Under the pieces are notes generated by a model. It saw only the letters and a list, made by a program, of their open reading frames with translations, did no database searches and was not told the origin of the DNA. Source: an uncultured Methanosarcinales archaeon (GTDB lineage: Archaea; Nanobdellota; Nanobdellia; Woesearchaeales; GW2011-AR9). Taken from it: a stretch of 64,000 nt of DNA. Positions 1 through 64,000 of the stretch are shown here, one piece after another. The first letter of the stretch is position 1. Each line of letters begins with the position of its first letter. The stretch is from contig CAZWBB010000001.1 in NCBI GenBank assembly GCA_964632045.1, positions 1 through 64,000 on the forward strand, written 5' to 3'. The translations under genes and the position numbers were made by a program.

Positions 1-156
1 GTGGGGGGAAATAATTCACGTTCACAATATCCCTCTCGGGCGGCTGGTTTCTACTGTAGCAATGACAACTTCCGTGTGGATGGCGATGGCAGCCTCGACG
101 ACCGGGGTCGTTCTCGTGGGGTGATTTATCCGCGAAGCGGCGAAACGAAAAAATGA
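1..156 (+). CDS. 3' fragment of a leader-family paralog (array A); C-terminus ...GRSRGVIYPRSGETKK
   Basis: Nt 1-150 are ~85% identical to 770-905, the C-terminal coding region of the next paralog. Stop TGA at 154-156 overlaps ATG 153 (ATGA). Confidence 0.6.
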   Translation: MGGNNSRSQYPSRAAGFYCSNDNFRVDGDGSLDDRGRSRGVIYPRSGETKK

Positions 157-908
157 ACATACTCAAACCACTACGACAATCAGGACTGCTTTCCGAAGAG
201 GAAGCGTTGAGAGACCTAGAGGACATCCCAATGGTGAGAGAAACATCCTCCCCGATCCCCTCAGGAAAGGATACTGGAAACATCATTCTTGATTGCCATG
301 CTGCTGAGAAAGGAGATAGAAGAACTCAGGATGAATGGATTGAATATTGGAATAAAAGTGACAGAGTAATGGCTTCCATGGCAGACTATTATCAGTATTT
401 CAAGCAATTGAAAGGGAATAATGATGAAGACAAAGTCAAGACGTTGCTTACCAGCCTGAGGGAAGATTTTGACCACCAGGAAAAAGGTAACTGGCTCATT
501 AGCAGTACCAGATTAGTCTATTCAAAAGATAATCTGGATGCAAGGATCATTCCTCATTATGGATGCGCTCGAGAGGAAGTAACAATAAAAGTTCCTTATT
601 ATGGTGGCGTCCCTATTACGCAGGTGGTCGGCGAGGGAGAAGGATTAACTTATCTGCAGACATTGTTTGGTACTGAGGATGAAGGGGAAGAGATAATTCA
701 GATATTGGAGTTTGTTAGCGATAGGAATAGAGACGTAATAAAAGTGTGGACGGCTGCTGTGGAAGACGCTTATACACGTTCACAATACCCCTCGCGGGCG
801 GCTGGTTTCGGCTATGGCGATGACGACTTCCATGTTGGTGGCGGCCTCTACGGCCGAGGTCGTTCTCGTGGGGTGATTTATCCGCGAAGCGGCGCGACGA
901 AAAAATGA
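153..908 (+). CDS. Leader-family paralog, subfamily B (N-term MNILKPLRQSGLLSEEEALRDLED; C-term GRGRSRGVIYPRSGATKK)
   Basis: ORF with conserved 25-aa N-terminal leader. Its body is similar to 2619..3347 (EWIEYWNK...MADYYQYFKQLKG). ATGA overlap with the next gene. Confidence 0.8.
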   Translation: MNILKPLRQSGLLSEEEALRDLEDIPMVRETSSPIPSGKDTGNIILDCHAAEKGDRRTQDEWIEYWNKSDRVMASMADYYQYFKQLKGNNDEDKVKTLLTSLREDFDHQEKGNWLISSTRLVYSKDNLDARIIPHYGCAREEVTIKVPYYGGVPITQVVGEGEGLTYLQTLFGTEDEGEEIIQILEFVSDRNRDVIKVWTAAVEDAYTRSQYPSRAAGFGYGDDDFHVGGGLYGRGRSRGVIYPRSGATKK

Positions 909-1768
909 ACATACTCAAACCATTAAGACCATCAGGACTGCTTTCTGAGGAGGAAGCGTTGAAAGATATAGAGAGTGCTCCTGATGCAGAAATTCCCAGA
1001 GACGATAACAAACAAGAAGTACAGGAAATGGGGAATAAACATCTCAGATTAGGTGTTGATTACGGACTGATCTACATCGACCGTGCTACCAGTGACCTGG
1101 TCATTACCGATGGGAAAGATTTTGAAGTCATTCTGAGGGAAGTAAATCTCAATGACGTATTCTATGATGAAAAACTCTACTACACAAAAGATTGCAGCCT
1201 GTATGAATGGCCATCCAGATTGCTGCACGACTACGGTGTGAACGGAACAGGTGGTAAAGAGGCTGTAGGTATCGGCAAACATGACGGAAGACTCATTGTC
1301 ACTCTTCCCTATGTTGGTGAGATCGCTGATGAGCAGGGCAACATAATCTTTGAAGGATTGCAGCAACCCATCAGTGTCTGTTCCTACAAAGGAGAATTAT
1401 ACCACACTGAAGCGTCCCAGGGCAGAGGCCTGGTGAAGACGCCTTATCAGCTTGTTCATCGGCCAGGCAGGTACGCCCTAGGACTTGCTGCTGGGGAAAA
1501 AATATTTTTTGGGGGAGAAGATGAAACATTATACAGCTATGACGGACAGGTGCAACGTGTATGTAATCTGGGATCAACCTGCGGTCTCCTGGAATGTGTT
1601 GGAGATGTTCTCTACGCAGCAGGCCTCCATAAGATAGGCATCCACTCCATCCCATTAGATGATCCATCAGCAAGGAAGACTTTACTGCGAGGACATGTGC
1701 CTGAGGGTATAAGGGCAATGACAGCTGTCCCTATGACTTTCATACATGAACTAAGCGAAAACAAATGA
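905..1768 (+). CDS. Leader-family paralog, subfamily A (putative beta-propeller-like repeats; LYYT..LYEWPS motif)
   Basis: Conserved N-terminal leader. Repeated LY(Y/F)T and GxxY blade-like motifs. Conserved C-terminal V.PMTFI motif shared with 6500, 7291, 8124, 8978 and 9810. Confidence 0.8.
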   Translation: MNILKPLRPSGLLSEEEALKDIESAPDAEIPRDDNKQEVQEMGNKHLRLGVDYGLIYIDRATSDLVITDGKDFEVILREVNLNDVFYDEKLYYTKDCSLYEWPSRLLHDYGVNGTGGKEAVGIGKHDGRLIVTLPYVGEIADEQGNIIFEGLQQPISVCSYKGELYHTEASQGRGLVKTPYQLVHRPGRYALGLAAGEKIFFGGEDETLYSYDGQVQRVCNLGSTCGLLECVGDVLYAAGLHKIGIHSIPLDDPSARKTLLRGHVPEGIRAMTAVPMTFIHELSENK

Positions 1769-2622
1769 ACATCCTAAAACCACTTAAACACGGAAACGTA
1801 CTGACGGAAGAGGAAGCGTTGAAGGATTTGGAGAATGCATCATCTACATCTCAGAATATTCCGATTACTGAAAATGTTTCTGAGACGACGTATTCCTGCT
1901 CAACCCTGGGAATTGATTGCGGACTAGTGTTAATCAATAAGACCAACCAGGAGATTTGTACAACTGATGGTGAAGATGTAACTTGTATCGGTAGAGAAAG
2001 AGGCTACCACAGATTGCACTACAACGGAACTGACTTGTATTACACCCGACATAACAAACTATACAGATGGCCTAGTCAGGAAGTCCAGAAGTATTATTAT
2101 AAAAAGAAAGCTGAGTGTACATCTGGTATAACTGAGTATGATGGAGAGACTCTAGTAGGTTTCCAGGATGGCATCTATAATGAAAAAGGAGAACGAAAGT
2201 ATGGGTCCGGACCCGTCAAGGACTTGATCAGATTTCAGAACAGACTATTCAGCATTCAGTTATGGAGAGGCAAATATTCATTTGTGGAAGTAGGAGTGGA
2301 AGCAAAGAAAGAAATAACATTCAGATCAAGGCTTGCTAAAATGGATGACCTTCTTTTACTGGGGCTTGAATGCGGCTCCGTCTTTTCATTTGATGGTGTA
2401 GACATGAGCCTGGTTTTCGCCTCCAACAGCCAGCAACGTTTATTATGTGCAACAAGTGATCGCCAGATGTATTTTGGCGGATTTGGCGAGGAAGGACTAT
2501 GGACACGTTCTTTGTATCCCCGGAGAAAGTCAGAGGCAATATTGCAGGAAAAGATCAAGAGTTGCACAGCAGGTATCACAGTACCACTTGATTTCATAGA
2601 ACACTTAAACAAAACAAAATGA
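1765..2622 (+). CDS. Leader-family paralog, subfamily A
   Basis: N-term MNILKPLKHGNVLTEEEALKDLE. LYYTRHNKLYRWPS motif. ATGA overlaps on both sides. Confidence 0.8.
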   Translation: MNILKPLKHGNVLTEEEALKDLENASSTSQNIPITENVSETTYSCSTLGIDCGLVLINKTNQEICTTDGEDVTCIGRERGYHRLHYNGTDLYYTRHNKLYRWPSQEVQKYYYKKKAECTSGITEYDGETLVGFQDGIYNEKGERKYGSGPVKDLIRFQNRLFSIQLWRGKYSFVEVGVEAKKEITFRSRLAKMDDLLLLGLECGSVFSFDGVDMSLVFASNSQQRLLCATSDRQMYFGGFGEEGLWTRSLYPRRKSEAILQEKIKSCTAGITVPLDFIEHLNKTK

Positions 2623-3347
2623 ACATCCTAAAACCACTTAAACACGGAAATGTAATGACTGAAGAGGAAGCGTTGAAGGATTTGGAAGGTGTACCATCCA
2701 TAGAACCAGTGAGTGCTGCGGATCAGCCGACTGGACTTGGAATCGTCCTACTCGATCAAGGTAATTCAGAAGACTCAAAAACCCAGCCTGAGTGGCTAGA
2801 ACATTATGACAAGATCACTGATGGTCGTGTATTCGCTGCTATGAGCGACTATTACGGATTCTTCAAACGGAAGATGGATCAGAAAACCGACAAACAGTAC
2901 GCTAAGGCGATGTTATGGCCCAATAATATTTCAGAATGCGACAGTCATCTTCTTACCAGCACCAGGATCGAACTCTTGCCATCCGGTCACACAAAAATAA
3001 TTCAACATTACGGCTGCAAGTATCCAGAACATATCAGCAAAAGAACTATCGTCGCACCGGTATTACACAAGATACCCCTCTCAGAAGCGATCAGGACAAA
3101 TTCGGCAAGGAGATACCTAAAAGCTCTGTTTGACACCGAAGACAAGACCGTCAAAATAATCCAAACGCTCGAGTTTATCGCAGGTGTAGACAGGAGAGAC
3201 ATAACCATTTCCACAATCCCCGATCCTCCCAGCCCTATTGAAAGTGATCAGAGAGCATCCGGGTTCAATTGTTTTTCCTCGGGGCTCGATATCTATACCT
3301 ACTCCCTTATAGGTGTGGGGCAATCACGAGGAGCATCTTACCCATGA
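2619..3347 (+). CDS. Leader-family paralog, subfamily B
   Basis: Same leader. Body is paralogous to 153..908 (EWLEHYDK...MSDYYGFFKRK; C-term GVGQSRGASYP). Confidence 0.8.
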   Translation: MNILKPLKHGNVMTEEEALKDLEGVPSIEPVSAADQPTGLGIVLLDQGNSEDSKTQPEWLEHYDKITDGRVFAAMSDYYGFFKRKMDQKTDKQYAKAMLWPNNISECDSHLLTSTRIELLPSGHTKIIQHYGCKYPEHISKRTIVAPVLHKIPLSEAIRTNSARRYLKALFDTEDKTVKIIQTLEFIAGVDRRDITISTIPDPPSPIESDQRASGFNCFSSGLDIYTYSLIGVGQSRGASYP

Positions 3348-4030
3348 ACATCCTAAAACCACTTAAACACGGAAATGTACTGACGGAAGAGGAAGCGTTG
3401 AAAGATATAGAGAGTGCTCCTGAGGTACTGGATAGCCCGCCGGGAACATGGAACACTATGCCTGAATTTCCAACCTATGGGCAGGCAATCACCCACATTG
3501 GATTGGAATATGCAAAAGGATATTGTAAAGGTCCACTTCACCAACACAATGACAGGACTATGATCCGCCCGCCCACCGTTAAAGAAATCGCGAAAGCCTG
3601 CGTTGAGGACTACGAAACAACAACTACTGCTGATAGTAGCAACCGAAGTGTCGAAGACAGGACTTTCCTGCTGAGAAGTAAGTGGAATACCTGCGCAGCT
3701 ACCATCAATAGTTTCTGGTCTGATAAATGGAAAATAAACCCAGTCTCCGATGAACTTATAACACTGGACAAAAGCACAGAAGTAAGGTATTCAAAGCTTG
3801 AATGGAATGTATTCAGTCTATTGGAAGTAGAAGGACGTGACTTCTGGAGGATTCTTATTAGTGATGATTCTTTGTATCAAGCATATCAAAAGATTGTCAG
3901 TCCGTATGGTCCGTTGGAAGTGGAGATAGAAGAACCATCAAAACAATACCTCAGAAACATCCGGGTTGAAGGGCAGAAACTGGTATTCTGTCCATTGAAT
4001 ATTACAGCAAGGTTCCTGGCAATAAAATGA
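3344..4030 (+). CDS. Leader-family paralog, subfamily C
   Basis: The internal ATG at 3344 restores the conserved leader MNILKPLKHGNVLTEEEALKDIESAP. The track ORF start at 3269 is a 5' run-on. Body is paralogous to 4027..4719 (MIRPPTVKEIAKACVEDYET...). Confidence 0.8.
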   Translation: MNILKPLKHGNVLTEEEALKDIESAPEVLDSPPGTWNTMPEFPTYGQAITHIGLEYAKGYCKGPLHQHNDRTMIRPPTVKEIAKACVEDYETTTTADSSNRSVEDRTFLLRSKWNTCAATINSFWSDKWKINPVSDELITLDKSTEVRYSKLEWNVFSLLEVEGRDFWRILISDDSLYQAYQKIVSPYGPLEVEIEEPSKQYLRNIRVEGQKLVFCPLNITARFLAIK

Positions 4031-4719
4031 ACATCCTAAAACCACTTAAACACGGAAATGTACTGACGGAAGAGGAAGTGTTGAAAGATATAGAGAGTGC
4101 GCCGATCGTTGACAGACCCATAGAGACTTCCAGATACGTTTGCATACGGGAACGCAATAACTATAAGGGAGCTCTTAATTCGCTGTTAATTTATCATGCT
4201 GCCTGCAGACGCAGCGGTCCGCTCTACGAGCATGATGGAAAGATGATAATACGGCCTCCTACAGTAAAAGAAGTAATACAGGCTAGAGTTGAGGATTATG
4301 AAACGCTCACCAATCCGGATGGCAGCAAGAGAAGTCTGGAGGAGAGGACCTGCTTGATTAGAACAAGTTTCAACACCTGCGCCGGTGTTTTGTTCAATCC
4401 TCATACTCAAAAATTAAAACTGAACCCTCTCTGCAAAGAATTGATAACACTGAACAGATCTTGTGGACGTAGAATATTCTATCAGGATTTTGAGGGCGAA
4501 GAATACTACCCTGGTGGTCTGATTGGACCTGATCGCTGGAGGATTTTTACTGAGGATGAGCAGTTACGTCAGGCATACTGGAATATCTCTAATACTGTGG
4601 ATACACCGAAGGAGCCAGTTCAAACTCCGGAAAAATACTTGAACAATGTTAGAGTTGGAGGAACTACTCTTACATTCTATCCCCTAAGCAAAAAAACAAC
4701 ATTCCTGCAGATAAGATGA
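4027..4719 (+). CDS. Leader-family paralog, subfamily C
   Basis: The leader nucleotides are almost identical to 3344-3420. Body is MIIRPPTVKEVIQARVEDYETLTNPDGSKRSLEER. Confidence 0.8.
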   Translation: MNILKPLKHGNVLTEEEVLKDIESAPIVDRPIETSRYVCIRERNNYKGALNSLLIYHAACRRSGPLYEHDGKMIIRPPTVKEVIQARVEDYETLTNPDGSKRSLEERTCLIRTSFNTCAGVLFNPHTQKLKLNPLCKELITLNRSCGRRIFYQDFEGEEYYPGGLIGPDRWRIFTEDEQLRQAYWNISNTVDTPKEPVQTPEKYLNNVRVGGTTLTFYPLSKKTTFLQIR

Positions 4720-6506
4720 CATTAGAACAACTGACACAAGACATAGTGGACGAAGAAACAGCAAAGTTTGATTACAAAGGAGATGTCCGTATCAAAGAGC
4801 AGATGGGAGATCCCTGCTTCTCCGGAAGGATCGACCTGCTGACAACTGCTAAGATAGAGATCTGCTACAATCCGGATTATGAGAAAGAAGCAGAATCCAT
4901 GGAGAAGATTGTCCCTCAACCTTTCAGGAAAGCTTTCACTGCAGTGATGCAGCACGAGCTGAACCATAAAGGGGGAGGAAGATTCCTTGGCTGTCCCAGG
5001 ACGATTGATCTGCACGCAGAGAAAGTTCTGGAACCAGTTTCGGAAGTGCTGAAAAGGGAGGATTTCCCTAACGTACCTGTGAGCAGCGGACAGACACTCT
5101 ATGCCTATATGGCAAATATGGTTGAAGATATCATCGACAATTCTGAACTTGGCAACAAAACGGACCATATCGGTATGTTTCTTTGCTACCATGATGATGC
5201 TATTCATTGTAAAGAAGGATTAAGTCCCCTCTTCAGCGCCTTTGTCAAGCTGCAGGAAGTTCTCTTCGGCGGGAGAAGAAGCAGGAAGCTGTTAAATGGC
5301 CACCATCCGAAAGATGACAAGGTTGACCAGGCGGTTGAAAACGTCATGCAACGCACAGGGATGAGCAGGATGCAGCGTCAGGTTGTTACAAGAAGGAAGA
5401 AGAAAAGAAAAGATGTATTTGACCGAAGGAGGGCAATGGAGCACTACACAGATGAAGAGAACTGGCCGGAAATATCCAAGATCATCACGGAAGAGTTCTG
5501 CGAACTGATCGACAAGGATGAACTTGAAAATCCACAATACATCGAGGAAACCTTCCTTCCACTTAAAGGAGAAGGCGACTCCTTCGGCGATGAGATGGAG
5601 GACGCTGACACTAAGATGAAGTTTGTCTGGAAGAAGTATCAGGGCAAAGGACAGGAATCCGGCGAGGATGATACTGAATTCCAACCACCCGCCTATCTGG
5701 AAAGCTTCGAAGCTCTTGACCTGCTCTATCAAAGATTGGCCAGGAATCTCCACATTAAGACGGAAAGCTCTACTCACAGTGAATCGATGCCAGTGATGTG
5801 GTACGGTAACCGGCCGGCAACACCAAGAGACAGGAGGGTAAGAGTCCGACTGGGAAGAGACGGTTGTCTTGAGCTGACTGCCAAGAGATATCATGAGGAC
5901 GAAGAGATCGAGTACACTGAAAGCATGCCCGGTCTGCCCGAGATAAAGTTTGTCATGCTGGATACCTCTTCCTCGATGCAATGTAGTATCGATGGCAGCC
6001 AGGGGAAGATCATGAATCCCTGGGCCTCCGAAAGTGTACAGTGGGATGATCGAAGCCGATACCATCATGCCCTTATCGCCTGGTATGGGCTGCTGGAACT
6101 GCTGCGGAGACAGGGAACATTGCGACACACTTCCGTAAAGCTTGCCAACTATTCCTGGGAGACCAAGAAAGCGGTCAATCTGAAAGAGGCCAAAAGGCTG
6201 GCCTTGAGTCCTCAGTTCGGAGGAACACAACTTGAACTACCTCAGATTAGGGACATGTTTGGTACAAAGCAGTTGGTAATCTCATTATCTGATGGAGATG
6301 TGATGAACTGGTATGACATAAAGACAGAATACATCAAACGGGCCAGGAACAACCATTATTTCCATCTACAGATAGGTGGGCAGAGTAATATGTCCATGGA
6401 TCTGGAGAAGGCAGGATTGCATGTGGTCTATGATGATGGCAGCAACCTGGGCAATATTGTTGTTGATCTGACAAAACCGTTTATCGTGAGGAAGAAGAAA
6501 TGGTAG
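4716..6506 (+). CDS. HExxH putative zinc metallopeptidase N-domain fused to a vWA domain (DUF2201-like architecture)
   Basis: HELNH motif (AVMQHELNHKGGG). MIDAS DxSxS (VMLDTSSSMQ) plus downstream GGT and SDGD vWA motifs. Embedded in array A with ATGA overlap at 4716-4719. Confidence 0.75.
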   Translation: MTLEQLTQDIVDEETAKFDYKGDVRIKEQMGDPCFSGRIDLLTTAKIEICYNPDYEKEAESMEKIVPQPFRKAFTAVMQHELNHKGGGRFLGCPRTIDLHAEKVLEPVSEVLKREDFPNVPVSSGQTLYAYMANMVEDIIDNSELGNKTDHIGMFLCYHDDAIHCKEGLSPLFSAFVKLQEVLFGGRRSRKLLNGHHPKDDKVDQAVENVMQRTGMSRMQRQVVTRRKKKRKDVFDRRRAMEHYTDEENWPEISKIITEEFCELIDKDELENPQYIEETFLPLKGEGDSFGDEMEDADTKMKFVWKKYQGKGQESGEDDTEFQPPAYLESFEALDLLYQRLARNLHIKTESSTHSESMPVMWYGNRPATPRDRRVRVRLGRDGCLELTAKRYHEDEEIEYTESMPGLPEIKFVMLDTSSSMQCSIDGSQGKIMNPWASESVQWDDRSRYHHALIAWYGLLELLRRQGTLRHTSVKLANYSWETKKAVNLKEAKRLALSPQFGGTQLELPQIRDMFGTKQLVISLSDGDVMNWYDIKTEYIKRARNNHYFHLQIGGQSNMSMDLEKAGLHVVYDDGSNLGNIVVDLTKPFIVRKKKW

Positions 6507-7294
6507 AGACTCTAAAACCATTAAGAAAAGGACCAAGAATCCTCACAGAGGAAGAAGTCTTGGCTGATCTGGCAGGATTACAGGAGCAACCAAATTCATC
6601 TGAAGAAGAAAAGTGGAAAGGATTAGGAATCGATTATTGTCTTGCATTTGCAGATGATATGATCCGATGTACCGATGGAAACCGATCAGACGTGTTTCTG
6701 GAAGAGAGAACTGATTGCCTGACTTACAGCAGCCAGTTGTATTACATAATGGAAGAATCACTTTACAGATGGCCAAAAGAACAGATATTTGACTTTCAGA
6801 AAGCACCACATGGGGTGGCTGCGTACCAAGACGGAGTTGTTATCTCATTTCCATTTTCAGTCTGTGATCAGGGAGGTAATACAATCTTTGAGAACAGGAA
6901 ATCTTTCATAAATCTGATAGAAGTGTTCAACGGAGAGATATACTATGCTACCGGCGTGAACAATGGCGAACTTGTAAAAGCTCCAAATACTTCGATAGAA
7001 ACATTTGGCGAACCACTATTCGGAATCACTACTTCAGAAAATAACTTGTATATCTCCGGACGTCATAATATTTACCGATACGATGGCAAATCTGTAAAAA
7101 GGATATTTCAATATGATGGCCAGATACAATGCATAAAATATGTTCAAGATGTAAGTGGCGAATATCTGTTCATTGGAAATACAAATGAAAATATCGTCCG
7201 CCTATACTTGCAGAATACAAAAAACAAAACATACATCCCTGATACAAAATCTGCATCTTCGATAGCAGTAATACCCATGACCTTTGTAAAATGA
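6500..7294 (+). CDS. Leader-family paralog, subfamily A (variant leader MVETLKPLRKGPRILTEEEVLADLAG)
   Basis: LYYIMEESLYRWPKE motif. C-term IAVIPMTFVK. Confidence 0.75.
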   Translation: MVETLKPLRKGPRILTEEEVLADLAGLQEQPNSSEEEKWKGLGIDYCLAFADDMIRCTDGNRSDVFLEERTDCLTYSSQLYYIMEESLYRWPKEQIFDFQKAPHGVAAYQDGVVISFPFSVCDQGGNTIFENRKSFINLIEVFNGEIYYATGVNNGELVKAPNTSIETFGEPLFGITTSENNLYISGRHNIYRYDGKSVKRIFQYDGQIQCIKYVQDVSGEYLFIGNTNENIVRLYLQNTKNKTYIPDTKSASSIAVIPMTFVK

Positions 7295-8127
7295 ACATCC
7301 TTAAACCATTAAAACGCGGAAATGTACTGACGGAAGAGGAAGTATTGAAAGATATTGAGCAGATTTCCAGTGAGAGGTCTACCCCGAACAATAAACCTAA
7401 GGGCGCTGTCATGAAAGGGTTGGGGAAGGATTATGGATTAGTTTTCTGTGAAGAGGAGACTCTATATGCTTCTTTGGACGGAGAAAGTTCTACCATCGTT
7501 GGCAAAGGAAAATACAATGACTTCTTTTTTGACGGAGATGATCTTTATTACACAACTGGAAATGACTGCTTTAGATGGCCAAATGAAAACATATTTTCTG
7601 CAGAAAAACCTCTTTGGGGAATCTGCAAACACGAAGGAAGAATAATTGTAGCCTGTCCAGAAAGGAAAATGATACTGAGAGATTATGGAAGCCCTGATTA
7701 TCATGCACACCGTCCAGTTGGAATTGCCTCCTACAAAGGCCAGCTTTTTTGTACTTCGGAAGAACCAGATGGATTGATTAGGCTACCAAACGAGCTGATA
7801 GCTTCATGCGGAAGCTATACCGATGGAATCTGCGTACTGGAAGACATATTATACTTTGCCGGACAGAATGGAATCATCTATCAATATGATGGAAATGATG
7901 TTAAAGAGAAATTCAAATTACGAAATAAGTTTGGCTCCACGGAACCGATATTCAAATTAGATGGAGTTCGAGATAATACGGGAGATGTAATATATGCTTC
8001 ACTGGGCCCGGGGACACGAGTTATTAATCTAACTGCTTTGACAGCTAAGACTATCCTTAAGAATCACTCCGGAGCAAAATCAGTAACTGTAGTGCCTCTC
8101 GATTACCTTAAGAACATGATAAAATGA
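7291..8127 (+). CDS. Leader-family paralog, subfamily A
   Basis: MNILKPLKRGNVLTEEEVLKDIE leader. LYYTTGNDCFRWPNE motif. C-term VTVVPLDYLKNMIK. ATGA overlaps. Confidence 0.8.
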   Translation: MNILKPLKRGNVLTEEEVLKDIEQISSERSTPNNKPKGAVMKGLGKDYGLVFCEEETLYASLDGESSTIVGKGKYNDFFFDGDDLYYTTGNDCFRWPNENIFSAEKPLWGICKHEGRIIVACPERKMILRDYGSPDYHAHRPVGIASYKGQLFCTSEEPDGLIRLPNELIASCGSYTDGICVLEDILYFAGQNGIIYQYDGNDVKEKFKLRNKFGSTEPIFKLDGVRDNTGDVIYASLGPGTRVINLTALTAKTILKNHSGAKSVTVVPLDYLKNMIK

Positions 8128-8990
8128 ACATCCTTAAACCATTAAAACGCGGAAATGTAATGACGGAAGAAGAAGTATTGAAGGAGTTAGAGAATGTTCC
8201 TGATAGCAATAATGCTCCAGAGGAGGTAGATGTTGCATCTCCGGATGATCCTGGAGAGACATTCCATGCCCTGGGAATCGATTATGGACTGATCTTTGCC
8301 AGCAATGGGCGAATCTTCACATCCAGAGATGGACAGGAGGTAAAAGAGATCCGACGTAAGGCTGGTGGGGGTATTCTCTATCAGAACAAAAATCTACACC
8401 ACTCATCTGGTAATGAGGTTGTCCAGTGGCCTGACGGAAACACGTATACTTTTGAGGATGAAGTAACGGGTATCAATCAATATCATGGAAGGATATTCAT
8501 AACGCTTCCAGGAAAAATCTGCAATCTTCAGGGAAGAACGATAGCTGAAGCAGAGAGAGCAAAACAAGCAACCTTCTATTGCGGCGACCTGTGGTATATC
8601 TCTAAAGGCAAGCTTCATACAAAACATTTTACGCGTAAGACATGGATGCCTGAGATGGACACCCACCATGAGAAAGTCCTTGCGGAATTTGAAGATTCAT
8701 TGTATACGAGCTGCAGCCAACAGGTGTTGGACAGATACCAACCTAGTGGAGTGCAGCACAGACTGTCCGGAAAATTTCCATATAATCCACACTGCATAAG
8801 AGGGATGAGAGACAGGGACGGAGTAAAAATCTTCTTAGGTACAGAATTTGGAATAAAGTCAATCAACATAGAAAAACCTGAAGATATCTGCAATTACTGT
8901 TCGGGATGGTCACACATTGTAACTTCGATCACTTTTGCTCCGATAGATTTCATAAAAAGACTTAACGCCGGCTCAAAATGGAAATACTAA
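8124..8990 (+). CDS. Leader-family paralog, subfamily A
   Basis: MNILKPLKRGNVMTEEEVLKELE leader. C-term ITFAPIDFIKRL. Confidence 0.8.
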   Translation: MNILKPLKRGNVMTEEEVLKELENVPDSNNAPEEVDVASPDDPGETFHALGIDYGLIFASNGRIFTSRDGQEVKEIRRKAGGGILYQNKNLHHSSGNEVVQWPDGNTYTFEDEVTGINQYHGRIFITLPGKICNLQGRTIAEAERAKQATFYCGDLWYISKGKLHTKHFTRKTWMPEMDTHHEKVLAEFEDSLYTSCSQQVLDRYQPSGVQHRLSGKFPYNPHCIRGMRDRDGVKIFLGTEFGIKSINIEKPEDICNYCSGWSHIVTSITFAPIDFIKRLNAGSKWKY

Positions 8991-9826
8991 AACCCCTAAA
9001 ACAAGGAAACGTACTGACAGAGGAGGAAGCTTTACGCGATCTGGGATACTATGATGACGAAGAGATGCCCACGACGGAATTCCAGGTTCCTGGATTCAGG
9101 ACAAGATTAGGAAAAGATTATGGATTGGCTCTCATAAATCGAGGATCCTGTGATCTTTGCACCACTGTTGACGGCAATACGGTATTCACTTATCCCTCAC
9201 AGAGAGGATACCATAAACTATTCTTTGATGAAAACCTCTATTTCACAAGAAACAAAACATTATACAAATGGCCATCTGAGAAGGTTTCATCTTTTGCTGC
9301 AAATGCTTTTGGTGTATGCAAACTGGAAGGTATGTTTGCTGTTGCTCTGGAAGACGGCATCATAGTGCATAATAATGCTTTTCCCAACATCAGAACCACT
9401 TATAGACTGCATGACCTGGTCAATTTCAAAAGTTGCTTCTACTCAACCACAGAAGATGGCAAACTGCTGGTGACCTACCCATCGGATACTCCATCAACAT
9501 ACGAACTTTCTATCCCTCAGGCTTTGTGCTTGAAGGCAACGGATGACATCCTGTACATAGGTGGGGCTGATGGAAAAGTAACAGCAATGACAGAGGATGG
9601 TTCTGAAGAAGTCTGCCAGCTTTCTTCTGCCGTCCATTCAATGGAGATCGTGCAGGAGGACGGAGACATCAGGCTCCTCTACGTTGGAGGAGAGTTCAGG
9701 AAAGGCATCACGATCGTAAATTTGGCAAACAAGCTGAAGAAGAAGATATTGGAGGAGACAGTAGAAGGAGTGAGTTCGATCGTAAAGATACCTCTCACAA
9801 TGTTAGAAGATGACAGAAATACTTAA
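8978..9826 (+). CDS. Leader-family paralog, subfamily A
   Basis: MEILKPLKQGNVLTEEEALRDL leader. LYFTRNKTLYKWPSEK motif. C-term IVKIPLTMLEDD. Confidence 0.8.
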   Translation: MEILKPLKQGNVLTEEEALRDLGYYDDEEMPTTEFQVPGFRTRLGKDYGLALINRGSCDLCTTVDGNTVFTYPSQRGYHKLFFDENLYFTRNKTLYKWPSEKVSSFAANAFGVCKLEGMFAVALEDGIIVHNNAFPNIRTTYRLHDLVNFKSCFYSTTEDGKLLVTYPSDTPSTYELSIPQALCLKATDDILYIGGADGKVTAMTEDGSEEVCQLSSAVHSMEIVQEDGDIRLLYVGGEFRKGITIVNLANKLKKKILEETVEGVSSIVKIPLTMLEDDRNT

Positions 9827-10688
9827 ACCACTGAGACATGGAAATGTACTTACAGAAGAGGAAGTGTTGAAGGAGTTAGAGAACTACGTTCCACCAAAAA
9901 GGGATTCCCGGGATGATCCAGAAGACTGCCTCATCTCAGGATTAGGAACAGATTATGGATTGATCTTCATCGATGAAGAGGGCACTCAGATACGTACTAC
10001 TTTGGATGGGATGGAGTACCAAACAGTATGTGAAGATACAACGGAACATGAGACAGCACATGCAATAACACCTAATACATTCAACTGCCTCTACGTTGAT
10101 GGGGACGAACTATACTTCACCAAAAGAAATGCTCTTTTCAAGTGGCCCGATCTCCAGATCGCAAAATTTGGATCGCTGGCGGAAGGTATTACAAAGAAAG
10201 GTGATAGGTTTTATGTTACACTTAAGGAAGGATCCATCGTCAATCATCTGCTTGAAGGAATCTCCTTCCGCTTGACCAATCCCTGCCAGTTAACTGTAAT
10301 GGGCGCCGGTATATACCACACAGAAGGAGATAGAGGAAGGGGGCTTGTAAAAACCTGTGTAAAATCTCTCTTCAATCCCAAATGCTGGATGAGCGGCTTG
10401 ACTTCCCTCGATAAAAAGATCTACTGTGGTGGGGGAGATATGAAAATCTACTCCCATAGCCATTCTAGTACTGAAACGCTATTCGAAACTGACTTTGGCA
10501 TATGGAGTCTAAAAGCGATAGAACATGACGGTCAACAGATTCTCTTCGCCGGTGGAGAATGCCACCCGGGAATTCTGGTAGTTGACATCAAAAAGAAGGA
10601 AAAGATGTCCACACTTCTGGAAGGCATGCTTGATGGAGTTTCCTCAATCGTTACGGCTCCACTTGAGTTGATTGAAAGGATGAATTAA
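9810..10688 (+). CDS. Leader-family paralog, subfamily A (last array member in window)
   Basis: MTEILKPLRHGNVLTEEEVLKELE leader. LYFTKRNALFKWPD motif. C-term IVTAPLELIERMN. Confidence 0.8.
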   Translation: MTEILKPLRHGNVLTEEEVLKELENYVPPKRDSRDDPEDCLISGLGTDYGLIFIDEEGTQIRTTLDGMEYQTVCEDTTEHETAHAITPNTFNCLYVDGDELYFTKRNALFKWPDLQIAKFGSLAEGITKKGDRFYVTLKEGSIVNHLLEGISFRLTNPCQLTVMGAGIYHTEGDRGRGLVKTCVKSLFNPKCWMSGLTSLDKKIYCGGGDMKIYSHSHSSTETLFETDFGIWSLKAIEHDGQQILFAGGECHPGILVVDIKKKEKMSTLLEGMLDGVSSIVTAPLELIERMN

Positions 10689-10726
10689 CACAATCTTTAT
10701 TAACAAAGTTACATTTGTATGCACAA

Positions 10727-10819
10727 TGGACATCAAAGAGATAATCGGATGGATTGCTTTGGTAATCTTCATTCTGCTGGGGATCATTTTTTTCCTGAGG
10801 CAGTATGGGGTGATCTAGG
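10727..10819 (+). CDS. Small hydrophobic peptide (30 aa, MDIKEIIGWIALVIFILLGIIFFLRQYGVI)
   Basis: Short ORF encoding a single TM helix immediately after array A. It is in a different frame from track ORF 10719..10907, which looks spurious. Confidence 0.25.
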
Positions 10820-10951
10820 TGCTGAAGGACGTTATTTTCTTCGGTGCCATAACTATTACTCTGTTTTTTATTCTAAGCAATTATTTATTCAACAAGGAAT
10901 GCTTTGACACCCTCCAGACGATCTGCACTATCGCTCTTCTTGTGGAGAGTG

Positions 10952-11437
10952 TTATTGTGCAGAAATTATTTTAATCTTATCCCCGATCTCATATTCTCCA
11001 GGAGAACCTAATTCCACCAGATACTTACCCTCTTTCTCAGAATTCCAAAAAGTAAATGGTCGGAAGTTCCTTTTGATCTCAACTATCCTTTTCTCCTCAT
11101 CCAACACCAACACATCGATGGAAAAGAAAACAAACCACATGTGCAAACGGATTTTCCTCGGTTTCTTGAAAACCATCAGCAGGTTCTGCTTCCGGCGAAA
11201 CATCAGCCCTCTGCCAAAAGAGAAGAAATTGCTGCAGATGAGTTCTTTTTCTGAGATGGTTCTATTATTAGTTTTGTTGATGATCACAATAAGGGAAGAA
11301 ATGGTGGATATTCTATAAACTTTACTACACTGCTTCCTCCTTTCGGACAGAATCAACCAGCGAATCATAATCCCTATGCAGAACTTTTGCCAGATCTGAT
11401 TTAGCGAAACGAGGATTTTCCTCCAACAACACATCAT
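10952..11437 (-). CDS. DUF192-family protein (start uncertain, probably downstream of 11437)
   Basis: GRGLMFR motif and C-terminal YLVELGSPGEYEIGDKI are typical of DUF192/COG1430. Overlaps the upstream gene, which suggests a later start. Confidence 0.5.
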   Translation of the reverse strand: MMCCWRKILVSLNQIWQKFCIGIMIRWLILSERRKQCSKVYRISTISSLIVIINKTNNRTISEKELICSNFFSFGRGLMFRRKQNLLMVFKKPRKIRLHMWFVFFSIDVLVLDEEKRIVEIKRNFRPFTFWNSEKEGKYLVELGSPGEYEIGDKIKIISAQ

Positions 11438-11834
11438 AACCTTTGTCCTTCATCTCCTGACGTGTCTCTGCAAAAAGGTTAGCAGTAGTAACCTTTCTCT
11501 CTGCGTAATTAGGAATTTTATAAGCACAGACGCACATAACCAACATATTGAAATCCATGAACGCCCTGATATACCTCTCCGCCACTTCCAGCTCAGTGAA
11601 TTCCTTGATAACCAAATCACCAAAGCGCTCGGAGAAATCAGACTCTTTATCCCTTGTCATCAAATTCACTTGAATATCATCAATTTCCTCTGTTTCTTGG
11701 AACTTACATACAAAAAGCCACTTCTCTCCATCATCTTCATATGCTCTAAGAATACCTGCTCCTAGTGCCAGATTCTCCAATACGTATTTATTGTTCCCCA
11801 TCAACCGTGATAATTGCCACTTACTTATAAACAT
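11325..11834 (-). CDS. Hypothetical protein
   Basis: 169-aa ORF with no recognisable motif. Confidence 0.45.
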   Translation of the reverse strand: MFISKWQLSRLMGNNKYVLENLALGAGILRAYEDDGEKWLFVCKFQETEEIDDIQVNLMTRDKESDFSERFGDLVIKEFTELEVAERYIRAFMDFNMLVMCVCAYKIPNYAERKVTTANLFAETRQEMKDKGYDVLLEENPRFAKSDLAKVLHRDYDSLVDSVRKEEAV

Positions 11835-11915
11835 TTCGCCATTTACTACTTTGAAATAAGTATGACCCCGCCACAGGAAAAATTTAAATAAGAATGTTTC
11901 CTAGGTGAAGAGTAG

Positions 11916-12023
11916 ATGGCAAAAAAAATAGAGAGAGATTGGTTTGGAATAATTGCCTACGTCGTCGGTATTGGTGCAATACTCTTTACGGTGATAATGA
12001 TTATAGTGATGCTATTCAAATGA
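11916..12023 (+). CDS. Small membrane peptide (35 aa, MAKKIERDWFGIIAYVVGIGAILFTVIMIIVMLFK)
   Basis: AGGTGA RBS 7 nt upstream of ATG 11916. Single TM helix. ATGA overlap with the next small ORF. Confidence 0.35.
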   Translation: MAKKIERDWFGIIAYVVGIGAILFTVIMIIVMLFK

Positions 12024-12148
12024 AAAAGCATATTTTGCTGTTCTTGTCGTTAGTTATTTCTAGTATCACTATATTGTATTTACTTATAGCTAACATGAAT
12101 CGAAGAAGTTTCATAACAAGCGAGGATATACTTACACTCCCATCCTGA
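12020..12148 (+). CDS. Small membrane or secreted peptide (42 aa, MKKHILLFLSLVISSITILYLLIANMNRRSF...)
   Basis: Translationally coupled to 11916..12023 by ATGA. N-terminal hydrophobic helix. The longer track ORF from 11939 is an upstream run-on in the same frame. Confidence 0.35.
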   Translation: MKKHILLFLSLVISSITILYLLIANMNRRSFITSEDILTLPS

Positions 12149-12265
12149 AGAAACAATCCCCCCTGTGCTCAACCTGTTGAATAGACCTTACACAGCTGAA
12201 GTTGTATACCATGCAAAGTCTGTTGGGAAGATTGTCAAAGTAAAGGATTTGAAACCAAGATAATC

Positions 12266-12763
12266 TCACTCCATCTTCCAGAGATCATCTCCCACATAAT
12301 GGATGTTCTTGATAACTTTCCCTTCTGTCATCTCCCTCATCTCTTCTCCGGAAAACATGGTTACTCCAACAGCAAGCGGTTTTCTATTATCCACGTCGAG
12401 AATAACAACAAAATTTCCTTCAGCAATCCCTTCCTCGATATTTGTTATACCGGGCCGCATCACGTCTGCTCCATTGATGACAAATTTTATGGCTCCCATA
12501 TCCACGACTATTCTCTTAAGTAGAAAGACATTTTCCTGTAAGTATTTCAATGTTGGAACAGGATTGCCTTCATAAAAAAAGAATGATGGTTGCTTATTGA
12601 TCAGAATTATCTTCTTATCTTCATCCTCCTGAAGTTCTACCTGATCCTTTTTGCTGAGATGGATTGCGTAGTGTTCCAGTTGCCGATTCGCTTCTTTGCT
12701 TTTAAGATGAGTACGTTTCATGATACTGCCAATATGAAGAATCATATAAACTTTGTTCTCCAC
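12266..12763 (-). CDS. PUA-domain RNA-binding protein
   Basis: IKFVINGADVMRPGI PUA signature. N-terminal MKRTHLKSKE...LSKKD is typical of the archaeal PUA family. Alternative start near 12718. Confidence 0.65.
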   Translation of the reverse strand: MENKVYMILHIGSIMKRTHLKSKEANRQLEHYAIHLSKKDQVELQEDEDKKIILINKQPSFFFYEGNPVPTLKYLQENVFLLKRIVVDMGAIKFVINGADVMRPGITNIEEGIAEGNFVVILDVDNRKPLAVGVTMFSGEEMREMTEGKVIKNIHYVGDDLWKME

Positions 12764-12815
12764 TACAACAAAATTTATAAATACAGCATATACTTCTCCT
12801 GCCAGTTGGGGAAAG

Positions 12816-13793
12816 ATGCCAGAAATCGATTACTTCGGAGAAAAGGAATTCTGCGAGAGTGAGCGCTATAATATGAAGAACTTTCTTGGAGCAGGAGCGG
12901 CTGGAGAGGTATATAAAGTCGGTGACAATACTGCCGAGAAGATTACCCTAATCAGGGATTTTGCTTACAAAGACCACATCTCTCCAAAAGTCAGCAGGTT
13001 GCATGATGTAAGATATTTGGGGGGTCATATCTTACAAGTCGACGACAATCTTCTGCAGCTTACGGATGATGAGCTGAAGAGATTCAGGGAATCATTGTAT
13101 GAGGCTAACATGCTGAGAGAAGCGGATGCTAGGAATGTAGTCAGGCTTAATGAACATAAATATGTAGAATGTCGGGGAGACATATATTCTGTCATCGAGA
13201 TGGAATTTGTCAAAGGAGACTCTCTTCATGACGCTACTATAAGCAACCTTGAAGACAAACTGAAGGCTCTTCGCGACGTGGCAGATGCAATATCAGACAT
13301 TCACAAGCAGAAGATAATTCACAGGGATGTCAAGCCAGCCAATATAATATATACTAAGGACAAAGTTCCGGGAGAGGGAAAAGCTACTTTGATAGATTTC
13401 AGTCTTGCCACAAGAGGGTACGGTTCCATCAAACACGAATATGCTCAGTTGCTAACTAATGAGAGTATCCTCCGCTCCAGGCTATCTGCCGGAACCCTCG
13501 GATACATTGCACCGGAAGTGGTCCGTAGCAGGATGATGAGTCCCATGAATGACATTTTCTCATTTGGATTGGTGGCTTACAAAGTGCTGATGCAGAAAGA
13601 GCCATTTTCCGGCGACGAAGAGACCGCATTACGGCAGATAAGAGACTATTGTGATATCGACAAGGAGATCTTCATGTCACGGATGTGGAAAAGTGGGTTT
13701 TCACATTCTCTTTCGGAAGCCTGGGGACAGATGATGTCAGAGGATCCTGACGAGAGGGAGATTAATTCTTTTTATGGTGAGTTGGTCAACTGA
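12816..13793 (+). CDS. Hanks-type Ser/Thr protein kinase
   Basis: GAGAAGEVYK gly-loop, HRDVKPANI catalytic loop, DFSLA, GTLGYIAPE. Start set at MPEIDYF (ATG 12816) with TATA TTTATAAATA about 40 nt upstream. Track ORF starts at 12753. Confidence 0.75.
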   Translation: MPEIDYFGEKEFCESERYNMKNFLGAGAAGEVYKVGDNTAEKITLIRDFAYKDHISPKVSRLHDVRYLGGHILQVDDNLLQLTDDELKRFRESLYEANMLREADARNVVRLNEHKYVECRGDIYSVIEMEFVKGDSLHDATISNLEDKLKALRDVADAISDIHKQKIIHRDVKPANIIYTKDKVPGEGKATLIDFSLATRGYGSIKHEYAQLLTNESILRSRLSAGTLGYIAPEVVRSRMMSPMNDIFSFGLVAYKVLMQKEPFSGDEETALRQIRDYCDIDKEIFMSRMWKSGFSHSLSEAWGQMMSEDPDEREINSFYGELVN

Positions 13794-14412
13794 GGTCAGG
13801 AAGAAATTTTCTGAACCTTCTCAACAACTCTTTTCTTGACAACATACGATCAAAATACAACGTTCCCACTCCAGCTTCTCCTGCATTTTTAATGTCCATC
13901 TCTTGGCAATCTCCGATATGCAGAATCTCTGCACAATCAACACCAAGCTTCTTGGCTATCATTCGATATAGTCTAGCAGGTTTGCCAGCGATTCCAAAAT
14001 CGTCCAGAGAAGAAAAGACGTGCTGGAAATAATTCTTATTCTCAGCTAACTCAACATCAATAAACTCTCTCGTCGTCGAGGAAGTGATGATAAGAGTTAC
14101 TTTTCCCTGCAGTTCTTCCAGAAGCGGTCTCACCTCCTTAAAGAAATGTGGTCCATTTTTCATCATCTTCAGAACATCCTCAAACTTCTGTTCCAACCCC
14201 AGTTCTTTCATCCAATAATTGTAAGAATAATAACGAGAATCATATTTTCCAAAAACCTTGAATTTCCTCTTCAACTGTTCCTTCGCTTCCAAATCTGTTA
14301 TACCTCTCTTCTCCGCATACAATCCAGGTAAGATCTCCATCCAGAACTCATCGGAGAAAGCACTGTCAGATAATGTTCCCTGCAGATCGAAACTGATCAC
14401 TTTGAATTTCAT
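13786..14412 (-). CDS. HAD-superfamily hydrolase
   Basis: N-terminal FDLQGT (DxD-type motif I) and C-terminal GD motif. Confidence 0.6.
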   Translation of the reverse strand: MKFKVISFDLQGTLSDSAFSDEFWMEILPGLYAEKRGITDLEAKEQLKRKFKVFGKYDSRYYSYNYWMKELGLEQKFEDVLKMMKNGPHFFKEVRPLLEELQGKVTLIITSSTTREFIDVELAENKNYFQHVFSSLDDFGIAGKPARLYRMIAKKLGVDCAEILHIGDCQEMDIKNAGEAGVGTLYFDRMLSRKELLRRFRKFLPDLS

Positions 14413-14987
14413 TCCTCTTCCTCCGAATGATCTTCTATAGCTTTTTTCTCCCTGATCTTCACCAGAGAGAAAAGATCATATCCATCCAATGAATCTCTTC
14501 CACCCAAATATTTCAGTTCAATAACGTAAGCGCAACCTACCACTTCTGCTCCACACTTCTCTGCCAGATTGATGGCTGCCTTTGTTGCCCCTGCCCCAGC
14601 CATGATATCATAGACGATCAACACCCTATCTCCCACACCAAAAGAATCCACTTTCACCTGATATTCTCCTTTTCCATACTCTTTGATGAATTCTTCACGG
14701 ACGACTTTTCCGGGCGTCAGATGAGGTTTCCTGATCAGTACAAGAGGCAGGTTTATCTCATAAGCCAGGGCCGATCCTATGGTAAATCCTTTTGATTCGA
14801 TCGCTGCGATTTTTGTCACTTTTGTTTCCTGGAAATGTTCTTTTATGTCGGAGATCACCTTTCTGAAAGCTGCGGGATCTTTCAGCATAGGAGTGAAGTC
14901 CCAATAGAGGACTCCTTCTTTGGGAAAATCCTGCTGTGATGTTATGAATTCTTTGTAATCAAATTCATTTTCGCCAAATCTCTTCAT
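14409..14987 (-). CDS. apt: Adenine phosphoribosyltransferase-like PRTase
   Basis: PRPP-binding motif VLIVYDIMAGAGAT. Size and layout of APRT. ATGA overlap with neighbours. Confidence 0.65.
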   Translation of the reverse strand: MKRFGENEFDYKEFITSQQDFPKEGVLYWDFTPMLKDPAAFRKVISDIKEHFQETKVTKIAAIESKGFTIGSALAYEINLPLVLIRKPHLTPGKVVREEFIKEYGKGEYQVKVDSFGVGDRVLIVYDIMAGAGATKAAINLAEKCGAEVVGCAYVIELKYLGGRDSLDGYDLFSLVKIREKKAIEDHSEEEE

Positions 14988-15622
14988 TCTTCTCCCTCCT
15001 CGATCAGGATCGCTCTTACCGGTGCTGCGTCTATTCCGGTTACTTTAATGGGCAGGCAAACTAGTTGATACTCTTTGGCTTCTGCTTGTTTCAGTCTCAA
15101 GTTATCGATGACTGTAATGCTTTTCTCCAGAAGGATGCGATGGATCTCATTTGCCCCATCCCTTTCAAAACTCTGATAATCATAACCTATCGTAGTCACG
15201 CCTTGACCAATTAAGTAATGGGCAGCAGCTGGAGTCATCGCTACATGATGAGGATTGTACTCTTCCATTGGATCATAAGAATTTTGTGTCTTCAGCAACA
15301 CTTTAGCCTGCGTTATACTGCATCGTTCAAAATGCTTCACATCAATCATATCGTCTATGTGTGTTAAGTCCAACACCTGACACCTGCCGATTAGCCTTTC
15401 CAAAGGGATTTGGTCAGAAGTCCACTTGTCAGAGAACAGGTAGTAAGGGGCATCAACATGTGTTCCTGCATGGGAGCCAAAATTCAGCCAGGTGAAATTA
15501 ACCGGAGCATCTGGAATTCTTGCTACTGGCTCAAGCTGGGGAGGGAGATCCTCTTTCCACACAACTGTTCTTTCATTAAGTTCCATTGAGATATCAATTA
15601 TCTTCTTTGTATCGATCGACAT
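14984..15622 (-). CDS. Cyclase-family protein (kynurenine formamidase-like)
   Basis: HAGTHVDAPYY matches the HxGTHxDxPxH cyclase motif. Confidence 0.65.
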   Translation of the reverse strand: MSIDTKKIIDISMELNERTVVWKEDLPPQLEPVARIPDAPVNFTWLNFGSHAGTHVDAPYYLFSDKWTSDQIPLERLIGRCQVLDLTHIDDMIDVKHFERCSITQAKVLLKTQNSYDPMEEYNPHHVAMTPAAAHYLIGQGVTTIGYDYQSFERDGANEIHRILLEKSITVIDNLRLKQAEAKEYQLVCLPIKVTGIDAAPVRAILIEEGEE

Positions 15623-15623
15623 T

Positions 15624-16898
15624 TTATTCCTCCAGTAACCTATTCATCCTCTCGTACCACTCATACTTTCTCCCTAGACATGCATCTGAAGCTTGAGTAA
15701 GGATATGAGCTCTTTCTGTGAGATACATCTCTTTCAGGGCAGAAAAATTAGGAAGGCATTTAATCAATTCTCTACTTTTATCTGTCCCACTGAAAAAGTC
15801 TAGATGATTTGCTTTTGGCATAGGAGTCCAAGCGGGACCATACATATCCGCCAACTGCCATAGAAACTCAGCCATTGCTCCTTTGCCATGAGTTTCTTCC
15901 TCTAAAACCAGAAGAAACTGTCTCAATAAATGTTCTCTACCTACAAAATCAATAACTTCAGGAACTGTAAAATTGTTCCGATACATTGTCACCAAATCAG
16001 ACTTGCCAATGAGTCTGTCAATTTCCTCCAGTAATACAGGAAATTCAACTTCATCTTCCCCAGAATATCTTTCCCTTATCTCCTTCAGAGTAACTTTTTG
16101 ATAATTCTCGTCATTCATGAAATAGAAATGGCCAATCAGATCTACCCGATTCTCAAAAGGATAAGCACCAGATTCAAAGCATTCCAACTGAGTGTCCTCG
16201 TCGTACGTAGATAAGAAAACTGAATCATACTGCCCACTCCCTGACGTCCGCATGAAAAAAGACAATATCTTAAAGTTTGCTTTGCCAAAAAAGTTAAGAT
16301 ACATTTCAGCATTTCGTAAGGTGGTTCCCGAATCTACATACTCATCAAAGAATAGGAAAGGTTGGGCAACAATTTCTGCTAGCTTGGTCCCCTTCAGGCG
16401 GTCCGCCATCCTCCCCTGCCATGGATTGGGGTCATTCTGACCGATTCCCCTCAAAACCTGAGGCAGTGGCAGTTTTTCACGTTGAAAAGTAGAAGCTGGC
16501 ATCTTTGCGCAAAGATTCCTTATTGCTTCCTCACGGACCTCCTGCGTTGGTAGAACTTCTTCTTTCTCCTCATCAGCAAGATGGTACGCAACAAGTGGAA
16601 AAATGTTTGTTAATGGTTCCCTGGGAAATTTAAGGTAATGCCAACATACATCGACACCTTCTCTTTTGAGTAACTTTTCGCAGACATATGCTAATGGATT
16701 TGCACCTGTTTCTGATACTGCAACTTGACGATAATCACTGGCGACTATTGCATCTACCATCCGTTGAGCAAGTTGAATTACTCTTTCATCCGTCATGAAA
16801 TCAAATCCTTGACCGTATTCCGGACTCACAAAACCTGAAAGATTATCTACATCTCCATAAATGCCCGTCACTTCAATCATCTTTCTTTGATATATCAA
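15624..16898 (-). CDS. Hypothetical protein with PRTase-like motif
   Basis: FLFFDEYVDSGTT resembles a PRPP-binding loop. Otherwise unassigned. Confidence 0.4.
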   Translation of the reverse strand: MIYQRKMIEVTGIYGDVDNLSGFVSPEYGQGFDFMTDERVIQLAQRMVDAIVASDYRQVAVSETGANPLAYVCEKLLKREGVDVCWHYLKFPREPLTNIFPLVAYHLADEEKEEVLPTQEVREEAIRNLCAKMPASTFQREKLPLPQVLRGIGQNDPNPWQGRMADRLKGTKLAEIVAQPFLFFDEYVDSGTTLRNAEMYLNFFGKANFKILSFFMRTSGSGQYDSVFLSTYDEDTQLECFESGAYPFENRVDLIGHFYFMNDENYQKVTLKEIRERYSGEDEVEFPVLLEEIDRLIGKSDLVTMYRNNFTVPEVIDFVGREHLLRQFLLVLEEETHGKGAMAEFLWQLADMYGPAWTPMPKANHLDFFSGTDKSRELIKCLPNFSALKEMYLTERAHILTQASDACLGRKYEWYERMNRLLEE

Positions 16899-17534
16899 TG
16901 AATTTCTTTATCTTCTCCTCATCCTTCCTGTCTTTCCTAAGGTATTCTGACGAATGAGTACTGACTCCCGTAGAAACATCGGTGCCCTGTGGTTTTGTAA
17001 TATCCATGGCTTCTTTCACATTCTCCGGATCAAGTCCGCCGGCGATAAAAACAGGCTTCTCAGAGATCTCTACTAACTTCTTACAAAGATGCCAGTCATT
17101 AGTTACTCCTGTCCCACCTGTATAACCACCAAACCTGGTGTCCAGAAGGATGAAGTCACAATATGGTTGATATCCCTTCAGCTTCTCAGAACTTTTCTCA
17201 TCGTCAACCACGACTGTCTTGATGATTTTCTTGTCCGTAAGCTCCCTTACTTCTCTAAGAACGTCAACTCCAACATCTTCTGAAACCTGGATCCCAGTTG
17301 CTTTGACATAATCAGCCAGGGCAACAATATCTTCTGCTTCCGTCAGATGAGTAACAATAAAACTATCCACTTTCTCTGGAAACTTCTTAATCATCTCTCT
17401 GACATGCTGAGCATGAGGTTCTACCTCGACCGGCAGTACTTTACCTCCCATCACAAAACCGATTGCATCCGCCCCATGCTTTATTGCATTGAACGCATCA
17501 ATTGAATTGCTTATTCCACATATTTTTACTAACA
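16873..17534 (-). CDS. trpF: Phosphoribosylanthranilate isomerase
   Basis: KICGI, ADAIGFV, GGTGVTNDW and AGGLDPENV motifs. Start set at MLVKICGI (17534). The track ORF extends to 17643. Confidence 0.7.
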
Positions 17535-17554
17535 TTTTATTCTCCTCCATTAAT

Positions 17555-18199
17555 TCAATCTTCATTTTTACCATACACATTCCTATGCAGAAACTCCAAC
17601 AACTCTTCCGCACAGCGTTCCGCTGTTCTTCCCGTCGTATCAATCAGATGCTTAGGACAGGTGAACTGCTCCCATACTTGCTTGTATTTTCTTTCCCTTT
17701 CAATCATACTTTGCGGGTGCTGTCTCAGTCCTCTCCGATACTCATCTTTATCCTCTGCCAGCCGGTCCACAATTTCATCAATTGAAGCTGTTACATGGAC
17801 ATAGAAGCCTGGTTGCAGCAGAAAAGGAGTACACAACTTCCTGAAAAGACGGTTATGTATCCATTCTGAATCTGGCAGGTAAGTATCTACTGATTGCACA
17901 TACCTGTCCTGTAAGACAATCTTATCTGTAGCCAGCTTTGGCTTGATGATGCGGGCTGTTTTTGCGGCCAGATCTAGGTAATAAGCACTGGAATGAGGAC
18001 GACTACTGATCCATCTTCCCCAAGTCGTATCATGAGTGAAACCTTTGCTGTAATGAAGCCTCTCCTGCAATTCTTCATCCGCCATCTGCATGACTGCATT
18101 CAGTATAGTAGTCTTTCCGACGCGGTTGAGTCCTTCAACAACAACAAATTTACCTGACATCCTGGCCCTCTTTCTGCCTGCTTCCATAAGCCCTGTCAA
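17555..18199 (-). CDS. Thymidylate kinase-like P-loop kinase
   Basis: P-loop VVEGLNRVGKTT. DRY motif (LQDRYVQS). Probable start MSGKFVVVEG near 18160. Confidence 0.5.
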   Translation of the reverse strand: MTGLMEAGRKRARMSGKFVVVEGLNRVGKTTILNAVMQMADEELQERLHYSKGFTHDTTWGRWISSRPHSSAYYLDLAAKTARIIKPKLATDKIVLQDRYVQSVDTYLPDSEWIHNRLFRKLCTPFLLQPGFYVHVTASIDEIVDRLAEDKDEYRRGLRQHPQSMIERERKYKQVWEQFTCPKHLIDTTGRTAERCAEELLEFLHRNVYGKNED

Positions 18200-19016
18200 A
18201 GTAATGTCTGTTCATCGTCGCATCAAATCCTTCCATCAACCTTGCTTCCGGAGCGGTCAAAAGACTTCCCAGGTCCTCCAGACCACTATCTGTAGGTCTC
18301 AACAGATGTCCTGCAAATGAAAGTATCCTGCAGCGATCATCGCAGGTATGAGCAGCAGCTGAGACAATATTCAGTCCAGGATAAGCCCTCCTGCATCCAT
18401 CAACAACATCTCTGTATTCCTGCCCGGAAATGGCAAACTCAGATTCATGCTGCTCTCCATACCCACTAGCGATGAATTGAGACAACTTCCAGGCGATCAC
18501 ATTTCCGTCAATCAAATCGCCGATTCCCTGAATACTATTTCTATTCTTTCCAGAGACTAAAGTATTTATCTTCACCCCGATCCTCGAATAATCCCTACTC
18601 AGTAAATCGATCAGTTCGCCTACATGCTGATAATGATCTGGTACCGCTTTGGTGGGCCTCATCTGGTTATGCACATCCGGAAGAACAGAATCCAATGGAA
18701 GATTGACAAAATCCAGGTAGTCTGCGATGTATGGCAGCTTCTCCGCCAGCAATGTTCCGTTGGTAGATAAGACGGTAGTCAGACCAGAATCGTGAGCAAA
18801 CTGAAGAAGCTCATCGATATCTCCTCTCAACAGAGGTTCTCCTCCTGTGAAATTAATCGCCTCCAATCCTCTCGACCTTAAGTATTCTAAGCATTGGATA
18901 ACTTCTTCTGTATCCATCTCCTGGGCTAGGTCTTGTTCTCTCCAAAAGGAAAAGCAAAAACCGCAGTCCATGTCGCATCTGGAAGAGACTTCCGCCGTCA
19001 GGTATCGAATCTTCAT
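18150..19016 (-). CDS. Radical SAM domain protein
   Basis: CDMDCGFC (Cx3Cx2C) and FTGGEPLL motifs. Confidence 0.7.
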   Translation of the reverse strand: MKIRYLTAEVSSRCDMDCGFCFSFWREQDLAQEMDTEEVIQCLEYLRSRGLEAINFTGGEPLLRGDIDELLQFAHDSGLTTVLSTNGTLLAEKLPYIADYLDFVNLPLDSVLPDVHNQMRPTKAVPDHYQHVGELIDLLSRDYSRIGVKINTLVSGKNRNSIQGIGDLIDGNVIAWKLSQFIASGYGEQHESEFAISGQEYRDVVDGCRRAYPGLNIVSAAAHTCDDRCRILSFAGHLLRPTDSGLEDLGSLLTAPEARLMEGFDATMNRHYFDRAYGSRQKEGQDVR

Positions 19017-20161
19017 CTTTTCGTACCACCCACTCCTACTAACGGTCCGATCTCCGATTTCAGGCGATCCAGCTCCTCTTCAAAGCTGATACATTTCCCT
19101 GTGATGTCAAAGTGTTCAAATTCCGTTCCACGCTGTTCAGCTTCCTGAGCTCCGGCCGGATTGACTGCACCGATAGTCTTCACCCTGGTCAATTTGTAGC
19201 CATTGGTACGCATCTGCTTCATCTTCAGTGGATTATTTGTCAGGAATATGATGTCCTTGCTTGTTCCCAGATAATCAAGTACCAGGAAAGTAACTTTATA
19301 TCCAACATTGTTTCCTTCCCGTCTTGGATCAGGCCTTATCCCGATCGCTTCGAAACCGCCCCACATGGTAGCTTGGGTTATCTGCTCTGAAGAATATTCT
19401 CCCCGGTGTCTGATCGATGCTCTTGAGAAAAGGTCGAAGGCAAATTCTTTATTTGTGTAACCGCTACCCATGCCATTCTGAGTATCCACGTGCATCAGGA
19501 TGAATCCTGGCCCTTTGTCCTGTGCAAGATGCTGGTGGTTCTTCAGGAGAACTTGCTGCTGTACCCACTTCTCAAATAGCGAGCCATCATCGATCTTTGG
19601 AGCTTCTACCGGATTAAAATGGGCAGCAAGTTCTCGAATAGAGTCCCATTGATGGGCGCAGTTGCATCTCTGTGAACCAAAGATGAATGAAGGTGTACAA
19701 GCTGACTCGCTACGCAAGACAACTTTCCCATCGTAGACATCTCCAACTAAACCCACATTGACAAACTCGATCCCTAATCCAGGGATGTAGAGACAAAAAC
19801 CGATATGGCGGGTAATGTACGGTGTCTTTGTGTTGGGAGAGATGGAATATAGAGTTGCTCCTTTGTTGCAGATGATCAAAGCTCCCGTCTCTCTATGAAT
19901 CGCTGCCTCGTAGATCTGGCTCAGATCTGCCTGTGCATTTTTGCCGTCAAGCATAGTCCCAAACTGCCTGATCACCTGTCTAAACAGTTTTGGTTCCTCA
20001 ATTCTCCACACTTTCTCTTCAGGATTGTCTTTCTCAGCCAACTGCAACAGTTTCATGTACAGCTTTTTTTTCTTCTCGATCCTCTTGGCAAAGTTATCCA
20101 TGCCCTTTGCCAAGGTCTTTCCGTTTTTAATCGTCTTATTTACCATCTTGTTTTTTACCAT
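19013..20161 (-). CDS. GTP cyclohydrolase II (RibA)-like domain protein with N-terminal extension
   Basis: VVLRSESACTPSFIFGSQRCNCAHQW resembles the RibA zinc site VRVHSECLTGD...RCDCG. Confidence 0.4.
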   Translation of the reverse strand: MVKNKMVNKTIKNGKTLAKGMDNFAKRIEKKKKLYMKLLQLAEKDNPEEKVWRIEEPKLFRQVIRQFGTMLDGKNAQADLSQIYEAAIHRETGALIICNKGATLYSISPNTKTPYITRHIGFCLYIPGLGIEFVNVGLVGDVYDGKVVLRSESACTPSFIFGSQRCNCAHQWDSIRELAAHFNPVEAPKIDDGSLFEKWVQQQVLLKNHQHLAQDKGPGFILMHVDTQNGMGSGYTNKEFAFDLFSRASIRHRGEYSSEQITQATMWGGFEAIGIRPDPRREGNNVGYKVTFLVLDYLGTSKDIIFLTNNPLKMKQMRTNGYKLTRVKTIGAVNPAGAQEAEQRGTEFEHFDITGKCISFEEELDRLKSEIGPLVGVGGTKR

Positions 20162-20697
20162 TTTATTATACCCCTCTCTTTAGCATCCTGCAACATCTGA
20201 TAATGGTCAAAGGCAAACCTATTCTTATTCCTCTCCACATCACCAAGATCCATCAAAAAGACGCGTGTCTTGCCAGGCTCGTCTCTCATCTTTCCCTGAG
20301 CGGTCCCATAGACAGTAGTCGACACCTTAGGCCCACGAGGATCCCTGCCCGGAGTATCGTACCTGCCCAACTCTCCCTGCACTGTCAACTCCAAGCCAGT
20401 CTCCTCAACAAACTCGCGAATTGCGCATTCTACAGGTCCTTCCAGAGTGTCTTCCAGGTCCATTCTACCTCCTGCATCGACTGGATCTCTCCTTCCACCA
20501 GGTAAGGCGTAGCCTAATGGAAACTTCAGCCGTTCCACTAAGACCAGCTTCCCCTGATACAAGGCTATCGTGTCTGCACAATACTCTAAATCTCTCATTA
20601 TTCTCTCCGCACACAGTGCTAATGTTACTCCTGGCAAGTGGCAATATATAAATCTTTCGCTTTTTGGTGTCATTGTTGTCATTTCCATCTGTGTCAT
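20155..20697 (-). CDS. Nudix hydrolase
   Basis: Nudix box GGRRDPVDAGGRMDLEDTLEGPVECAIREFVEETGL. Confidence 0.7.
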   Translation of the reverse strand: MTQMEMTTMTPKSERFIYCHLPGVTLALCAERIMRDLEYCADTIALYQGKLVLVERLKFPLGYALPGGRRDPVDAGGRMDLEDTLEGPVECAIREFVEETGLELTVQGELGRYDTPGRDPRGPKVSTTVYGTAQGKMRDEPGKTRVFLMDLGDVERNKNRFAFDHYQMLQDAKERGIIKW

Positions 20698-20708
20698 CGC
20701 CTTACCTC

Positions 20709-21707
20709 CTAAGCTGCAAGCTGATAGCTTTCATCCCTATCCAACTGTGCAGATTTTCCCACTGCTTCTGCCATATACTTGTCTAGTGGTAAGCTGATCA
20801 GCCAATCTTTGTTCCTCAGGCAGTATTCCTTGCTTCTTGGAATTGATTCTGTAACGACAACTTTCATCCCCGAATCTCTTAGACGCTGCTCCGCGGTTGT
20901 TGATTCACTCACTCTGCTAAATACTCCATGCGTAGCGACTGCATAAACTTCAGCTGCTCCTCTTTCCATCAACATCTTTGCTGCAGAGATTAAAGTACCA
21001 CCCGTGTCGATCATGTCATCGTAGATGACAACCGTCTTGCCTGCAACATCTGGCCCGATGTAGAGCAATGACTTTACCTTATCTGACTTTTTACCGCTTC
21101 TCTGTTTCTCTACCACCCCAATATCTTCCCTGCCATCCAGACAGTTGGCAAATTTCCGGGCCCTCTTGGAGCCACCAAAGTCAGGGCTTACTACAACCAC
21201 GTCTTCAAGAGATCCTGCATACTCTCTTCTAAAATATTCTACCTGTACCGGAGCGGAAGGCAGGTTCTGTACTTCCCGGTCATAGAATCCCTGCGCCTGC
21301 GCGCAATGCATATCCAGCGAGACTATCTTCTCAACTTTTGGATTAGCCTCGATCAGGTTGGCCATCAGTTTTGCTGAGATGGGAACCCCAGGCTCATCCT
21401 GCCTGTCCTGCCGCAGATAGGTCATGTACGGCAACATCAGATTGATACTTCGTGCTCCTGACCGAGCAAGCGCATCGTTCGTCAACAATAATTTCATCAA
21501 TCCATCATTGGGATTGTCGTGGTACAAAGAGTGAAACAGATAAACATCCTTTCCCCGTACCGTTTCGGGAACCTTCACTTTCACTTCCCCACTCTTGAAA
21601 GTGATGTATTCAGCTTCCGAGTAGGAAACTCCACTAAGCTGCTGGTACACCCTTTCTGCCATGTCACTCATCTTCTCTGTTGCTAAAATCTCAATTTTTT
21701 CAGTCAT
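20709..21707 (-). CDS. prs: Ribose-phosphate pyrophosphokinase (PRPP synthetase)
   Basis: VVVSPDFGG and VIYDDMIDTGGT PRPP and ribose-5-P loops. Full-length architecture. Confidence 0.8.
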   Translation of the reverse strand: MTEKIEILATEKMSDMAERVYQQLSGVSYSEAEYITFKSGEVKVKVPETVRGKDVYLFHSLYHDNPNDGLMKLLLTNDALARSGARSINLMLPYMTYLRQDRQDEPGVPISAKLMANLIEANPKVEKIVSLDMHCAQAQGFYDREVQNLPSAPVQVEYFRREYAGSLEDVVVVSPDFGGSKRARKFANCLDGREDIGVVEKQRSGKKSDKVKSLLYIGPDVAGKTVVIYDDMIDTGGTLISAAKMLMERGAAEVYAVATHGVFSRVSESTTAEQRLRDSGMKVVVTESIPRSKEYCLRNKDWLISLPLDKYMAEAVGKSAQLDRDESYQLAA

Positions 21708-21850
21708 TTTTTTGCCTCCAGTTTTGCTTATTTCGTTTGTTTTCCTTGTTAGTTAACGTCTGTTTAACGCTAACACCTGGTGGAAAACACAACTAGTATA
21801 TAAACTTTGCGTTTTTGTTACGTTAAGTATGCGTAATTTGTACGTAACAC

Positions 21851-21857
21851 TTATAAA
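21851..21857 (+). promoter_or_regulatory. TATA box (TTATAAA) for the leaderless Nudix gene at 21882
   Basis: TTATAAA lies 25 nt upstream of ATG 21882, which matches archaeal promoter geometry. Confidence 0.5.
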
Positions 21858-21881
21858 GGTTGAAAACTTTCATTAGTTAAA

Positions 21882-22496
21882 ATGAGCCAAAATTACGAAA
21901 AATCAAAAGTAGCTGTGGATCCTGTCATCTTCACTATCCACCAAGGCAAACTGAAAGTTCTTCTTCATACACGTGAAAAGGAACCCGACCAAGGGAAACT
22001 GGAATTGCCCGGTGGATTACTGCTCCCGGATGAGACTGCGGAAGCGACCTTGAGGAGGAAGCTGCAGGAGTTGATCGGCCATCATAGAATATTCTTCCGT
22101 CAGTTCTTCACTTTCACAGAACCGGAGAGAGATGCCCGGGGCCGGACAGTCTCCATAGGCTTTCTGGCCTTGATCGATGAAGATAAACTGAATGATGTAT
22201 TACATTGGCATGACTATGATGCCCTTTCCGGACTGGCTTTCGACCACAGCAAGATCATCAGAAAAGCTCATCAATATCTCAAAGAAAATCTTTCCGCTCC
22301 CATCGTCAAAGAATTCATGCCCACCATTTTCCCACTCAACAAACTGCAAGCCATCTATGAGATGATTGAAGAGAAAGAACACGACAACAGAAACTTCAGA
22401 AAGAAGATGATCTCTTCAGGAATAGTTGAAGAGACCAAGCAGATGGAAGAGAACGTCTCCCACAGACCAGCCCGGTTGTTCAGGTTTAAGGAATGA
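21882..22496 (+). CDS. Nudix hydrolase (second copy, ADP-ribose pyrophosphatase-like)
   Basis: Nudix box LPGGLLLPDETAEATLRRKLQELIG. Divergently transcribed from prs. Confidence 0.65.
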   Translation: MSQNYEKSKVAVDPVIFTIHQGKLKVLLHTREKEPDQGKLELPGGLLLPDETAEATLRRKLQELIGHHRIFFRQFFTFTEPERDARGRTVSIGFLALIDEDKLNDVLHWHDYDALSGLAFDHSKIIRKAHQYLKENLSAPIVKEFMPTIFPLNKLQAIYEMIEEKEHDNRNFRKKMISSGIVEETKQMEENVSHRPARLFRFKE

Positions 22497-22763
22497 TTTG
22501 CATCTCAACTACTACTTCTACAAAAGATATTTCTGCAAGAAAATCTCCTCTCCGTGGCGCGCTGAGGAGACAGAAATTTGTAAGTTCACTCCATCATTCA
22601 TCCAGAACTGTACAAATTTCTGACGGATAGGATAAGATTTTTGGCTGGCGCTCATTCATTGACTTGCCAAAAATTTATCCGTGAGCGCTGCCCCCGGAGG
22701 AGAGGTGATTTTCGTGAGCAAAGACTAAACAATAACTTTTAAAAACACATACTCTACAAATCC

Positions 22764-24956
22764 CTACCCCCCAACAACCCTCAACAATTCCTCTCCATAC
22801 TTCTTTATTTTCATCGGACCCATCCCATACACGCTTTCCAGCTCAACCTTTGTCATAGGCACCTTTTCAACAATATCAAACATGGTCTTGTCATGCATGA
22901 TCATATAAGGAGCAACTCCCAACTGCCGGCTCATCTCAGTCCTCCATTCCTTCAGACGGGACAAAACATCCGTCGACGGATTACTCACACCACTCTTCTT
23001 CACCAGAGATACAGGTTTTACCTTAACCTCATTCTCTTCAATCATCCCCAGCATCTTATCTGTGATAAAATAAGTAGGCTTGGCACCGGAGTAACTCAGA
23101 TAGAGACTGTTCTTGGCCCGGCTCATCGCTACATAAAAAAGCCGACGCTCCTCTTCCTCTTTGTCATACTCCTCAATATCAACCAACTCCATGACCGGAT
23201 GTTCGCTGCCTTTGCAGGGAAAATTTATCCCATGACAGCCGATGACAAAGACCAGTTCAGCTTCCATCCCCTTGATAGCATGGATAGTGGCCAGGGTAAT
23301 CTCATCCTCCCCTGCCATAATACTGTTTTTCATCTCATCACTTCTGACAACATGCCTAATCCTCCGCACCCGCATCCTCTGCGACAGCTCATTTAACTGC
23401 CGGTTGGTTCTCGCCAATACAAAGATCTCATTCCGAGGTAGTTCGGAGGCAAGTATCCGCTGGATGACAAATTCAGATTCACTCTCTTCTGAATTGAAGG
23501 TTAGCAGATGGATGTCCTTCTTTCCATCCAATGGAGATTCCAGATCCGCTAACCTCATGTTCCGGATAGATTCATTTACTAAATTTACGATGTGCTTGGA
23601 TGAACGATAATTCTTGGTTAAAGTGACGGTCTCACATTGAGGATATTTCTCCTCGAATTGCAGTATATACTTAACATCAGAACCGCGCCAGCCAAAGATG
23701 GATTGCCTGGGATCGCCCACAGCAAACAGGTTTGGAGCCGCAAGCAGGTCGACCAACTTAATCTGTGTGGAGTTGACATCCTGATACTCATCGATGAGAA
23801 TATGTTCATACTCGGGCAGCAGATCAGGACGTTTTTCAAAAAGGGCGATGGCATCGAGCAACTGATCAGCAAAATCCCGCAAGCCTTGCTTCTTCATATG
23901 GGCTTCGATGAAATTGCAAACAGCAAAGACCATCTTACCTGTGAAATTATCCTGTGCACGCTTCTTGTCAAGTGAATTGTTCTTGAACTTGCAGTAATCA
24001 CGCAAAAAGAAGCAGTCATTCATGAAAATATTTGCAAGCTGCTCTTCCATCTTCCCTCGCTTCTGCGCAAAACTAAAATAATTGTCTATAGCTGTACTCA
24101 GACTCATGTTCAGTTTTGCTACTGCCTTCTTAATCATAATTATCTTGTCTTTGTAAGTGATGACTCTCACCGGTTTCTCATAGACAAGATCATTATACTG
24201 GCGCAGAATCTTCTCGCAGAAGGAATTGAATGTCTCTACCTGCACATCCTGCAACGACCCATAATCACCCATCTTAGCCAGACGTGTCATCATCTCTTTC
24301 CTTGCTTTCCTTGTAAAAGTGATGGCTAGGATCTTTGTCGGGGGAACAGACCTATATTTCACCAGAAACTCAATCCTCTTCGTAAGAACAGTCGTCTTAC
24401 CGCTGCCCGCGCCGGCGATACATAGAAGATGTTTCTTATCGCTGATGATTGCCTTCTTTTGCGGGTCATTGTACTTCTCCAGGTAACTTCCCAGGGAAGC
24501 GAACAGTTTACGGTCCTCATCAGTGATCTTGGTCTTGCTTTCTTTATAATTGAACGACAGTTTCTTCTTATAGAGGGATGGATTATCAATCTCTCTCCGA
24601 CCTTTGTCACTCAGTTCAAGAACTTTCCAGTACTGCTTCCCGTTTACACTGGTCATCTTGATTAACCCGTTGAGTACCAGATGATTGATCATCTCCTCTA
24701 ACTCTGTTCTTTCGTAAGCCAGACAGCCAAAGTTGACACAACGATGCAGCTGATTCCTGGAGATTGATTTATGTTCCTCCTTCCCCTGCAGAAACTGTAT
24801 CAGAAGTTTTTTTCCAACTCCAAAAGGGATTTCCTGCAGTGCTTTCAATATGAAAAGATAATCCATCTCTTTTTGCATGTTTTTGGAGAAAGGGAGTTGT
24901 TTAAGAAGTTTTTGATTGTGGAGGTGAGAAAAGACAAGGAGAATTGCATTAATCAA
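22764..24956 (-). CDS. UvrD/Rep/PcrA-family DNA helicase with C-terminal HRDC-like region
   Basis: Walker A CIAGAGSGKTT. Motifs LAITFTRKA, VDEYQD, NYRSS. C-terminal HRDC-like helix bundle. Confidence 0.8.
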   Translation of the reverse strand: MINAILLVFSHLHNQKLLKQLPFSKNMQKEMDYLFILKALQEIPFGVGKKLLIQFLQGKEEHKSISRNQLHRCVNFGCLAYERTELEEMINHLVLNGLIKMTSVNGKQYWKVLELSDKGRREIDNPSLYKKKLSFNYKESKTKITDEDRKLFASLGSYLEKYNDPQKKAIISDKKHLLCIAGAGSGKTTVLTKRIEFLVKYRSVPPTKILAITFTRKARKEMMTRLAKMGDYGSLQDVQVETFNSFCEKILRQYNDLVYEKPVRVITYKDKIIMIKKAVAKLNMSLSTAIDNYFSFAQKRGKMEEQLANIFMNDCFFLRDYCKFKNNSLDKKRAQDNFTGKMVFAVCNFIEAHMKKQGLRDFADQLLDAIALFEKRPDLLPEYEHILIDEYQDVNSTQIKLVDLLAAPNLFAVGDPRQSIFGWRGSDVKYILQFEEKYPQCETVTLTKNYRSSKHIVNLVNESIRNMRLADLESPLDGKKDIHLLTFNSEESESEFVIQRILASELPRNEIFVLARTNRQLNELSQRMRVRRIRHVVRSDEMKNSIMAGEDEITLATIHAIKGMEAELVFVIGCHGINFPCKGSEHPVMELVDIEEYDKEEEERRLFYVAMSRAKNSLYLSYSGAKPTYFITDKMLGMIEENEVKVKPVSLVKKSGVSNPSTDVLSRLKEWRTEMSRQLGVAPYMIMHDKTMFDIVEKVPMTKVELESVYGMGPMKIKKYGEELLRVVGG

Positions 24957-25020
24957 ACCCTTGTGTCACTACTTCCAAGAAAAGAAACATTTATAAATAA
25001 GACATGCTCCCAATATTTTA

Positions 25021-25968
25021 ATGAGGCTCAAAAGACTGGAGGGGATACTTACTGAACTGAATGAAGACAAATTTGACGTAAGTCTTCTCTTGAACCATTG
25101 TACTAAAGTAAGGATCAACTCTGAACATGCAAGTCTTCCCGATACCCATTTGATCGTTCAAGGCAAAGGAAAGAAAAAAGAAGAGATAATGCTTCTGACC
25201 CATTACAGCTTACTCGTTTTTGAGACAAGCAGGAAAGCGTTTGAACAAGCTGAATATGTCGTCAAGAAGGACGAATTTGAGGAGCATGAGACCAAGTCTT
25301 CTGACCCAGAAGACAGACTGAAATTAACAATAGCAGCCGAAGAAGGCAAGTCTGATCAAGAGACTTTTGAACAGGCTAGGAAAGAACAGGATGAATTCTT
25401 CAGTTCCTGTATTGATAATACTACCAAAATATTAGAAAGTTATTCGCTTACATTATTCCCTGAATTAAGAGATAGTGTAATGAATATGCTTGAGTTCACT
25501 TCTCAAAGTAATCTGGAAGAGATTCAGCGATCTTCAGAGAGCTCTTGGGAACTGAAGAAAATCTCCACATTCATGGACACATCCAAAGCTGGAGAAGGGA
25601 CTTATAAAGTGCTCAACTTCCTGACTCTTGGCTTAGTGGGATACAGAATTAGAAAGAGAATTGAAAGAATTGCTGAGCACCATCTGGCCTGGCAGGTGTT
25701 GGAAGCAGTCACTGAACGAGGTGCAAATGATTTCAGAGAGGACGTTCAATATCTCCGGAAACATGGAAACGATGAACTGGCGGGTAAAGTAGAGGACATC
25801 GCCGCTTTCTATCAAAAAGCGAGTGTAATTGCAGCCAGAAATACGCAGCGCATGGAGAGGTACCTTGCCGATGAGATGGAAATGACTGAAATGATGAGAG
25901 CAGGTGTCAACCTTCCTGACCTGCAGCCCTGTAAGAGAGCTGTATTGGAAAAGTATGGAGTGAAGTGA
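25021..25968 (+). CDS. Hypothetical acidic protein
   Basis: 315-aa ORF. No motif recognised. Confidence 0.45.
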   Translation: MRLKRLEGILTELNEDKFDVSLLLNHCTKVRINSEHASLPDTHLIVQGKGKKKEEIMLLTHYSLLVFETSRKAFEQAEYVVKKDEFEEHETKSSDPEDRLKLTIAAEEGKSDQETFEQARKEQDEFFSSCIDNTTKILESYSLTLFPELRDSVMNMLEFTSQSNLEEIQRSSESSWELKKISTFMDTSKAGEGTYKVLNFLTLGLVGYRIRKRIERIAEHHLAWQVLEAVTERGANDFREDVQYLRKHGNDELAGKVEDIAAFYQKASVIAARNTQRMERYLADEMEMTEMMRAGVNLPDLQPCKRAVLEKYGVK

Positions 25969-26103
25969 TTGTTTGGTAAGAGGATTCTGTTTGAAGGTTG
26001 TTTTTGGGTGTCGTATTTCTGACAATAAATTTTCCACGAGGACTGTAATACGCTGAGCTTATAGCAGTGTGTGGATTAGCAAATTTCCACATCATACCAG
26101 CCA

Positions 26104-27087
26104 CTACCACATCCCTTCCGGGTAGGAGAGCCTCTTGATATTCTCTAATACTAACGAAAAAGAATACTGCTGGATGTCCTGCTTCAGATAGGCTCTTAAC
26201 TCAGTGAATTGCTCATCGAACTCCTTCTGATCACCGGCTACGATCACAACCTTCAGATCAAAGTTACCCAGGATTCTCTCAGCATAGAGGATATTTTTCT
26301 GTGTCTTGAAAAAGTAAGAGAGTTTCTTCCTCTTTTCACGAGAGAGCCGGTTGACTTTCAGCAGAAGGACATACTGCTGCAGGTTGAACTTGTCATAGTT
26401 CACGATCGCCTTTCCTTTCCTGACGATCCCTTTCCGGATCAGATTATTGAAACGGACAGAGCAGGTCTCGGGATTCATCTTTGTCTTTCTGGCCAGTTCA
26501 GCGATGCTCATGTTTGCCTTATCTGAAAGCACCTGAAGGATCTTCTTGTCTCTTGCATCCGGAACAATCCCCCCAGTGAACTTCTCCATCTCTTTCGACT
26601 TATAATCAACATCCACCAGAAAATTCAGCTTTTCGTGTTTCAGTGGGACGACAGACATCAACAAGAAATTCTCAGCGATGATCTCACCAAACTTCTCATT
26701 TAATTCGTCCAGAAAGATTGCTAGGCCAATTTTGTCCTTAACTACAACAGTCATGATGAAATCCCAACTTCCGCTGCATCTGTCCAGATACTTGATGTTG
26801 GGATGGTTTTTTATGAAATCACCTATCTCCTGCAACAGCTCATTAGTAGCGCTCTGCAGCTTGACAGTAATATTATACGTCTCAAAGTGCAGTTTCTTAT
26901 TGCTGACAACAAGATTAAAGCCAAGGATGTATTTCTCTCTGACCAGTTTGGCCAGGCGATACTTGACCAGTTCCCTGGAGAGGTGCACTTTCTTAGAGAG
27001 TTGTGTCTGCGTCAAGCGGCAATTCTCATTGAGCAGATACAAGAGTTCTTTATCTTTCTTGTCCAGTTTGGTGACATTTCGCGGCAT
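26104..27087 (-). CDS. Lrp/AsnC-family transcriptional regulator (tandem double-domain)
   Basis: Two HTH_AsnC-like units (LDKKDKELLYLLNENCRLTQTQLSKKV and KKILQVLSDKANMSIAELARKT), each followed by a RAM-like region. Confidence 0.7.
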   Translation of the reverse strand: MPRNVTKLDKKDKELLYLLNENCRLTQTQLSKKVHLSRELVKYRLAKLVREKYILGFNLVVSNKKLHFETYNITVKLQSATNELLQEIGDFIKNHPNIKYLDRCSGSWDFIMTVVVKDKIGLAIFLDELNEKFGEIIAENFLLMSVVPLKHEKLNFLVDVDYKSKEMEKFTGGIVPDARDKKILQVLSDKANMSIAELARKTKMNPETCSVRFNNLIRKGIVRKGKAIVNYDKFNLQQYVLLLKVNRLSREKRKKLSYFFKTQKNILYAERILGNFDLKVVIVAGDQKEFDEQFTELRAYLKQDIQQYSFSLVLENIKRLSYPEGMW

Positions 27088-27329
27088 ATTTTCTCCATTA
27101 CAAGACCCACTTTATAAGATTTTTGGAATATGGAAAGAATAAAATGGCAGATTTTATATTCGCCCCAAGAATTTGGTATCAAGAGAGATCATAGGAACGG
27201 AAATCTTCTGGAGATACCAGAAGAATGCATATAAAACCCACTTTCCCATGAATGTATGGGGGAAGGTGTTACAGGAATTTAGCAGGGTTTAAAGCCCCCC
27301 TTTAGGGCGCTAAATTACTGTTCCAAAAA

Positions 27330-27760
27330 TTCGCCAATAAATGTGAGGAGCGTAAAGCCACGGGCTTTAGCCCGTGGATAGCGAGGAGCGGCGAATTTTT
27401 GTTACATCACAATCACCTCATTGCGCCTCTGGCGCGCCGCAATACAGCCCTACTCAAAGGATATTGGTATATTGTGTTGGCTGCGGTGATAAAGCACAGT
27501 TTTACTGTGCTGCCTATGGAAGGCACTGGTCTGAAACCAGTCATCGGGTTCGATTCCCGGCTACAAAGTAAGGTTGGGCCTGGGTTTGGCCGAGCAGAGC
27601 CTGGCTCTGTGAGGAAGGATGTGGCGTATGTGGTCATGGGGATACCTGCCTTTGAGAAAGTCTGAGGGGCAAGATGGTACCCGTCGCGGTACCGGAAACC
27701 TTGGACTAACATTGGCATCAACCATAACTCCCAAAGCATCTTGACAAACTTGGGCCGGAT
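27330..27760 (+). ncRNA. GC-rich structured RNA candidate (identity unresolved; RNase P RNA is one possibility)
   Basis: A local GC island in an AT-rich genome. At least 7 perfect hairpins (ccacgggctttagcccgtgg; gcacagttttactgtgc; ctggtctgaaaccag; cgggttcgattcccg; cagagcctggctctg; ggtacccgtcgcggtacc). Only short overlapping ORFs on both strands. Weak resemblance to RNase P CR motifs (GCGGUGAUAAAGCAC; ACAAACUUGGGCCGG). Strand is tentative. Confidence 0.45.
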
Positions 27761-27821
27761 CTTACCCCCATATTAAAGATCATCACCTTGACAGACCAGC
27801 GGAGACGCGGAGGTAACCTAA

Positions 27822-28880
27822 ATGGAACAGGAATATGTAATTAGAGAGAACGAAATCGGAATTGTTTTTGTAGATGGACAGCTGCAGGAAAAACTGAAAC
27901 CAGGGAAGTATAAGTTTGGAACTAACATCCTTGACCGCCAGGAAGCGGTCAGAAAGAAAGTGGAAGAGAAAGAAGAGTTCCAGACCATCACTTACCCTCA
28001 GCTGACAAATGTACCTCTGGGCGTAGCGCTGAATGTACGTAGGCTAGAGAGAAAGCTGAGAAACATCAGATATGGATTCACTGCCAGACAGCTGATAGAG
28101 ATGGCTAAGATCCCTTTCGGGGTCCCAAGAATAGAAAGAAAGGAACTAGGCAGACTCTATGAAGATGAACTTAAGGATGCAAAGATCAGAGCGTACGGTG
28201 ATTACAACAAGCTACCAGTGCAGGTTAGAGAAAAGATAATCCAGCTGGAGATAGAGATTGAAGATGCAAACAAAGTACCCAAGATTGAAGTGAAGACTAT
28301 CGACACCAGACAGCTTACTCTAACAATCACCGGACAGGAGATGCTGACCAGAGATAAGGTTTCAATCAGGATCAACGTGATTGTCCAGTACAAAGTTAAG
28401 GACGCAGTGAAAGCTCTAACCAGCGTTGTAAGCTATGAAGACAGACTTTACCAGCAAGTACAGATGATCATCAGAGATTACGCCTGCGCCAACAGCCTGG
28501 ATCAGCTTTTGACCAACAAGAACACTATCGGTAAGTACATCCAGAAGCAAGTTGAAGGATTGGCTACTGCCATCGGACTGCAGGTGATGGAAGTAGGTCT
28601 GAAGGACATCATCCTGCCGGGAGCAATCCAGGAGATGATGAACAAAGTAGTCGAGGCTGAGAGAGAAGGTAAAGCTAAGCTGGTCAGAGCCAGAGAAGAG
28701 ATGGCAGCTGCAAGGATCAACGCTAACATCGCTAAGATGATGCAGAAAGAAGGATCACTGCAGCTTAAGCAGATGGAGGTACTGACTGAGATCGCTAAGT
28801 CACCAGCCACTACAATCTACTTCGGAGTCGGAGATGAGTTGCTCGAATCAATGAAAAAGAAGAGAGTGACTGGAAAATAG
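27822..28880 (+). CDS. SPFH/band-7 domain protein (flotillin/stomatin-like)
   Basis: SPFH core (KVSIRINVIVQYKVKD...) followed by an Ala/Glu-rich coiled coil (EAEREGKAKLVRAREEMAAARINANIAKM). GGAGGT RBS before ATG. Confidence 0.7.
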   Translation: MEQEYVIRENEIGIVFVDGQLQEKLKPGKYKFGTNILDRQEAVRKKVEEKEEFQTITYPQLTNVPLGVALNVRRLERKLRNIRYGFTARQLIEMAKIPFGVPRIERKELGRLYEDELKDAKIRAYGDYNKLPVQVREKIIQLEIEIEDANKVPKIEVKTIDTRQLTLTITGQEMLTRDKVSIRINVIVQYKVKDAVKALTSVVSYEDRLYQQVQMIIRDYACANSLDQLLTNKNTIGKYIQKQVEGLATAIGLQVMEVGLKDIILPGAIQEMMNKVVEAEREGKAKLVRAREEMAAARINANIAKMMQKEGSLQLKQMEVLTEIAKSPATTIYFGVGDELLESMKKKRVTGK

Positions 28881-28904
28881 TTTCTTATTTTTTTTATATT
28901 TTTA
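28881..28904 (+). terminator. Oligo-T terminator after the band-7 gene
   Basis: TTTCTTATTTTTTTTATATTTTT immediately follows the stop codon. Confidence 0.5.
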
Positions 28905-29510
28905 CCCCAACAACTTAACCACAGACTTAGAAAGAGATTCTGAGTCATCAAAATCACCCGCATGGTCTCTCGCTGATTTGACAATATCCATCACATTGTT
29001 AATATCATATTCGGGTAACTCTCCCATTTTGTAGAGAACCCTTCTAGTTGCTCTTGCCAGATCTCCAACATCTGTAAAATCTCCCAGATAGAGCCAGGGA
29101 ATAAGCCATAACGCATCTTCAGCCGGGATATCATTCTCCGCCAAAGCATCTTTGGTTATTGCCACTGCATTTTTCATCCTGTCCAGATCATCAAAATCAC
29201 CTGCATCCTTACTATAAGCCTCCATCAGTTTGGGAGTGTACTTATTCAATTCCTTGATCCGCCGCCCAACCAACTGTTTATGCTTTTTCTCCCTGGCGAT
29301 CTCCTTCCGCCTTTGATCCTCCTGTCGCTTCACCATTTTCTGCAACGACGTATTCTTGTCAGGTGGAGCTGTCAGCAGCATGGGATTGACCCGGTCGACC
29401 AGATCAGAGAGTTCTCCTTTATACCTGCCTTCCTTTGTTGCCAGTTGATAAGAAAAAGCACCATCTGCTGCTTGTTGACATGTGCGAAGGATGTATGATC
29501 TACACCTCAA
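28902..29510 (-). CDS. Hypothetical protein
   Basis: 202-aa ORF. No motif. Confidence 0.45.
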   Translation of the reverse strand: MRCRSYILRTCQQAADGAFSYQLATKEGRYKGELSDLVDRVNPMLLTAPPDKNTSLQKMVKRQEDQRRKEIAREKKHKQLVGRRIKELNKYTPKLMEAYSKDAGDFDDLDRMKNAVAITKDALAENDIPAEDALWLIPWLYLGDFTDVGDLARATRRVLYKMGELPEYDINNVMDIVKSARDHAGDFDDSESLSKSVVKLLG

Positions 29511-29602
29511 AGAATGGTCATGAGCCAGGGAAACCAGAGATTATCAGATTCTACAGGAAAATGCTGACCAACCAAACAGAAAGCTAAACTCAGTTTTCTC
29601 AC

Positions 29603-30514
29603 CTACTTATATCGAGGGGGAGGTGGCGGCGGCAACCCCGATTTTGTCTTAGTCTCAGTCTTCTTATCTCCTGGAGCAGGTGGTGGGGGAGTATGTGTCC
29701 TACCTAGCATCATCGTGTGTTTGACTTCTGGCCCAGCAGCCTGTGCACCAGGCGATGGTACTGCCTGCCTTTGAATTGGCTGACCCGGTACTGCTGCAGG
29801 AATTGTTGGCGGTATCGTTTTCTGCTTAGCTTCTTTCAACTTCCCTTCCAACAAGGCGACTTGCTGTTGGATCATCTGGACTTTTGCAGGATCTTTCTCC
29901 AGATGCCGGTGAATACCCAATTCATGTTTCAAAGCATCTAAACGCTGCTGCAGCATGTTGATTCTGGCTATGGATTCTTGAGTGGGGGGGACAGCTGCTT
30001 GTTGTGGTCTCTGTGTAGACTGTTGAGCCGGTCGACCCAAACTTACCCTCAACTGCTCCGCTCTTGCCTTCCGGCCTACAACTCTTTCTCCGCCGATTTG
30101 CATTACCTGCTTACTTAAAGCAATATCTTCCTGTGTCCCTCTCCTGGCCAGATAATCTCCCAGAAGATGTGAAAGTTTCTCTACTTTCTGTTGCAGATCG
30201 TTATCTTTTTCTGCTCCCAGCTTCTTTTTCATGAAATCAATCTGCTTCTTTAGAGAACTTATGTGGACAGACTCTTCTTTTTCCTTCTTCAATAACTTTT
30301 TCTCTAGTTCAAATACTCCTTTAAGAAGATTTTCCAGGTGAACAATCTCTTTTCTGATAGAAAGCTTAGGTACTTTTTTCTGCGTTGCAAGGTACTTGAT
30401 TTCGTTGACCTTCTTAGTAATCTCCTCTTTGTTGAAGGCTTCCTTGTCCTTCCTGGCTATCTTTGCCGCCTTTCTTAAAAAATTTTTTGCTTTGAATGAA
30501 GGCATATGTTCCAC
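29603..30514 (-). CDS. Coiled-coil protein with C-terminal polyproline tail (…GLPPPPPPRYK)
   Basis: Long heptad-rich region (LENLLKGVFELEKKLLKKEKEE...). Pro-rich C-terminal third ending PPPPPP plus basic residues. Confidence 0.6.
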   Translation of the reverse strand: MEHMPSFKAKNFLRKAAKIARKDKEAFNKEEITKKVNEIKYLATQKKVPKLSIRKEIVHLENLLKGVFELEKKLLKKEKEESVHISSLKKQIDFMKKKLGAEKDNDLQQKVEKLSHLLGDYLARRGTQEDIALSKQVMQIGGERVVGRKARAEQLRVSLGRPAQQSTQRPQQAAVPPTQESIARINMLQQRLDALKHELGIHRHLEKDPAKVQMIQQQVALLEGKLKEAKQKTIPPTIPAAVPGQPIQRQAVPSPGAQAAGPEVKHTMMLGRTHTPPPPAPGDKKTETKTKSGLPPPPPPRYK

Positions 30515-31054
30515 CTATCTGAATACTCCGCCTCTTTTCTTCCCTCCTGTAGGAGGTGGAGGTGGCAAATCATTACTATCATCAATAGGAGGTGCCGCTG
30601 GCATCTCCGGCATTGGAGCGCTTCTTGCAGGAGCTCCACCTATTGGTGAGCCCATTTCGTGTTGAGACCTCATTGCATGCTGTGGTGGTAATGGTGGGGC
30701 TTCCATTCCGGGAGGGACCCCTAGCCCAGGAGAAGTTTTCTTCATCCAATCCTCCAACTTATCTGAGATGGCAATCATTCCTTTAGCGATAGTCTCGTTC
30801 TGACTGACAACCGCCTCCATTTTTTCCTTAACGATCGCCAATACTTTACCCGAATCTTCATCTTTGGATTCTTCCAATGCTTTATGGAAGATACTATTCA
30901 GTTCATGGATAGAATCCTTAAGACTTTCAATCTCTAGAATCAATTCCTGAATTTTATTGTCTGGCTGACTAAGTTTCTTCTTCAAAGCTTCAACATCATG
31001 TTTCAAATCGGCAAGTAGACCTTCAGGAATCATTTCATATTCTTCATTGGCCAT
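30515..31054 (-). CDS. Coiled-coil protein with C-terminal polyproline tail (…DLPPPPPTGGKKRGGVFR), paralogous to 29603..30514
   Basis: Start set at MANEEYEM (ATG 31054) with GGTGA RBS. Coiled coil, then Pro-rich region, polyPro and basic tail. Confidence 0.6.
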   Translation of the reverse strand: MANEEYEMIPEGLLADLKHDVEALKKKLSQPDNKIQELILEIESLKDSIHELNSIFHKALEESKDEDSGKVLAIVKEKMEAVVSQNETIAKGMIAISDKLEDWMKKTSPGLGVPPGMEAPPLPPQHAMRSQHEMGSPIGGAPARSAPMPEMPAAPPIDDSNDLPPPPPTGGKKRGGVFR

Positions 31055-31247
31055 GAATATCACCTTCTTTGTATACCAAAAGCACAAACTTATCGAACAT
31101 TCAATCGTGCCTTTCGGATATCCTAGCAGCAATGTCCGAATATTTATTGCCGCCGAGAGATATCATAAACAATAGTCATGTTGTATTTAAATGTTTCTTT
31201 ACTTTTCATCCAAACCTTAATATACTATTAATAAACTACTGGGTAAT

Positions 31248-32102
31248 ATGCTGTTTGAACTGGTGATGATGGCTTTGGCTATGGCTACTTTGGTAATAGC
31301 TTCTTTTACCGACCTCAAAACTAGAGAAGTCCCTGACTGGCTGAATTACGGACTTATTTTCGCTGCACTAGGCATCCGGTTTATTTATTCATTTGACCTG
31401 GGTTGGCAGATTATCCTAAGTGGCCTACTTGGATTCGTGGCCTGTTTTGTCTTGGCTTGCCTCTTCTATTACACACATCAATGGGGAGGAGGCGACAGCA
31501 AACTGCTTATGGGGATGGGTGCTGTTATCGGAATTACTTATCCTTTGAATAACAGCAGCTTTCTTTTATTGTGGTTTTTCCTAGCTTTGCTACTTTTAGG
31601 AGCATTTTTTGGAGTGATGTGGATGGGCGTACTGGCCATGAAACGGAAGGAACAATTCATGCAATCGTTCAAGAACAACCTGGGTGAATATCGAGGTGTG
31701 CATATTGGAGCAGGTGCGCTTTCACTGAGTTTTGCTATGATCAGTTTTGGCTTTATGCCCCTGTGGCCCATGGCAGTGCTACCGATCGCCTTTTTCTACC
31801 TTTTTACTTTCGTGACTGCCGTGGAAAGGAGCTGTTTCATCTCTGCAATCGATCCGATGAAACTTACTGCTGGCGACTGGCTGGCGGAAGACGTTTCTAT
31901 TGAAGGAAAGACGGTAGTTGCTAAGAAGACACTGGAAATGACAGAGGTAGAGAAGCTGAAACATCTGAAAAGGCAGGGCAAATTATCTTCAGTAGTGGTT
32001 AAGGAAGGTATCCCTTTCGTCCCTGCTTTTCTGCTGGCATACGTCTTCATCGTTATTGGTGGAGAGATGTTTAGTTGGGTCTGGGGTGTTGTTTTTGGGT
32101 AA
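31248..32102 (+). CDS. Type IV prepilin/preflagellin peptidase (A24 family, PibD/FlaK-like) with C-terminal extension
   Basis: FTDLKTREVPD catalytic Asp motif and HQWGGGDSKLL second Asp motif. Multiple TM helices. Confidence 0.75.
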   Translation: MLFELVMMALAMATLVIASFTDLKTREVPDWLNYGLIFAALGIRFIYSFDLGWQIILSGLLGFVACFVLACLFYYTHQWGGGDSKLLMGMGAVIGITYPLNNSSFLLLWFFLALLLLGAFFGVMWMGVLAMKRKEQFMQSFKNNLGEYRGVHIGAGALSLSFAMISFGFMPLWPMAVLPIAFFYLFTFVTAVERSCFISAIDPMKLTAGDWLAEDVSIEGKTVVAKKTLEMTEVEKLKHLKRQGKLSSVVVKEGIPFVPAFLLAYVFIVIGGEMFSWVWGVVFG

Positions 32103-32158
32103 CATTTTTAAATGATAGAAATTTAACTAATACTTTACAATATAAAAGAGGTGTCAAA

Positions 32159-32710
32159 ATGAATAAGAAAGCATCATTAAACCTTTCTATACAAGCGATA
32201 GTGATTGTAGTTATCGCTTTTGTAGTATTAGGATTAGGATTAGGTTTTGTACGTGGAGTCTTTGATGATATTGGAGGTCAGACAGATGAAATATTCAGTT
32301 CGGTATCATCTGATATCAAAGGACAAATCGCCAAAAGTAATGAACCTCTCTATTTTCCAAAAGAGAAGATGAATGTCGAAGCAGGAGAGGAAAAAGTGAG
32401 TGGCGTTGGTGTTAAGAACACGGGGGATGTCCCTCTGCAAATGCAGGTTGTCTTTGAGGTACGTGTTGGAAGTGATTTTGTTCCTTTCATCTCAGGAGAA
32501 GTCGGAACTTTTGGTGAAGGTGATTCGGAGTTTACTGCAGGAATCTTTTGGGACGACTCGATACAGCGGTTTGGTCCTACTGAAGGAAGAGCTATTCCGA
32601 TTACACTAACCGCTCCAAGCAAATTCGGCAACTATCTGTACAAAGTGAAAGTTATGAAAGAGGATGGAAGTGATTTCGCTCAGAAGACTTTCTTTGTCAG
32701 AACATCATAG
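32159..32710 (+). CDS. Pilin-like protein with class III (type IV pilin) signal peptide
   Basis: MNKKA|SLNLSIQAIVIVVIAFVVLGLGLG: basic N-terminus, then a hydrophobic helix. GAGGTG RBS 8 nt upstream. Adjacent to the prepilin peptidase. Confidence 0.6.
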   Translation: MNKKASLNLSIQAIVIVVIAFVVLGLGLGFVRGVFDDIGGQTDEIFSSVSSDIKGQIAKSNEPLYFPKEKMNVEAGEEKVSGVGVKNTGDVPLQMQVVFEVRVGSDFVPFISGEVGTFGEGDSEFTAGIFWDDSIQRFGPTEGRAIPITLTAPSKFGNYLYKVKVMKEDGSDFAQKTFFVRTS

Positions 32711-32720
32711 AGGTGATAGA

Positions 32721-32951
32721 ATGAAAAGATCAAGTTCAAAAAAACGGATGACCGAAGAGCAAGAGTTTCAGATAATGAAATTAGTGTTAGATAAGTTTCT
32801 CTGGTTAGGATTTATCGTCATGGGCTGGGGGATGTTTACTTCGATCAAGGATGGAACGGTCCTTCCTGGATTATGGTACATGATCGGAGGAGCTGTTCTA
32901 CTGGTGCTGTTTGCTGTGATTATCGTGAAAGAGTATGAGATATTCAAGTAA
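32721..32951 (+). CDS. Small membrane protein (76 aa)
   Basis: AGGTGA RBS then ATG 32721. Two predicted TM helices. The track ORF starts earlier at 32664. Confidence 0.45.
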   Translation: MKRSSSKKRMTEEQEFQIMKLVLDKFLWLGFIVMGWGMFTSIKDGTVLPGLWYMIGGAVLLVLFAVIIVKEYEIFK

Positions 32952-32962
32952 TCATTTTTTTC

Positions 32963-33391
32963 TTATTCTATTGTTCTGATGGGGTAGGAGTTCATACTCA
33001 GATACTTATTCAACACTCCCTCTACGATATCAATCGCCTGGTTAGTAATCTCTCTTTTCTGCCCAGCAGTATAACCAGCTTCCGGGAACGGTTCAAATTT
33101 TAGGACCCAGTTAAACTCCAGTTCCCCGCCATGAGGCACCACAAAGTAGCGTTTGTGCAGATTGACCAAGAAATCAGTCCAGTGAGGAGAGGTAGCTGAC
33201 AATATTTGAGATGCAAGTTTTTCGAATTCCTCCTCTTTCTCTTTTGGTACTTCAAAGATTATGTGAGCATACTTCTCTGACTGATCTACTTCCAAATCTT
33301 CAGAATGACCCTCACAACTGGAAGAGGTCTCTATATACGGCACCTTATTGAGCAACTCTACAAGATTCTTTATCCCTGGTTCGATTTCCAC
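32963..33391 (-). CDS. Hypothetical protein
   Basis: 142-aa ORF. No motif. Confidence 0.45.
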   Translation of the reverse strand: MEIEPGIKNLVELLNKVPYIETSSSCEGHSEDLEVDQSEKYAHIIFEVPKEKEEEFEKLASQILSATSPHWTDFLVNLHKRYFVVPHGGELEFNWVLKFEPFPEAGYTAGQKREITNQAIDIVEGVLNKYLSMNSYPIRTIE

Positions 33392-33586
33392 AAAACATAC
33401 ATAATCATTGACTATTTAAACTTTGAGAAAGAAACAACTCTATAGAATTGCTTACTTCGTCATTCTAATGACCCCGTATTGCCGTGGCTGCTCGGCTTAC
33501 TTTTAAGACGAGCCTCACGGACGCCACATATTGGCAATGACAGCAATTCTACAGAGCCGAAAGAAACTTACTTTACAATAGTCACT

Positions 33587-33599
33587 AAAATATATAAAG
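33587..33599 (+). promoter_or_regulatory. TATA box (AAAATATATAAAG) for the leaderless pilin-like gene at 33621
   Basis: 22-30 nt upstream of ATG 33621. Confidence 0.45.
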
Positions 33600-33620
33600 A
33601 TTTCCCCATTTCAACGACTG

Positions 33621-34172
33621 ATGGTTGATAAAAAAGCAGCGATCGGACTTTCCATAAATACACTTGTAGTCGTCATCATCTCTCTGGTCATCCTTTCCAG
33701 CGGCATCACTCTGCTGTATAAATTCATAGGGGGAGCTACTGACATACAAGAAGGACTCGACCAAAGGACTGCCGACCAGCTGGACCGTCTCCTTGTCGAT
33801 CAAGGCAAACAAGTTGCTTTGCCCTTGCACAGGGAGACCATAGACAGAGGAGAGGACCATATTTTTGGCATTGGTATCCTTAATATTGGTGGAGGCGAAG
33901 AGTTCACCATCAAGGTGACTCTTTCTAGAAATGTTGAAGAAAACGGTGAAATGGGCGCCCTATCGACTAATGACGTCTATGACTGGCTTCTATTTGATCC
34001 TGGCCCACACACTATCAGAGAGAATGAGCATCGCAAGGAAGGTATCCAGGTGATCGTTCCTAAGGATGCTCTCAAGGGGCAGTATATCTTCAACGCTCGC
34101 GTGTATAGGGAGGAAAGTGGAGAAGAAGTGCAGTACGGCAACACGCAGAAGTTTACTGTTATTGTAGTTTGA
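33621..34172 (+). CDS. Pilin-like protein with class III signal peptide (paralog of 32159..32710)
   Basis: MVDKKA|AIGLSINTLVVVIISLVIL is a near-parallel N-terminus to the other pilin-like gene. Confidence 0.6.
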   Translation: MVDKKAAIGLSINTLVVVIISLVILSSGITLLYKFIGGATDIQEGLDQRTADQLDRLLVDQGKQVALPLHRETIDRGEDHIFGIGILNIGGGEEFTIKVTLSRNVEENGEMGALSTNDVYDWLLFDPGPHTIRENEHRKEGIQVIVPKDALKGQYIFNARVYREESGEEVQYGNTQKFTVIVV

Positions 34173-34532
34173 TTACTCGGACCAGATGATCTTCATCCTC
34201 TTGCTGTAAAGAGGGAAACACAGTTGAGGATCTTTTGCAGCAAGTTTGGTTAGGAAAAGTATCATCCTGTTCTTTAGTCTTTTGTCCATCAGGATTCCAC
34301 CATAGATTGAAGCAAGAGGAATTGGCCTCAGGGCCTGTACTTCAGCCATCCTACCAGCCAGGCCACCTGTAGTGTACTCTATACTTATTCCTGCTGCCTG
34401 GCAAGCAGCCTTCTCTCTTTCGTGGATATTACTACCTCTGAACACAAAGAATCCGCTTTCTTTCACAAGTTCCGGATCGATGATAAAAGCGACAGCGTCA
34501 CCCCAAAAATCCACGTTGTTTGGATCAATCAC
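34173..34532 (-). CDS. Hypothetical protein
   Basis: 119-aa ORF. TATA (AGCTATAAATTC) about 120 nt upstream on the minus strand. Confidence 0.4.
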   Translation of the reverse strand: MIDPNNVDFWGDAVAFIIDPELVKESGFFVFRGSNIHEREKAACQAAGISIEYTTGGLAGRMAEVQALRPIPLASIYGGILMDKRLKNRMILFLTKLAAKDPQLCFPLYSKRMKIIWSE

Positions 34533-34699
34533 AATATCAAGTGATACAACATCCGGAAAATAAGACCCCCGGTGTGTTCCCAGGTCGACTCTGCGAGGCG
34601 GTTGCAGACCATTTTTTACAAAACGGGCTAAAGTAGATGGATGCCAGAATTTATAGCTTGTTCATAGGATAAGGATTCTGTGGCAGATAATAAATGTTA

Positions 34700-36739
34700 C
34701 TATCTAGGAAGACAAGTGTTACCTGGACAGATGGTGTTATCTGAATCCAATTTGCATTCATACCCAAGTCTGCAATCATTATCAGAATCGCAACCGATGA
34801 TGCAATATAGTGATCTATGATTACCATTGACTACCTGACAACAATGAGCACCAAAATCTTCACAACTATCATTGACGTGACCCGGGCAACCGGATGATAC
34901 ACACATCCCCCCTGGCCATTCAGAGATACAATGACCATCAATAAAATCATCACCTACAGAGTAATTTCTACAATCTCTTAATCCAATACACTCATCTCCT
35001 AACAGGCAATTAGGAAAACAATCAGGCCTGTTAGCTACACATGCTCCATCTACACATTGTTGGTCTTCACCACACTCATTCAATCTTTCTTCCCTATTAC
35101 CACAACTGTCCTGCCAATATACATCTCCATCGTGACATGTGGTGTTGGTATGCGACGCGCATTCAGATTCCTCCTCCACACATGCTCCATTTTGACAAAC
35201 CCTATCATCACCACACCACATTTCTTCATCCAGCCAGTTTCCGCAGGAGTCCCTTGACCATACGTCGTTATTCCTACATACATTTGAGGTTCTTGGCATA
35301 CAAACATCATGATAATCGTTGCATGTGGCTGTCTCATCACAATCAGCATCAGAGTTACAACGGGAATCAGAAACACAAACCCAATGATCAGAATTTCCAG
35401 ATGAAAGACAAAGACCCCAGTCTCTACAATCCCAATTTCCTTCACAAGGGTCACAGTAGCCAGCATCACCAAAACACGAACCTTCCTCACAAATACTGTG
35501 CCTTCCACATTCCTCTACTAATCGGCGTAGATTACCACAACTATCTTGATGCCATACATTGCCTTCGTGACATACCCTTTGCAGGTGCCGGCAAGGATCT
35601 GATTGCGTACATTCCCCCTCCCGGCAGTAACCTAGTTCACAGGATTCAATAAATTCTTCTATACGTCCACAGCTGTCTTTCCAATGTACATTCCCATCAT
35701 GACAGGTCCTATCGACGTGTGATGAGCACTGTGGGTCTCCTTCGATACAGCGTCCATCATTACAATTATGCCCATCGGTGCAGGGTGTTATGATGCTCCA
35801 TTCAAAGCAGGCATCATCATCCCAATTTCCACAACTTTTCCAGCCATTATCAAAGCACTCATTTTTTCCTTCAACACTGCATTCGTCCTCGCAGGTTTCA
35901 TCGCAACCATTTTGCTCGGTCAGATCCAAACCCATAAGAGTAGATGTAGGCGGAAATCCATGTTCCATCGGTCGGAAACTTCGGACCCGGGCCGTCTGGT
36001 CATCACGCATCTCTTCCTTTATCCTATGGGCTAAATAATCAGCCATCAAGCTGGAATATCCATCCATGCCAGTGGTTTTCTTAACCATAGCTGCACCAAA
36101 ATCAATATGGGTCTCCAACCATGCTCTATCTCTGCAACCATTATCATCCCAACCATTCCAACTAGCAAAACTCTCAGCCGATGCTTGATTTCTCTCTTTC
36201 TCTTTGCTATTGTATTCCACTTGCTGAAGCGGCATTTTTGTCAAACGATAGTGATGTCGGCTGTGGTGAGCAGCAATTTCCAGTTGGGGCGCGTAATCAG
36301 GATGATCTAAAAGGAATGCCTCGTAACCATCTCCATTGAAATATAGAACATTAACATCAGGTATGGCGTTAGCAAATTGGCTCTTCACCTCGACAACTAC
36401 TTCTTCCTCATCATCCTGGAAATATGCTTTTCCTTCCCTATCAGTTTTTCCGGAGTAAACAGGAATCCCTGCAACTGATTTTGTAATTATAGAATCAGGG
36501 CTAACGCCAACACATTCTCCTTCCTGACAGATGGTCTCTCCTATACAGTCTGAGTTATTGCTGCATTGACCAGTTTGATCCATGGGGATACATACAGAAT
36601 AATAACAAACCTCACCTTGAGGACAGTCTAAGTCAAATTCGCAGGAGTCATCCATTATTTTACATCCACTAACATAGGAGGAGATTGTATACAAAGATAG
36701 CAATCCGACAATTCCTTTTGAAAGTATATTCATCCCCAT
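34700..36739 (-). CDS. Large secreted cysteine-rich repeat protein
   Basis: N-terminal signal peptide (MGMNILSKGIVGLLSLYTISSYVSG). Six or more ~40-aa modules of the form C..G.V.W.DSCGN......C.....C..G.C. Central non-repeat region. High Cys content throughout. Confidence 0.7.
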   Translation of the reverse strand: MGMNILSKGIVGLLSLYTISSYVSGCKIMDDSCEFDLDCPQGEVCYYSVCIPMDQTGQCSNNSDCIGETICQEGECVGVSPDSIITKSVAGIPVYSGKTDREGKAYFQDDEEEVVVEVKSQFANAIPDVNVLYFNGDGYEAFLLDHPDYAPQLEIAAHHSRHHYRLTKMPLQQVEYNSKEKERNQASAESFASWNGWDDNGCRDRAWLETHIDFGAAMVKKTTGMDGYSSLMADYLAHRIKEEMRDDQTARVRSFRPMEHGFPPTSTLMGLDLTEQNGCDETCEDECSVEGKNECFDNGWKSCGNWDDDACFEWSIITPCTDGHNCNDGRCIEGDPQCSSHVDRTCHDGNVHWKDSCGRIEEFIESCELGYCREGECTQSDPCRHLQRVCHEGNVWHQDSCGNLRRLVEECGRHSICEEGSCFGDAGYCDPCEGNWDCRDWGLCLSSGNSDHWVCVSDSRCNSDADCDETATCNDYHDVCMPRTSNVCRNNDVWSRDSCGNWLDEEMWCGDDRVCQNGACVEEESECASHTNTTCHDGDVYWQDSCGNREERLNECGEDQQCVDGACVANRPDCFPNCLLGDECIGLRDCRNYSVGDDFIDGHCISEWPGGMCVSSGCPGHVNDSCEDFGAHCCQVVNGNHRSLYCIIGCDSDNDCRLGYECKLDSDNTICPGNTCLPR

Positions 36740-36780
36740 AAAAGCTTGGAGACATTAAAACATATAAAGTTATGCTTTTC

Positions 36781-37437
36781 CTACATCAACATCTCTCTAA
36801 GAAACTTCACTGGATTCTTTGCTTTAGGAACAGCATGCCCAATTAAAACGCCCTCTGCTCCCAACAGCAGGGCATGTCCCAGGTCTTCTTTAGAATGAAT
36901 CCCTGCCCCGCACAGTACTTTACTCTGCCTACTTATTTCCCTGGTTACTTCCACTGCTTTAAGGACAATTTCTGGTTTGGCTTTCGTAACAGAAATATCC
37001 CCACCAATAAGTTCTTTGGGTTCATAAGCGATAAAATTAGGATGGAGCTGAGCTACTTTCTTGACTTCGTGGATTGTAGAGGCACAGATGATCGTTGACA
37101 ACCTCCTTTTTTTGCACAACTCAACTGTTTTTTGTAGCATCGAGAAAGGAATTTTCCTCTCAGAATGGTTAAGGATCGTTCCTTTTACTCCCATTTTTTT
37201 CAGTTCCTGTACTGAGATGCTTCCTGTGTGTGCTCCGGCGATAATTGGGTCAGCGTGTTGTGCATAGATCGGAATATTTACTTTACAGGTAATTTCCTTA
37301 AGTGTCAACATGGAAGGAGCGATAGCAATCTGGTACTTTTGTCTCCTTACTTTAGCTATCTGTCTGGCCAAAGGAAGCGCTTTATCTCCAGCAGCCTCTT
37401 TATATGTCTTGAAATTGATAAGGATTAATGGTTTCAT
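36781..37437 (-). CDS. tpiA: Triosephosphate isomerase, archaeal type
   Basis: MKPLILINFKTYKEA, NHSERK, AYEPKELIGG and GAGI motifs. About 218 aa, typical of archaeal TIM. Confidence 0.8.
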   Translation of the reverse strand: MKPLILINFKTYKEAAGDKALPLARQIAKVRRQKYQIAIAPSMLTLKEITCKVNIPIYAQHADPIIAGAHTGSISVQELKKMGVKGTILNHSERKIPFSMLQKTVELCKKRRLSTIICASTIHEVKKVAQLHPNFIAYEPKELIGGDISVTKAKPEIVLKAVEVTREISRQSKVLCGAGIHSKEDLGHALLLGAEGVLIGHAVPKAKNPVKFLREMLM

Positions 37438-37703
37438 TTTCCTAACTTCCTATTTATCTCTTCCAGATTCTGGCCGACTTTCTTCAACGTATTCTTTGTG
37501 ATTTCTGAATGAACTTCTAGTTTAGCAGTCTTAGCATTCAGACTGATAAGGTAACCGGTCAGCATGACCACATACCCCATAATCAATTGCTGTACCGTGG
37601 GGCTGTCTCCAAAGATTCCCCATAACAAGAGGACAATGACTACCAAAGCACCAAGGTACATGACCACTTTAGAGATGGTTTCTGAAAAGCTTTTTGTTTC
37701 CAT
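37434..37703 (-). CDS. Small membrane protein, translationally coupled to tpiA
   Basis: Two TM helices. ATGA overlap with tpiA. Confidence 0.5.
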   Translation of the reverse strand: METKSFSETISKVVMYLGALVVIVLLLWGIFGDSPTVQQLIMGYVVMLTGYLISLNAKTAKLEVHSEITKNTLKKVGQNLEEINRKLGK

Positions 37704-37792
37704 TGCCTAAAACAGATATATTTTCGCCAGATAGATCAAAAACAAAACTAAAACGATCCACAACAACAGATTGTCAATATTAAGACTTTTAT

Positions 37793-38029
37793 TCATTTCT
37801 TCACCTTATACTTAACGTTGATGACATCCTTTGGTTTCTCTTTTTTAACTTTGTTGAGCATTTTGAAGAGGTAACTCAGAACCAGGATGATTATCGCTAT
37901 CGGTAGAAGGAATAGAAGTAGGTGGAATACCAGGACCAATATTACGGCGACGACTAGGATAGCAAAAAGAGCGATGATCCATGCTTTGAGTCCTCTTACT
38001 GTGTAGAGCATGAGTTGAAGAATATCCAA
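37793..38029 (-). CDS. Small membrane protein
   Basis: 78 aa, two hydrophobic helices, Lys-rich tail. Confidence 0.45.
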   Translation of the reverse strand: MDILQLMLYTVRGLKAWIIALFAILVVAVILVLVFHLLLFLLPIAIIILVLSYLFKMLNKVKKEKPKDVINVKYKVKK

Positions 38030-38082
38030 TAGTATAAAAGATGTTTGTATTACTCAAAAATGGTTTTGTCTACATCAATAAC

Positions 38083-38841
38083 TCATCCACAATTCCCTTG
38101 TAGAAACCTTTCCAGCTCTTCCTTCCCCATCGCTCCTCTGAGACGCGCTTTTTCCTCGCCCGCCACATAAAGGACGGTGGTAGGAACTTTCTCTATCTTC
38201 TGTTCCTCAGCAACACTACCGCTCCCCCTGGTGTTGACCTTGGCAAACTGGATCACTTTTCCATGCTCCTCTGCAACGGCTGCAAAGACTGGAGCAAAGG
38301 CTGCGCAAGGGTGACATCCGTTATGGTAGAAATCAACAAGAAGATATTCATTACCCCTCAGCGCCTCTGGGAAGCTCTCTTCATCAAGAAGGGAGACGAT
38401 CCCATCATCATAATCAACATCGACTGCTTCAGCAGCTGGTTTCTTCTCTTCTGTTTTTATCTTCTCTGCTGAAACAACAGCTATCAGGTCAGGAGCGCGT
38501 CTGGCATAACCTGCAAGAACTCCTGCTATGGCAAGTGCATCTTTCTGTGTAGCCATAACCTCTTCCCTGTTAGCAGGATCATGAAGATAGGCCTGCTTCC
38601 TTCCTGTCTTGACACTCGCATCTACGTCCTTCTGCGCAATATCATAACCTCTCTTAAGTCTGCGTCCGGCAACTTCTGCTTTTTCCTGGATAGCATCTTT
38701 GGCTACTCTCGATCCTTTTGATATTCTTTCCTGAGCGACCTTTGTACTCTCTGCGATCCTTCCCGAAGCTGCTCTTGAACTTTCCGCAATCTTTCCCTGA
38801 GCTTCTCTCGATTTTTCTTTCAGTCTGTCCCATAATCCCAT
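38083..38841 (-). CDS. Thioredoxin-domain protein with N-terminal 11-mer (LEA/apolipoprotein-like) repeats
   Basis: C-terminal Trx fold with CHPC active site (LLVDFYHNGCHPCAAFAP). N-terminal repeats (GKIAESSRAASGRIAESTKVAQERISKGSRVAKDAIQEKAEVAGRR). Start set at MGLWDRL (38841) with TATA about 30 nt upstream. Confidence 0.65.
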   Translation of the reverse strand: MGLWDRLKEKSREAQGKIAESSRAASGRIAESTKVAQERISKGSRVAKDAIQEKAEVAGRRLKRGYDIAQKDVDASVKTGRKQAYLHDPANREEVMATQKDALAIAGVLAGYARRAPDLIAVVSAEKIKTEEKKPAAEAVDVDYDDGIVSLLDEESFPEALRGNEYLLVDFYHNGCHPCAAFAPVFAAVAEEHGKVIQFAKVNTRGSGSVAEEQKIEKVPTTVLYVAGEEKARLRGAMGKEELERFLQGNCG

Positions 38842-38986
38842 TTTACTACATAGAACCAGCCACAGTATATAAGTTTTTCGGAATGTAACTACTAAATAGT
38901 TGATAATGGCTTGCCGGCCGTTTGCTTTTGCCGCTTTCCTCTCCAGAATTTGTTCTCCAACCCAATATCTTCGACTTTGTAGGTTT

Positions 38987-40054
38987 TCACTTTTTGGGTT
39001 CCTGTCCATCGGAAGGAGCAACTTTCGGAGCAGTAGGTTTTTCTTCAACCTTCCTAGCTTCTTCTTTTGGCTTCTTCGTTCCTATTTCTCCATCAACCAT
39101 CCCTTCCTCCAACTCAAGGGCTTTTGCTTTACTTCTCCTATATTCCCGCTTCCCTTTTGCCTTCTTAGATGGTTCGCCGCCTTGCAGTATTCCGCTTAAC
39201 AAAGGATTGCCCGTTGAAATTATCAAGTTGGGTTTAGATTCCGCAAGAACTTCATACGTCCGCAAAGTCTCCCAGAACTTATAGAACTCAGGGTCCTGAC
39301 TGAACACTTCATTGTAGTACTTGGCAACCTCCCCTTCAGCCTCTCCCAGAATCTCCTCAACCTGCCTCTGCCCATCAGAGACATATAATTGCACTTTGGC
39401 TTCCATCTGTCCCAGGATCCTCTTTCTTGCCGCCTCTCCTTCCGCTCTGGTAAAAGCAGCCTGCTTCCTTACCTCAGCGATCATCCCTTTGTGGATAGCT
39501 CCTCTGCTTTCACTTGGGATATCGGTCCTCTTGATCCTTATATCTACTATTTCAATTCCATACTTAGCCATGGCCTCATTTCCTCCTTCCACAGCTTTTT
39601 GTCGGATCTCCTGACGCTTGGTATGCTGATTCTGTTCAAAAGTGTGGTTAGACATCTCAGCCCAAACCCTGGCAAAGACATTCTTATCCAGTATAGTCTG
39701 AGCCCTCTCTTCATGCTTGACCTGCGGAATGTACTTAAAAGGATCTTCTACTCTCCACTTAGCAAATCTGTCCGATTTCATGAACTTATCATCTTTAGTA
39801 GGTATCTGCTCTGCCCTGTCCTCATATTCACGAAGCCTATTGTCTTCCCTTTGTACTTCAGTTACAACCCAGGCAAAGGGGATGTACCAATTTTTGATCA
39901 GATGGGGCCCAGGTGATTTTTTAACATCAACCAAAGCATTCAACTGTCTCTCCGCCCCAATCTCTATCTTATGCAGCTCATATACTGAAGGAGCATAAGC
40001 GATTGCCAAACACCCCAGGGCAACTCCTGCTCCGATCAACTTTGTAATGCTCAT
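38987..40054 (-). CDS. SPFH/band-7 protein, HflC-like
   Basis: N-terminal TM helix, SPFH domain, then a long charged coiled coil. ATGA-coupled to the upstream HflK-like gene. Confidence 0.65.
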   Translation of the reverse strand: MSITKLIGAGVALGCLAIAYAPSVYELHKIEIGAERQLNALVDVKKSPGPHLIKNWYIPFAWVVTEVQREDNRLREYEDRAEQIPTKDDKFMKSDRFAKWRVEDPFKYIPQVKHEERAQTILDKNVFARVWAEMSNHTFEQNQHTKRQEIRQKAVEGGNEAMAKYGIEIVDIRIKRTDIPSESRGAIHKGMIAEVRKQAAFTRAEGEAARKRILGQMEAKVQLYVSDGQRQVEEILGEAEGEVAKYYNEVFSQDPEFYKFWETLRTYEVLAESKPNLIISTGNPLLSGILQGGEPSKKAKGKREYRRSKAKALELEEGMVDGEIGTKKPKEEARKVEEKPTAPKVAPSDGQEPKK

Positions 40055-41097
40055 TTTTCTTTTCCATGGATGAGGTGCTGCATCAATCCGCCGCCCTCTC
40101 CGATGTCCTTGTCGATGACTGTAACATTCGCTTTCAATAGTCCCCGTACAGTTCTCTGATGCAACCTGAAGCGATGCAGATCCAGGTTTCCTTTCCCGTA
40201 CTGGGCATAGGCTCGCTTAAAACGTTCTACCTCTCCTCGAGCTTCATTTTTCATCAAGTCTGCACGTCCTCTTGCTGTTTGAATCATCATGTCTCTCTGA
40301 CCCTTAGCCTCTTCGACTTTTGTTGCTTTCACAGCCAGAGCTTCCTCCTGATATCTCTTTGCATCCAGTTTGGCATCCTGTAGATCGTGATAGGCATCTT
40401 CTACTTCCTTTGTAGGCAGTGTTACCGGTTGCAGCAGAAGAGAGTTGATCGTGATACCTACTCCATAACTATCCAGTATTTCCTGAGCAAGTATGGCCGC
40501 TTCACGCCAGATAAGTTCCTTACCAGTCTTCAATACTTGAGTATATTCCTTTCCGGCAATTACTTCCCGCAGAGCAGATTCAGCAACATCGGCGACTGTC
40601 TTATGAGGATTTCTTACATTGAACAGAAAGGCGCTGGGATCACTCTTCTTGTATTCCACGCTGTACATGACATGAAGTTCCCCTTCATCCCCCGTAACCA
40701 TCAATGATTCTTTGCTAAAATCTCCTTCTTCGTACTCTGTTTGCACCCCTGACTTTTTTGTCCGGAAACCTCTTTCCAGGCGGAAGACCTTATCCACGTT
40801 TACATCATAACCAACTTCCTGAGGATACCTACAATGGAAACCTGCTCCCTGAACACGTTCCCATAATCCTCCCATCCCCAGGAGGACTTTCTTGTGCCCT
40901 TGTCTTATCTCATAGCAGACCCGCTCATCAAGGTAGACCGTATCAACCTGATTGTTGTCAATCTTGTATTCCTTAAGAACTTCCGGCTTCATCAGATTGT
41001 GTACGCCAAACCAGACACCAATCCCTACAGCAGCTGCCCCGACAGGAATACCTACATACTTCCCTAATGCTTTGCCAAGATTTGATAACCGACCCAT
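40051..41097 (-). CDS. SPFH/band-7 protein, HflK-like
   Basis: N-terminal TM helix (YVGIPVGAAAVGIGVWFGV), SPFH core and coiled coil. Paired with 38987..40054. Confidence 0.65.
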   Translation of the reverse strand: MGRLSNLGKALGKYVGIPVGAAAVGIGVWFGVHNLMKPEVLKEYKIDNNQVDTVYLDERVCYEIRQGHKKVLLGMGGLWERVQGAGFHCRYPQEVGYDVNVDKVFRLERGFRTKKSGVQTEYEEGDFSKESLMVTGDEGELHVMYSVEYKKSDPSAFLFNVRNPHKTVADVAESALREVIAGKEYTQVLKTGKELIWREAAILAQEILDSYGVGITINSLLLQPVTLPTKEVEDAYHDLQDAKLDAKRYQEEALAVKATKVEEAKGQRDMMIQTARGRADLMKNEARGEVERFKRAYAQYGKGNLDLHRFRLHQRTVRGLLKANVTVIDKDIGEGGGLMQHLIHGKEK

Positions 41098-41216
41098 TTT
41101 ACCCCAAAATTGGATTTAGATATCGCTGCTAGTATATAAGTTTTATGGTGCAGTACTACTCCCAAATAGCTACGCACGAAAACTTTATAAACCTCGGTGT
41201 TTGTCACCACAATTGT

Positions 41217-42893
41217 ATGGCAGAAATCGGGGGAAGCAGTATGTGGGACATAGTAAAAGAAGAACTTGACGGTTTAAATTATGAACTGCTCAGAGAACTG
41301 TCTGACGGCAGATCTTCAAATTCGAAAGTGTGGCTGGCCCACCGCCTTAATGGTGATGCAGATCTTGAAGAGATTGCGGTGAAAGTCTCGTCCTGCGTAC
41401 TTTTTGGCAGTTGGGATTTTGATGATCCACAGAAGATGGACGAGAAATCAGAGAGGGAATTAGAGATCTATGAAAAACTTCCTCCACATCCAAATATTGT
41501 TTCTTTCAAAGACTTCCACAGGATCGCCATCGGAGATTCGGTGTCTATTCCCGTGGACATCCTGGCTATGGAATACGTGGATTCTCCGAACCTGCTCAAC
41601 CGCATCAGGAAGAAAAGGAAACTCAGCGAGGAAGAGGCCAAGAAATTGCTGGAAGGCTCTCTATCCGGATTGGCTCATGTTCATAATGGGGTGGAGGGAC
41701 ATCAGATACTGCATAGAGACATCCGTCCATCCAACATCTTATTCAATGGAGATGTCAAGTTGTTTGACTTCAATTTCTCAAAGATCGGTGACGCGACCAG
41801 CGCTTCCCGTCTAGTTGAAAATCCTTATTATCCAGTCGATGCGGTCGGTAAGCAGACGCAGAGCCAGGATCTGGTCGCTTTGGCCAATAGAGTCATCTGC
41901 GCAGGTTATGGTTTGGAGATCGAGGAAGTAAGAGACAAGCAGGGGAAGACTGGATTGGATCCGATCGACGTTGACGGTCTCAATTTTGGACAAAAGGTGA
42001 AGAGCATCCTGATGAAATTGAGCCACGACAACCCGGCTTTGAGATATCAGACGGCCGAACAGGCTCTGCAAGATCTGCGCAGCATGGATGCTCTAGCCGT
42101 TATTGACTTCGACAATAAGTTATCGACTGTTGAAAGGAGCCCACAGATGCAGGAACTGCTGACTAAATTGAAGGATAAAGATACACTGTTTGATTACAAT
42201 GTTCCTGTCGTGATGAGAAACAATTCCGATGATGATGCTCTGCTGGAACACTTAGAAAAGATCTATTCCCAGGAAAGGTTCATAGTAGAGGGAGATGAAG
42301 CTGTGAAGCAGCATATCAAAAAGTGTGACAGGGTAATAAAAAAGGACTTAGGGACTGTAATTAAGAACAGAATAAGTAAAGGGGCTCAAGGGATAGTACT
42401 TGACCCTCATCACAATGATACACAAGCAAGAGTTGAGTTCCACAGCGGAATTGTCAAAGGTACCAAAGTCTGGCATATAAACCATAAATGTATGGATGTA
42501 ACGGGCAAAAGGCGTAAGTGGCTGGGGGACAAAGCCTATGATGACGAAGTGAGAGCAGATAAGTTTCCCGGAGGACTTGCCCACAATCATTTTGTTGAAT
42601 ATACGGGAGATGAAATTACTGAGTATAGTTTCTACGTGGAAGATAGCTCGGAAGGGATCGTGGCACGCATAAATAAACAAGATGAACTTCCCTTGCGCAT
42701 CGTCTGGGAAAACCGACCAGGACTGATCCAGGATCTTGACTCCTCTTCTCGCAATCACGGTTTGATAGATATTGGAATAAGGTCCATGTACTCAACGGTC
42801 AACCTTGTCAAACCAAACCCCGTCAACTTCAAACAACTTTACAAAGAATGCTTCCCAGATACTTCTGACGAAAATTCTGATTCAGAAGAATGA
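41217..42893 (+). CDS. Ser/Thr protein kinase-like protein with a large C-terminal domain
   Basis: HRDIRPSNIL catalytic loop, DFNFS, and N-terminal lysine (IAVKV). TATA AACTTTATAAACC 26-34 nt upstream of ATG 41217. The track ORF begins at 41145. Confidence 0.65.
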   Translation: MAEIGGSSMWDIVKEELDGLNYELLRELSDGRSSNSKVWLAHRLNGDADLEEIAVKVSSCVLFGSWDFDDPQKMDEKSERELEIYEKLPPHPNIVSFKDFHRIAIGDSVSIPVDILAMEYVDSPNLLNRIRKKRKLSEEEAKKLLEGSLSGLAHVHNGVEGHQILHRDIRPSNILFNGDVKLFDFNFSKIGDATSASRLVENPYYPVDAVGKQTQSQDLVALANRVICAGYGLEIEEVRDKQGKTGLDPIDVDGLNFGQKVKSILMKLSHDNPALRYQTAEQALQDLRSMDALAVIDFDNKLSTVERSPQMQELLTKLKDKDTLFDYNVPVVMRNNSDDDALLEHLEKIYSQERFIVEGDEAVKQHIKKCDRVIKKDLGTVIKNRISKGAQGIVLDPHHNDTQARVEFHSGIVKGTKVWHINHKCMDVTGKRRKWLGDKAYDDEVRADKFPGGLAHNHFVEYTGDEITEYSFYVEDSSEGIVARINKQDELPLRIVWENRPGLIQDLDSSSRNHGLIDIGIRSMYSTVNLVKPNPVNFKQLYKECFPDTSDENSDSEE

Positions 42894-43085
42894 AAAAGAA
42901 AGCCTCGCAGCCGAAAGAATAATGATTTAACGATTTGGGGGGTCGTAAAATCTCGGCTGTGAGACCTCTTTTATCATTATACTACCCGGTAAAACGTACT
43001 CGTTTATAAACTTTTCGGTTGGCTTTGTCACTGCGTTGTGGTGCGAGGGGTTCACTACTGTGTTATTGCGAAAAAATTGCGAATA

Positions 43086-43700
43086 TTATAGCTTCCCTTT
43101 CTTAAAGAATACAGAAATAATCCCCAGCAGCAACGTCAACAAGAATATTTTCACACTCAAACCAAAGAAGAACCTTCCTGGAAAAGTCTGTATCAGCATC
43201 GAATCTGCTGCAAACATCCAGTTGCCCTGCGGGAAGAAGAGAAGATGGAAGATGGTGAAAGTCAGTGGGAAACTGACCAGGGAAAAGAAGAGAACCATAA
43301 GAATCCCAATCGTTGTCGTCAGTCCTCCGAAAAAGAATAATTTTCGCAGTGCCTTTTTCCTCTTCCTGTGAGTCGTGATAATCAACGTCGAAAATAGCAG
43401 CGAAACGAAAAATACAATCTCCGTCCATCTCATCACTTCTTTGACATCCTGCAGATGAGAAATCTCTTTTGACGTGTAATTCAGTTGTAGCTCTTCTTCT
43501 CCTTGCACGAAGTCAATAGTGTTTTGTTGCGCAGGATCCAGGTCGGAAAACAAAAGGACAATTTTGTACGAGAAGAGGGTAAGAAATACTGGTAAAGTGA
43601 TACAGAAGATGATGAGTTGAAGCGTCTCTTTTTTCATATTGAGATATTGAAAAAGCAGTAAATCAAACATTGTTAACTGTTTTTCTATCTTGTTTGTCAA
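43086..43700 (-). CDS. Polytopic membrane protein, hypothetical
   Basis: Five or more hydrophobic helices. Confidence 0.5.
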   Translation of the reverse strand: MTNKIEKQLTMFDLLLFQYLNMKKETLQLIIFCITLPVFLTLFSYKIVLLFSDLDPAQQNTIDFVQGEEELQLNYTSKEISHLQDVKEVMRWTEIVFFVSLLFSTLIITTHRKRKKALRKLFFFGGLTTTIGILMVLFFSLVSFPLTFTIFHLLFFPQGNWMFAADSMLIQTFPGRFFFGLSVKIFLLTLLLGIISVFFKKGKL

Positions 43701-43707
43701 TAAATAA

Positions 43708-44079
43708 TCAACTAAGTTTCTGTACTAATACCACTAGCGCTACAATGATGATGATGATGATGATGAGGATATAAGGATCAATCTGAGCTTTCTTGTTCAT
43801 CCAGAAATGTTCAACGGCTTCTTTCCAACCTTCTAATTTTGATGTTTTTTCTTTGAGGTTTTCCATCATCTTTCGATTTTCCTGTTTCAACAGACTAATT
43901 TCTTTTCTTAGGTTTTGTATCTTGGAATCATAATTGTTCTTAAGATACAAAGTAATAATCACTATCCCAATAATGAATGAAGGATACCGAACATAAGGAT
44001 GCAGTCCTTCTATGAAACCGGCGGGAATGAGAAACAGACTCAGCAGCCCGATTAAATCCATTAACTTCTGCTTCCCCAT
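43708..44079 (-). CDS. Membrane/coiled-coil protein containing a poly-Ile tract
   Basis: N-terminal TM helix, central coiled coil, and a C-terminal TM helix carrying IIIIIIII. Nt 43744-43767 are an (ATG/CAT)8 microsatellite. Confidence 0.5.
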   Translation of the reverse strand: MGKQKLMDLIGLLSLFLIPAGFIEGLHPYVRYPSFIIGIVIITLYLKNNYDSKIQNLRKEISLLKQENRKMMENLKEKTSKLEGWKEAVEHFWMNKKAQIDPYILIIIIIIIVALVVLVQKLS

Positions 44080-44111
44080 TTTTCATTTCTCTATCACCTG
44101 TCAATTTTATG

Positions 44112-44392
44112 TTTTAGGGGCACACCCGCGGTCGAACCAACCAAGCCTCGTTGGCTTAATCCCGAAAGCTTCTCGAGCTTGCTACCCTTTGAACATGAAA
44201 CTTAAAAGTTAAGGCTGCTCCATTCCTGGCCTGACCTGATTCCCAGTAAGCACATCCCAAAGGACAAACCGTCAGCAAAGACGATCGGGACCAACAAAAC
44301 AAAATCAGCCCTTCTTTGGGCTTCGGCTCCGTGTGAGGTCCGTTCACGGTAACAGCGCAGGACCAGCGCGCCAGCCTAGCTATCCCTACTTC
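44112..44392 (-). ncRNA. Signal recognition particle 7S RNA (SRP RNA)
   Basis: Minus-strand reading AUCAGGUCAGGCCAGGAAUGGAGCAGCC (plus-strand 44213-44240). It matches the universally conserved helix-8 motif CAGGUCAGGUCCGGAAGGAAGCAGCC. Alu-like GGUCC/GGACC loops near the 5' end (44340-44370). GC island. TTTAAAAAAAAC TATA on the minus strand at ~44412-44425. Confidence 0.7.
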
Positions 44393-44601
44393 CAATACCC
44401 AGTATTAGCATGTTTTTTTTAAAGGTTTCTGCTGTGCAGTATCTCCGATGGTGCAGTAAACAGCGCCGGCTACGTCTTAAGGTGAACCGAGAGCCGCTAC
44501 TCGTAAGAAATAGAGTGTAGATGCCCCGGGTCTATTATGACAGATTCTACTGGGGCAATCCCCACATCAAAGGGACACGAGGTGAACGACGTAGGCGGTG
44601 T

Positions 44602-45699
44602 TTAAGTAGCAGTCGGAGATATGTTGCCAGCCTTCAATTCCTCAACAATCCCCCGTACTGCACTATAACCTTCCACCAGTTTCTCCCAGCCGCCCACTTC
44701 AATGTGTTCTTCCAATTTATCTGCCAGGTAGTCGATGACTTCATTACAGGTCTGTCTTACATCCTCAACCCTACTGTCGGCAAGTTCATTAATATCAGCA
44801 TGGAAATACGACTTTAGCCTCTCTTCTGCCTGCTCATCACTGATATTCCTGTATCCTATGCCTACTCCCAAGGTATATTTCTCATCATCAATGTCATACA
44901 TGAAGATAGTAATTGACTGACACAGGTTCTCATTGAGGTAAAGTTGCCTCCCTAGCTGCTGGCCCAGAAGATGACTGTTCGTTGCTCTCATTCTGGTGAA
45001 TCTGCCCAATTCATCCAGCTCTTCCATTTCTATCTCTCCTTCATTGAGTAGAATATCTGTCATCTTTCTGATGTAATCCTTCCAGGGTCTCCTTAAGTAG
45101 TTTTCTGCAACATCTTCCAGTTTTGTCTCTCTTGGAACCGGGATAGTAAGCAGAAAAGCCTCAATTTCTGGCACCCCTGCTTCCTTAAGTTGGTTGTATG
45201 AATAAGCTACCAGTTCCATTGCGAATTTCCTTCTAAGAATTTTACCCCAGTCCTTTGCCTCGAATGCACTTCTTGCCCGGCGATACTCTTCTTCTGGCAA
45301 CTTCTTACTTTCCTCTTCCCAAGCAGCTTTAAGTATTTCTCTCTCTTTGCGAAAAATTTCCAGAGACGGATTATACCGCTCGTGAAAAGCATGCATCACT
45401 TCATGATCAACCGTGTCCTCCTCCGGCTCTGAGAAGAACTGGATTACATTCCTGTCCCCCCGCTTTTCATAGATAGCTTCTGTATCAACACTTTGCTTAC
45501 CGGCCCGCTCAGCCAAATATGAAGGCAACAGGTTTTCATCTCGCTTAATCGGAAACTCATACTCAAACTCTAGTGCAGGAAATCCAAGCAAACCAGAAAG
45601 TTCTGCATTTGCTTTCGCTACCAGATCCTCTGCCAATGGTGTCCACTCTCTCTTTCTTCTTCGTTGTTCCAGAAAATTCTTGACCCGTCTGATTAACAT
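44602..45699 (-). CDS. Hypothetical protein with HExxH motif (putative metallopeptidase)
   Basis: VDHEVMHAFHE. 365 aa. Otherwise unassigned. Confidence 0.45.
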   Translation of the reverse strand: MLIRRVKNFLEQRRRKREWTPLAEDLVAKANAELSGLLGFPALEFEYEFPIKRDENLLPSYLAERAGKQSVDTEAIYEKRGDRNVIQFFSEPEEDTVDHEVMHAFHERYNPSLEIFRKEREILKAAWEEESKKLPEEEYRRARSAFEAKDWGKILRRKFAMELVAYSYNQLKEAGVPEIEAFLLTIPVPRETKLEDVAENYLRRPWKDYIRKMTDILLNEGEIEMEELDELGRFTRMRATNSHLLGQQLGRQLYLNENLCQSITIFMYDIDDEKYTLGVGIGYRNISDEQAEERLKSYFHADINELADSRVEDVRQTCNEVIDYLADKLEEHIEVGGWEKLVEGYSAVRGIVEELKAGNISPTAT

Positions 45700-45711
45700 T
45701 TTTCAGAAATA

Positions 45712-47559
45712 CTACCCTTTCGCCAACCCATACAAACATCCCTCGTACCTGTGAACAGGAATGTCTATCCAAATACCCTCTAACTCTTCCTGAAGTTTCT
45801 CCGGTTCCATCGTACTGCCGGTCTCCAGATAGAACCTGCTGATATCCTCATTCTGCAGCTGTTCACTTGCTGCTTTCAGACGAAGCAGGTCAAGATATAC
45901 TTTTTCGTTTTTTCCGTCCAACTCAAGGGCTCTGCTTAGATATCTTTCCGCAGTTGGATAATCGCCTGCATTGAAAGCAACCGCTCCCAAGAACCAGTTG
46001 GCCTGGTAAGAAGTATCCAGATGACTGGCCAAATCTATTTCATACTCCTGCATATTGCCTTCCATCTCTTCATACTTAATTGAACATCTTGTCAGACGGA
46101 CATCTAAACTTCTTCCTTTCACTTTACCCAGATGTTCCAAAGCTCCCTCACGATCGCCCAGTTCCAGTTTGAGGTATCCGACAACCGCTTCCTCCCTGGG
46201 AGTTCTATCTGTCAGTTTGGAATATTCCTGCAACGCTGCTTCGTTCCTCTTCAGGAAAAGGCTAGCTAAAACATATGTCCTGATTAATCCTGCATCACTG
46301 GTCGAACTGAATAATCCTTTTTCCTCTTCCAGCAACTTTCCTAATCCAATGTGGTCTTTCTCCTTCATGTACTTGTGAGCGTCAGCAAGTACATCAACAT
46401 GCCCCTCATTGAAAGCACGCGAGACAAAAATTTGTTCAATTTCAGCCGCTTTCAAAACCAACCTTTCTCCCATCTGCTGAGCGTCTTCATGGAAAGCAGC
46501 TCTCAACCTTCTCTTCACTCTTTCCAAAGGCAGAGTGGGATACTTTACATTGACACGGACGATAAAATTATCTTCACCAACATCCTGCAGCGAGATATCA
46601 ATTTCCGGTCCATTTGATGTGTCCATGAAAAGAAACCGGCCCATCCGTTGCGCCGTCTGGTAAGCTGCATCAAGTTTGTCCTGCAGCAAGTAATCAAGGT
46701 CTCCTTGATAATTCTCTTCAATAGCCGATGGGTCAAGAAGAACATTTATCTGCTCTGCTAACGCTTCTTTCATGGCTTGGGCATCTCGTTCCAGCAAAGC
46801 TGCACTCAATCTTGTCTCCTTAAGTTTCTCGCTTTCCCTACCATATTCAATCGAAAATCGTAAAGTTGTATCGGGCATTTCTCCGGCTTCTGCTTTTCTG
46901 TACGTTTCATAACCGCTGGCCAGTGCTTCCGTGGCCATCATCTGAACAACACGCGTATTAAAGTATGCCCATAGGGATTTGAAATATTGCTGCAGTTCCT
47001 TAGATGACGGTTGCAGAGCGGCAGTATCCAGCAGATCAACTTTATCTTCAAGTGTCCTGATTGAATGATTAGCGATCGTGTGGTGGGCATATACTGCCTC
47101 CCTGGTAACTTCTCCAGCTGTTGCATGAGGATGATGGAAGATATAACGTCCATCTTTGGTAACTTGAAAAATGGCCCTGGTCTGAACTCCCGGCGTCAGG
47201 GTTGTATTACGATCAAGATGATCGATGAAAGAAAATCGGTTTCTGTCACATTGAACATCTCTTTCCTGCAACAGGATCGTGATGTCCCTGACTTCAAAGA
47301 AAGCAGCGATCTCACTCCCTTCTCGTCCCAAAATAACTGGTTTAGGAGCTGGTCTTGGAGGAGTCGGTCGAGGAGCCGGAGGAGGAGGAATCCAGTTGGG
47401 GTCCCATCGGGGATCGAGTGGATCATATCCTTTTGGCATCTTAGGAAGAGGTCCGAATAATGCTTCATCTGCTCTTAGAAGAGCTCTATCCACCTTATCC
47501 ATCGCTTTTTCCGCTTTAGCAGCGACCTTTTCTGCTCCTTTGAGTAGTTTATCCAACAT
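45712..47559 (-). CDS. TPR-repeat protein with N-terminal proline-rich segment
   Basis: PPPPAPRPTPPRPAPKP. C-terminal TPR-like helices (AERYLSRALELDGKNEKVYLDLLRL). Confidence 0.55.
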   Translation of the reverse strand: MLDKLLKGAEKVAAKAEKAMDKVDRALLRADEALFGPLPKMPKGYDPLDPRWDPNWIPPPPAPRPTPPRPAPKPVILGREGSEIAAFFEVRDITILLQERDVQCDRNRFSFIDHLDRNTTLTPGVQTRAIFQVTKDGRYIFHHPHATAGEVTREAVYAHHTIANHSIRTLEDKVDLLDTAALQPSSKELQQYFKSLWAYFNTRVVQMMATEALASGYETYRKAEAGEMPDTTLRFSIEYGRESEKLKETRLSAALLERDAQAMKEALAEQINVLLDPSAIEENYQGDLDYLLQDKLDAAYQTAQRMGRFLFMDTSNGPEIDISLQDVGEDNFIVRVNVKYPTLPLERVKRRLRAAFHEDAQQMGERLVLKAAEIEQIFVSRAFNEGHVDVLADAHKYMKEKDHIGLGKLLEEEKGLFSSTSDAGLIRTYVLASLFLKRNEAALQEYSKLTDRTPREEAVVGYLKLELGDREGALEHLGKVKGRSLDVRLTRCSIKYEEMEGNMQEYEIDLASHLDTSYQANWFLGAVAFNAGDYPTAERYLSRALELDGKNEKVYLDLLRLKAASEQLQNEDISRFYLETGSTMEPEKLQEELEGIWIDIPVHRYEGCLYGLAKG

Positions 47560-47615
47560 AGTATGCTGAAATTACCATTCATTTATAAAACTTTCGGAGA
47601 ATTTGTCACTCCAGA

Positions 47616-48275
47616 ATGGCAACCATTTCGCAAAAAATATTTATATGCCGCCTCCCTGCCCTTTACATGTTACATCTCAGAACATTCAAAGGAGGATATG
47701 ACAGCAACTTCAGCTACATCCTCTATGATCACTCTACAAAGGAAGCAGCTATCATCGACACATCAATAGAACCAGACACTCTACTGAGCTTTATCCAAGA
47801 GAAGAGATTGCAGCTCAAATTCGTTGTCATCATGCATTCCCATTTTGATCATATGGTCGGAATCGATCGCTATCGGGAGAAAGGAATCAAACTTGCCGCT
47901 TCCGAGAAGATGCAGAAGGAAATTGACATCAAACTAAAAGATGGCGATGAACTGCAGCTGGGAGATCATCAACTGAAAGTGCTGTTCACACCCGGCCACA
48001 TCTATGACAGCATCTGCATCCTAGTGCAAGGGAAACTGTTCACTTCTGACACTTTATTCATCGACGGCTGCGGAAGAGTCGATCTTCAGGGGGCGGATGT
48101 AGAAGATATGTTCAATTCCTTGCAGAAGATTAAGCAGCTACCTGACGATACGATCATCTATCCGGGACATGACTATGGAAGAGTTCCTTTTGAAACGTTG
48201 GGAAATCAGAAGAAGAGCAATCGGTTTCTGCAGGCGGAACCTATGGAAGAGTTTGTTGGGGAGAGAGGGGGTTGA
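47616..48275 (+). CDS. Metallo-beta-lactamase-fold hydrolase (glyoxalase II-like)
   Basis: MHSHFDHMVG (HxHxDH), TPGHIYDS and PGHDYG motifs. Alternative start at 47667. Confidence 0.7.
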   Translation: MATISQKIFICRLPALYMLHLRTFKGGYDSNFSYILYDHSTKEAAIIDTSIEPDTLLSFIQEKRLQLKFVVIMHSHFDHMVGIDRYREKGIKLAASEKMQKEIDIKLKDGDELQLGDHQLKVLFTPGHIYDSICILVQGKLFTSDTLFIDGCGRVDLQGADVEDMFNSLQKIKQLPDDTIIYPGHDYGRVPFETLGNQKKSNRFLQAEPMEEFVGERGG

Positions 48276-48279
48276 GCAT

Positions 48280-48390
48280 TTATCGTAAGTGATATACCTC
48301 TCCACGGTGGTCCAAGGCCACTAGATATACCACTTTATTCTCTTCATTAACTTTGAAAATCAGTCGGAAACTACCTGTCCATTCAGACAT
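48280..48390 (-). pseudogene. Truncated RelE/ParE-family toxin remnant (36-aa ORF: MSEWTGSFRLIFKVNEENKVVYLVALDHRGEVYHLR)
   Basis: Matches the RelE C-terminal core (GYRLVYQVIDEKVVVFVISVGKRERSEVY) but lacks the N-terminal ~50 aa. Sits 2 nt after the stop of the antitoxin-like ORF. Confidence 0.5.
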
Positions 48391-48392
48391 TT

Positions 48393-48608
48393 TCACATCT
48401 CGCTCAATAATTCTTGAGCAGAATTTACTGTCTTAACTTTACCATATTTAATATCTTCACTACTTTCAGCCACTTGCATCATTGTCTCAGGATGGCTCAT
48501 TATCTCAATAGTCTCTGCCAGCTCCTTTACGTCTTTTTTTGTTGCCATGTTCTCTTCTATGAATTTTAATTCCTTTAGAATCTGATTCATTGATATAGCT
48601 TCTGTCAT
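48393..48608 (-). CDS. Putative antitoxin-like small protein upstream of the relE remnant
   Basis: 71 aa. C-terminus ...EDIKYGKVKTVNSAQELLSEM resembles RelB/ParD-type antitoxin tails. Its position fits a relBE layout. Confidence 0.4.
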   Translation of the reverse strand: MTEAISMNQILKELKFIEENMATKKDVKELAETIEIMSHPETMMQVAESSEDIKYGKVKTVNSAQELLSEM

Positions 48609-48768
48609 ATGTTAACGTAGGCCACTCTTCTTTAAATCATTTTTGCCATCTTAAGCAAAAGTCAAACCGAGTGAAGAGGCTCTATGGCAGATAGAAAAGA
48701 AGCACCGGCAGTGTAACCACTAATTAGAAGCGAAAACATTATATACTAAAGACATTTAAATTGCCTGT

Positions 48769-49467
48769 ATGACTGAAAATATACAAAGGATAAAGACATT
48801 CCATGACCATTTCAACACAAGCGGTCTGCAGAAAGTAGAGCTAGATGATGGAACAAGCAAGACAGCAGTGATTTCTGTTGCTGCAGTATTTCCTGAGCTG
48901 AGGAAGCGGCTGTTAGAAGAGTTTCGAAGGATTCGCAAGCTTCTTCCTGTGGAGAATCAATCCTCTCCCCGGCTTCTTTCTATCGGTCTGGGAAATGGGA
49001 TCATCGAAGAGGAATTGCAGAAGAATGGTTTTCAGGTTGAGGGAATAGAGTTGTCAGAAGTGCAGGCGGAAGAGGCAAGAAAGAGAGGAATCCTGGTGAA
49101 AGTCGGGGATGTTCATAAGATACTACCACGGTTGACGGATGAGAGTTTTAATATTGTTTTCATAGGAGAAGCGATAGGTTATCTGGAAGTGGATAAGATT
49201 TTCCTGGAGACAGAACGGGTCTTAGCGGATGGAGGCGTAATCGTAGTGACTTCTTATCCGGTTTCTAGTGAGGAGGAATTCAAAGTCTCTCCAACCCACT
49301 ATGTGAATGTACCTGTGTCAAGGATAAAAGAAGAGTTGGCTGAGGCAGGTTTGCAGTTCATCGAGGAAGTGCAGATTCTCCGTGCGGAGTTTTCTGGATT
49401 TAGGATACATAAACATATCAAAAGGGAAGTTATCTCTTCAGTTATTGTTGGAAGGAAGGCCCCATAG
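48769..49467 (+). CDS. Class I SAM-dependent methyltransferase
   Basis: LSIGLGNG (motif I), IEL (motif II acidic residue) and FNIVFIGEA (motif III). TATA about 29 nt upstream. Confidence 0.6.
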   Translation: MTENIQRIKTFHDHFNTSGLQKVELDDGTSKTAVISVAAVFPELRKRLLEEFRRIRKLLPVENQSSPRLLSIGLGNGIIEEELQKNGFQVEGIELSEVQAEEARKRGILVKVGDVHKILPRLTDESFNIVFIGEAIGYLEVDKIFLETERVLADGGVIVVTSYPVSSEEEFKVSPTHYVNVPVSRIKEELAEAGLQFIEEVQILRAEFSGFRIHKHIKREVISSVIVGRKAP

Positions 49468-49494
49468 GTTGGTGTAGTTAGAGAGCTGTATGGT

Positions 49495-50055
49495 CTATTC
49501 TTTCATAAAAGCCCTGATGTAATCCTGGTTCTCAATCGTCTGAGCCATCACTAAGGTAAACCCTTTGAGCGCAATGACCAGGTCGTCCTCACTGCTTTCT
49601 CTGGTATGGACAGTTCCTGAGACTTTCCCGTCCCTCTCAAAGCAAAAGACTTGGGTGAGGGGTGAAGGGTGTTCAACAAAGTAGGCATGAGTCACTCCCA
49701 TCTCCTCCAGCCCTTTGTATTCCTCTTTTTTTAGAAGAGCTTTCCGGAGTACTTTTCTGAAGGGGATAACCTTGCCATTCTCTTGGTATTCACCTTTTCT
49801 GTTGAATGAAGCGACAGGATCCATCCTTCCCCATCTCTTCTTCCGCATGATGGAAAGATAGTCCTTTTTGTCATAAAGTCTTGCCTGGGCGATTACTTTT
49901 CTTTTCTTTGGATCAAGAATGTCTTCCAGGGAGATGTCCCTTGAGTCAGGCTGCAGGTAGTAGTCTGTGTAGATGAAACCTAATCTCTTGGGGTTTTCAC
50001 CTAGCTTGAGAATGTGGGTTCCGTCATCTTCCGTTCTTATCAGGTATTGTGTCAT
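49495..50055 (-). CDS. Hypothetical protein, terminal gene of the array-B operon
   Basis: 186 aa. Starts 18 nt downstream of the vWA gene stop. No motif. Confidence 0.45.
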   Translation of the reverse strand: MTQYLIRTEDDGTHILKLGENPKRLGFIYTDYYLQPDSRDISLEDILDPKKRKVIAQARLYDKKDYLSIMRKKRWGRMDPVASFNRKGEYQENGKVIPFRKVLRKALLKKEEYKGLEEMGVTHAYFVEHPSPLTQVFCFERDGKVSGTVHTRESSEDDLVIALKGFTLVMAQTIENQDYIRAFMKE

Positions 50056-50072
50056 TTTTGGTTACCGCTCTT

Positions 50073-51839
50073 TTATGCTATTCCATAGGTCTTAAACAGT
50101 CTGAGCATCTCATCCGGCAGTCGGTGTAATTCATCCCTGCCCAGCAGAGTGTAATGCTTAGGTCCGATGTGTTTTGTCAGCTCTTTTGCATAACCGTCGA
50201 ACTCCTTGCCGATAACGATGACAAAGGGAAACACTTTGTTGTCGTACAGTTCTTTGAGGACTTCAGGAGCCCCCTTATCGGTCGATTCCCCGTCAGTAAT
50301 GATGGTGATCCCCCGAGGTCGTTCGCCTTGTCTTTCCAACACATGGCCGACCGCTTTTGAACTGGCAGCCAGACGAGTTCCTGCAACATCACTTTTCCTA
50401 CATACAGAGATGATCTTGTTGGCCACTTGAGGATTGTAGGTTTCAGGGAAGTCTTTGATCCTATAAAGGTTACCGCTGAAAGCAAAGAGGCCGAATGGAT
50501 AGTCAGTAACTCCTAACGCTTCCCCCTGGATAAGTAATCCTGCTTTTATCTCATTGATGATATTGTAATGATCCAGATCTGTAGATGGACTGATGTCAGC
50601 CAGGACTGCCCAGGCCGGTCTGTGCTTAAAGCGGCTTTTGGAGACGAAGTGGCGGCCGTTCCTGCTGATGCTGGTCACTTCTCTCTCCAGATCGGTCTGC
50701 AAAAATTCTTCATATTCTAAGTCTTGACCGGAAAAATCCAGGCGTGAAGAACGATGTGTCTGTTTCAGGCGTCGGAAAATACTTTTCATGGAGCCGATGG
50801 CGTAGGCATACTTGTCCCGCAGCTCTTTTTCTTTACGAATGACCCAGTCGGAGTAATCTGGATTCACTTTGACGATGGAGATGTCGGCATCCTCGGATGC
50901 TTCTGTATAGAGACTTTCCCTATCTTTGTCATGCTTAGATGGTTTGGGCTTAGTCTTTTTCCCTTTTGGGTCCGGCTTTTCCTCCTTACCTTTGCCTTTC
51001 TTGAGCCGTTTGGGTCTTTTCTCCTTTTTGTCACGTCCTTCTCTGGGTTTGACTTCCCCCCCATAACCCTGCTGCGGGCTGCCAGGAGTCTTGCTGTGGT
51101 TGCCTTTTCCCTGCTGTTGGGGGAGACGTTTTATCTTCTGCTTGATGTCAAAATTCTCTTTGAATATCTGGTAGATCTTATCGACGGCTTCTTTGTCTTC
51201 ATAGATGGAATCGGCAGAATGACACAGTTCTACACATTCTTCCAGTATCTGCTGATGTTCTTCAGGGACAGGTTCAACTGTGCAGCCCAGCAGAGCCTGC
51301 TGCAGGAATTGTTCTCTGAAAGCGTCCAGCTCAGACATTTTTTTTATGCTTGGCCGGAAATATTTTATGGCATCGTGATGAACTTCCTTGTCATACTTGG
51401 CCAATCCAGGCAACTGCTCACAACGCTGCGCATCGATCCGTCTGTCTTTGACGATGTTATCTATGAATCCGGCCAGGGCAGGATTCTCGGTGAGGTCTGC
51501 ATGGTTCCTCTGCAGGTAGACTCCGACCACACCTTCTCCTTGATTCCTAATAGAATGGATCTCATCTCCGAAATATTCTTCATATTCCCTGATATGGTCA
51601 GCTTCATGAGCAGTGGAGTTGGCTATGTTCATCTCATTATCTCTTTTTTTCTTGCAGAGCTTCTCTCTTGCTGGCAGGAAGATCTTCGTTCCGTCAGTAG
51701 CAGGACAGCCGTTATCACCTTCGATCATCGAACCGCCCTGAATCTCGATGGGATGTTTTTGAGAGGCGCCTTTACCGATACGAAAATCTACCATCCTTTC
51801 CAGTTTTCCAAGCACTTCTGATGTTTTTACTGTGGTCAT
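50073..51839 (-). CDS. HExxH putative metallopeptidase N-domain, Lys-rich linker and vWA domain (DUF2201-like architecture)
   Basis: HEADH (STAHEADHIREYEEY). MIDAS DxSxS (AVLADISPSTD) with downstream T and ITDGEST motifs. About 70-aa K/E/P-rich low-complexity linker. ATGA overlap with 51836. Confidence 0.75.
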   Translation of the reverse strand: MTTVKTSEVLGKLERMVDFRIGKGASQKHPIEIQGGSMIEGDNGCPATDGTKIFLPAREKLCKKKRDNEMNIANSTAHEADHIREYEEYFGDEIHSIRNQGEGVVGVYLQRNHADLTENPALAGFIDNIVKDRRIDAQRCEQLPGLAKYDKEVHHDAIKYFRPSIKKMSELDAFREQFLQQALLGCTVEPVPEEHQQILEECVELCHSADSIYEDKEAVDKIYQIFKENFDIKQKIKRLPQQQGKGNHSKTPGSPQQGYGGEVKPREGRDKKEKRPKRLKKGKGKEEKPDPKGKKTKPKPSKHDKDRESLYTEASEDADISIVKVNPDYSDWVIRKEKELRDKYAYAIGSMKSIFRRLKQTHRSSRLDFSGQDLEYEEFLQTDLEREVTSISRNGRHFVSKSRFKHRPAWAVLADISPSTDLDHYNIINEIKAGLLIQGEALGVTDYPFGLFAFSGNLYRIKDFPETYNPQVANKIISVCRKSDVAGTRLAASSKAVGHVLERQGERPRGITIITDGESTDKGAPEVLKELYDNKVFPFVIVIGKEFDGYAKELTKHIGPKHYTLLGRDELHRLPDEMLRLFKTYGIA

Positions 51840-52870
51840 TTTATATCTGTTTCTAGTGTGTTCTTTATCTCCGGTATATCAACCTTCCATGGATCGATAA
51901 TCTTTACATTTTTAGGTTTGACTTCTGGCTTAGGTTTCTTTTTCTTTGGTGGCTTCATGTATGGTCTCAGGGTACTTCTGCCGGTGGGGAAAACATAGGG
52001 GTAGACTAGCGATGCTGCTAACCTTACAGGGTAGACTAAAGGATGAATTCCGTCCAGAAGAAGAAATCCTGCCACGGGGATAAGTGCCGCATTGGCTATG
52101 TCTGCTTCTGGGGAGTATCCTTTTCCTGCTTTGTCAAGAATGTCCTCGCCCCGCAGTTTTCGTGAAGCATATCCAAACAATAAGGGAAGGATTCCTCCCA
52201 GGAGTATTCCTGCTCCCCAGGGAATCCTGTCTTCCCAGGGAAAATCGTCAGAAATTCTTTTTATATCAAGTGTGTCCCTTCTTTTGTAGAGGCCGCTCTT
52301 GAAGCGTTTAATATCTTCGGGCGGTCTGAAAGTACCATATAGGTCCCAGATATTTCCATTTAAGTCCAGTCTTAATTGTTTTGTGATGCCCGCGCCATGA
52401 TGCAGAAATCTGTAGTGTGTCTCACGGACCCACTCTTCTTTTGCTGCAAGATGCGTCTGCATCGCTTTGAGATCATTTCCGGCCACACTTCTAACAAATT
52501 CAAAATATTCCCGCTGTTCTGGAGTGTGGACAAGACTGTTCTTTTGAGTCTCTGAGGTCTTCTGGCGGATCTCTTTATCGGTCCTGCTTAGGACGGATTC
52601 TAAAGCAGTGATCTCATGGGTGTTCAGTTCACGATCAGCGCTGAAAGCATTGTATAGATCGCTGTAGACAAGATATTCTTTTTTTGAGTCGTCGAAAGTG
52701 GGCTGCTCTGGAGTAAGTTTTTCCGGGAGTGAGATGCCAGCTTTGGCGATAGTCTCCTCTACTGTCGGTTCCAGTTTTCTCTCAGCAGCAAGCATGAAGC
52801 CGCTGCCCACCAGCAATCCACCAGCTAGAACAAGTGGAGTACTTTTCCTAAGCATGTATCTGTAGTTCAT
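51836..52870 (-). CDS. C-tail-family paralog, secreted subtype (signal peptide; C-term IIDPWKVDIPEIKNTLE)
   Basis: N-terminal MNYRYMLRKSTPLVLAGGLLVGSGFMLA signal. GxxxG-rich hydrophobic segment (GAGILLGGILPLLFGYASRKLRG). Conserved C-terminal motif. Confidence 0.75.
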   Translation of the reverse strand: MNYRYMLRKSTPLVLAGGLLVGSGFMLAAERKLEPTVEETIAKAGISLPEKLTPEQPTFDDSKKEYLVYSDLYNAFSADRELNTHEITALESVLSRTDKEIRQKTSETQKNSLVHTPEQREYFEFVRSVAGNDLKAMQTHLAAKEEWVRETHYRFLHHGAGITKQLRLDLNGNIWDLYGTFRPPEDIKRFKSGLYKRRDTLDIKRISDDFPWEDRIPWGAGILLGGILPLLFGYASRKLRGEDILDKAGKGYSPEADIANAALIPVAGFLLLDGIHPLVYPVRLAASLVYPYVFPTGRSTLRPYMKPPKKKKPKPEVKPKNVKIIDPWKVDIPEIKNTLETDIK

Positions 52871-53943
52871 TCTGAATCTTTCCTCACTTCTAATGTACTT
52901 TTTATCTCTGGTATCTCAACTTCCCATGGATCGATGATCTTTGCTTTTGGAGGTTCGATCTCAGGAGGTTCTGTTTCAGGCTCTTCTACCTGCACCTTTC
53001 CTGTTTTCTTCTTTTCGCTCGGGAAAATATATGGGCAGACTAACGCTGCCGCGATCCTTACTGGGTAGACCATTGGATGGATACTATCAAGAAGTATGAA
53101 TCCCGCGACGGGATTTGCAATAATGTTGATGTAATCACTTGTGCCTCCGTTTTCTCCATCACCTATAAATTCCTCGCCACGAATTCTCCTTACTCCATAA
53201 CTAAAAAGTCCTGGCAGCAGTAATCCCATAAAAAGACCCAGGGAGTAAGGTATCTTATCCTCCCAGGGGTAGTCGTCGATGAAGTCTCTAATCAGAAGGT
53301 TTTCTCTGCTGTTGTAGAGACCACTCTTGAAATGTTCTATTTCTTTGCTTGGATTGAATAGGTTCCTCAGGTATACGGGTTCTCCTTTTCTCCGGTCACC
53401 GCGGTCTTGCTTATGGATGTTTCCAGTGTACGGTGTAGAAAGATTGACGATCTTACCTGAACCATGATGCCAGTATCTGTCCACTGTTGAAGCCAACCAT
53501 TCTTCCTTTTTCTCAAGATGCAGGCGAAGTTCTTTAAGATCAGTGCTTTTGATTCCAAGAACATAAGTTACATATTTCTGTTCTGCTTCTGAACGGATTG
53601 CGTTGATGTCCCACAATTCCTCGCTCTTCTTACCTATTTCCTCCACCAATCTGTCCAGGATATATTCTAGCGCTTCGATCTCTCCAGTACTGAGTTCATC
53701 ATCGGTAGTGAATCTTTCATAAGCTCTGCTGTAGATAAGGAATTCTTGTTTTGGCTTATCGTAGATAGGCTCTTTTGGAGTCAGTCTTTCTGGTAGGGGG
53801 AAGTCGATGCTGGCAGGGATGCCTTCTTCTGCATTTTCTCCCTCGGTTGGTTGTTCACTTCCACTTAACATGATGCTTCCTGTCAACAATCCACCAGCTA
53901 GGATGAGTGGAGTTCCTTTCCTAAGTATCTTTTTGTAGTTCAT
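52867..53943 (-). CDS. C-tail-family paralog, secreted subtype
   Basis: Signal peptide MNYKKILRKGTPLILAGGLLTG. C-term KIIDPWEVEIPEIKSTLE. Confidence 0.75.
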   Translation of the reverse strand: MNYKKILRKGTPLILAGGLLTGSIMLSGSEQPTEGENAEEGIPASIDFPLPERLTPKEPIYDKPKQEFLIYSRAYERFTTDDELSTGEIEALEYILDRLVEEIGKKSEELWDINAIRSEAEQKYVTYVLGIKSTDLKELRLHLEKKEEWLASTVDRYWHHGSGKIVNLSTPYTGNIHKQDRGDRRKGEPVYLRNLFNPSKEIEHFKSGLYNSRENLLIRDFIDDYPWEDKIPYSLGLFMGLLLPGLFSYGVRRIRGEEFIGDGENGGTSDYINIIANPVAGFILLDSIHPMVYPVRIAAALVCPYIFPSEKKKTGKVQVEEPETEPPEIEPPKAKIIDPWEVEIPEIKSTLEVRKDSE

Positions 53944-54932
53944 GTTGTGTCTTTGAGGATGTTTTCTATCTCAGGGATCTCTACTTTCCAGGGATTGATG
54001 ATCTTTGGTTTAACTTTGGGCTTATTCATGAGCGGCTTCTTGTACTTTTTCGGTTTACGATTTCTAGTATGGAAAACATAAGGATAAATTATAGATGCAG
54101 CTAGTCGGATTGGGTAGACTAGAGGATGGATGCCATCAAGAAGAAAGATGCCGGCTGCTGGATTAAGTACAGCGTTAATTATATCTGAGTATCGAGCGGA
54201 TTGTTTTCTTGCATCAAATAAATTCTCACCACGTAGTTTTCGCGAGGCATATCCAAACAATACTGGAAGGAATCCTCCTAATAGCAGTCCTGCTCCCCAA
54301 GGTATTCTGTCTTCCCAGGGATGGTCTTCCTTGAATGTTTTTATGACAACATCAGGATATTTGTTGTAAACAACGTTAAGGAGATAGGTTCCTTTTGGTT
54401 CAAATACTGATTCAAGGTCACGGATATTCCCCTCGTCTAGATCAGCTAGGTATTTTGATGCCCCAAATCCGTGATGCCAGTATTTTCCTTCAGTAGTTGA
54501 TATCCATTCTTCCTTTGCTTTTAGATGTTTACGTAATTCTTTTAGGTCCTTGGCCATACGTTCAGTTAAGTAGAAATGATCCCTTCCTTGCTTCGATTTC
54601 ATTTGATAAGCTCTTTCAGTCTTATGTTGCAATTCCAGGATGGTTCTACTTAGCACGTGCTCCAAGGCGGTGATCTCGTGGGTGTCTAATTCTCCATCAT
54701 TGGTGAAAGCAGTGTACAATTCACTGAAGACCGAATATTCTTTTGTAGGATCACCAAGAAGCGGTTTCTCAGGAGTCATCCTTTCCGGCAGTGTTATCCC
54801 AGCAGCAGCAATCGTCTCTTCTACTGTCGGCTCTTCAGCAGCTTCGTGAGCTGGATAAAGAGCGCTGCCTACCAATAAGCCACCTGCCAGCGCAAGTGGA
54901 ATACTTTTTTTGATTATATTTTTGTATTTCAT
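53940..54932 (-). CDS. C-tail-family paralog, secreted subtype
   Basis: Signal peptide MKYKNIIKKSIPLALAGGLLVG. C-term KIINPWKVEIPEIENILK. Confidence 0.75.
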   Translation of the reverse strand: MKYKNIIKKSIPLALAGGLLVGSALYPAHEAAEEPTVEETIAAAGITLPERMTPEKPLLGDPTKEYSVFSELYTAFTNDGELDTHEITALEHVLSRTILELQHKTERAYQMKSKQGRDHFYLTERMAKDLKELRKHLKAKEEWISTTEGKYWHHGFGASKYLADLDEGNIRDLESVFEPKGTYLLNVVYNKYPDVVIKTFKEDHPWEDRIPWGAGLLLGGFLPVLFGYASRKLRGENLFDARKQSARYSDIINAVLNPAAGIFLLDGIHPLVYPIRLAASIIYPYVFHTRNRKPKKYKKPLMNKPKVKPKIINPWKVEIPEIENILKDTT

Positions 54933-54947
54933 CTTTTGCCTACCTCA

Positions 54948-56384
54948 TCATACAAATTTCTCCACAACCTCCATCAGCTCCTTAGCCATCTGGCCTCCTC
55001 CATGAGCGATGTCGTTCTCGTAGGTCACCAATGGATTGATAACCATGTCTCTGAACAGATCTCTCTGGGTGATGTTCGTTCCAGAAGCGATCCGTTGCGC
55101 TACTTCAACAGCTCCTTTCAGTCCAAGATCCTTGTTGTAGGTGTGTACCTTGCCGCGCATCTCATCAAGCACACTGGAGATCATCTCTGCTGTATCATAC
55201 TCGATTCCCGGTGCACGGGCCATGAGGATGTCTGTAGTATTGTCTTTAGAGGGGTAGCCCATCTTTAGCTGGTTGAACCTCTGTAATGTTGCGTCGTTCC
55301 ATTCATTGTGGGTATAGTTGGCGTGGAAATTACCCAGCGCAACAAACCTGAAGTTTGGTCCTGCTCTGAGCAGCTCGTAACCAAAATGGGTGTTTACTGG
55401 CAACTCGCCGGTTTCCAGGAAAACGTTCAATGCTGTAAACTCATCCTGGTGAATCGGAGCGGCTTCTTCCAAAGCATAAACGCCGTCGTGTATCAATGCG
55501 AGGGTCAGTGCTCCCGGTGAAAAGACTGGTTTGTCTATACCTGGAACAAACTGTCCGATCGTCCGTGAGACACGGAAAGAGCTTCCACCTTTCTCGTAGA
55601 AGTAAGGGATACTTCTCTCACAGGCATATTCCCTGGTAAGTACGCTCTTTCCATTTCCGGTCGGTCCGTTGAGGATTATCGGTCTTGTGTATTCATCCAT
55701 GTAAGTAAAGAACCTGTCCTTTTCTCCTTTCTGGTCCTGGTAAGGGAAAGCATCTTTGATCATCCTGGGGGCAAAGTGTTGCTTTACAAAACAGGTGAAA
55801 TCTGTCTCTTCCATGCTCTTTCGCGGCGTGATGACGGTCGGAGCCTTCACTTCCTTCTTCTTGACACTTTTTCCTTCAACATCGGCCATAATCCTTTCCA
55901 GCATCACCAAAGGCAGAAAGGCTTTGCATTCTGAAGAGGTGGTGGTTAGAGTGGCCCTTTTCCTTCCGTCGCTTTCAAAGAGATCCAATACACCCTGCTC
56001 CTCCTTGCTGCGGATATTATAGCGGTGGGTGATACCCATCTCCTGCAACTTTTCTAATCCTTCTTCTTCAGGCAGCTCATCGGCATCTGCCCGGTCGATG
56101 TCGTATTTTCGGCCATTGACACGCAGAGTCAAATGGTCTTCATCCTCAAAAGTAAGGATGGAGAGAAATTCACCGTTCTTCAGCTGAACACGGTCTTTTT
56201 CCGGCAGATGGGAACTGATAATTCCTAGTTCACTATCATCCTGCATCGAACTCACTTCGTAGTGTATGGGCAGTTCCAGTTCATCCTCAAGAGTAGGCGT
56301 CTTCACTGCCACTTTGTCACCTTGGTCGTCCGTATTGACCAGCACAACTCCTTTTTCCTGAAAAGCTATGGTATATTGTTTCAT
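54948..56384 (-). CDS. AAA+ ATPase, CbbQ/NorQ/MoxR-like, with N-terminal extra domain
   Basis: Walker A LNGPTGNGKS (compare CbbQ GPTGCGKT). Walker B-like VYALEEA. Start set at MKQYTIAFQ so that ATG overlaps the TGA of the upstream paralog (ATGA). The track ORF extends to 56444. Confidence 0.7.
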   Translation of the reverse strand: MKQYTIAFQEKGVVLVNTDDQGDKVAVKTPTLEDELELPIHYEVSSMQDDSELGIISSHLPEKDRVQLKNGEFLSILTFEDEDHLTLRVNGRKYDIDRADADELPEEEGLEKLQEMGITHRYNIRSKEEQGVLDLFESDGRKRATLTTTSSECKAFLPLVMLERIMADVEGKSVKKKEVKAPTVITPRKSMEETDFTCFVKQHFAPRMIKDAFPYQDQKGEKDRFFTYMDEYTRPIILNGPTGNGKSVLTREYACERSIPYFYEKGGSSFRVSRTIGQFVPGIDKPVFSPGALTLALIHDGVYALEEAAPIHQDEFTALNVFLETGELPVNTHFGYELLRAGPNFRFVALGNFHANYTHNEWNDATLQRFNQLKMGYPSKDNTTDILMARAPGIEYDTAEMISSVLDEMRGKVHTYNKDLGLKGAVEVAQRIASGTNITQRDLFRDMVINPLVTYENDIAHGGGQMAKELMEVVEKFV

Positions 56385-57367
56385 TTTTTTCCTCCAAATC
56401 TGTTTTCTAGTATGTTTTTTATCTCTGGAATGTCTACACTCCATGGATCGATAAGCCTGAAAGGTTCTTGTTCTATTACTTCTTCCGTCTCGTCTTCTTC
56501 CGCCTGTGGCTGTTGTTTTTGATGGGTTGCTTTCTTTCCTGTGATCAGAGATTCAAAAAACTCATAGATCATGTTCTTGTCGGAGCGGGTATATCCTATG
56601 GAGAGTCCTCTTTGGGAATCTGTGTTTTTGAATTCTTCTCGAAGAATCTCAAAATGCTTGTCTAGTTTTTTCCTTAGCCTTTTTATTCTCTGTTTGCTGA
56701 ATGGTCCTTTCACGCTTTTAATATCCTCGTAAGCACGCATGAACCTGTCAAGGAAAAAATCAGGGTTCTTCAGTTTTCTTTCGAGATGTTTATATGTGGG
56801 AATGTACCCAATTGCATGAAGTGGACCGCAGGGGCTACCTTTGTAGCCTTTGAGACCTGTCAACATTTCCGCTGCGAATAATCCTGCTACGACGGGCAGA
56901 TAGAGGCGTTCAGGAACCCCAAGATAAATGGAAGCTTCTGTCAATCCCAGGACTCCTGCAATAGAGGCTGCGAATCCAGGAAGGCGGCTTCTACGCAGAT
57001 ACGAGTCCCAGTGAGAGATGTATCCTCTTTTCCGGGTGAGTTGGACCTCGACGCTGCCTGGATGCCAGATTCTCCAGTGGCCTTCACTTAAGTATTCCAT
57101 ATAATCCTCCTCCTCATGCGGTACCTTTTGCCCTGTGGCAGATTCAGTCCTCTCCATGAGAGTACGGAAAAGTGGATAATCTTTCTCTTCAAGATCGGGT
57201 CTGAAAAGTACACCCTGGTAATAGTCGTTTTCGGAACTGCCAAGGTTCCTGTATAGGCGGACAATATACCCGTCTAAGGTTGTCTGCGCCATATACTTCC
57301 TTCTCTTCTTCACTTCAATGATATCTTTAAAGATTCCCTGGGAGAACCTCATGGTGGTGTAGCTCAT
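56381..57367 (-). CDS. C-tail-family paralog, cytoplasmic/membrane subtype (C-term LIDPWSVDIPEIKNILENRFGGKK)
   Basis: Family core (YYQGVLFRPDLEEKDYPLFRTLMER). GxxxG hydrophobic segment, then GPLHAIGYIP. Conserved C-tail. Confidence 0.75.
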   Translation of the reverse strand: MSYTTMRFSQGIFKDIIEVKKRRKYMAQTTLDGYIVRLYRNLGSSENDYYQGVLFRPDLEEKDYPLFRTLMERTESATGQKVPHEEEDYMEYLSEGHWRIWHPGSVEVQLTRKRGYISHWDSYLRRSRLPGFAASIAGVLGLTEASIYLGVPERLYLPVVAGLFAAEMLTGLKGYKGSPCGPLHAIGYIPTYKHLERKLKNPDFFLDRFMRAYEDIKSVKGPFSKQRIKRLRKKLDKHFEILREEFKNTDSQRGLSIGYTRSDKNMIYEFFESLITGKKATHQKQQPQAEEDETEEVIEQEPFRLIDPWSVDIPEIKNILENRFGGKK

Positions 57368-58137
57368 CTTTCCTTCCCTCCTTGCAGCACATTCTCTATC
57401 TCAGGGACTTCTACTTCCCACGGATCGACTACCCCAGTGGGGACCATTACCACAGATTCTGGCTCCTCTGCGTCCTCATCGAGTTCTGCATGTACCCCTA
57501 AAGCAGCGTAGTACACGGCACGCTCAAGTTTTAACAGATGTGGACTACGCATCTGTACAGAGAGACCTTTCTGAAATGCTGTAAATGGGAATAAATCTGT
57601 GATCAGATCATAATAGTAATCTATTTTCTCCTCCATCTTGCCAAGTTTTTTCAGGCTTAGTGAATCTCTATTATTATCAAATCTGGTGTATGCTTCCAGG
57701 AATCTATCAGGGATGTGATTGGGATGCAGGGCTTTGTTCTTTTGGAGGTAGTATGACAACATGAATCCGGCTTTTGCCCTAACTCCTGCAGGCAGCATTT
57801 TCGTCTGTTCCGGGTTGAGATGGATGGTAAGGTTATGACTGTCATAGTGCAGCTTCAATCCACCCCTGGCTAAATACTCGTCAAATGAATCTGAGTCATT
57901 CGCTATACCCCGCTTAGTTGCATTGGCAATCCTGTTGGTCATGTCCTTGAAAAAGTGAGAGAAGCTCTGAGGAGAGTGGATCACTGCCTGGAAATCCTTT
58001 TGGCCTGCCTCTCTATAGAGCCGGTAAAATCTATACCTTCCCAAATCAGTATGCATGTAGAAAGCACCATCTCTCCTGATCTCTAATCTACTTCTTCCAG
58101 TTACCTGGTCTGCCATGGTCGTTACCTGAAGAGTCAT
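57364..58137 (-). CDS. C-tail-family paralog (short, no hydrophobic segment; C-term VVDPWEVEVPEIENVLQGGKER)
   Basis: Conserved C-tail. GGAGG encoded by the GG codons precedes the next ATG. Confidence 0.7.
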   Translation of the reverse strand: MTLQVTTMADQVTGRSRLEIRRDGAFYMHTDLGRYRFYRLYREAGQKDFQAVIHSPQSFSHFFKDMTNRIANATKRGIANDSDSFDEYLARGGLKLHYDSHNLTIHLNPEQTKMLPAGVRAKAGFMLSYYLQKNKALHPNHIPDRFLEAYTRFDNNRDSLSLKKLGKMEEKIDYYYDLITDLFPFTAFQKGLSVQMRSPHLLKLERAVYYAALGVHAELDEDAEEPESVVMVPTGVVDPWEVEVPEIENVLQGGKER

Positions 58138-59108
58138 TCTCTCTTCACCTCCAACACATTCTCGATCTCAGGGATTTCTACACTCCAAGGGTCGATCAAT
58201 TTTACTGGTTCTGCTCTCTCTATAGGTTCTGCTGTCTCATCCGGAGATTCACCACACGCTACCCAATTATTTATCCCTGTGCTGAGATAGGCGATGCGTT
58301 CAAACACTCTGTCTTGGTCGGAGTTGACAAAAGTGATGGAGAATCCTTTCTGTTTGTAAGTTTGTTTGAATATCTCCTTGATAACCTCATAGTATAAGTC
58401 CATCTTGTTGATCATCTTCATGATTTTTCTTGGAGAAGCTGTCTTCTTTTTCTTTTCAAGAGCATTATGAGTCCGCATAAATCTTTCAGTGGCATAATCC
58501 GGATGCATCATCTTATTTTTGGCAAGGAACCATGCCGGAACGTAGCCGAGGGCATGGACAGGACCTACCCACTCTTTCCTTTCCACTAATGTAAATGCAC
58601 CGCCCATCCCTTCAAGAACTGAGTACATCATTCCAGCTAACACCATGTCACCACCACCTGATCCAAACTGCTCGTTATATGCCGCCAAAATAACTCCCGC
58701 AAAACCCGCCAACGTGCATACTGTCCCAGGAATGTGGGCGATGTTGGCCGCTCTTCTGTGTAGTCTTCCAGTGAATGGATATCCTTTGGTGTTTACATTC
58801 AATACAGAACCGTCAGAATAATTTTTCACCATCCCTTTTCTGGCGATGTAACCGTAATAATCATCGACATCATTGTCAACATGCTCCCCCGTGATATCCT
58901 CCATCCTGTCCGTAAGCAGCTTGAACAGAGCAGGATCCTTCTCTGTTGAAAAGACAGAACCCTCATATTTCTGACCTAAAGCATGATGCAATCGGGAGTA
59001 CAAGCCGTTACCATGACGGTCCTGAAAGTAGTACTCGTCATCTCTCTTGATGGATATCCTTTTGAAACCTTTTACAGTATCCTCGATTGTGGTTACTTTG
59101 TAGTTCAT
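58134..59108 (-). CDS. C-tail-family paralog (C-term LIDPWSVEIPEIENVLEVKRE)
   Basis: Start set at MNYKVTTIED (ATGA overlap with upstream stop at 59105-59108). Gly-rich hydrophobic segment, then GPVHALGYVP. Confidence 0.7.
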   Translation of the reverse strand: MNYKVTTIEDTVKGFKRISIKRDDEYYFQDRHGNGLYSRLHHALGQKYEGSVFSTEKDPALFKLLTDRMEDITGEHVDNDVDDYYGYIARKGMVKNYSDGSVLNVNTKGYPFTGRLHRRAANIAHIPGTVCTLAGFAGVILAAYNEQFGSGGGDMVLAGMMYSVLEGMGGAFTLVERKEWVGPVHALGYVPAWFLAKNKMMHPDYATERFMRTHNALEKKKKTASPRKIMKMINKMDLYYEVIKEIFKQTYKQKGFSITFVNSDQDRVFERIAYLSTGINNWVACGESPDETAEPIERAEPVKLIDPWSVEIPEIENVLEVKRE

Positions 59109-59833
59109 CTTCTTCCCCCCTGTGCTACGTTTTCTATCTCTGGTATGTCTACTTCCCATGGGTCGATGATTTCAGTTGGCACTGTTGCGATGATGGGCTG
59201 TTCTTCCACAACTTCCTCTTTGGATTCTTCAGCCACCCGAAGGATTTTGCTGTAATGATTGTATAGGAGGTATAGATTCCTGCTTCTGGTGAATAAAGAA
59301 AAACCGTTCTGTTTACCAGAAAAAATCTTATCAAGAAGGGAAAAATGCTGATCCAGTTCCTGACCCAAACGCAAGGCCTCATCCTTCTGGTTAAAGCCAA
59401 GGGTGTGGTATTCTTTGTGCGTCTGAAGGAATTCTTTCCACAATTCGTCTCCTGTTTCAACTAGTATGTCCTCGGCACCTGGTTCTGGGATCGTTATGTC
59501 GGTGTATTTAGTGTCGACAGATAAGCCTTTTCGATTTACAAAATTGATAAATTCTGCTGGAGAGGTATCTATCCCGGACGGTTTACCTTGCTTCTCTTCG
59601 ATTCTTTCAACCAACAGCTTAAAGAGGTTGTAGTCCTTTTCATCATCCGTGAAATCTGGTTTGAACAGAGTTCCAAGGTATTGGGCGACTGGGGGAATAC
59701 CGTTTTCCATCTTGTAGACCCTTAGAAACAGGCAATCATCCAGTTCTGCCTGAGCCAGCATCTTATCTCCGCATCTAATTTCGGTTACAGGTTTTCCAAA
59801 TCCTCTGTCTACTTCCTGAACTGAATAGCTCAT
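59105..59833 (-). CDS. C-tail-family paralog (MSYSVQEVDRGFGK N-type; C-term IIDPWEVDIPEIENVAQGGRR)
   Basis: N-terminus is near-identical to 60750 and 62704 members. Conserved C-tail. Confidence 0.75.
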   Translation of the reverse strand: MSYSVQEVDRGFGKPVTEIRCGDKMLAQAELDDCLFLRVYKMENGIPPVAQYLGTLFKPDFTDDEKDYNLFKLLVERIEEKQGKPSGIDTSPAEFINFVNRKGLSVDTKYTDITIPEPGAEDILVETGDELWKEFLQTHKEYHTLGFNQKDEALRLGQELDQHFSLLDKIFSGKQNGFSLFTRSRNLYLLYNHYSKILRVAEESKEEVVEEQPIIATVPTEIIDPWEVDIPEIENVAQGGRR

Positions 59834-60753
59834 CCTTTCACCCCCTGCAGCAAACTCTTGATTTCAGGAATGTCTACTTCCCATGGGTTGATTAGGGGCA
59901 ATGGTTGTCCTGAATCCTCTGGCTGTATCAGATGCTTTTGATTTCCTGTCTTTAGGTAAGAGAAAAAACCAAGTACTTCATCAAGGGTTCCTTTATAATG
60001 GATGGTAAGGCCCTGATAATCCTGAGTCTGGTGAAATTGTCCTTCCAGGAGTGGAATCAAAGGACATAATCTGTTTCTTAGAGACTGACATTCTCCGTAG
60101 TTCGTAGAATTTTCTGCCTTCAGGGCAATACCTACAGCTTTTTCCCACAACCAGGAAGGGTGGCTGAACTTGCGGGAGTAATATTGTTTGTATGGAAGGT
60201 GGCCTAGGCATCTAAGTGGACCAAGCCAGTATTTGGATTCTCTCTTTTCACCCAGATAAATGCCGATTAATAATTCTGGGGTTGTGGACATGAGGAAGGC
60301 GAGAGGTGCAGGAAGGCCAACTTGATTCAGCACACAGGCCCCGGCAGTTATTCCTGCTACTATGGTAGCGATGCCCAAAGGCAATGATTTATCGCGGGCA
60401 TAATCATCATAGCCGTAGGGGGTAAAACGGGTACTTTTATGATTGATTCTTAGAATTGTCTTATCAGAGTACTTAACAAGTCCCTCCCGTAGATATTTGG
60501 GATAGGTGCCAATGCTATTATCAATTTCGATCCCTGGATAATCCTCCAGAAAGGCTGTTAAGTTTTGAAATCTTTTATAATCAGCGGGCAAAATTTGCAG
60601 CGGTCTGAAGAGGACTCCATAAGCACAATCTTTGTGGCCCCATATCCTCAGGCAGTCTCCCTCCAAGGTGGTCTGCTGTAGGGATCTTTTGCCATCACTA
60701 AGGCAGCCTCCTCCAAGTATGGGATGAGTTCTGGTGACTATTCTATATGTCAT
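59830..60753 (-). CDS. C-tail-family paralog (C-term LINPWEVDIPEIKSLLQGVKG)
   Basis: Hydrophobic GxxxG segment, then GPLRCLGHLP. 3' ~45 nt are near-identical to the 60750 member. Confidence 0.75.
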   Translation of the reverse strand: MTYRIVTRTHPILGGGCLSDGKRSLQQTTLEGDCLRIWGHKDCAYGVLFRPLQILPADYKRFQNLTAFLEDYPGIEIDNSIGTYPKYLREGLVKYSDKTILRINHKSTRFTPYGYDDYARDKSLPLGIATIVAGITAGACVLNQVGLPAPLAFLMSTTPELLIGIYLGEKRESKYWLGPLRCLGHLPYKQYYSRKFSHPSWLWEKAVGIALKAENSTNYGECQSLRNRLCPLIPLLEGQFHQTQDYQGLTIHYKGTLDEVLGFFSYLKTGNQKHLIQPEDSGQPLPLINPWEVDIPEIKSLLQGVKG

Positions 60754-61769
60754 CCTTTCACCCCCTGCAGCAAACTCTTGATTTCAGGAGCATCTACGTC
60801 CCATGGGTTGGTGATCTTTGGCTTGTCATCTAATTCTGGAATATCCATCTCCCACGGATCGATGATCGGAAAAGAGTCCTCCTTCGCGAGTACGCTCTGT
60901 CTGCAGCAGTCTATTCCGGCGAAAGTTTCGTTTACTTTGTCCAGTATACCATCCCGGTAGCTGATGGAAAGACCTTTCTGTCTTTGGGTGTAAGGAAAGA
61001 TTGATGTAAGATATGAAAAGTATTTGTCTGCTTTTCTTTGCAGGAAGTATCTGCTTATTCTGTTGCTGCCTTGTAGTTTGTCGTTAGTGTGGAGAAATTC
61101 ATCCCATACTTTTGCCGGGCCGAGAATCCTTTCTCTCATGTACATATGGCTGAATGCCCAGCCTAAGGAGTGGAATGGGCCTGACCATCCTCTCTCTTTG
61201 AAATTGTGGAAGCCGGCGCAGATCTCAAAGATTCCCATGGCCATCATCCCTTCTAACATAGTACCTGGAAATCCGACTGATTGTATAAATGGTCCTCCAA
61301 TAGCAGCAGTACCAATCGCTGATGTCAGCAGACCGGGGATTCTGCCTTTCCAGCTGAGGTTCTTATCCAACCATTGTGATAACTGTCCTTGCCAGAACTT
61401 ATGTGAATTCCGTTCCAATTTTAGTTCAATTCCATCTACACTGGCATTGAGATACTGGTCACCCATCAGGTTCATCCTGTAAGCAGCAGGCGAAGTATCG
61501 ATACCACTCTTCTTTCCCGTGTAAGTTTCAATAGCTTCTACCATCGTCAGGAAATCCTGGTATCCAGCAGCATTAGCTCCAACCTTCTTGAAAAGTATCC
61601 CATGATGGTCCTTGTTGGCAAGAGGCACTCTATTCTCCTGCAGTCCATGATAGGTCCTGTAAAAAAATCCATCATCCAATTCCACCTGAGCCAGCATCTT
61701 CTTTCCACATCTCACTTCCGTGACCAGTTTTCCAAGTCCTCTGTCTACTTCATGGATGGAATAACTCAT
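60750..61769 (-). CDS. C-tail-family paralog with duplicated C-tail motif (IIDPWEMDIPELDDKPKITNPWDVDAPEIKSLLQGVKG)
   Basis: MSYSIHEVDRGLGKLVTEVRCG N-type. GPFHSLGW motif. Tandem duplication of the DPW..PEI tail. Confidence 0.75.
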   Translation of the reverse strand: MSYSIHEVDRGLGKLVTEVRCGKKMLAQVELDDGFFYRTYHGLQENRVPLANKDHHGILFKKVGANAAGYQDFLTMVEAIETYTGKKSGIDTSPAAYRMNLMGDQYLNASVDGIELKLERNSHKFWQGQLSQWLDKNLSWKGRIPGLLTSAIGTAAIGGPFIQSVGFPGTMLEGMMAMGIFEICAGFHNFKERGWSGPFHSLGWAFSHMYMRERILGPAKVWDEFLHTNDKLQGSNRISRYFLQRKADKYFSYLTSIFPYTQRQKGLSISYRDGILDKVNETFAGIDCCRQSVLAKEDSFPIIDPWEMDIPELDDKPKITNPWDVDAPEIKSLLQGVKG

Positions 61770-62707
61770 CTTTCCTTGCCTCCCTGCAGTACATTCTTTA
61801 TCTCAGGAATCTCTACTTTCCATGGGTCGATTATGGGGGATGGGTCCTGCACGATTTCTGGTTCTTCTTCTGTTATAACATTTATTCCTGCAAGTATGCC
61901 GGAAAAAGTGTTGTAAACATCATCCAGGCTCCTGCTGCTATAAGTGACAAAAAACCCTTTGGCTAGTTCAGTATTCTTGAATGTCTCTTCCAGGACGGCA
62001 AAACTATCCTCCATCTTTCTGCATAAAGAATGATATTTCTTCATGTTGCAGATATTACCCTGCAGGGACTGGGCTTTCTGGTGGGTTTTCGTTAGTTCAC
62101 TCAAGATTCTATCAGTGTTGTAGTATTTACTTAGGACATATTCAGTTGGAAAATGTGCCAGGCCGTGGAATCCTTCTCTGAGTTCCAGGCCTCTAATTAA
62201 TCCCACACTACAATCGGTTAAGGCTGCAAAAAGACCTACTGCTAGGGCAGCTCCGACACCTACACTCATCCCGGAGATAGCAGCAGAAGAAGTCAACCAA
62301 CCAGGAATACTGCCTTTCTTTCTGATATATTCATTGCGGTTAGGCGAATATTGGGTTCTGTCATTTGTATTGAGCTCCCATCTTAGGGGTCCTAATTTGT
62401 GATAGGTCCCTGGATGCTTGGCCCAACCCACGAAATTTTCTGGAGTGATGTCCAATCTGCTAGAGCGGCCTGATTGCTCCTCCATCCCTCGGGCCAGAAG
62501 CTCAAATGTATGGTAGAATTCTTGGTCCATTTTTGTCGGTCGGGTAAAGAGTACCCCTTGATAATCCGAACTGTTTCGGCCTCCATATATCCGAAGTTCA
62601 AGATCTCTCTCCAAAGATGTGACTCGGGCTAGATATGAATCATCGTACTTGATTTCCTCTACCTTGCTGCCATTGATCCAATCTCTGGTGTCTACAGAAA
62701 TGCTCAT
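61766..62707 (-). CDS. C-tail-family paralog (C-term IIDPWKVEIPEIKNVLQGGKER)
   Basis: Family core GVLFTRPTKMDQEFYHTFELLARGMEE. GxxxG segment. Confidence 0.75.
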   Translation of the reverse strand: MSISVDTRDWINGSKVEEIKYDDSYLARVTSLERDLELRIYGGRNSSDYQGVLFTRPTKMDQEFYHTFELLARGMEEQSGRSSRLDITPENFVGWAKHPGTYHKLGPLRWELNTNDRTQYSPNRNEYIRKKGSIPGWLTSSAAISGMSVGVGAALAVGLFAALTDCSVGLIRGLELREGFHGLAHFPTEYVLSKYYNTDRILSELTKTHQKAQSLQGNICNMKKYHSLCRKMEDSFAVLEETFKNTELAKGFFVTYSSRSLDDVYNTFSGILAGINVITEEEPEIVQDPSPIIDPWKVEIPEIKNVLQGGKER

Positions 62708-63702
62708 CCTTCCACCTCCAGTACATTCTGTATCTCAGGAATCTCTACATCCCACGGGTCGATGATGGGCGAGGGTTCTGAAGGATTTGCATCCTCCGCT
62801 TCTCCTAGCCCGCTTCCATGCAAGATCTCTGCGAAGGTATCATATAAAGAATCAAAATCATGACTCTTGAGACTGATCGAGAATCCTTTTTGGAGAGTTG
62901 TATAGCCGAATATCTCTCTCAGAAATCCAAAGTAATAATCCTGTGTGTTAAGGAGAGAAGTGTATCTCCTTTGCTGCTTGATACAGTTGCCCAAAGATTC
63001 CATTTCTCTATGTGCTTCCAGGAATTTACCAAGTACAAACTGGGGGTCTTTTAGATTTTTGAGGCGGTGAAAGAATGATGGAGCATGTCCCAAGCTGAAT
63101 AATGGACCTCGCCGGCCATTCTGTGCTGGCATACACAAATCAGCATATGTTCTGACTCCGATTATTTCAGGCAAGGTAGAGCAGCCTATGAGTGGCAACG
63201 AAATATATAGCGGAATATCTGGCGCGGAAAAAAGCACACTCGCTGACGTTAAAATACCTCCGATTGAGGTCATTAACCCCATAATATGAGGTGTTTCTCG
63301 CAGATACGAGTACATTTTTGGTGAGTAATAACCTGAATTCCAGACGTGCTTCGTAATACGTTTATCCTGGATGCGCAGTCTGAGATCGAAGTAGCCAACA
63401 TCTGCGCTTGCTCCCTTCCTTTTCACATAGTCGACGAAGCTGGGAGCGTCTGTCTTCAATCCACTGGACTTTCCTGTGCAGATTTCAATTCTCTCAACAA
63501 GGGATTTGAATGTTTGATGTTTCTTCTCATCAACCGTTAGGTTGGGAATGAATAGGACCCCTCTGTGACTTCGGCCATCATCATACGCCCGGAAATAGAC
63601 GTTATCATCTACAGCAACCTGGGCAATCCTCGTATTGTCACAAATAACTTCCGTGACCAGTTTTCCAAGTCCTCTGTCTACTTCATGGATGGAATAGCTC
63701 AT
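62704..63702 (-). CDS. C-tail-family paralog (MSYSIHEVDRGLGKLVTEV N-type; C-term IIDPWDVEIPEIQNVLEVEG)
   Basis: The 5' ~50 nt are near-identical to the 60750 member. GPLFSLGHAP motif. Confidence 0.75.
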   Translation of the reverse strand: MSYSIHEVDRGLGKLVTEVICDNTRIAQVAVDDNVYFRAYDDGRSHRGVLFIPNLTVDEKKHQTFKSLVERIEICTGKSSGLKTDAPSFVDYVKRKGASADVGYFDLRLRIQDKRITKHVWNSGYYSPKMYSYLRETPHIMGLMTSIGGILTSASVLFSAPDIPLYISLPLIGCSTLPEIIGVRTYADLCMPAQNGRRGPLFSLGHAPSFFHRLKNLKDPQFVLGKFLEAHREMESLGNCIKQQRRYTSLLNTQDYYFGFLREIFGYTTLQKGFSISLKSHDFDSLYDTFAEILHGSGLGEAEDANPSEPSPIIDPWDVEIPEIQNVLEVEG

Positions 63703-63902
63703 TCTCCCTCCTCCAGCACATCTATCGTCACCTGTACTATCGTCTGTGGTTTCAGTTTATCTTTTAGGAAAGAAGGAAGTATTATTACAGATTGCTTTCC
63801 GTGCTTGGCTATCTTCTTAGTCAGTACTATCGGCTTCAATATTACACCACCAACACATAAATGATGTGTCTCTAACACACCCCACAGAACCACCTGACAC
63901 AT
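63699..63902 (-). CDS. Small ORF at the head of the array-B operon, possibly an AbrB/SpoVT-like swapped-hairpin protein
   Basis: C-terminal ...KHGKQSVIILPSFLKDKLKPQTIVQVTIDVLEEGE resembles AbrB/MazE-type (K.G.vtIP..hR..L.h..GD.h.h). ATGA overlap with the first paralog. True start may be an internal TTG. Confidence 0.3.
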   Translation of the reverse strand: MCQVVLWGVLETHHLCVGGVILKPIVLTKKIAKHGKQSVIILPSFLKDKLKPQTIVQVTIDVLEEGE

Positions 63903-64000
63903 GGAAAATGAGGGTTATATATAAATCTTTTGGTGGGTTGTTACTTGCGAGTGGTCGGGGGTGAAGGTGTGGTAAAATTTAAAAGGAAATAGTGACTTCA

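What the first reader, a model, noticed from the sequence alone, without database searches (positions are those of the whole stretch)
31248..36739. Pilus-like locus: A24 prepilin peptidase, two paralogous class-III-signal pilin-like genes, and a 679-aa secreted Cys-rich DSCGN-repeat protein
PibD/FlaK-like peptidase (DxxxxEVPD, GGGDSKL). Two substrates with parallel N-termini (M.KKA|S/A.LSIQ/N..V.VVI..V.L). A large signal-peptide protein built from ~40-aa Cys modules (C.....W.DSCGN.......CG....C..G.C) that I cannot assign to a known repeat family. It could be a pilus-tip adhesin or a surface protein.
Basis: partly seen in the sequence, partly recalled or inferred. Interest (0 to 1): 0.55.

Follow-up and report, generated by a model that had tools for sequence, protein, structure and literature searches.

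The report
DPANN pilin cassette with variable lipoprotein
This is a gene cassette conserved across Woesearchaeota-type (DPANN) archaea, made of a prepilin peptidase, two pilin-like proteins and a tiny membrane protein, beside a fast-evolving, cysteine-packed, probably lipid-anchored surface protein that is likely an adhesin and is not itself a pilin.

Summary
The window is archaeal, and the relatives are Woesearchaeota/Nanoarchaeota (DPANN).

- **Peptidase (31248-32102).** It is an A24 aspartic peptidase, and both catalytic Asp align with those of FlaK.
- **Pilin-like genes (32159-32710 and 33621-34172).** They are paralogs in an unannotated family of at least 508 proteins. Each has a very short KK-[A/G] leader, a roughly 27-residue hydrophobic helix and an Ig-like domain.
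- **Missed gene (32721-32951).** This 76-aa two-helix membrane protein is the best-conserved gene of the locus. Relatives were found in 468 species genomes.
- **Conserved order.** In 80 related loci the order is peptidase, pilin-1, small protein, [slot], pilin-2.
- **The slot.** It is occupied in 36 of 65 loci, almost always by antisense genes for lipobox-signal, Cys-rich proteins. 18 of the 80 loci carry a relative of the window's 679-aa protein.
- **The 679-aa protein.** It has a VSGC lipobox and no class III signal. It continues with a β-sandwich, a poorly modelled HNSxH region, one 8-Cys "CGNxDxDxCxEW" module and four 6-Cys "DSCGN" modules. Neither module type is in Pfam or NCBIfam, yet both are widespread.

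No assembly ATPase or platform gene lies in the window or within 10 kb of the cassette in any related locus. My verdict is a conserved pilin cassette with a hypervariable surface-lipoprotein slot. The "pilus-tip adhesin" reading is unproven.

The parts
31248..32102 (+). A24 (prepilin/class III signal) aspartic peptidase, 284 aa, at least 5 hydrophobic segments
   Evidence: Pfam PF01478 E=2.4e-13, 50.9 bits against a cutoff of 26.5. D22 and D83 (GGGD) align with the two Asp of the conserved FlaK motifs in 3S0X. The C-terminus is weakly like EppA and Arc_PepC_II. The gene is conserved upstream of pilin-1 in 58 of 80 related loci.
32159..32710 (+). Pilin-like protein 1 (183 aa): MNKKA|SLNLSIQ leader, about 27-aa hydrophobic helix, Ig/CARDB-like beta-sandwich
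32721..32951 (+).
   Evidence: It is 66-79% identical across L001-L006. Relatives occur in 468 species genomes, labelled Woesearchaeota, Nanoarchaeota or Nanoarchaeia, with some labelled 'uncultured Methanosarcinales'. There is no Pfam or NCBIfam match.
32963..33391 (-). 142-aa ORF occupying the variable slot between the small gene and pilin-2, with no signal peptide and no homolog in related loci
   Evidence: Whether it is a real gene is uncertain.
33621..34172 (+). Pilin-like protein 2 (183 aa): MVDKKA|AIGLSIN leader, same architecture, 'YGNTQKF' C-terminal type
   Evidence: It lies downstream of the small gene in 65 of 80 loci. It has its own TATA-like box about 30 nt upstream.
34173..34532 (-). 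119-aa orphan ORF between pilin-2 and the Cys-rich gene
   Evidence: No family match and no homolog in related loci.
34700..36739 (-). 679-aa Cys-rich modular surface protein (67 Cys), predicted lipoprotein
   Evidence: A search of 1.84 billion cluster representatives found 802 relatives, but no close homolog apart from the protein itself.
36662..36739 (-). Signal peptide ending in the lipobox V-S-G-C26 (residues 1-26)
   Evidence: Read from the sequence. The lipobox rule is satisfied. The same type of signal is enriched in slot genes of related loci, 21 of 38 against 19 of 415, p=2.5e-15.
35906..36502 (-). Family-defining N-domain (residues 80-278): transthyretin/CarboxypepD_reg-like beta-sandwich (80-170), then a poorly modelled helical part. 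Invariant H158, S160, C202 and P257. Asn (HNS) is nearly invariant, but His in the window protein. The following His (H162) is usual, and the HG Gly is nearly invariant.
   Evidence: Alignment A3. AF2 gives pLDDT about 95 for residues 80-170 and below 50 for 170-280. Foldseek gives only weak hits to CnaB/transthyretin-like folds. There is no Pfam or PDB family.
35738..35905 (-). Type-A 8-Cys module 'CxDEC..G...C..nGw..CGNxDxDxCxEW....C..G..C..G.C' (residues 279-334)
   Evidence: 399 copies in 95 of the top 150 representatives, with up to 14 matched stretches per protein, including a Myxococcota protein. AF2 pLDDT is about 95. It is not in Pfam.
35468..35737 (-). Type-B 'DSCGN' 6-Cys modules B1 and B2 (residues 335-424)
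   Evidence: Self-HMM E about 1e-25. 204 copies in 57 of the top 150 representatives.
35030..35308 (-). Type-B 'DSCGN' modules B3 and B4 (residues 478-570)

Best explanation
The locus is one copy of a cassette conserved throughout Woesearchaeota-like DPANN archaea. The gene order is A24 class-III signal peptidase, pilin-like protein 1, a 76-aa two-helix membrane protein, a variable slot, then pilin-like protein 2.

Inferred mechanism:
1. The peptidase removes the 5-6-residue MxxKK[A/G] leader of the two pilin-like proteins.
2. Their long N-terminal hydrophobic helices then hold them in the membrane, or let them be assembled into a type-IV-like fibre by an ATPase and platform encoded elsewhere. 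Their Ig-like domains face outward.
3. The 679-aa protein is not a pilin. It is exported through Sec and probably lipid-anchored at Cys26 of a VSGC lipobox.
4. It displays a beta-sandwich and an HNSxH domain, followed by a stalk of small disulfide-knotted modules.

It belongs to a hypervariable class of lipobox, Cys-rich surface proteins that occupy or flank the variable slot of this cassette. It most likely serves as an adhesin or host-recognition protein of an episymbiotic cell.

- **Shown:** gene identities, catalytic residues, family-wide N-terminal motifs, synteny, slot variability, lipobox enrichment and module families.
- **Inferred:** cleavage, lipidation, filament formation, adhesion, and any physical link between the lipoprotein and the pilin-like proteins.
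For: - **Organism.** An archaeal SRP RNA is in the window. Relatives are labelled Woesearchaeota or Nanoarchaeota.
- **Peptidase.** PF01478 scores above its cutoff. D22 and D83 align with the two Asp of the conserved FlaK motifs.
- **Pilin family.** Position -1 is always A or G (51% and 49%). K/R is at -2 in 98% and at -3 in 89%. A hydrophobic stretch of about 27 aa follows, in 111 of 120 members. The AF2 model shows a long N-terminal helix and a beta-sandwich.
- **Synteny in 80 species genomes.** Pilin-1 is adjacent to the small gene in 80 of 80. The peptidase is upstream in 58 of 80. Pilin-2 is downstream in 65.
- **Slot.** It is empty in 29 of 65 loci and filled in 36 of 65, almost always by antisense genes. 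Median Cys content is 4.5% against 0.96% in background ORFs. Lipobox-type signals occur in 21 of 38 slot ORFs against 19 of 415 background ORFs, p=2.5e-15.
- **Relatives of the 679-aa protein.** N-domain relatives lie in or beside the cassette in 18 of 80 genome loci, and in L002, L004, L005 and L006.
- **Module position.** Almost every ORF with A or B modules within 10 kb of the cassette lies in the slot. The one exception, in L086, sits just after pilin-2, as in the window.
- **Divergence.** Among genome pairs whose small proteins are at least 70% identical, median identity is 74% for the small protein, 47% for pilin-1, 46% for the peptidase and 28% for the lipoprotein.
- **Closest relative.** L001 keeps the cassette but lacks the Cys-rich gene.
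Against: - No FlaI/PilB-type ATPase or FlaJ/PilC platform is in the window or within 10 kb of the cassette in 80 loci.
- The pilin-like proteins match no curated pilin or class-III-signal model. They fail the FlaFind pattern as I remember it, because of G/E at +3; only 11 of 120 match.
- Fold searches give only generic Ig-like hits, with no solved archaeal pilin among them.
- In the window the Cys-rich gene lies after pilin-2, not in the canonical slot.
- One relative (L007) sits away from any cassette.
- Archaeal lipobox processing has not been shown for DPANN.
- An adhesin function is inferred only from architecture and variability.
Confidence: 0.6

Rival explanations
1. Pilus-tip adhesin. 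The Cys-rich protein is a non-pilin adhesin, like bacterial PilY1/PilC1, that is carried on a fibre built from the two pilin-like proteins.
For: The genetic linkage to the pilin cassette is tight and recurrent. PilY1-type adhesins also use Sec signals and not class III signals (my own knowledge). A 2026 preprint reports PilY-like adhesins in some archaeal TFF clusters.
Against: A lipobox predicts membrane anchoring, not tip display. The slot is empty in 29 of 65 genomes, so the cassette works without this protein. There is no similarity to PilY1 or to any solved protein. No assembly genes are linked.
Confidence: 0.12
2. The 'pilins' are not filament subunits. They are class-III-processed or signal-anchored surface proteins that stay in the membrane, as Sulfolobus bindosome substrate-binding proteins or pseudopilins do. 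Together with the 76-aa membrane protein they form a small envelope complex that may present or organise the variable lipoprotein.
For: No ATPase or platform is linked in 80 loci. The tiny membrane protein is invariably co-encoded and is more conserved than the pilins. The family matches no known pilin model. The C-terminal domain is a generic Ig/CARDB fold.
Against: The dedicated A24 peptidase next door and the invariant A/G at -1 with KK before it are the hallmarks of type IV pilin-like substrates. Pilin and peptidase genes are often unlinked from assembly genes in archaea (my own knowledge). DPANN genomes do encode TFF systems.
Confidence: 0.2
3. The adjacency is coincidental. The region between the small gene and pilin-2 (and beyond) is simply a recombination hot spot where any accessory gene lands, and the Cys-rich protein has no functional tie to the cassette.
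For: The slot also holds unrelated, non-secreted genes, such as the 142-aa ORF in the window, the genes in L011 and L036, and a 419-aa cytoplasmic-looking protein after pilin-2 in L001. The window gene has its own promoter-like region and the opposite orientation. L007 shows a family member elsewhere.
Against: Lipobox proteins are strongly enriched in the slot, with a Fisher odds ratio of about 26 and p=2.5e-15. Within each 20-kb locus, A and B modules occur only in the slot or just after pilin-2.
Confidence: 0.12

Closest known systems
Archaeal class III signal (prepilin) peptidases: FlaK (PDB 3S0X), PibD, EppA; MEROPS/Pfam family A24 (PF01478)
   Same: It matches the A24 domain above the Pfam cutoff. 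Both Asp motifs align with FlaK (D22, and GGGD with D83). It is a polytopic membrane protein. Its C-terminal part is weakly like EppA and Arc_PepC_II. It is encoded next to its presumed substrates.
   Different: It falls far below the NCBIfam equivalog cutoffs for FlaK (42 against 330 bits) and EppA (21 against 450 bits). It is therefore an ortholog of neither. It represents a distinct Woesearchaeota lineage whose substrates are uncharacterised.
Archaeal type IV pilins and pilin-like proteins (M. maripaludis EpdA-E, Haloferax PilA1-6, Sulfolobus Aap/Ups pilins; Pfam Class_IIIsignal PF04021 and Pilin_N PF07790)
   Same: It has a very short basic leader, G/A at -1, a long hydrophobic N-terminal helix and then a beta-sandwich. 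There are two paralogs beside the peptidase.
   Different: There is no match to any curated pilin N-terminal model. The motif after the site is [AS][IL][GE]LS[IMV][NEQ], not QxSxE. There is no linked ATPase or platform. A universally co-encoded 76-aa membrane protein has no counterpart in described TFF systems.
Bacterial and haloarchaeal lipobox lipoproteins; modular disulfide-rich surface proteins of CPR, DPANN and Myxococcota
   Same: The n- and h-regions are followed by [LVI][ASTVI][GAS]C. The mature part is extracellular-type, modular and Cys-rich. The same small modules are reused in many architectures.
   Different: Lipid modification is untested in DPANN. The two module types and the HNSxH N-domain are in no curated family. 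The genes are positionally tied to a pilin cassette.
PilY1/PilC-type non-pilin pilus adhesins
   Same: It is a large, Sec-exported, non-pilin protein encoded with pilin genes.
   Different: There is no sequence or fold similarity. It has a lipobox anchor. It is dispensable in about half of the cassettes.

Membership tests
Peptidase family A24 (prepilin / class III signal peptidase) | Match to the PF01478 profile above the curated cutoff | tested here: met
   50.9 bits against a cutoff of 26.5, E=2.4e-13, residues 10-122.
Peptidase family A24 (prepilin / class III signal peptidase) | Two catalytic aspartates, the second in a GxGD motif | tested here: met
   D22 (FTDLK) and D83 (GGGD) align with the ASVQD and GGGD motifs of FlaK 3S0X. 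That these are the catalytic FlaK D18 and D79 is from my own knowledge.
Peptidase family A24 (prepilin / class III signal peptidase) | Polytopic membrane protein | tested here: met
   At least five hydrophobic segments by Kyte-Doolittle hydropathy. This is a crude method.
FlaK or EppA orthologs (NCBIfam equivalogs NF040695, NF053826) | Score above the equivalog cutoff | tested here: not met
   42.2 against 330 bits, and 21.3 against 450 bits.
Archaeal type IV pilin-like proteins (class III signal peptide) | Short charged leader, G/A at -1, then about 20 or more hydrophobic residues at the extreme N-terminus | tested here: met
   MNKKA|SLNLSIQAIVIVVIAFVVLGLGLGFV and MVDKKA|AIGLSINTLVVVIISLVILSSGITLL. 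The family logo shows A/G at -1 in 100% and K/R at -2 in 98%.
Archaeal type IV pilin-like proteins (class III signal peptide) | Match to curated pilin or class-III-signal models (Pfam PF04021, PF07790; NCBIfam archaeal flagellin/pilin N-terminal models) | tested here: not met
   No such hit for either protein at E<=0.1 (Pfam) or E<=1 (NCBIfam), nor for any of 72 family members at E<=0.01.
Archaeal type IV pilin-like proteins (class III signal peptide) | Positive call by a dedicated predictor (FlaFind/PilFind) | tested here: inconclusive
   The programs are not available here. The FlaFind pattern as I remember it, [KRDE][GA][ALIFQMVED][ILMVTAS]x3, matches only 11 of 120 family members, because +1 is sometimes S and +3 is G/E. 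A remembered pattern is a lead, not a test.
Archaeal type IV pilin-like proteins (class III signal peptide) | N-terminal alpha-helix followed by a globular beta domain | tested here: met
   AF2 gives pLDDT 81.6, helices 7-37 and 41-59, and a beta-sandwich at 70-182 with pLDDT >=90. Fold matches are generic Ig, PapD-like and CARDB.
Archaeal type IV pilin-like proteins (class III signal peptide) | Cleavage by the A24 peptidase, and assembly by a TFF ATPase and platform | not testable with these tools
   There is genetic adjacency to the peptidase only. No ATPase or platform is in the window or in the 80 loci.
Lipobox lipoproteins | Signal peptide ending in [LVI][ASTVI][GAS]C | tested here: met
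   …LYTISSYVSG|C26. The same feature is enriched in slot genes. Lipid attachment itself is not testable here.
Curated Cys-rich repeat families (Pfam/NCBIfam, such as DUF7107, Cu-binding_MopE, Myxococcus Cys-rich repeat) | Profile match above the cutoff | tested here: not met
   The only hit is DUF7107, at 16.2 against 24.6 bits, in the N-terminal knots. There are no NCBIfam hits. Relatives rich in A and B modules also lack hits for those modules.
DGR (diversity-generating retroelement) target proteins | C-terminal CLec/Lcl_C-type variable region with a template repeat nearby | tested here: not met
   The window protein has no Lcl_C domain. There is no TR/VR-like direct repeat in or near the gene. 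Some relatives do end in Lcl_C.

The most novel reading that the evidence does not exclude
The cassette of peptidase, two pilin-like proteins, a 76-aa membrane protein and an antisense hypervariable lipoprotein slot is a previously undescribed, lineage-wide attachment system of Woesearchaeota. The swappable, disulfide-knotted lipoprotein would be the host-specificity determinant. The pilin-like pair and the small protein would form its conserved presentation or assembly scaffold, possibly independent of a classical TFF motor.
Probability: 0.3. Interest if true: 0.7.

Novelty: new variant of a known kind. Interest (0 to 1): 0.5.

Why it matters
Woesearchaeota and other DPANN archaea are mostly uncultured, ultrasmall organisms thought to live attached to host cells. 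How they recognise and hold on to hosts is largely unknown.

A cassette conserved in hundreds of species, pairing conserved pilin-like components with a rapidly diversifying surface-lipoprotein slot, gives a concrete and testable candidate for that interface. It also brings two widespread, uncurated disulfide-rich module families and a new N-domain (HNSxH) into view for annotation.

The components themselves (A24 peptidase, class-III-type proteins, Cys-rich surface proteins) are of known kinds, so this extends existing biology and does not overturn it.

Tried and rejected
- **K-mer homolog search with the 679-aa protein.** It found only the protein itself.
- **Third homolog search, with the N-domain alignment.** It returned nothing, for an unexplained reason.
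- **The search for related loci with that alignment.** I switched to the small-protein alignment.
- **Exact-product lookup of the 679-aa protein.** It is not on record.
- **PDB sequence searches.** The pilin profile gave only spurious hits (serpin, WxL). The Cys protein gave none, and the N-domain gave only low-complexity 'Pizza' hits.
- **Foldseek on the Cys-protein model.** Nothing scored below E=1e-3.
- **AF2 on residues 170-280.** The region was not modelled confidently, so the idea that invariant His, Ser and Cys form an active site remains speculation.
- **DGR target idea.** Rejected for the window gene: no Lcl_C domain and no TR/VR repeat.
- **Shared 11-mer ACTTTACAATA upstream of both pilin genes.** It is significant within the window but not conserved in related loci, so it is not claimed as a regulatory motif.
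- **Downstream thioredoxin, TIM and Band-7 genes.** They are syntenic housekeeping neighbours and not part of the system.
- **T2SSE-type ATPases.** A Walker-A motif scan found only two ABC-like proteins in the related loci and nothing in the window.

Full report
**1. What is in the sequence**

- 31248-32102 (+), 284 aa.
- 32075/32159-32710 (+). The biologically sensible start is the ATG at 32159, preceded by GAGGTG.
- 33621-34172 (+), 183 aa.
- 34700-36739 (-), 679 aa with 67 cysteines.

The window is archaeal. It carries an archaeal SRP RNA at 44117-44386. All named relatives of the locus genes come from Woesearchaeota, Nanoarchaeota or Nanoarchaeia MAGs, which are DPANN.

It lies 10 nt after pilin-1.

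**2. The peptidase**

- Pfam Peptidase_A24 matches residues 10-122 at 50.9 bits, against a cutoff of 26.5.
- Against the PDB, the only hit is FlaK (3S0X). The alignment puts FTD22 and GGGD83 opposite the two conserved Asp motifs of FlaK.
- Hydropathy shows at least five membrane segments.
- The C-terminal 50 residues resemble EppA and Arc_PepC_II only weakly.
- The protein is far below the NCBIfam equivalog cutoffs for FlaK and EppA.

It is therefore a real A24 class-III signal peptidase, of a lineage distinct from the characterised ones.

**3. The two pilin-like proteins**

They are paralogs.
- BLASTP gives E=5e-7 over the first 80 residues.
- Shared motifs continue through the C-terminal domain: G.G..N.G and P..A..G.Y.

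A profile of the pair retrieved 508 proteins of about 180 aa from public data. They fall into two orthologous groups corresponding to the two window genes.

In 111 of 120 family members the N-terminus reads M-x-N-K-K-[A/G] | [A/S]-[I/L]-[G/E]-L-S-[I/M/V]-[N/E/Q]-x-L-V-[V/I]-[I/V]-I-I-S-L-V-I-L.
- Position -1 is A or G in 100% of these members.
- K/R is at -2 in 98%.
- The leader is 5-6 residues, and about 27 mostly hydrophobic residues follow. This is the architecture of a class III (type IV pilin-like) signal and is too long for a Sec h-region.

Evidence against pilin membership:
- No curated pilin or class-III-signal profile matches.
- The FlaFind pattern as I remember it matches only 11 of 120 members, because +3 is G/E.

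My conclusion is that these are class-III-type substrates of the neighbouring peptidase. That they form a filament is an inference.

**4. The 679-aa protein**

| Residues | Feature | Evidence |
|---|---|---|
| 1-26 | Signal peptide ending in the lipobox V-S-G-C26 | |
| 27-79 | Two small 4-Cys knots with sub-threshold similarity to DUF7107 | |
| 80-278 | Family-defining N-domain | |
| 279-334 | One type-A module | |
| 335-424, 478-570 | Four type-B 'DSCGN' modules (6 Cys, about 45 aa) | |
| 425-477, 571-679 | Further Cys-rich segments | |

After the lipobox Cys there are 66 cysteines, an even number. The single internal Cys of the N-domain (C202) can pair with C279 at its end.

*The N-domain.*
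- AF2 models residues 80-170 as a beta-sandwich at pLDDT about 95. The only fold matches are weak ones to CnaB, transthyretin and carboxypeptidase-regulatory folds.
- Residues 170-280 are helical at low confidence.
- Invariant positions are H158, S160, C202 and P257. The Asn of HNS is nearly invariant but is His in the window protein (HHS). The following His (H162) is usual, and the Gly of HG is nearly invariant.

*The type-A module.* Its consensus is CxDEC..G...C..nGw..CGNxDxDxCxEW....C..G..C..G.C. It is modelled at pLDDT about 95.

*Relatives.*
- The k-mer search found only the protein itself.
- Exhaustive phmmer against 1.84 billion cluster representatives found 802 relatives, 238 of them at E<=1e-10. 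They share one or more of the three parts.
- The A module occurs in 95 of the top 150 hits, with up to 14 matched stretches per protein, including a Myxococcota protein.
- The B module occurs in 57 of the top 150 hits, up to 11 times per protein.
- Neither module type, nor the N-domain, is in Pfam or NCBIfam or has a PDB relative.

The repeat is, however, a widespread and uncurated module family and not a one-off.

**5. Context: a conserved cassette with a variable slot**

Contigs carrying close pilin homologs show the same order. It runs peptidase, pilin-1, 73-76-aa protein, variable genes, pilin-2, then TIM, thioredoxin and Band-7.

The small protein is the most conserved member, at 66-79% identity. 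A back-translated pattern scan of one genome per species found relatives in 468 genomes, and 80 loci were retrieved.

HMM searches on their ORFs show:
- pilin-1 directly upstream of the small gene in 80 of 80 loci;
- the peptidase upstream in 58 of 80, many of the rest being cut by contig ends;
- pilin-2 downstream in 65.

The distance from the small gene to pilin-2 is under 300 bp in 29 of 65 loci. In 36 of 65 it is 0.5-9 kb. The inserted genes are almost always on the opposite strand.
- Their median Cys content is 4.5%, against 0.96% for other ORFs of the same loci.
- A signal peptide ending in a lipobox-like Cys occurs in 21 of 38 slot ORFs against 19 of 415 other ORFs (Fisher p=2.5e-15).

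18 of the 80 loci, and also L002, L004, L005 and L006, carry an N-domain relative of the window protein in or beside the cassette. Within all these 20-kb loci, ORFs containing A or B modules occur only in the slot, apart from one in L086 just after pilin-2. That is the window's arrangement.

Divergence is steeply graded. For genome pairs whose small proteins are at least 70% identical, median identity is:

| Protein | Median identity |
|---|---|
| Small protein | 74% |
| Pilin-1 | 47% |
| Peptidase | 46% |
| Lipoprotein | 28%, and only over part of its length |

The closest relative of the window (L001, pilin-1 81% identical) keeps the cassette but has no Cys-rich gene at all. One family member (L007) lies elsewhere, next to giant surface proteins.

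**6. What is absent**

Pfam scans of essentially all large ORFs of the window found no T2SSE/FlaI-type ATPase and no FlaJ/PilC platform. A Walker-A scan (G..G.GK[TS][TS]) of the window and all fetched loci found only two ABC-like proteins.

A 2026 preprint reports TFF systems (system 1, Aap-like and 4A) in DPANN genomes generally. An unlinked machinery is therefore plausible, but it could not be checked for this genome.

There is no DGR-type template/variable repeat near the gene. Some slot proteins elsewhere end in an Lcl_C/DUF1566 domain.

**7. Interpretation**

The best-supported reading has four parts.
- An A24 peptidase processes two class-III-type, Ig-domain surface proteins.
- A universally co-encoded tiny membrane protein of unknown role accompanies them.
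- The 679-aa protein is a Sec-exported, probably lipid-anchored, disulfide-stabilised modular surface protein.
- That protein belongs to a hypervariable class positionally tied to the cassette, which fits an adhesin or host-recognition role in an episymbiont.

The 'pilus-tip adhesin' version is possible but has no specific support, and the lipobox argues for membrane anchoring. The alternative that the pilin-like proteins never form a fibre cannot be excluded. The pure-coincidence reading is disfavoured by the enrichment statistics.

**8. Novelty and score**

The parts are of known kinds. What appears undescribed is:
- the lineage-wide cassette with its 76-aa protein and its antisense hypervariable lipoprotein slot;
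- the two uncurated Cys-module families;
- the HNSxH N-domain.

I did not find this cassette described in the literature I searched, but those searches were limited. I rate it a new variant of a known kind, with interest 0.5.

Noticed in passing
window 153-10688 (+): Eleven tandem paralogous genes of 230-292 aa, interrupted by one unrelated 596-aa gene at 4716-6506. Nearly all begin with the same 23-25 residues, MNILKPLKHGNVLTEEEALKDLE. The first 69 nt are conserved at DNA level at up to 96%, while the bodies are only 25-45% identical in protein. There is no Pfam match. The conserved N-terminal tag on a diversifying family suggests a targeting or packaging signal, or gene conversion.
   Followed up: partly
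window 50073-63702 (-): A second paralog array. Three proteins of about 340 aa have signal peptides (51836-54932). Eight proteins of 240-340 aa (56381-63702) share a conserved C-terminal tail of about 16 aa (a 49-nt DNA repeat, 12 copies). An AAA_5 (MoxR/dynein-like) ATPase lies at 54948-56444, and a 588-aa protein has no match. None of the paralogs hits Pfam.
   Followed up: partly
window 33450-33550 (+): A GC-rich structured element lies in the 229-nt spacer between the 142-aa ORF and the pilin-2 promoter. Its MFE is -29.7 kcal/mol, with z=-3.2 against shuffles on the + strand. It is a single copy in the window and has no Rfam family.
   Followed up: partly
window 32132-32142 and 33570-33580 (+): The 11-mer ACTTTACAATA occurs only twice in 64 kb (expected 0.03), both times just upstream of a pilin-like gene. 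It is not conserved upstream of the orthologs in related loci. There, pilin-1 has a conserved AAAGAGGTG ribosome-binding site and pilin-2 has a TTTATA(A/T)A box.
   Followed up: yes
L004 10857-12373 (-), and proteins P0124 and P0129: Some relatives of the Cys-rich lipoprotein end in an Lcl_C/DUF1566 domain. To my knowledge this is a frequent target of diversity-generating retroelements in DPANN and CPR. No reverse transcriptase or template repeat was looked for in those loci.
   Followed up: no
window 37796-38011 (-): A small (about 72-aa) two-helix membrane ORF next to the TIM gene has an N-terminus reading …RGLKA|WIIALF…. It is conserved in the same position in L001 (4702-4947). Its function is unknown.
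   Followed up: no
window 12753-13793 (+) and 41145-42893 (+): Two eukaryotic-type Ser/Thr protein kinase genes (Pfam Pkinase, E=4.6e-31 and 6.2e-20) sit in this small-genome archaeon. Three SPFH/Band-7 genes cluster at 27822-28880 and 38987-41097.
   Followed up: no
L008-L087 record titles: Many species-representative MAGs that carry this Woesearchaeota-specific cassette are labelled 'uncultured Methanosarcinales archaeon' (binchicken TPA assemblies). These labels are probably taxonomic mislabels.
   Followed up: no

Follow-up and report, generated by a model that had tools for sequence, protein, structure and literature searches.

The closest described relatives of the locus reported here pair a MoxR-class AAA+ ATPase with a VWA-domain partner. 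NorQ/NorD, the chaperone for FeB insertion into cNOR (PDB 9qh4–9qhg), consists of a CGN-type MoxR ATPase and an adjoining ~600-aa protein with an N-domain, a long disordered linker, a finger, a VWA/MIDAS domain and a conserved C-terminus. In its published mechanism the finger fills the ATPase pore (PMC13036017), the C-terminus rests on the postS1 loop, and the MIDAS is the target-binding site (PMC13036017, PMC9976466). The Rubisco activase CbbQ/CbbO (PDB 5c3c, 6l1q) likewise joins a MoxR hexamer to a single VWA adaptor. In Rea1/Midasin, a eukaryotic machine made of one giant polypeptide, the MIDAS binds the UBL domains of Rsa4/Ytm1, and an AAA_5-class motor thus engages several clients through a shared element. 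The vWA–MoxR–VMAP ternary conflict systems of multicellular bacteria combine a MoxR and vWA core with variable, diversified partners, and the vWA component occasionally carries a fused peptidase domain (Kaur et al. 2020, PMC7159879). Finally, ssrA–ClpXP and FtsH provide precedents for a short C-terminal peptide on unrelated proteins and for a system that pairs an AAA+ ATPase with an HExxH motif.

Array B, a gene run in a window of 64 kb (the whole stretch of DNA analysed) from a genome that is probably DPANN, has something in common with each of these. Our preferred reading, held at a probability of about 60%, is that it encodes a NorQD-like remodelling machine, perhaps one that also processes proteins, and that a portable docking peptide at the C-terminus directs interchangeable clients to it. 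The ATPase and adaptor are organised as in NorQ/NorD. However, nor genes are absent nearby, and the ATPase has an extra N-domain and a free paralog of it (X). The N-domain of the adaptor has an HExxH motif that is invariant, and it fails to align with its NorD counterpart. The clients are many, unrelated and peptide-tagged, whereas NorQ/NorD serves one enzyme recognised by its surface carboxylates. CbbQ is the ATPase's best solved relative, yet array B lacks Rubisco genes and differs in the same domain additions and tag logic. The element shared by Rea1 clients is a folded UBL with a conserved Glu; here it is a linear C-terminal peptide. Unlike the ternary conflict systems, array B has no detected VMAP, STAND or effector domains, is linked by a C-terminal peptide tag, and belongs to DPANN archaea. 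Compared with ssrA–ClpXP and FtsH, its AAA+ protein falls in a different clade (MoxR, clade 7), its tag is encoded in the genome, on genes of the same operon, and its gene content offers no evidence of unfolding or translocation. Pfam, NCBIfam, PADLOC, PHROGs and the literature hold no description of the system, in keeping with the earlier note's view that it had not been described, and it was not found in phage, plasmid and IMG/VR collections.

Operon layout and core proteins

Gene calls on the window give an unbroken minus-strand run of 15 co-directional genes (63,902 to 49,495, ~14 kb), and the JGI calls on the identical contig match the same gene string. The run comprises one small ORF, eight P-type genes, the ATPase, three S-type genes, the VWA protein and X; an earlier count of 16 genes was one too high. 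Near-universal joining by ATGA, also proposed earlier, holds for 12 of the 14 junctions (4-nt overlaps), the other two being gaps of 15 and 17 nt. Together with conserved synteny, these overlaps suggest that the genes are co-transcribed. The genes and signals other than clients are:

63916..63925, minus strand: candidate archaeal promoter, TATA-box-like TTTATATATA, read from the sequence upstream of the first gene
63699..63902, minus strand: small first gene, 67-aa ORF from ATG, putative operon regulator
54948..56384, minus strand: MoxR-class AAA+ ATPase, CbbQ/NorQ-like by Pfam AAA_5 and PDB relatives, 478 aa
50073..51839, minus strand: NorD-like adaptor, 588 aa, with HExxH N-domain, disordered basic linker, helical finger and C-terminal VWA
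49495..50055, minus strand: X, 186 aa, closing the operon, a stand-alone paralog of the second half of the ATPase N-domain

The first gene probably starts at TTG 63,839 (46 aa, MKPIVLTKKIAKHGKQSVIILPSFLKDKLKPQTIVQVTIDVLEEGE) rather than at ATG 63,902. Its product had no match in a Pfam search; by eye it resembles AbrB/SpoVT, and it is a putative regulator of the operon. The system at locus L012 opens with a 53-aa homolog, and the equivalent slot in other loci holds a protein of 47–54 aa that matches RHH/CopG weakly (RHH_1 E=0.002).

The ATPase begins with a family-specific domain of ~215 aa. Its Walker A, GPTGNGKS, lies at residue 240 (55,644–55,667), and its Walker B is a variant, hhhhEE (55,464–55,478), with EE instead of DE; both glutamates, E306 and E307, are invariant in the archaeal and bacterial loci compared. 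A Pfam AAA_5 score of 36.8 bits (cutoff 22) and best solved relatives CbbQ (5c3c, E=3.7e-12) and NorQ (9qhd, E=2.5e-8) bear out the CbbQ/MoxR-like assignment in the earlier note. Identity is ~50% among archaeal loci and falls to 32% against the bacterial locus. X matches the ATPase N-domain by BLASTP (E=4e-5) and hhalign (87%, E=4e-6) and has no relatives in Pfam or the PDB. In 15 loci it comes after the VWA gene; in the bacterial locus L011 it is the first gene.

The adaptor unites, as had been noticed, an HExxH motif (HEADH, residue 78, 51,594–51,608) and a MIDAS (DISPS, residue 415, 50,583–50,597; TDG, 50,283–50,297). It resembles NorD in the finger, VWA domain and conserved C-terminus; its MIDAS residues are intact and invariant, and the MIDAS domain is closest to those of Midasin/Rea1 and NorD. 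The N-terminal domain also bears a DxxxD motif (VKDRRID, 51,432–51,452) downstream of the HExxH. Both motifs are invariant in 39 of 39 family members, bacterial ones and the array-A paralog among them, whereas canonical NorD lacks the HExxH. The domain matches no Pfam peptidase family; its motif invariance suggests that it is possibly a peptidase. Several loci encode a further HExxH membrane protein after X.

Tagged clients and their common tail

Eleven proteins carry the tail, eight P-type upstream of the ATPase and three S-type downstream:

62704..63702, minus strand: P1, P-type, 332 aa, with beta-rich N-domain, hydrophobic helical hairpin, helical C-domain, disordered linker and tail; tail core (IIDPWDVEIPEI) 62731..62766
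61766..62707, minus strand: P2, P-type, 313 aa; tail core 61799..61834
60750..61769, minus strand: P3, P-type, 339 aa; two tandem tail cores 60780..60866 (60,831–60,866; 60,780–60,815)
59830..60753, minus strand: P4, P-type, 307 aa; tail core 59860..59895
59105..59833, minus strand: P5, short P-type without hydrophobic hairpin, 242 aa; tail core 59135..59170
58134..59108, minus strand: P6, P-type, 324 aa counted from the ATGA-overlapping start; tail core 58164..58199
57364..58137, minus strand: P7, short P-type without hairpin, 257 aa; tail core 57397..57432
56381..57367, minus strand: P8, P-type, 328 aa; tail core 56420..56455
53940..54932, minus strand: S1, S-type, 330 aa, with N-terminal signal/anchor, ~190-aa ectodomain, C-terminal hydrophobic region, basic linker and tail; tail core 53967..54002
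52867..53943, minus strand: S2, S-type, 358 aa; tail core 52903..52938
51836..52870, minus strand: S3, S-type, 344 aa; tail core 51866..51901

These were initially taken for eleven paralogs of one family. They instead form two unrelated families, with 23–40% identity to P1 among P-type proteins and 16–17% for the three S-type; across loci the tail occurs on at least four unrelated families. The proposed core motif (Y.GVLF.P...) holds for the eight P-type proteins alone. An AF2 model of P1 (pLDDT 85, pTM 0.79) has a fold with no match in the PDB or BFVD and a disordered linker ahead of the tail (residues 302–307, pLDDT <50). On the KD scale, residues 140–158 and 165–183 of P1 form hydrophobic segments. 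The S-type proteins do have the N-terminal signal peptides for which they had been called a secreted trio. The hydrophobic segments at their C-terminal ends, with basic stretches on either side, argue against free secretion; a membrane anchor and a cytoplasmic tail are more likely. No client contains a recognisable toxin or nuclease domain. P-type clients share ~20–25% identity across genomes, and about half of their homologues in a 1.84-billion-protein library lack a recognisable tail.

The common C-terminal peptide is found in all 11 clients as I(I/V)(D/N)PWxV(D/E)IPEI, 8–12 residues from the C-terminus, with D or N at position 3 and two copies in P3. Profile comparison gives a ~20-residue tail, [ILV]x[DN]PWx[VI]x[IV]PE[IL], and a relaxed expression run over six-frame ORFs of the 64-kb window had no match outside the 11 clients. 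Only the 22-column tail aligns between P and S types (hhalign), and a 20-column tail is the sole segment shared between P-type proteins and the F225 client family of other loci.

Conservation of the tail could in principle be a nucleotide-level by-product of translational coupling or gene conversion, the peptide itself being non-functional. Twelve overlapping junctions, SD-like GGAGG/GGGGG in the last codons downstream of the motif, and 91% identity over 66 nt between the P3 and P4 3′ ends would fit such an origin. Nonetheless, the data contradict it, and we consider it highly improbable. Over 12 codons, entropy is 5.1, 1.5 and 13.4 bits at positions 1, 2 and 3, and four different codons encode the Pro that is invariant in the DPW motif. 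The excess at position 3 over positions 1 and 2 and the varied Pro codons show that the tail is under protein-level selection. Its DNA copies are only 60–77% identical; the motif lies upstream of the ribosome-binding sites, ending 24–36 nt before the next start codon, and the internal second copy in P3 is not close to any start codon. The tail is also kept in other phyla, including before genes that do not overlap. Synonymous variation and retention in single-client and multi-client loci elsewhere thus rule out the ribosome-binding or start-context artefact against which the peptide was to be checked.

Across genomes the consensus becomes [ILVF]x[DN]PWx[VI]x[IV]Px[IL] (12–16 residues). The tail is near-uniform within each genome and variable between genomes (for example, FINPWEVQIPKL, LTDPWEVDIPEI, IPNPWDIDIPKI and VTDPWSVDIPEI), a pattern that co-evolution with a single common receptor would produce. 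None of its carboxylates is invariant across genomes (position 3 D/N, position 8 D/E/Q/N, position 11 E/K/Q); thus, classic MIDAS–carboxylate recognition is not supported.

Conservation in other archaea

In other organisms, mostly represented by MAGs of Woese-, Pace- and Nanoarchaeota, the tail was found in more than 20 loci, always adjoining the same core of a small RHH/AbrB-like protein, a CbbQ/NorQ-type ATPase, a NorD-like VWA protein and X. More than 20 of these other loci also keep one gene order (regulator, tagged protein(s), ATPase, tagged protein(s), VWA protein, X), which supports a single functional unit. Core proteins share 40–56% identity across most archaeal lineages. The carriers include P-type, S-type, F225, small TM and further families; F225 clients are soluble, with no hydrophobic segment. 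A locus typically has 1–3 tagged proteins, compared with 11 in the window, and large expansions occur only in some genomes (the window and L004). One locus has integrases and a terminase-like gene on its flanks, and several sit among housekeeping genes (ribosomal proteins, SecY, tRNA synthetases). On the preferred reading, a conserved system that occurs chiefly in DPANN archaea has undergone lineage-specific expansion in array B, and the core of this system is the ATPase with its added N-domain, the finger and VWA/MIDAS adaptor with HExxH, X, and the small DNA-binding-type protein encoded first.

Proposed mechanism and competing explanations

These results support the earlier proposal of a MoxR–VWA module wired to diversified proteins by a common C-terminal handle. 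The accompanying remark that array B mirrors array A, where the handle would be N-terminal, agrees with our observations. We infer how such a remodelling machine might act, from its receptor and direction of action to proteolysis and physiological role, as follows. Clients would be defined by the tail peptide, presented behind a disordered linker, and not by fold: in the window, eight P-type proteins, most with a predicted membrane hairpin, and three S-type proteins predicted to have a signal/anchor, ectodomain, membrane region and cytoplasmic tail. By homology to NorQD/CbbQO, the ATPase would form a hexamer, the adaptor finger would plug its pore and the conserved adaptor C-terminus would dock. 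Tails may then bind a common receptor in the core, likeliest the ATPase N-domain and X or the substrate groove of the HExxH domain; an analysis of class-discriminating columns picked out no single receptor. A tail docked inside the AAA+ pore, an option raised earlier, is unlikely by analogy, since the NorQD pore is already occupied by the VWA finger (PMC13036017) and a homologous finger segment is present here. ATP-driven twisting would remodel, release or position the client, and cleavage of its tail or linker at the HExxH site is possible.

That last step invites comparison with a tag-directed, ATP-dependent protease such as FtsH or ClpXP/ssrA, with the tail as degron, the HExxH domain as protease and the AAA+ ring powering degradation or trimming of co-encoded proteins. 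The invariance of HExxH and DxxxD in all 39 family members, the lack of HExxH in canonical NorD, a tail at the extreme C-terminus behind a disordered linker and the second HExxH membrane protein of several loci speak for it. We regard this explanation as doubtful, because NorQ-type rings, with a finger in the pore, are not known unfoldases (PMC13036017) and the HExxH domain matches no peptidase family. A dedicated chaperone for assembly or insertion of one multi-subunit membrane complex of P- and S-type proteins would explain the homology to NorQD/CbbQO maturation chaperones and the hydrophobic segments of most window clients. This option, also in the earlier note, is weakened by genomes in which the same core serves a single client, by soluble (F225) clients and by the interchangeability of client families; no metal-site enzyme is encoded alongside, and we find it improbable.

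A role in conflict, defence or host interaction is unlikely, though it deserves some weight. Tagged proteins would then be interchangeable effectors (membrane-active proteins, surface proteins or enzymes) that the core restrains, activates or turns over via the tail, and the array would be a repertoire diversified by an arms race in which the opponent is either viruses or, for an episymbiotic DPANN cell, its host. Unrelated client families do swap in the same operon slot under a constant tag, clients diverge fast against a conserved core, and a small RHH/AbrB-type regulator stands at the operon start. Expansions confined to some genomes, the locus with integrases and a terminase-like gene, the probable DPANN affiliation, and MoxR–vWA cores known from NTP-dependent conflict systems (PMC7159879) point the same way. 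However, PADLOC gave no match for any component, a VMAP domain was not found at a significant level, the clients lack recognisable toxin or nuclease domains, the system was not found in phage, plasmid or IMG/VR collections, and several loci lie beside ribosomal protein, SecY and tRNA synthetase genes.

On the reading of array B as a remodelling machine with tagged clients, the peptide-plus-machine arrangement in related archaea would be an apparently undescribed way to address proteins to this class of machine.

Operon architecture and the peptide tail

We consider it probable, at roughly 0.6, that array B encodes a tag-addressed MoxR–VWA machine. The array comprises 15 consecutive minus-strand ORFs running from 63,902 down to 49,495, and its first eleven ORF boundaries match JGI gene calls on an identical metagenome contig. 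Neighbouring genes overlap by 4 nt (ATGA) at 12 of the 14 junctions and are separated only downstream of the ATPase gene, by 15 nt, and downstream of the VWA gene, by 17 nt. A convergent methyltransferase gene marks the end of the unit.

Table. Features of array B.
63,916–63,925, upstream of the first ORF: TATA-like TTTATATATA
63,699–63,902 (-): small first ORF
62,704–63,702 down to 56,381–57,367 (-): eight P-type genes, P1–P8
54,948–56,384 (-): AAA+ ATPase
53,940–54,932 (-): S-type gene S1
52,867–53,943 (-): S-type gene S2
51,836–52,870 (-): S-type gene S3
50,073–51,839 (-): HExxH/VWA protein, 588 aa (the adaptor)
49,495–50,055 (-): X, 186 aa

Judging from sequence, the first ORF probably starts at TTG 63,839, giving a product of 46 aa rather than the annotated 67 aa. 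Over its full length the shorter product aligns with the whole 53-aa product of the gene that opens a related locus (L012), in which the 21 N-terminal codons of the long ORF have no counterpart, and GGTGGTG precedes the TTG.

All 11 P- and S-type proteins end in [ILV][ITV][DN]PWx[VM][DE][IVA]PE[IL], placed 8–12 residues before the stop codon. In P3 this tail is doubled, with tandem copies IIDPWEMDIPEL … ITNPWDVDAPEI lying 5 residues apart (60,780–60,866, minus strand). P3 and P4 also share 91% identity across the 66 nt of their 3′ ends, pointing to a recent local exchange. A relaxed regular expression applied to six-frame ORFs of the window found the motif nowhere else, and a tail-pattern scan of a library of genome contigs gave nine pattern matches, none confirmed as a P1 relative.

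The tail is a peptide rather than a nucleotide signal, because position-3 entropy is high (summed over the 12 motif codons, 5.1, 1.5 and 13.4 bits at codon positions 1, 2 and 3), four codons are used for the invariant Pro of the DPW motif, and an SD-like GGAGG/GGGGG sits past the motif, within the last few codons. The DNA copies of the tail share only 60–77% identity. The earlier note had conceded that an overlapping RBS and start context might account for the conservation; such a translational-coupling artefact is excluded by the codon-position entropy, the DNA divergence and the placement of the SD-like element after the motif. A C-terminal sorting signal (PGF-CTERM/archaeosortase, PEP-CTERM and similar), in which a TM helix and a C-terminal basic cluster come after the motif, was also rejected: the tail is acidic or amphipathic, only 4–17 residues separate it from the stop codon, and no TM helix follows. 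Within each genome the tail is near-uniform, and between genomes it differs (IIDPWEVEIPEI in the window, VTDPWSVDIPEI in L012, LTDPWEVDIPEI in L004, IPNPWDIDIPKI in L005 and FINPWEVQIPKL in Woesearchaeota MAGs), the pattern predicted by co-evolution with a single shared receptor.

The proteins that carry the tail had been described in the earlier note as a single family of eleven, a grouping that hhalign ruled out. When the S-type alignment (8 sequences from 3 organisms) was compared with the P-type alignment (32 sequences), the 22-column tail was the only part to align, leaving two families. Identity to P1 is 23–40% among P1–P8 and 16–17% for S1–S3. The S-type proteins begin with an N-terminal signal or anchor and a ∼190-aa domain, followed by a conserved membrane segment (IPWGxGLLLGxxLPxL…R), another hydrophobic stretch, its D, H, P and R conserved, with basic residues on either side, and a basic or Pro-rich linker leading to the tail, which would be cytoplasmic.

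At least four unrelated tagged families occur across the related loci. These are the P-type, the S-type, a soluble family of ∼225 aa (F225), and small TM proteins of 150–200 aa. A 272–278-aa family and singletons come in addition, one singleton (76 aa) apparently consisting of one N-terminal hydrophobic helix and the tail. F225 and the P-type have only the tail in common. No client matched Pfam, NCBIfam, PADLOC or PHROGs, and profiles of the P-type, F225, the 278-aa family and X found nothing significant among PDB sequences; the P-type fold is without a PDB match. No relation of the P-type to the ATPase N-domain or to X was detected. By eye only, the 278-aa family (GS…DLD) has a nucleotidyltransferase-like look. 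In a 600-aa protein from elsewhere (P0018), a P-type domain that lacks the tail is joined to a kinase domain.

The MoxR–VWA core and a possible mechanism

The three motifs picked out in the earlier note, GPTGNGKS, HEADH and DISPS, are all present in array B. The first is the Walker A of the ATPase (criterion GxxGxGK[ST]). At Walker B (criterion hhhhDE) the ATPase reads ALEE where CbbQ has YLDE, and both Glu residues are invariant in nine orthologues. Residues 236–370 match Pfam AAA_5 (36.8 bits against a gathering cutoff of 22), and the best solved relatives are CbbQ (5c3c, E=3.7e-12) and NorQ (9qhd, E=2.5e-8), by analogy with which the ATPase would form a hexameric ring. Assignment as GvpN was rejected, since the NCBIfam equivalog TIGR02640 scored 38.1 bits against a cutoff of 266.8 and gvp genes are absent. 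The ATPase also carries a family-specific N-terminal domain of ∼215 aa, and X is homologous to the second half of this domain (BLASTP E=4e-5; hhalign 87%, E=4e-6). In the related locus L002 the ATPase (2030-3523) has a 22-aa internal tandem duplication, SPFLPIVIYDKIKRDMEGKTV occurring twice, at the end of the N-domain.

The adaptor carries a C-terminal VWA domain with a complete MIDAS (DxSxS…T…D). It matches NorD 9qhd_G at E=2.6e-17 by hmmsearch, over profile positions 331–529 (finger and VWA), and canonical NorD at 98.7% by hhalign, over 237 columns through the C-terminus. Residues 345–389 form a helical hairpin in the AF2 model. The hhalign match covers only the C-terminal part, and the N-domains of the adaptor and NorD did not align; 'PATDG..I.LP' was seen in both by eye only. 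Neither norCB nor cbbLS genes occur anywhere in the window, and the more than 20 related loci have none either. Whereas canonical NorD lacks an HExxH, the array-B adaptor has an invariant one: H78, E79, H82, D132, S419 and D516 are invariant in 39 family members, a set that takes in bacterial proteins and the array-A paralog at 4,716–6,506, and E85 and D136 are at least 90% conserved. No peptidase family matched the N-domain of any of the 39. The invariance of the motif suggests a zincin-like catalytic role for HExxH … DxxxD.

In NorQD, the VWA finger fills the AAA+ pore, and the adaptor attaches to the postS1 loops by its C-terminus and to the small AAA+ subdomain by its N-domain. ATP-driven rotation stretches the linker, and the target is contacted by the MIDAS and the N-domain (PMC13036017, PMC9976466). 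Transferred by homology, this geometry would give a hexameric ATPase carrying one adaptor, to which clients would be recruited through the tail. Across genomes, P, W, the alternating hydrophobics and I-P of the tail are invariant and no acidic position is, so docking as a strand or in a groove is favoured over classic MIDAS–carboxylate binding. The tail may dock on the extra ATPase N-domain and its free paralog X, or else in the groove where the HExxH domain would take its substrate. Given the invariance of the HExxH, it is plausible that this site clips the tail or linker. Threading of the tail through the pore is unlikely if the finger plugs it. Alignment columns that track E-type (IPEI) versus K-type (IPKL) tails gave candidates in all three core proteins, with n=2 E-type systems and phylogeny as a confounder.

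Related loci, array A and the host

A profile of the eight P-type proteins retrieved only 59 cluster representatives among 1.84 billion proteins, of which 25 carry the strict tail, three more a looser pattern and ∼4 a tail that appears degenerate by eye. For the VWA protein, a search of 5.8 billion proteins brought up 59 relatives. Those with names carry the labels Woesearchaeota, Pacearchaeota, Nanoarchaeota, 'archaeon' and Aerophobetes bacteria, some of them annotated as NorD, and one lies on a 6-kb contig labelled Heimdallarchaeaceae.

More than 20 loci were gathered, all annotated by one script. The recurrent order is a small RHH/AbrB-like protein, the tagged protein or proteins, the ATPase, 0–n further tagged proteins, the VWA protein and X. 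The majority of loci carry 1–3 tagged genes, against at least 13 in L004 and 11 in the window. Core proteins share 40–56% identity across most archaeal lineages and clients ∼20–25%. Seven loci, among them L008 (4703-5611), L009 (12320-13228), L014, L015, L017 and the P0075 contig, add after X a 302-aa protein that likewise carries an HExxH (FHEALH) and whose hydrophobic C-terminal segment may anchor it in the membrane; tblastn found no such protein in the window. In L005 the S-type gene (2-1093) is interrupted close to the 5′ end by an in-frame stop codon, which is a sequencing error or a pseudogene; the L006 orthologue is intact.

Table. Array A and other features of the window.
1-10688 (+): array A, 13 or more ORFs in the same direction, most of them overlapping, the first running past the window start
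4,716–6,506: separate 596-aa VWA protein in mid-array A, HELNH…DxxID and DTSSS-MIDAS
12753-13793 (+): Ser/Thr protein kinase
13.8–21.7 kb: PRAI, radical-SAM and cyclase genes near the PRPP synthase
20709-21707 (-): PRPP synthase
22764-24956 (-): UvrD-type helicase with RQC and HRDC domains
27822-28880 (+): Band_7/SPFH protein
31248-32102 (+): type IV prepilin peptidase (Peptidase_A24)
38987-40054 (-): Band_7/SPFH protein
40051-41097 (-): Band_7/SPFH protein
41145-42893 (+): Ser/Thr protein kinase
44117-44386 (-): archaeal SRP RNA
45712-47559 (-): 615-aa protein, Pro-rich at the N-terminus and with TPR repeats at the C-terminus, immediately upstream of the array-B neighbourhood

Array A looks like the same tag-plus-VWA logic with the tag at the N-terminus. 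Its ORFs belong to at least three different families, all starting MNILKPLK(H/R)GNV(L/M)TEEEALKDLE, and its VWA protein shares 15% identity and the same invariant residues with the array-B VWA family. No AAA+ gene for array A was found within the window. Besides the three Band_7 genes of the window, two (5426-7326) directly follow the VWA gene of the bacterial (Aerophobetes) locus L011; these may point to a membrane-microdomain link or be a coincidence.

The SRP RNA (Rfam RF01857, 107 bits) is of archaeal type, so the window is archaeal. Among named proteins, those of Woesearchaeota and Nanoarchaeia come closest to the PRPP synthase (57–58% identity), and the window is therefore probably a DPANN (Nanoarchaeia) chromosome, despite the PRAI, radical-SAM and cyclase genes near this enzyme. 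The placement is drawn only from the nearest named homologues of the enzyme and of the VWA protein.

Biological role and significance

Four features speak against a chaperone that serves a single enzyme or membrane complex: the interchangeability of unrelated client families, the existence of systems with a single soluble client, the small putative regulator that leads the operon, and client expansions that are lineage-specific. The same four features suit an effector or cargo logic, whether the setting is conflict or host interaction. A defence role in particular has evidence against it: PADLOC 2.0 assigned no family to eight proteins, neither VMAP nor recognisable toxin domains were found, the system is absent from virus and plasmid collections, and the gene context at many loci is housekeeping. 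The VMAP protein defines the vWA–MoxR–VMAP ternary conflict system, whereas array B has none; no VMAP-N, -M or -C domain was found in window proteins, and the sole match elsewhere, in one L020 protein, fell below the cutoff (E=0.031, 14.9 bits against 27). A mobile-element origin was rejected after phage records, IMG/VR and plasmids gave only generic VWA proteins. On the 154-kb P0075 contig (JGI 3300072015) the neighbours of the system are two phage-integrase genes, a terminase-like gene and a DUF2779 gene, which may reflect an integrated element or an insertion hotspot adjoining the system.

The MoxR–VWA pair is of an already known kind. In the libraries and literature searched there was no description of a portable C-terminal tag on unrelated co-operonic families, an HExxH-bearing NorD-like adaptor, an ATPase N-domain with a free paralog, or a DPANN-centred distribution of such a system. 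A broader and rather doubtful reading goes beyond a tag-addressed machine to a new class of peptide-addressed AAA+ machine, in which short linear tags, C-terminal in array B with an N-terminal counterpart in array A, might recruit interchangeable effectors to a MoxR–VWA–metallopeptidase hub that processes or deploys them. The large arrays would then be a diversified effector repertoire, put by DPANN episymbionts to host-interaction or antiviral use.

To our knowledge, substrate choice by MoxR AAA+/VWA systems is poorly understood, few client pairs having been studied (cNOR, Rubisco, LdcI and respiratory complexes). Here a defined, transplantable peptide of ∼12 residues marks the clients, whose genes lie beside those of the machine, so that substrate recognition can be put directly to the test. 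Several annotation-free protein families are also defined by the system, which appears concentrated in DPANN archaea, whose genomes are small. That this genome devotes 14.4 kb to array B and at least 10.7 kb more to array A suggests that the function is important, perhaps one in the biology of the cell surface or in viral or host conflict.

Follow-up and report, generated by a model that had tools for sequence, protein, structure and literature searches.

NorQ and NorD are an AAA+/VWA pair that inserts FeB into the membrane-bound cNOR, and the MIDAS domain of Rea1/Midasin binds the UBL domains of Rsa4 and Ytm1. Binding between NorD and NorQ is of the finger-in-pore type, and the membrane-protein client has been proposed to be bound via the NorD MIDAS (PMC13036017). 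Rubiscos encoded beside cbbQ/cbbO have a common C-terminal motif needed for activation, and both the CbbO MIDAS and an acidic surface residue of Rubisco are required (PMC5437159). Further, for vWA-MoxR ternary conflict systems (VMAP, iSTAND and others), capture of a partner's peptide by the vWA domain has been proposed (Kaur et al., 2020; PMC7159879).

In this work, we describe array B, a set of 11 co-oriented paralogous ORFs (51836-63702, minus strand) in a 64,000-nucleotide stretch of archaeal DNA, hereafter the window, together with the genes of an AAA+ ATPase and a VWA adaptor. As in NorQ/NorD, the ATPase is of the same MoxR subfamily, the adaptor is ordered as N-domain, long disordered linker, finger, VWA domain with MIDAS and C-terminal end, and the client is a membrane protein, a placement that here is predicted. 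Unlike NorQ/NorD, the module lacks nor genes; its ATPase has an extra 215-aa N-domain, which also occurs as a free copy (s186); the HExxH motif of its adaptor is intact, whereas in NorD the aligned position reads AHASDR, a degenerate version; and its clients are many, with unrelated bodies and a C-terminal tag as their mark. The resemblance to the CbbQ/CbbO Rubisco activase includes the best PDB sequence match of the ATPase and clients that are encoded beside the pair and carry a common short C-terminal motif, in that system a required motif with an essential MIDAS (PMC5437159); however, there is no Rubisco here, the tag is DPWxVxIPEI instead of the Rubisco H/KR, and a locus holds up to 15 clients instead of one enzyme. 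Neither nor nor cbb (Rubisco) genes were found in the window or in related loci. Rea1 is more distant, being a eukaryotic single giant polypeptide whose ligand is not a terminal peptide but a UBL domain that is folded and bears a conserved Glu. With the integration of these comparisons and the analyses below, we lean towards array B being an expanded client set, membrane-anchored for the most part, that is recruited by its tail to a remodelling machine of the NorQD/CbbQO type, a function that we infer.

Gene content of array B

The coordinates of the array and its neighbours are collected in Table 1. The protein bodies of array B are strongly diverged, with pairwise identities of only 16-40%, and the start of B8 overlaps the stop of B7 in the sequence ATGA. 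Whether the short ORF at the head of the operon belongs to the module is uncertain. The B family displayed no match in Pfam, PADLOC, PDB sequences or PDB folds, and is very rare, with 59 cluster representatives among 1.84 billion.

Table 1. Features of array B and adjacent genes in the window.
Feature	Length (aa)	Position (nt)	Strand	Description
67-aa ORF	67	63699..63902	-	operon head; stop overlaps B1 start; no family match
B1	332	62704..63702	-	B-family client; AF2 pLDDT 86, pTM 0.80
B1 hydrophobic hairpin		63133-63294		aa 137-190
B1 motif		63085-63108		GPLFSLGH
B1 tag		62731-62760		DPWDVEIPEI
B2	313	61766..62707	-	hairpin 62180-62314; degenerate motif EGFHGLAH; tag 61799-61828
B3	339	60750..61769	-	hairpin 61200-61340; motif GPFHSLGW
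B3 tags (two copies)		60831-60860 and 60780-60809		DPWEMDIPEL and NPWDVDAPEI
B4	307	59830..60753	-	hairpin 60247-60387; motif GPLRCLGH; tag 59860-59889
B5	242	59105..59833	-	short B-family protein, no hairpin or motif; tag 59135-59164
B6	324	58134..59108	-	hairpin 58581-58751; motif GPVHALGY; tag 58164-58193
B7	257	57364..58137	-	short B-family protein, no hairpin or motif; tag 57397-57426
B8	328	56381..57367	-	hairpin 56843-56983; motif GPLHAIGY; tag 56420-56449
ATPase	478	54948..56384	-	CbbQ/NorQ/GvpN-like MoxR AAA+; Walker A 55644-55667
B9	330	53940..54932	-	signal/anchor-type client: N-terminal hydrophobic segment, ectodomain, hydrophobic region 54063-54305; DGIHPLVYPIR 54105-54137; tag 53967-53996
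B10	358	52867..53943	-	signal/anchor-type client; tag 52903-52932
B11	344	51836..52870	-	signal/anchor-type client; tag 51866-51895
Adaptor	588	50073..51839	-	NorD/CbbO-like; HEADH 51594-51608; MIDAS residues DISPS 50583-50597 and ITDGE 50286-50300
s186	186	49495..50055	-	stand-alone relative of ATPase N-terminal domain

A shared C-terminal tail

The strongest feature common to array B, which the earlier note did not mention, is a C-terminal tag. All 11 proteins end in the pattern (I/L)(I/T)(D/N)PWxV(E/D)IPEI, whose core residues P, W, V, P, E and I are invariant across the paralogs; codons inside the tag vary synonymously, and therefore selection acts on the tag peptide. The tail, with the consensus (D/N)PWx(V/I)x(I/V)P(E/K)(I/L), is probably flexible, as it has low pLDDT in the AF2 model. 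Its acidic positions vary among loci, with D alternating with N, PE with PK, and Q at W+3 in some; since no acidic residue of the tag is universally conserved, a MIDAS ligand within it is not obvious. A receptor for the tag was sought by charge-swap covariation, which gave many candidates confounded by phylogeny and no clear receptor.

The alternation W-x-(V/I)-x-(I/V)-P could also describe a beta-strand that joins the sheet of a neighbouring subunit, the clients being a membrane-associated polymer or surface apparatus assembled by the ATPase/VWA pair. The N-domain of the B family is itself a beta-sheet, one tag is common to many different bodies per locus, and members of the signal/anchor type would expose ectodomains; nevertheless, tagged proteins without a B-type sheet domain are common and no repeat or coiled-coil signature of a polymer was seen, and we consider such strand addition very unlikely.

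The hydrophobic hairpin and the question of membrane insertion

Uncharged hydrophobic stretches rich in Gly, Ala and Ser occur in 9 of the 11 proteins, in agreement with the earlier observation of such a stretch in most members, except that it was counted as single and B1-type proteins have two consecutive segments. Neither the stretch, as had been reported, nor the motif that follows it is present in the two short members (57364-58137 and 59105-59833). In the AF2 model of B1, the hairpin consists of helices 128-159, 165-174 and 178-190, located between two confidently folded parts. The B-family body would be one cytosolic alpha/beta domain split by a two-helix, moderately hydrophobic hairpin. 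This hairpin behaves as a removable module, as the short paralogs illustrate, and its position is conserved in most long family members, bacterial ones included.

The hydrophobicity of the hairpin is moderate: the 19-residue Kyte-Doolittle maximum is 1.4-2.0, compared with 2.5-3.1 for genuine membrane proteins encoded in the window and no more than 1.57 for its soluble proteins, and the Hessa values sum to +1.6 to +5.8 kcal/mol, compared with negative values for the true TM proteins of the window. Both segments (KD19 1.2-2.0) are uncharged and of low amphipathicity (muH 0.05-0.18) and are preceded by a basic flank, the K+R density per residue being 0.17 ahead of the first segment, compared with 0.08 in the inter-segment loop (27 family members). 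Orthologs conserve an Asp in segment 1 and a Glu in segment 2.

The marginal hydropathy and the conservation of these two acidic residues are also what would be expected if the segments were helices buried in the fold or at a subunit interface, the B proteins then being soluble and cytosolic. Further on that side, the first helix has a pLDDT of about 90 and runs on from a soluble helix starting at residue 128, and the pTM of 0.80 suggests a single compact unit. Nevertheless, segments of 25-37 residues with no charge and a very low hydrophobic moment speak against burial, as do the joint loss of both segments from short paralogs that keep the flanking domains, a pLDDT of only 56-62 for the second helix pair, the basic flank combined with an acidic loop, and a hydrophobicity equal to the one seen in the N-terminal anchors that the window's HflK/C-like proteins carry. 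Burial is therefore regarded as unlikely. Membrane insertion, proposed in the earlier note, is plausible given the uncharged segments, the basic N-flank and the modularity of the hairpin, with a hydrophobicity that is only marginal; altogether, a membrane association of the B-type proteins seems fairly likely, and the hairpin would lie in the membrane with both its ends in the cytoplasm.

The motif following the hairpin

Of the WxGP.H.LG.xP motif formerly ascribed to the end of every stretch, a GP.H.LG-type version is present in 6 of the 8 proteins encoded upstream of the ATPase: G-P-x-(H/F/R)-x-(L/I)-G-(H/W/Y) in B1, B3, B4, B6 and B8, and a degenerate copy in B2. It does not follow the stretches of B9-B11, and only 3 of the 11 array-B proteins have the leading W. 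The motif exceeds chance, since relatives in other metagenomes carry it as W(C)GP(L/V)HA(L/I)GF(V/L)P. GP.H.LG.xP may form the Gly/Pro/aromatic start of the helix leaving the hairpin, and would then be an interfacial structural element and not a pore motif.

Array B and pore-forming systems

The segments had been described as glycine zippers, a feature of channel formers and membrane-active proteins, but such spacing is no commoner than composition-preserving shuffles predict, either for GxxxG (10 observed, 9.2 expected, P=0.44), for the glycine-zipper pattern (9 observed, 7.1 expected, P=0.29) or for small-xxx-small spacing, which showed no enrichment. Strict GxxxG is absent from the hairpins of B1, B3 and B8 and from the first segment of B6, and (G/A/S)xxxGxxxG shows no conserved register in the family alignment. 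Channel formers of the VacA, MscS and MscL type resemble the B proteins in their small-residue-rich helices, and differ in that (G/A/S)xxxGxxxG is neither conserved in register nor enriched in the latter and in the lack of fold similarity.

The B proteins could still be pore- or channel-forming effectors, for instance of an abortive-infection or antagonistic MoxR-vWA conflict system, whose Gly-rich helices oligomerise into pores while the ATPase/VWA pair holds or releases them. Acidic residues are conserved inside the Gly/Ala-rich hairpin, and the tandem paralogs have diversified to the low identities given above. The order client-MoxR-vWA is that of the vWA-MoxR ternary conflict systems, in which a third component precedes MoxR and vWA and paralogs likewise diversify (PMC7159879), and one relative has its cassette between integrase and terminase genes. 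These systems differ from the present module, however, in that no VMAP or effector domain is found here, the vWA protein lacks C-terminal effector domains, and the hosts are multicellular bacteria, as opposed to DPANN-type archaea and Aerophobetes-like bacteria. No B protein has a VMAP Pfam match, the family has no PADLOC match and no relative on viral contigs, and no sequence or fold similarity to described pore-forming toxins, channels, effectors or defence systems was detected. Together with the zipper spacing at chance, the lack of hydrophobic segments in 41% of tagged proteins and the many loci in which a single client sits in a fixed four-gene module, unlike variable effector cassettes, these results make an effector role quite unlikely. 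The 11 tandem genes are not recognisable pore-formers, and the pore formation put forward earlier finds no backing.

Signal/anchor-type members

B9-B11 form a second body type. The stretch quoted for them, GAGILLGGILPLLFG, is not followed by the GP.H.LG motif; another conserved motif, LLD(G/S)IHP(L/M)VYP(V/I)R, lies about 40 residues after it. Their n- and h-regions are clear (e.g., MNYRYMLRK and then 20 uncharged residues); the residues at -3/-1 do not clearly follow the cleavage rule. The three proteins had been suspected to be the exported subset, but they are not an exported soluble set: they keep hydrophobic segments after the N-terminal signal/anchor, followed by a linker rich in Lys and then by the tag that the cytosolic members also carry at their C-terminus, and therefore a membrane-anchored ectodomain with a cytoplasmic tail would be their arrangement. 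Relatives of this type at one other locus (L005) display a lipobox-like LLGGC.

ATPase, adaptor and s186

The ATPase matched Pfam AAA_5 (PF07728) with 36.7 bits against a cut-off of 22, and has GPTGNGKS at aa 240. Its PDB sequence matches were CbbQ 5c3c (E=3.7e-12, the best) and NorQ (E=2.5e-8), and it scored 38 bits against the GvpN equivalog TIGR02640, short of the cut-off of 267. An extra N-terminal domain of about 215 aa is absent from GvpN, NorQ and CbbQ. By these sequence matches, the ATPase is assigned to the CbbQ/NorQ/GvpN subgroup of MoxR, with no equivalog identity to a named member. Residues 90-167 matched s186 by BLASTP (E=4e-5).

In the adaptor, a helical domain at the N-terminus is joined by a disordered Lys/Glu/Pro linker to a finger region, which precedes the C-terminal VWA domain. 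The latter has a complete MIDAS (DxSxS...T...D), whose DxSxS and later Asp are invariant in 42 homologs; no C-terminal effector or other extra domain was found in the adaptor. AF2 modelled the N-domain (1-240) confidently, with low-pLDDT linker stretches at about 245-305 and helices at 331-389. The VWA profile matched NorD with E=7.7e-16, positions 326-524 aligning with NorD 371-577, finger included.

The invariant HEADH of the N-domain hints, from residue conservation, at processing of the tag instead of, or besides, docking. The tail would then be a follower peptide cleaved by the HExxH domain, perhaps after ATP-dependent presentation, thereby maturing or activating the clients, a scheme compatible with docking. 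H78-E79-x-x-H82, E85, E118-N119-P120 and D132-x-R134 are invariant in archaeal and bacterial adaptor N-domains, HExxH lies in a long helix after short strands as in zincins, and the aligned place in NorD is degenerate, as noted above. However, neither Pfam nor PDB sequences gave a match between the adaptor N-domain and any peptidase family, and the homologous domain of NorD serves as a docking domain on NorQ (PMC13036017). Cleavage is accordingly judged rather improbable.

Related loci and distribution

At least one adjacent tailed ORF was found in 26 of the 28 loci that have both ATPase and VWA genes, with 1 to 15 tagged proteins per locus. The tailed ORFs lie around the genes of a CbbQ/NorQ-like AAA+ ATPase, of a NorD-like VWA protein whose MIDAS is intact and of a protein of about 185 aa; the last, the s186-type gene, is the conserved fourth gene of the module and is missing from very few related loci. 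In most loci of bacteria and many of archaea, a fixed four-gene module includes just one client. Hosts are tiny DPANN-type archaea and a few bacteria (Aerophobetes-like). The viral contigs searched yielded no relative, and the cassette of one relative is flanked by integrase and terminase genes.

All tails of a locus are of one version, and this version varies from locus to locus (IPEI, IPKL, or DVWRIEIEP in bacteria). Their carriers have unrelated bodies, namely the B family, the signal/anchor type and proteins of 150-280 aa, some of the latter with hydrophobic segments (e.g., the 166-198-aa set of locus L009) and some without. With 41% of the tagged ORFs lacking any hydrophobic segment at a threshold of KD>=1.4, the system is not confined to membrane proteins. 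The same genome also has a mirror-image array of N-terminal tags with its own VWA protein.

A candidate client-recruitment machine

In the reading of array B as a client set, the module would have four parts: the tail-tagged client or clients, a MoxR ATPase with its N-domain, a VWA adaptor with finger and MIDAS, and the protein of about 185 aa. The tail would serve as a putative docking peptide, letting a single machine recognise many different proteins from the side of the cytoplasm; the VWA/MIDAS face, the ATPase N-domain and s186 are the candidate binding partners of the tail. Clients of both body types, the hairpin proteins and those with an N-terminal signal/anchor, ectodomain and membrane segments, would present the same cytoplasmic tail, and, by analogy with NorQD/CbbQO, the ATP-driven machine would remodel, mature, assemble or disassemble them at the membrane. 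A broader proposal, in which the (D/N)PWx(V/I)xIP tail acts generally as a portable signal for sorting or recruitment in the cytoplasm and lets one machine in DPANN archaea handle unrelated membrane and soluble proteins, is offered tentatively and is more doubtful than not.

The module is so far uncharacterised. If the broader proposal is correct, it would represent a client-tag pathway not described before and the first MoxR-VWA system for which a linear recognition peptide is defined, with a possible role in constructing or remodelling the apparatus of the cell envelope or of host contact in these episymbionts.

Results

A C-terminal tag shared by all array B proteins

A peptide of the form (I/L)(I/T)(D/N)PWxV(E/D)(I/V/A)PEI lies near the C-terminus, about 10 residues before the stop codon, in 11/11 of the array B paralogs (B1-B11), and this tag is a stronger feature of the array than the hydrophobic stretches discussed below. 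Codons inside the tag vary synonymously, which indicates selection on the peptide rather than on the DNA. B3 carries two consecutive copies (DPWEMDIPEL and NPWDVDAPEI), and duplicated tails were also observed in several distant family members (e.g., P0047, P0054 and P0056). When GTDB genomes, JGI metagenomes and IMG/VR were scanned for the tag pattern, matches were obtained, none of which was confirmed as a relative of B1.

The tagged proteins belong to a single tightly packed operon, in which a 67-aa ORF is followed by B1-B8, an AAA_5 ATPase, B9-B11, a 588-aa VWA protein and a 186-aa protein (s186). Most adjoining genes overlap at ATGA (51836-63902, minus strand), with a GGAGG Shine-Dalgarno sequence 8-10 nt upstream of the next start; as this sequence lies within the final codons of the preceding gene, the residues following the tag (e.g., QGGKER) are partly set by the ribosome-binding site of the next gene. 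Searches of Pfam, NCBIfam and PADLOC gave no match for the 67-aa ORF, for s186, or for the B proteins and the other tagged proteins.

Coordinates of the operon, its machine genes and other features in the window
Feature	Coordinates	Strand
Operon	49495-63902	-
AAA_5 ATPase	54948-56384	-
VWA protein, 588 aa	50073-51839	-
HEADH (aa 78-82) of the VWA protein	51594-51608	-
186-aa protein (s186)	49495-50055	-
Two consecutive tag copies in B3	60780-60860	-
HflK/HflC-like pair	38987-41097	-
679-aa protein with Cys-rich repeats	34700-36739	-
Two coiled-coil-like proteins	29603-31132	-
Array A	153-10688	+
596-aa VWA-like protein in array A	4716-6506	

The window is archaeal, judging from three of its products: the universal archaeal PUA protein, a TIM of archaeal type and a prepilin peptidase resembling FlaK. 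From the closest relatives of the VWA protein, we infer a DPANN-like source. The closest relatives of the module as a whole come from MAGs of Woesearchaeota, Pacearchaeota and Nanoarchaeota. Elsewhere in the window, an HflK/HflC-like pair is encoded about 9 kb from array B, and two adjoining coiled-coil-like proteins have Pro-rich tail ends containing PPPPPP. A 679-aa protein with an N-terminal signal-like segment and many Cys-rich repeats (C..G.C...DSCGN...C) is probably secreted or exposed at the surface.

The ATPase, the VWA adaptor and s186

The ATPase belongs to the CbbQ/NorQ/GvpN type (AAA_5; CbbQ 5c3c, E = 3.7e-12) and carries an extra 215-aa N-terminal domain, to residues ~90-167 of which s186 is related; no relationship between s186 and the B family was detected by hhalign. 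The VWA protein has 52 homologs, mostly in DPANN archaea, with more distant ones in bacteria such as Aerophobetes; one homolog carries the annotation nitric oxide reductase activation protein. Its profile matches NorD (7.7e-16) across both the finger and the VWA domain, and its MIDAS is intact and invariant. An HExxH sequence (HEADH) in its N-terminal domain is invariant in 42/42 aligned homologs, as are E85, N119, D132 and R134, with E118 nearly so, whereas NorD has AHASDR at the position aligned to HEADH. The N-terminal domain may be metal-binding or peptidase-like; it matched no peptidase family by sequence.

Charge-swap covariation was also looked for between the class of tag, IPE versus IPK, and residues of the ATPase, VWA protein and s186. 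Dozens of columns separate the two classes (e.g., K versus D/E at VWA position 401 and at s186 position 129), and these columns were not used as evidence, being confounded by phylogeny.

Hydrophobic segments of the array B proteins

The earlier note had described in most array B members one hydrophobic, Gly/Ala-rich stretch followed by a GP.H.LG motif, and had suggested, from glycine-zipper (GxxxG) segments, membrane insertion or pore formation. This was borne out in part: the stretches and the motif were, the zippers were not. Uncharged stretches rich in Gly, Ala and Ser are present in 9/11 proteins, the short members B5 and B7 being those that lack them, but B1-B4, B6 and B8 contain two segments each rather than one. 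In these six proteins, a basic flank leads into segment 1, a run free of charged residues that is 25-37 residues long in B1-B4 and B6 and 15 in B8. A short connecting loop, in which G-x-P is frequent, leads on to segment 2, where an acidic residue is conserved 4-5 positions ahead of a conserved Gly. Segment 2 is followed by the motif (W/C)-x-G-P-x-(H/F/R)-x-(L/I)-G-(H/W/Y)-x-P. The motif recurs in relatives from other samples as WCGP(L/V)HA(L/I)GF(V/L)P, and in many family members its His gives way to Y, F, R or S, a pattern that favours a structural over a ligand role.

Counts of GxxxG, small-xxx-small and (G/A/S)xxxGxxx(G/A/S/T) patterns equalled those of composition-preserving shuffles (P 0.29-0.67). 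The hydropathy of the B proteins is intermediate (KD19 maximum 1.4-2.0; summed Hessa values +1.6 to +5.8) between that of the true membrane proteins of the window (2.5-3.1; -1.6 to -4.3) and that of its soluble proteins (at most 1.57; at least +4.8), and for the two HflK/C-like proteins the N-terminal anchors gave 1.7-1.9 and +2.7 to +4.2. Among 27 hairpin-bearing members, the density of K+R is 0.17 per residue before segment 1 versus 0.08 in the net acidic inter-segment loop, a distribution consistent with both hairpin ends being in the cytoplasm. Membrane association is plausible; pore formation, a less likely reading, was favoured by none of the tests. Within the client-tag reading set out in the Discussion, the segments most likely represent the membrane hairpin of an ancestral client family, in which the GP.H.LG motif would form the interfacial exit of the hairpin. 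Gly/Ala-rich hydrophobic stretches alone offer no basis for reading glycine zippers or pores.

The B9-B11 bodies differ from the B1 type: an N-terminal signal or anchor precedes a domain of ~185 aa, which is followed by a hydrophobic segment, SRKLRGE, a second hydrophobic region with the invariant LLD(G/S)IHP(L/M)VYP(V/I)R, and finally a Lys-rich linker and the tail. Some signal- or anchor-type relatives in another locus (L005, 2811-3761 and 7560-8513) have lipobox-like N-termini (LLGGC, AVSC), suggesting a putative lipoprotein-type anchoring in that organism.

The B family is rare: when 1.84 billion cluster representatives were searched exhaustively with a profile, 59 proteins reached E<=1e-3. 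A word-indexed search for homologs, run with the B alignment, returned the same organism only. Based on a 52-sequence alignment, AF2 produced a confident model (pLDDT 86, pTM 0.80) with a beta-rich N-terminal part (1-110), middle helices at 128-159 (pLDDT ~90), 165-174 and 178-190 (dropping from ~80 to 56-62), a C-terminal part (200-300) made of helices and a single strand, and a low-confidence tail. The module defines a protein family without a known fold relative.

The module in other genomes

Context look-ups and collection scans yielded 58 loci, from which those with a VWA gene, plus the window, were taken for a census. At least one ORF with a (D/N)(P/V)W tail adjoins the module in 26 of the 28 loci holding both the ATPase and VWA genes. 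In archaea, tagged gene(s) come first, then the ATPase, more tagged gene(s), VWA and, as the conserved last gene, s186. In bacteria, s186 is the first gene, ahead of the B-family protein, ATPase and VWA, and there is just one client, with the tail DVWRIEIEP. Tails are the same within a locus and different between loci, they reach 15 tagged ORFs in one locus (L024) and at least 14 in L005, and they are borne by unrelated bodies, such as six membrane proteins of 166-198 aa in L009. A segment with KD>=1.4 was found in 59% of the tagged ORFs and in 39% of the remaining ORFs of these loci (P=0.003), and 41% of the tagged ORFs had none.

In the relative P0062, on a 154-kb contig (JGI 3300072015), the cassette codes for a 223-aa protein, the ATPase, the VWA protein and proteins of 179 and 302 aa. 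Two phage-integrase genes flank it and a large-terminase-like gene adjoins it, a location that hints at a mobile or proviral setting. IMG/VR scans were negative, as was a scan of viral contigs for VWA. Two Band_7 (SPFH) genes (L011, 5426-7326) come immediately after the module in an Aerophobetes locus.

Array A

The window also contains array A, with 11 tandem paralogs of 230-292 aa that begin with a near-identical 25-mer, M(N/E)ILKPLK(H/R)GNVLTEEE(A/V)LKD(L/I)E, followed by bodies of at least three different types. It mirrors array B in that its tag is N-terminal rather than C-terminal, and it is interrupted by a 596-aa VWA-like protein (MIDAS DTSSS) 21% identical to the array B adaptor. No ATPase was found inside array A within the window, and its N-terminal tag was absent from the other 58 loci.

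Discussion

By analogy with characterized systems, the simplest reading would be that array B is the client-tag system of a NorQD/CbbQO-like machine. Rubiscos encoded beside cbbQO have a common C-terminal motif needed for activation, which also requires the CbbO MIDAS and an acidic surface residue on Rubisco (PMC5437159). The NorD finger plugs the NorQ pore, and the NorD MIDAS has been proposed to grip the membrane protein cNOR (PMC13036017); Kaur et al. proposed that the vWA domains of MoxR systems capture a partner peptide (PMC7159879). No description of the module was found in the searchable literature; it represents a rare, hitherto undescribed form of MoxR-VWA chaperone system, distinguished by an explicit C-terminal tag on its clients and by the expansion of the client arrays.

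Pairs of MoxR AAA+ and VWA proteins occur widely; to our knowledge, their client recognition is largely obscure and the established clients are few (cNOR, Rubisco). In the array B module the clients are self-evident, all being encoded beside the machine and bearing one short tail that covaries with the locus, and client recognition is thereby directly testable. In a small archaeal genome, the module also accounts for about 12 kb of genes that were 'dark matter'; when array A is included, about 22 kb of the window is covered.
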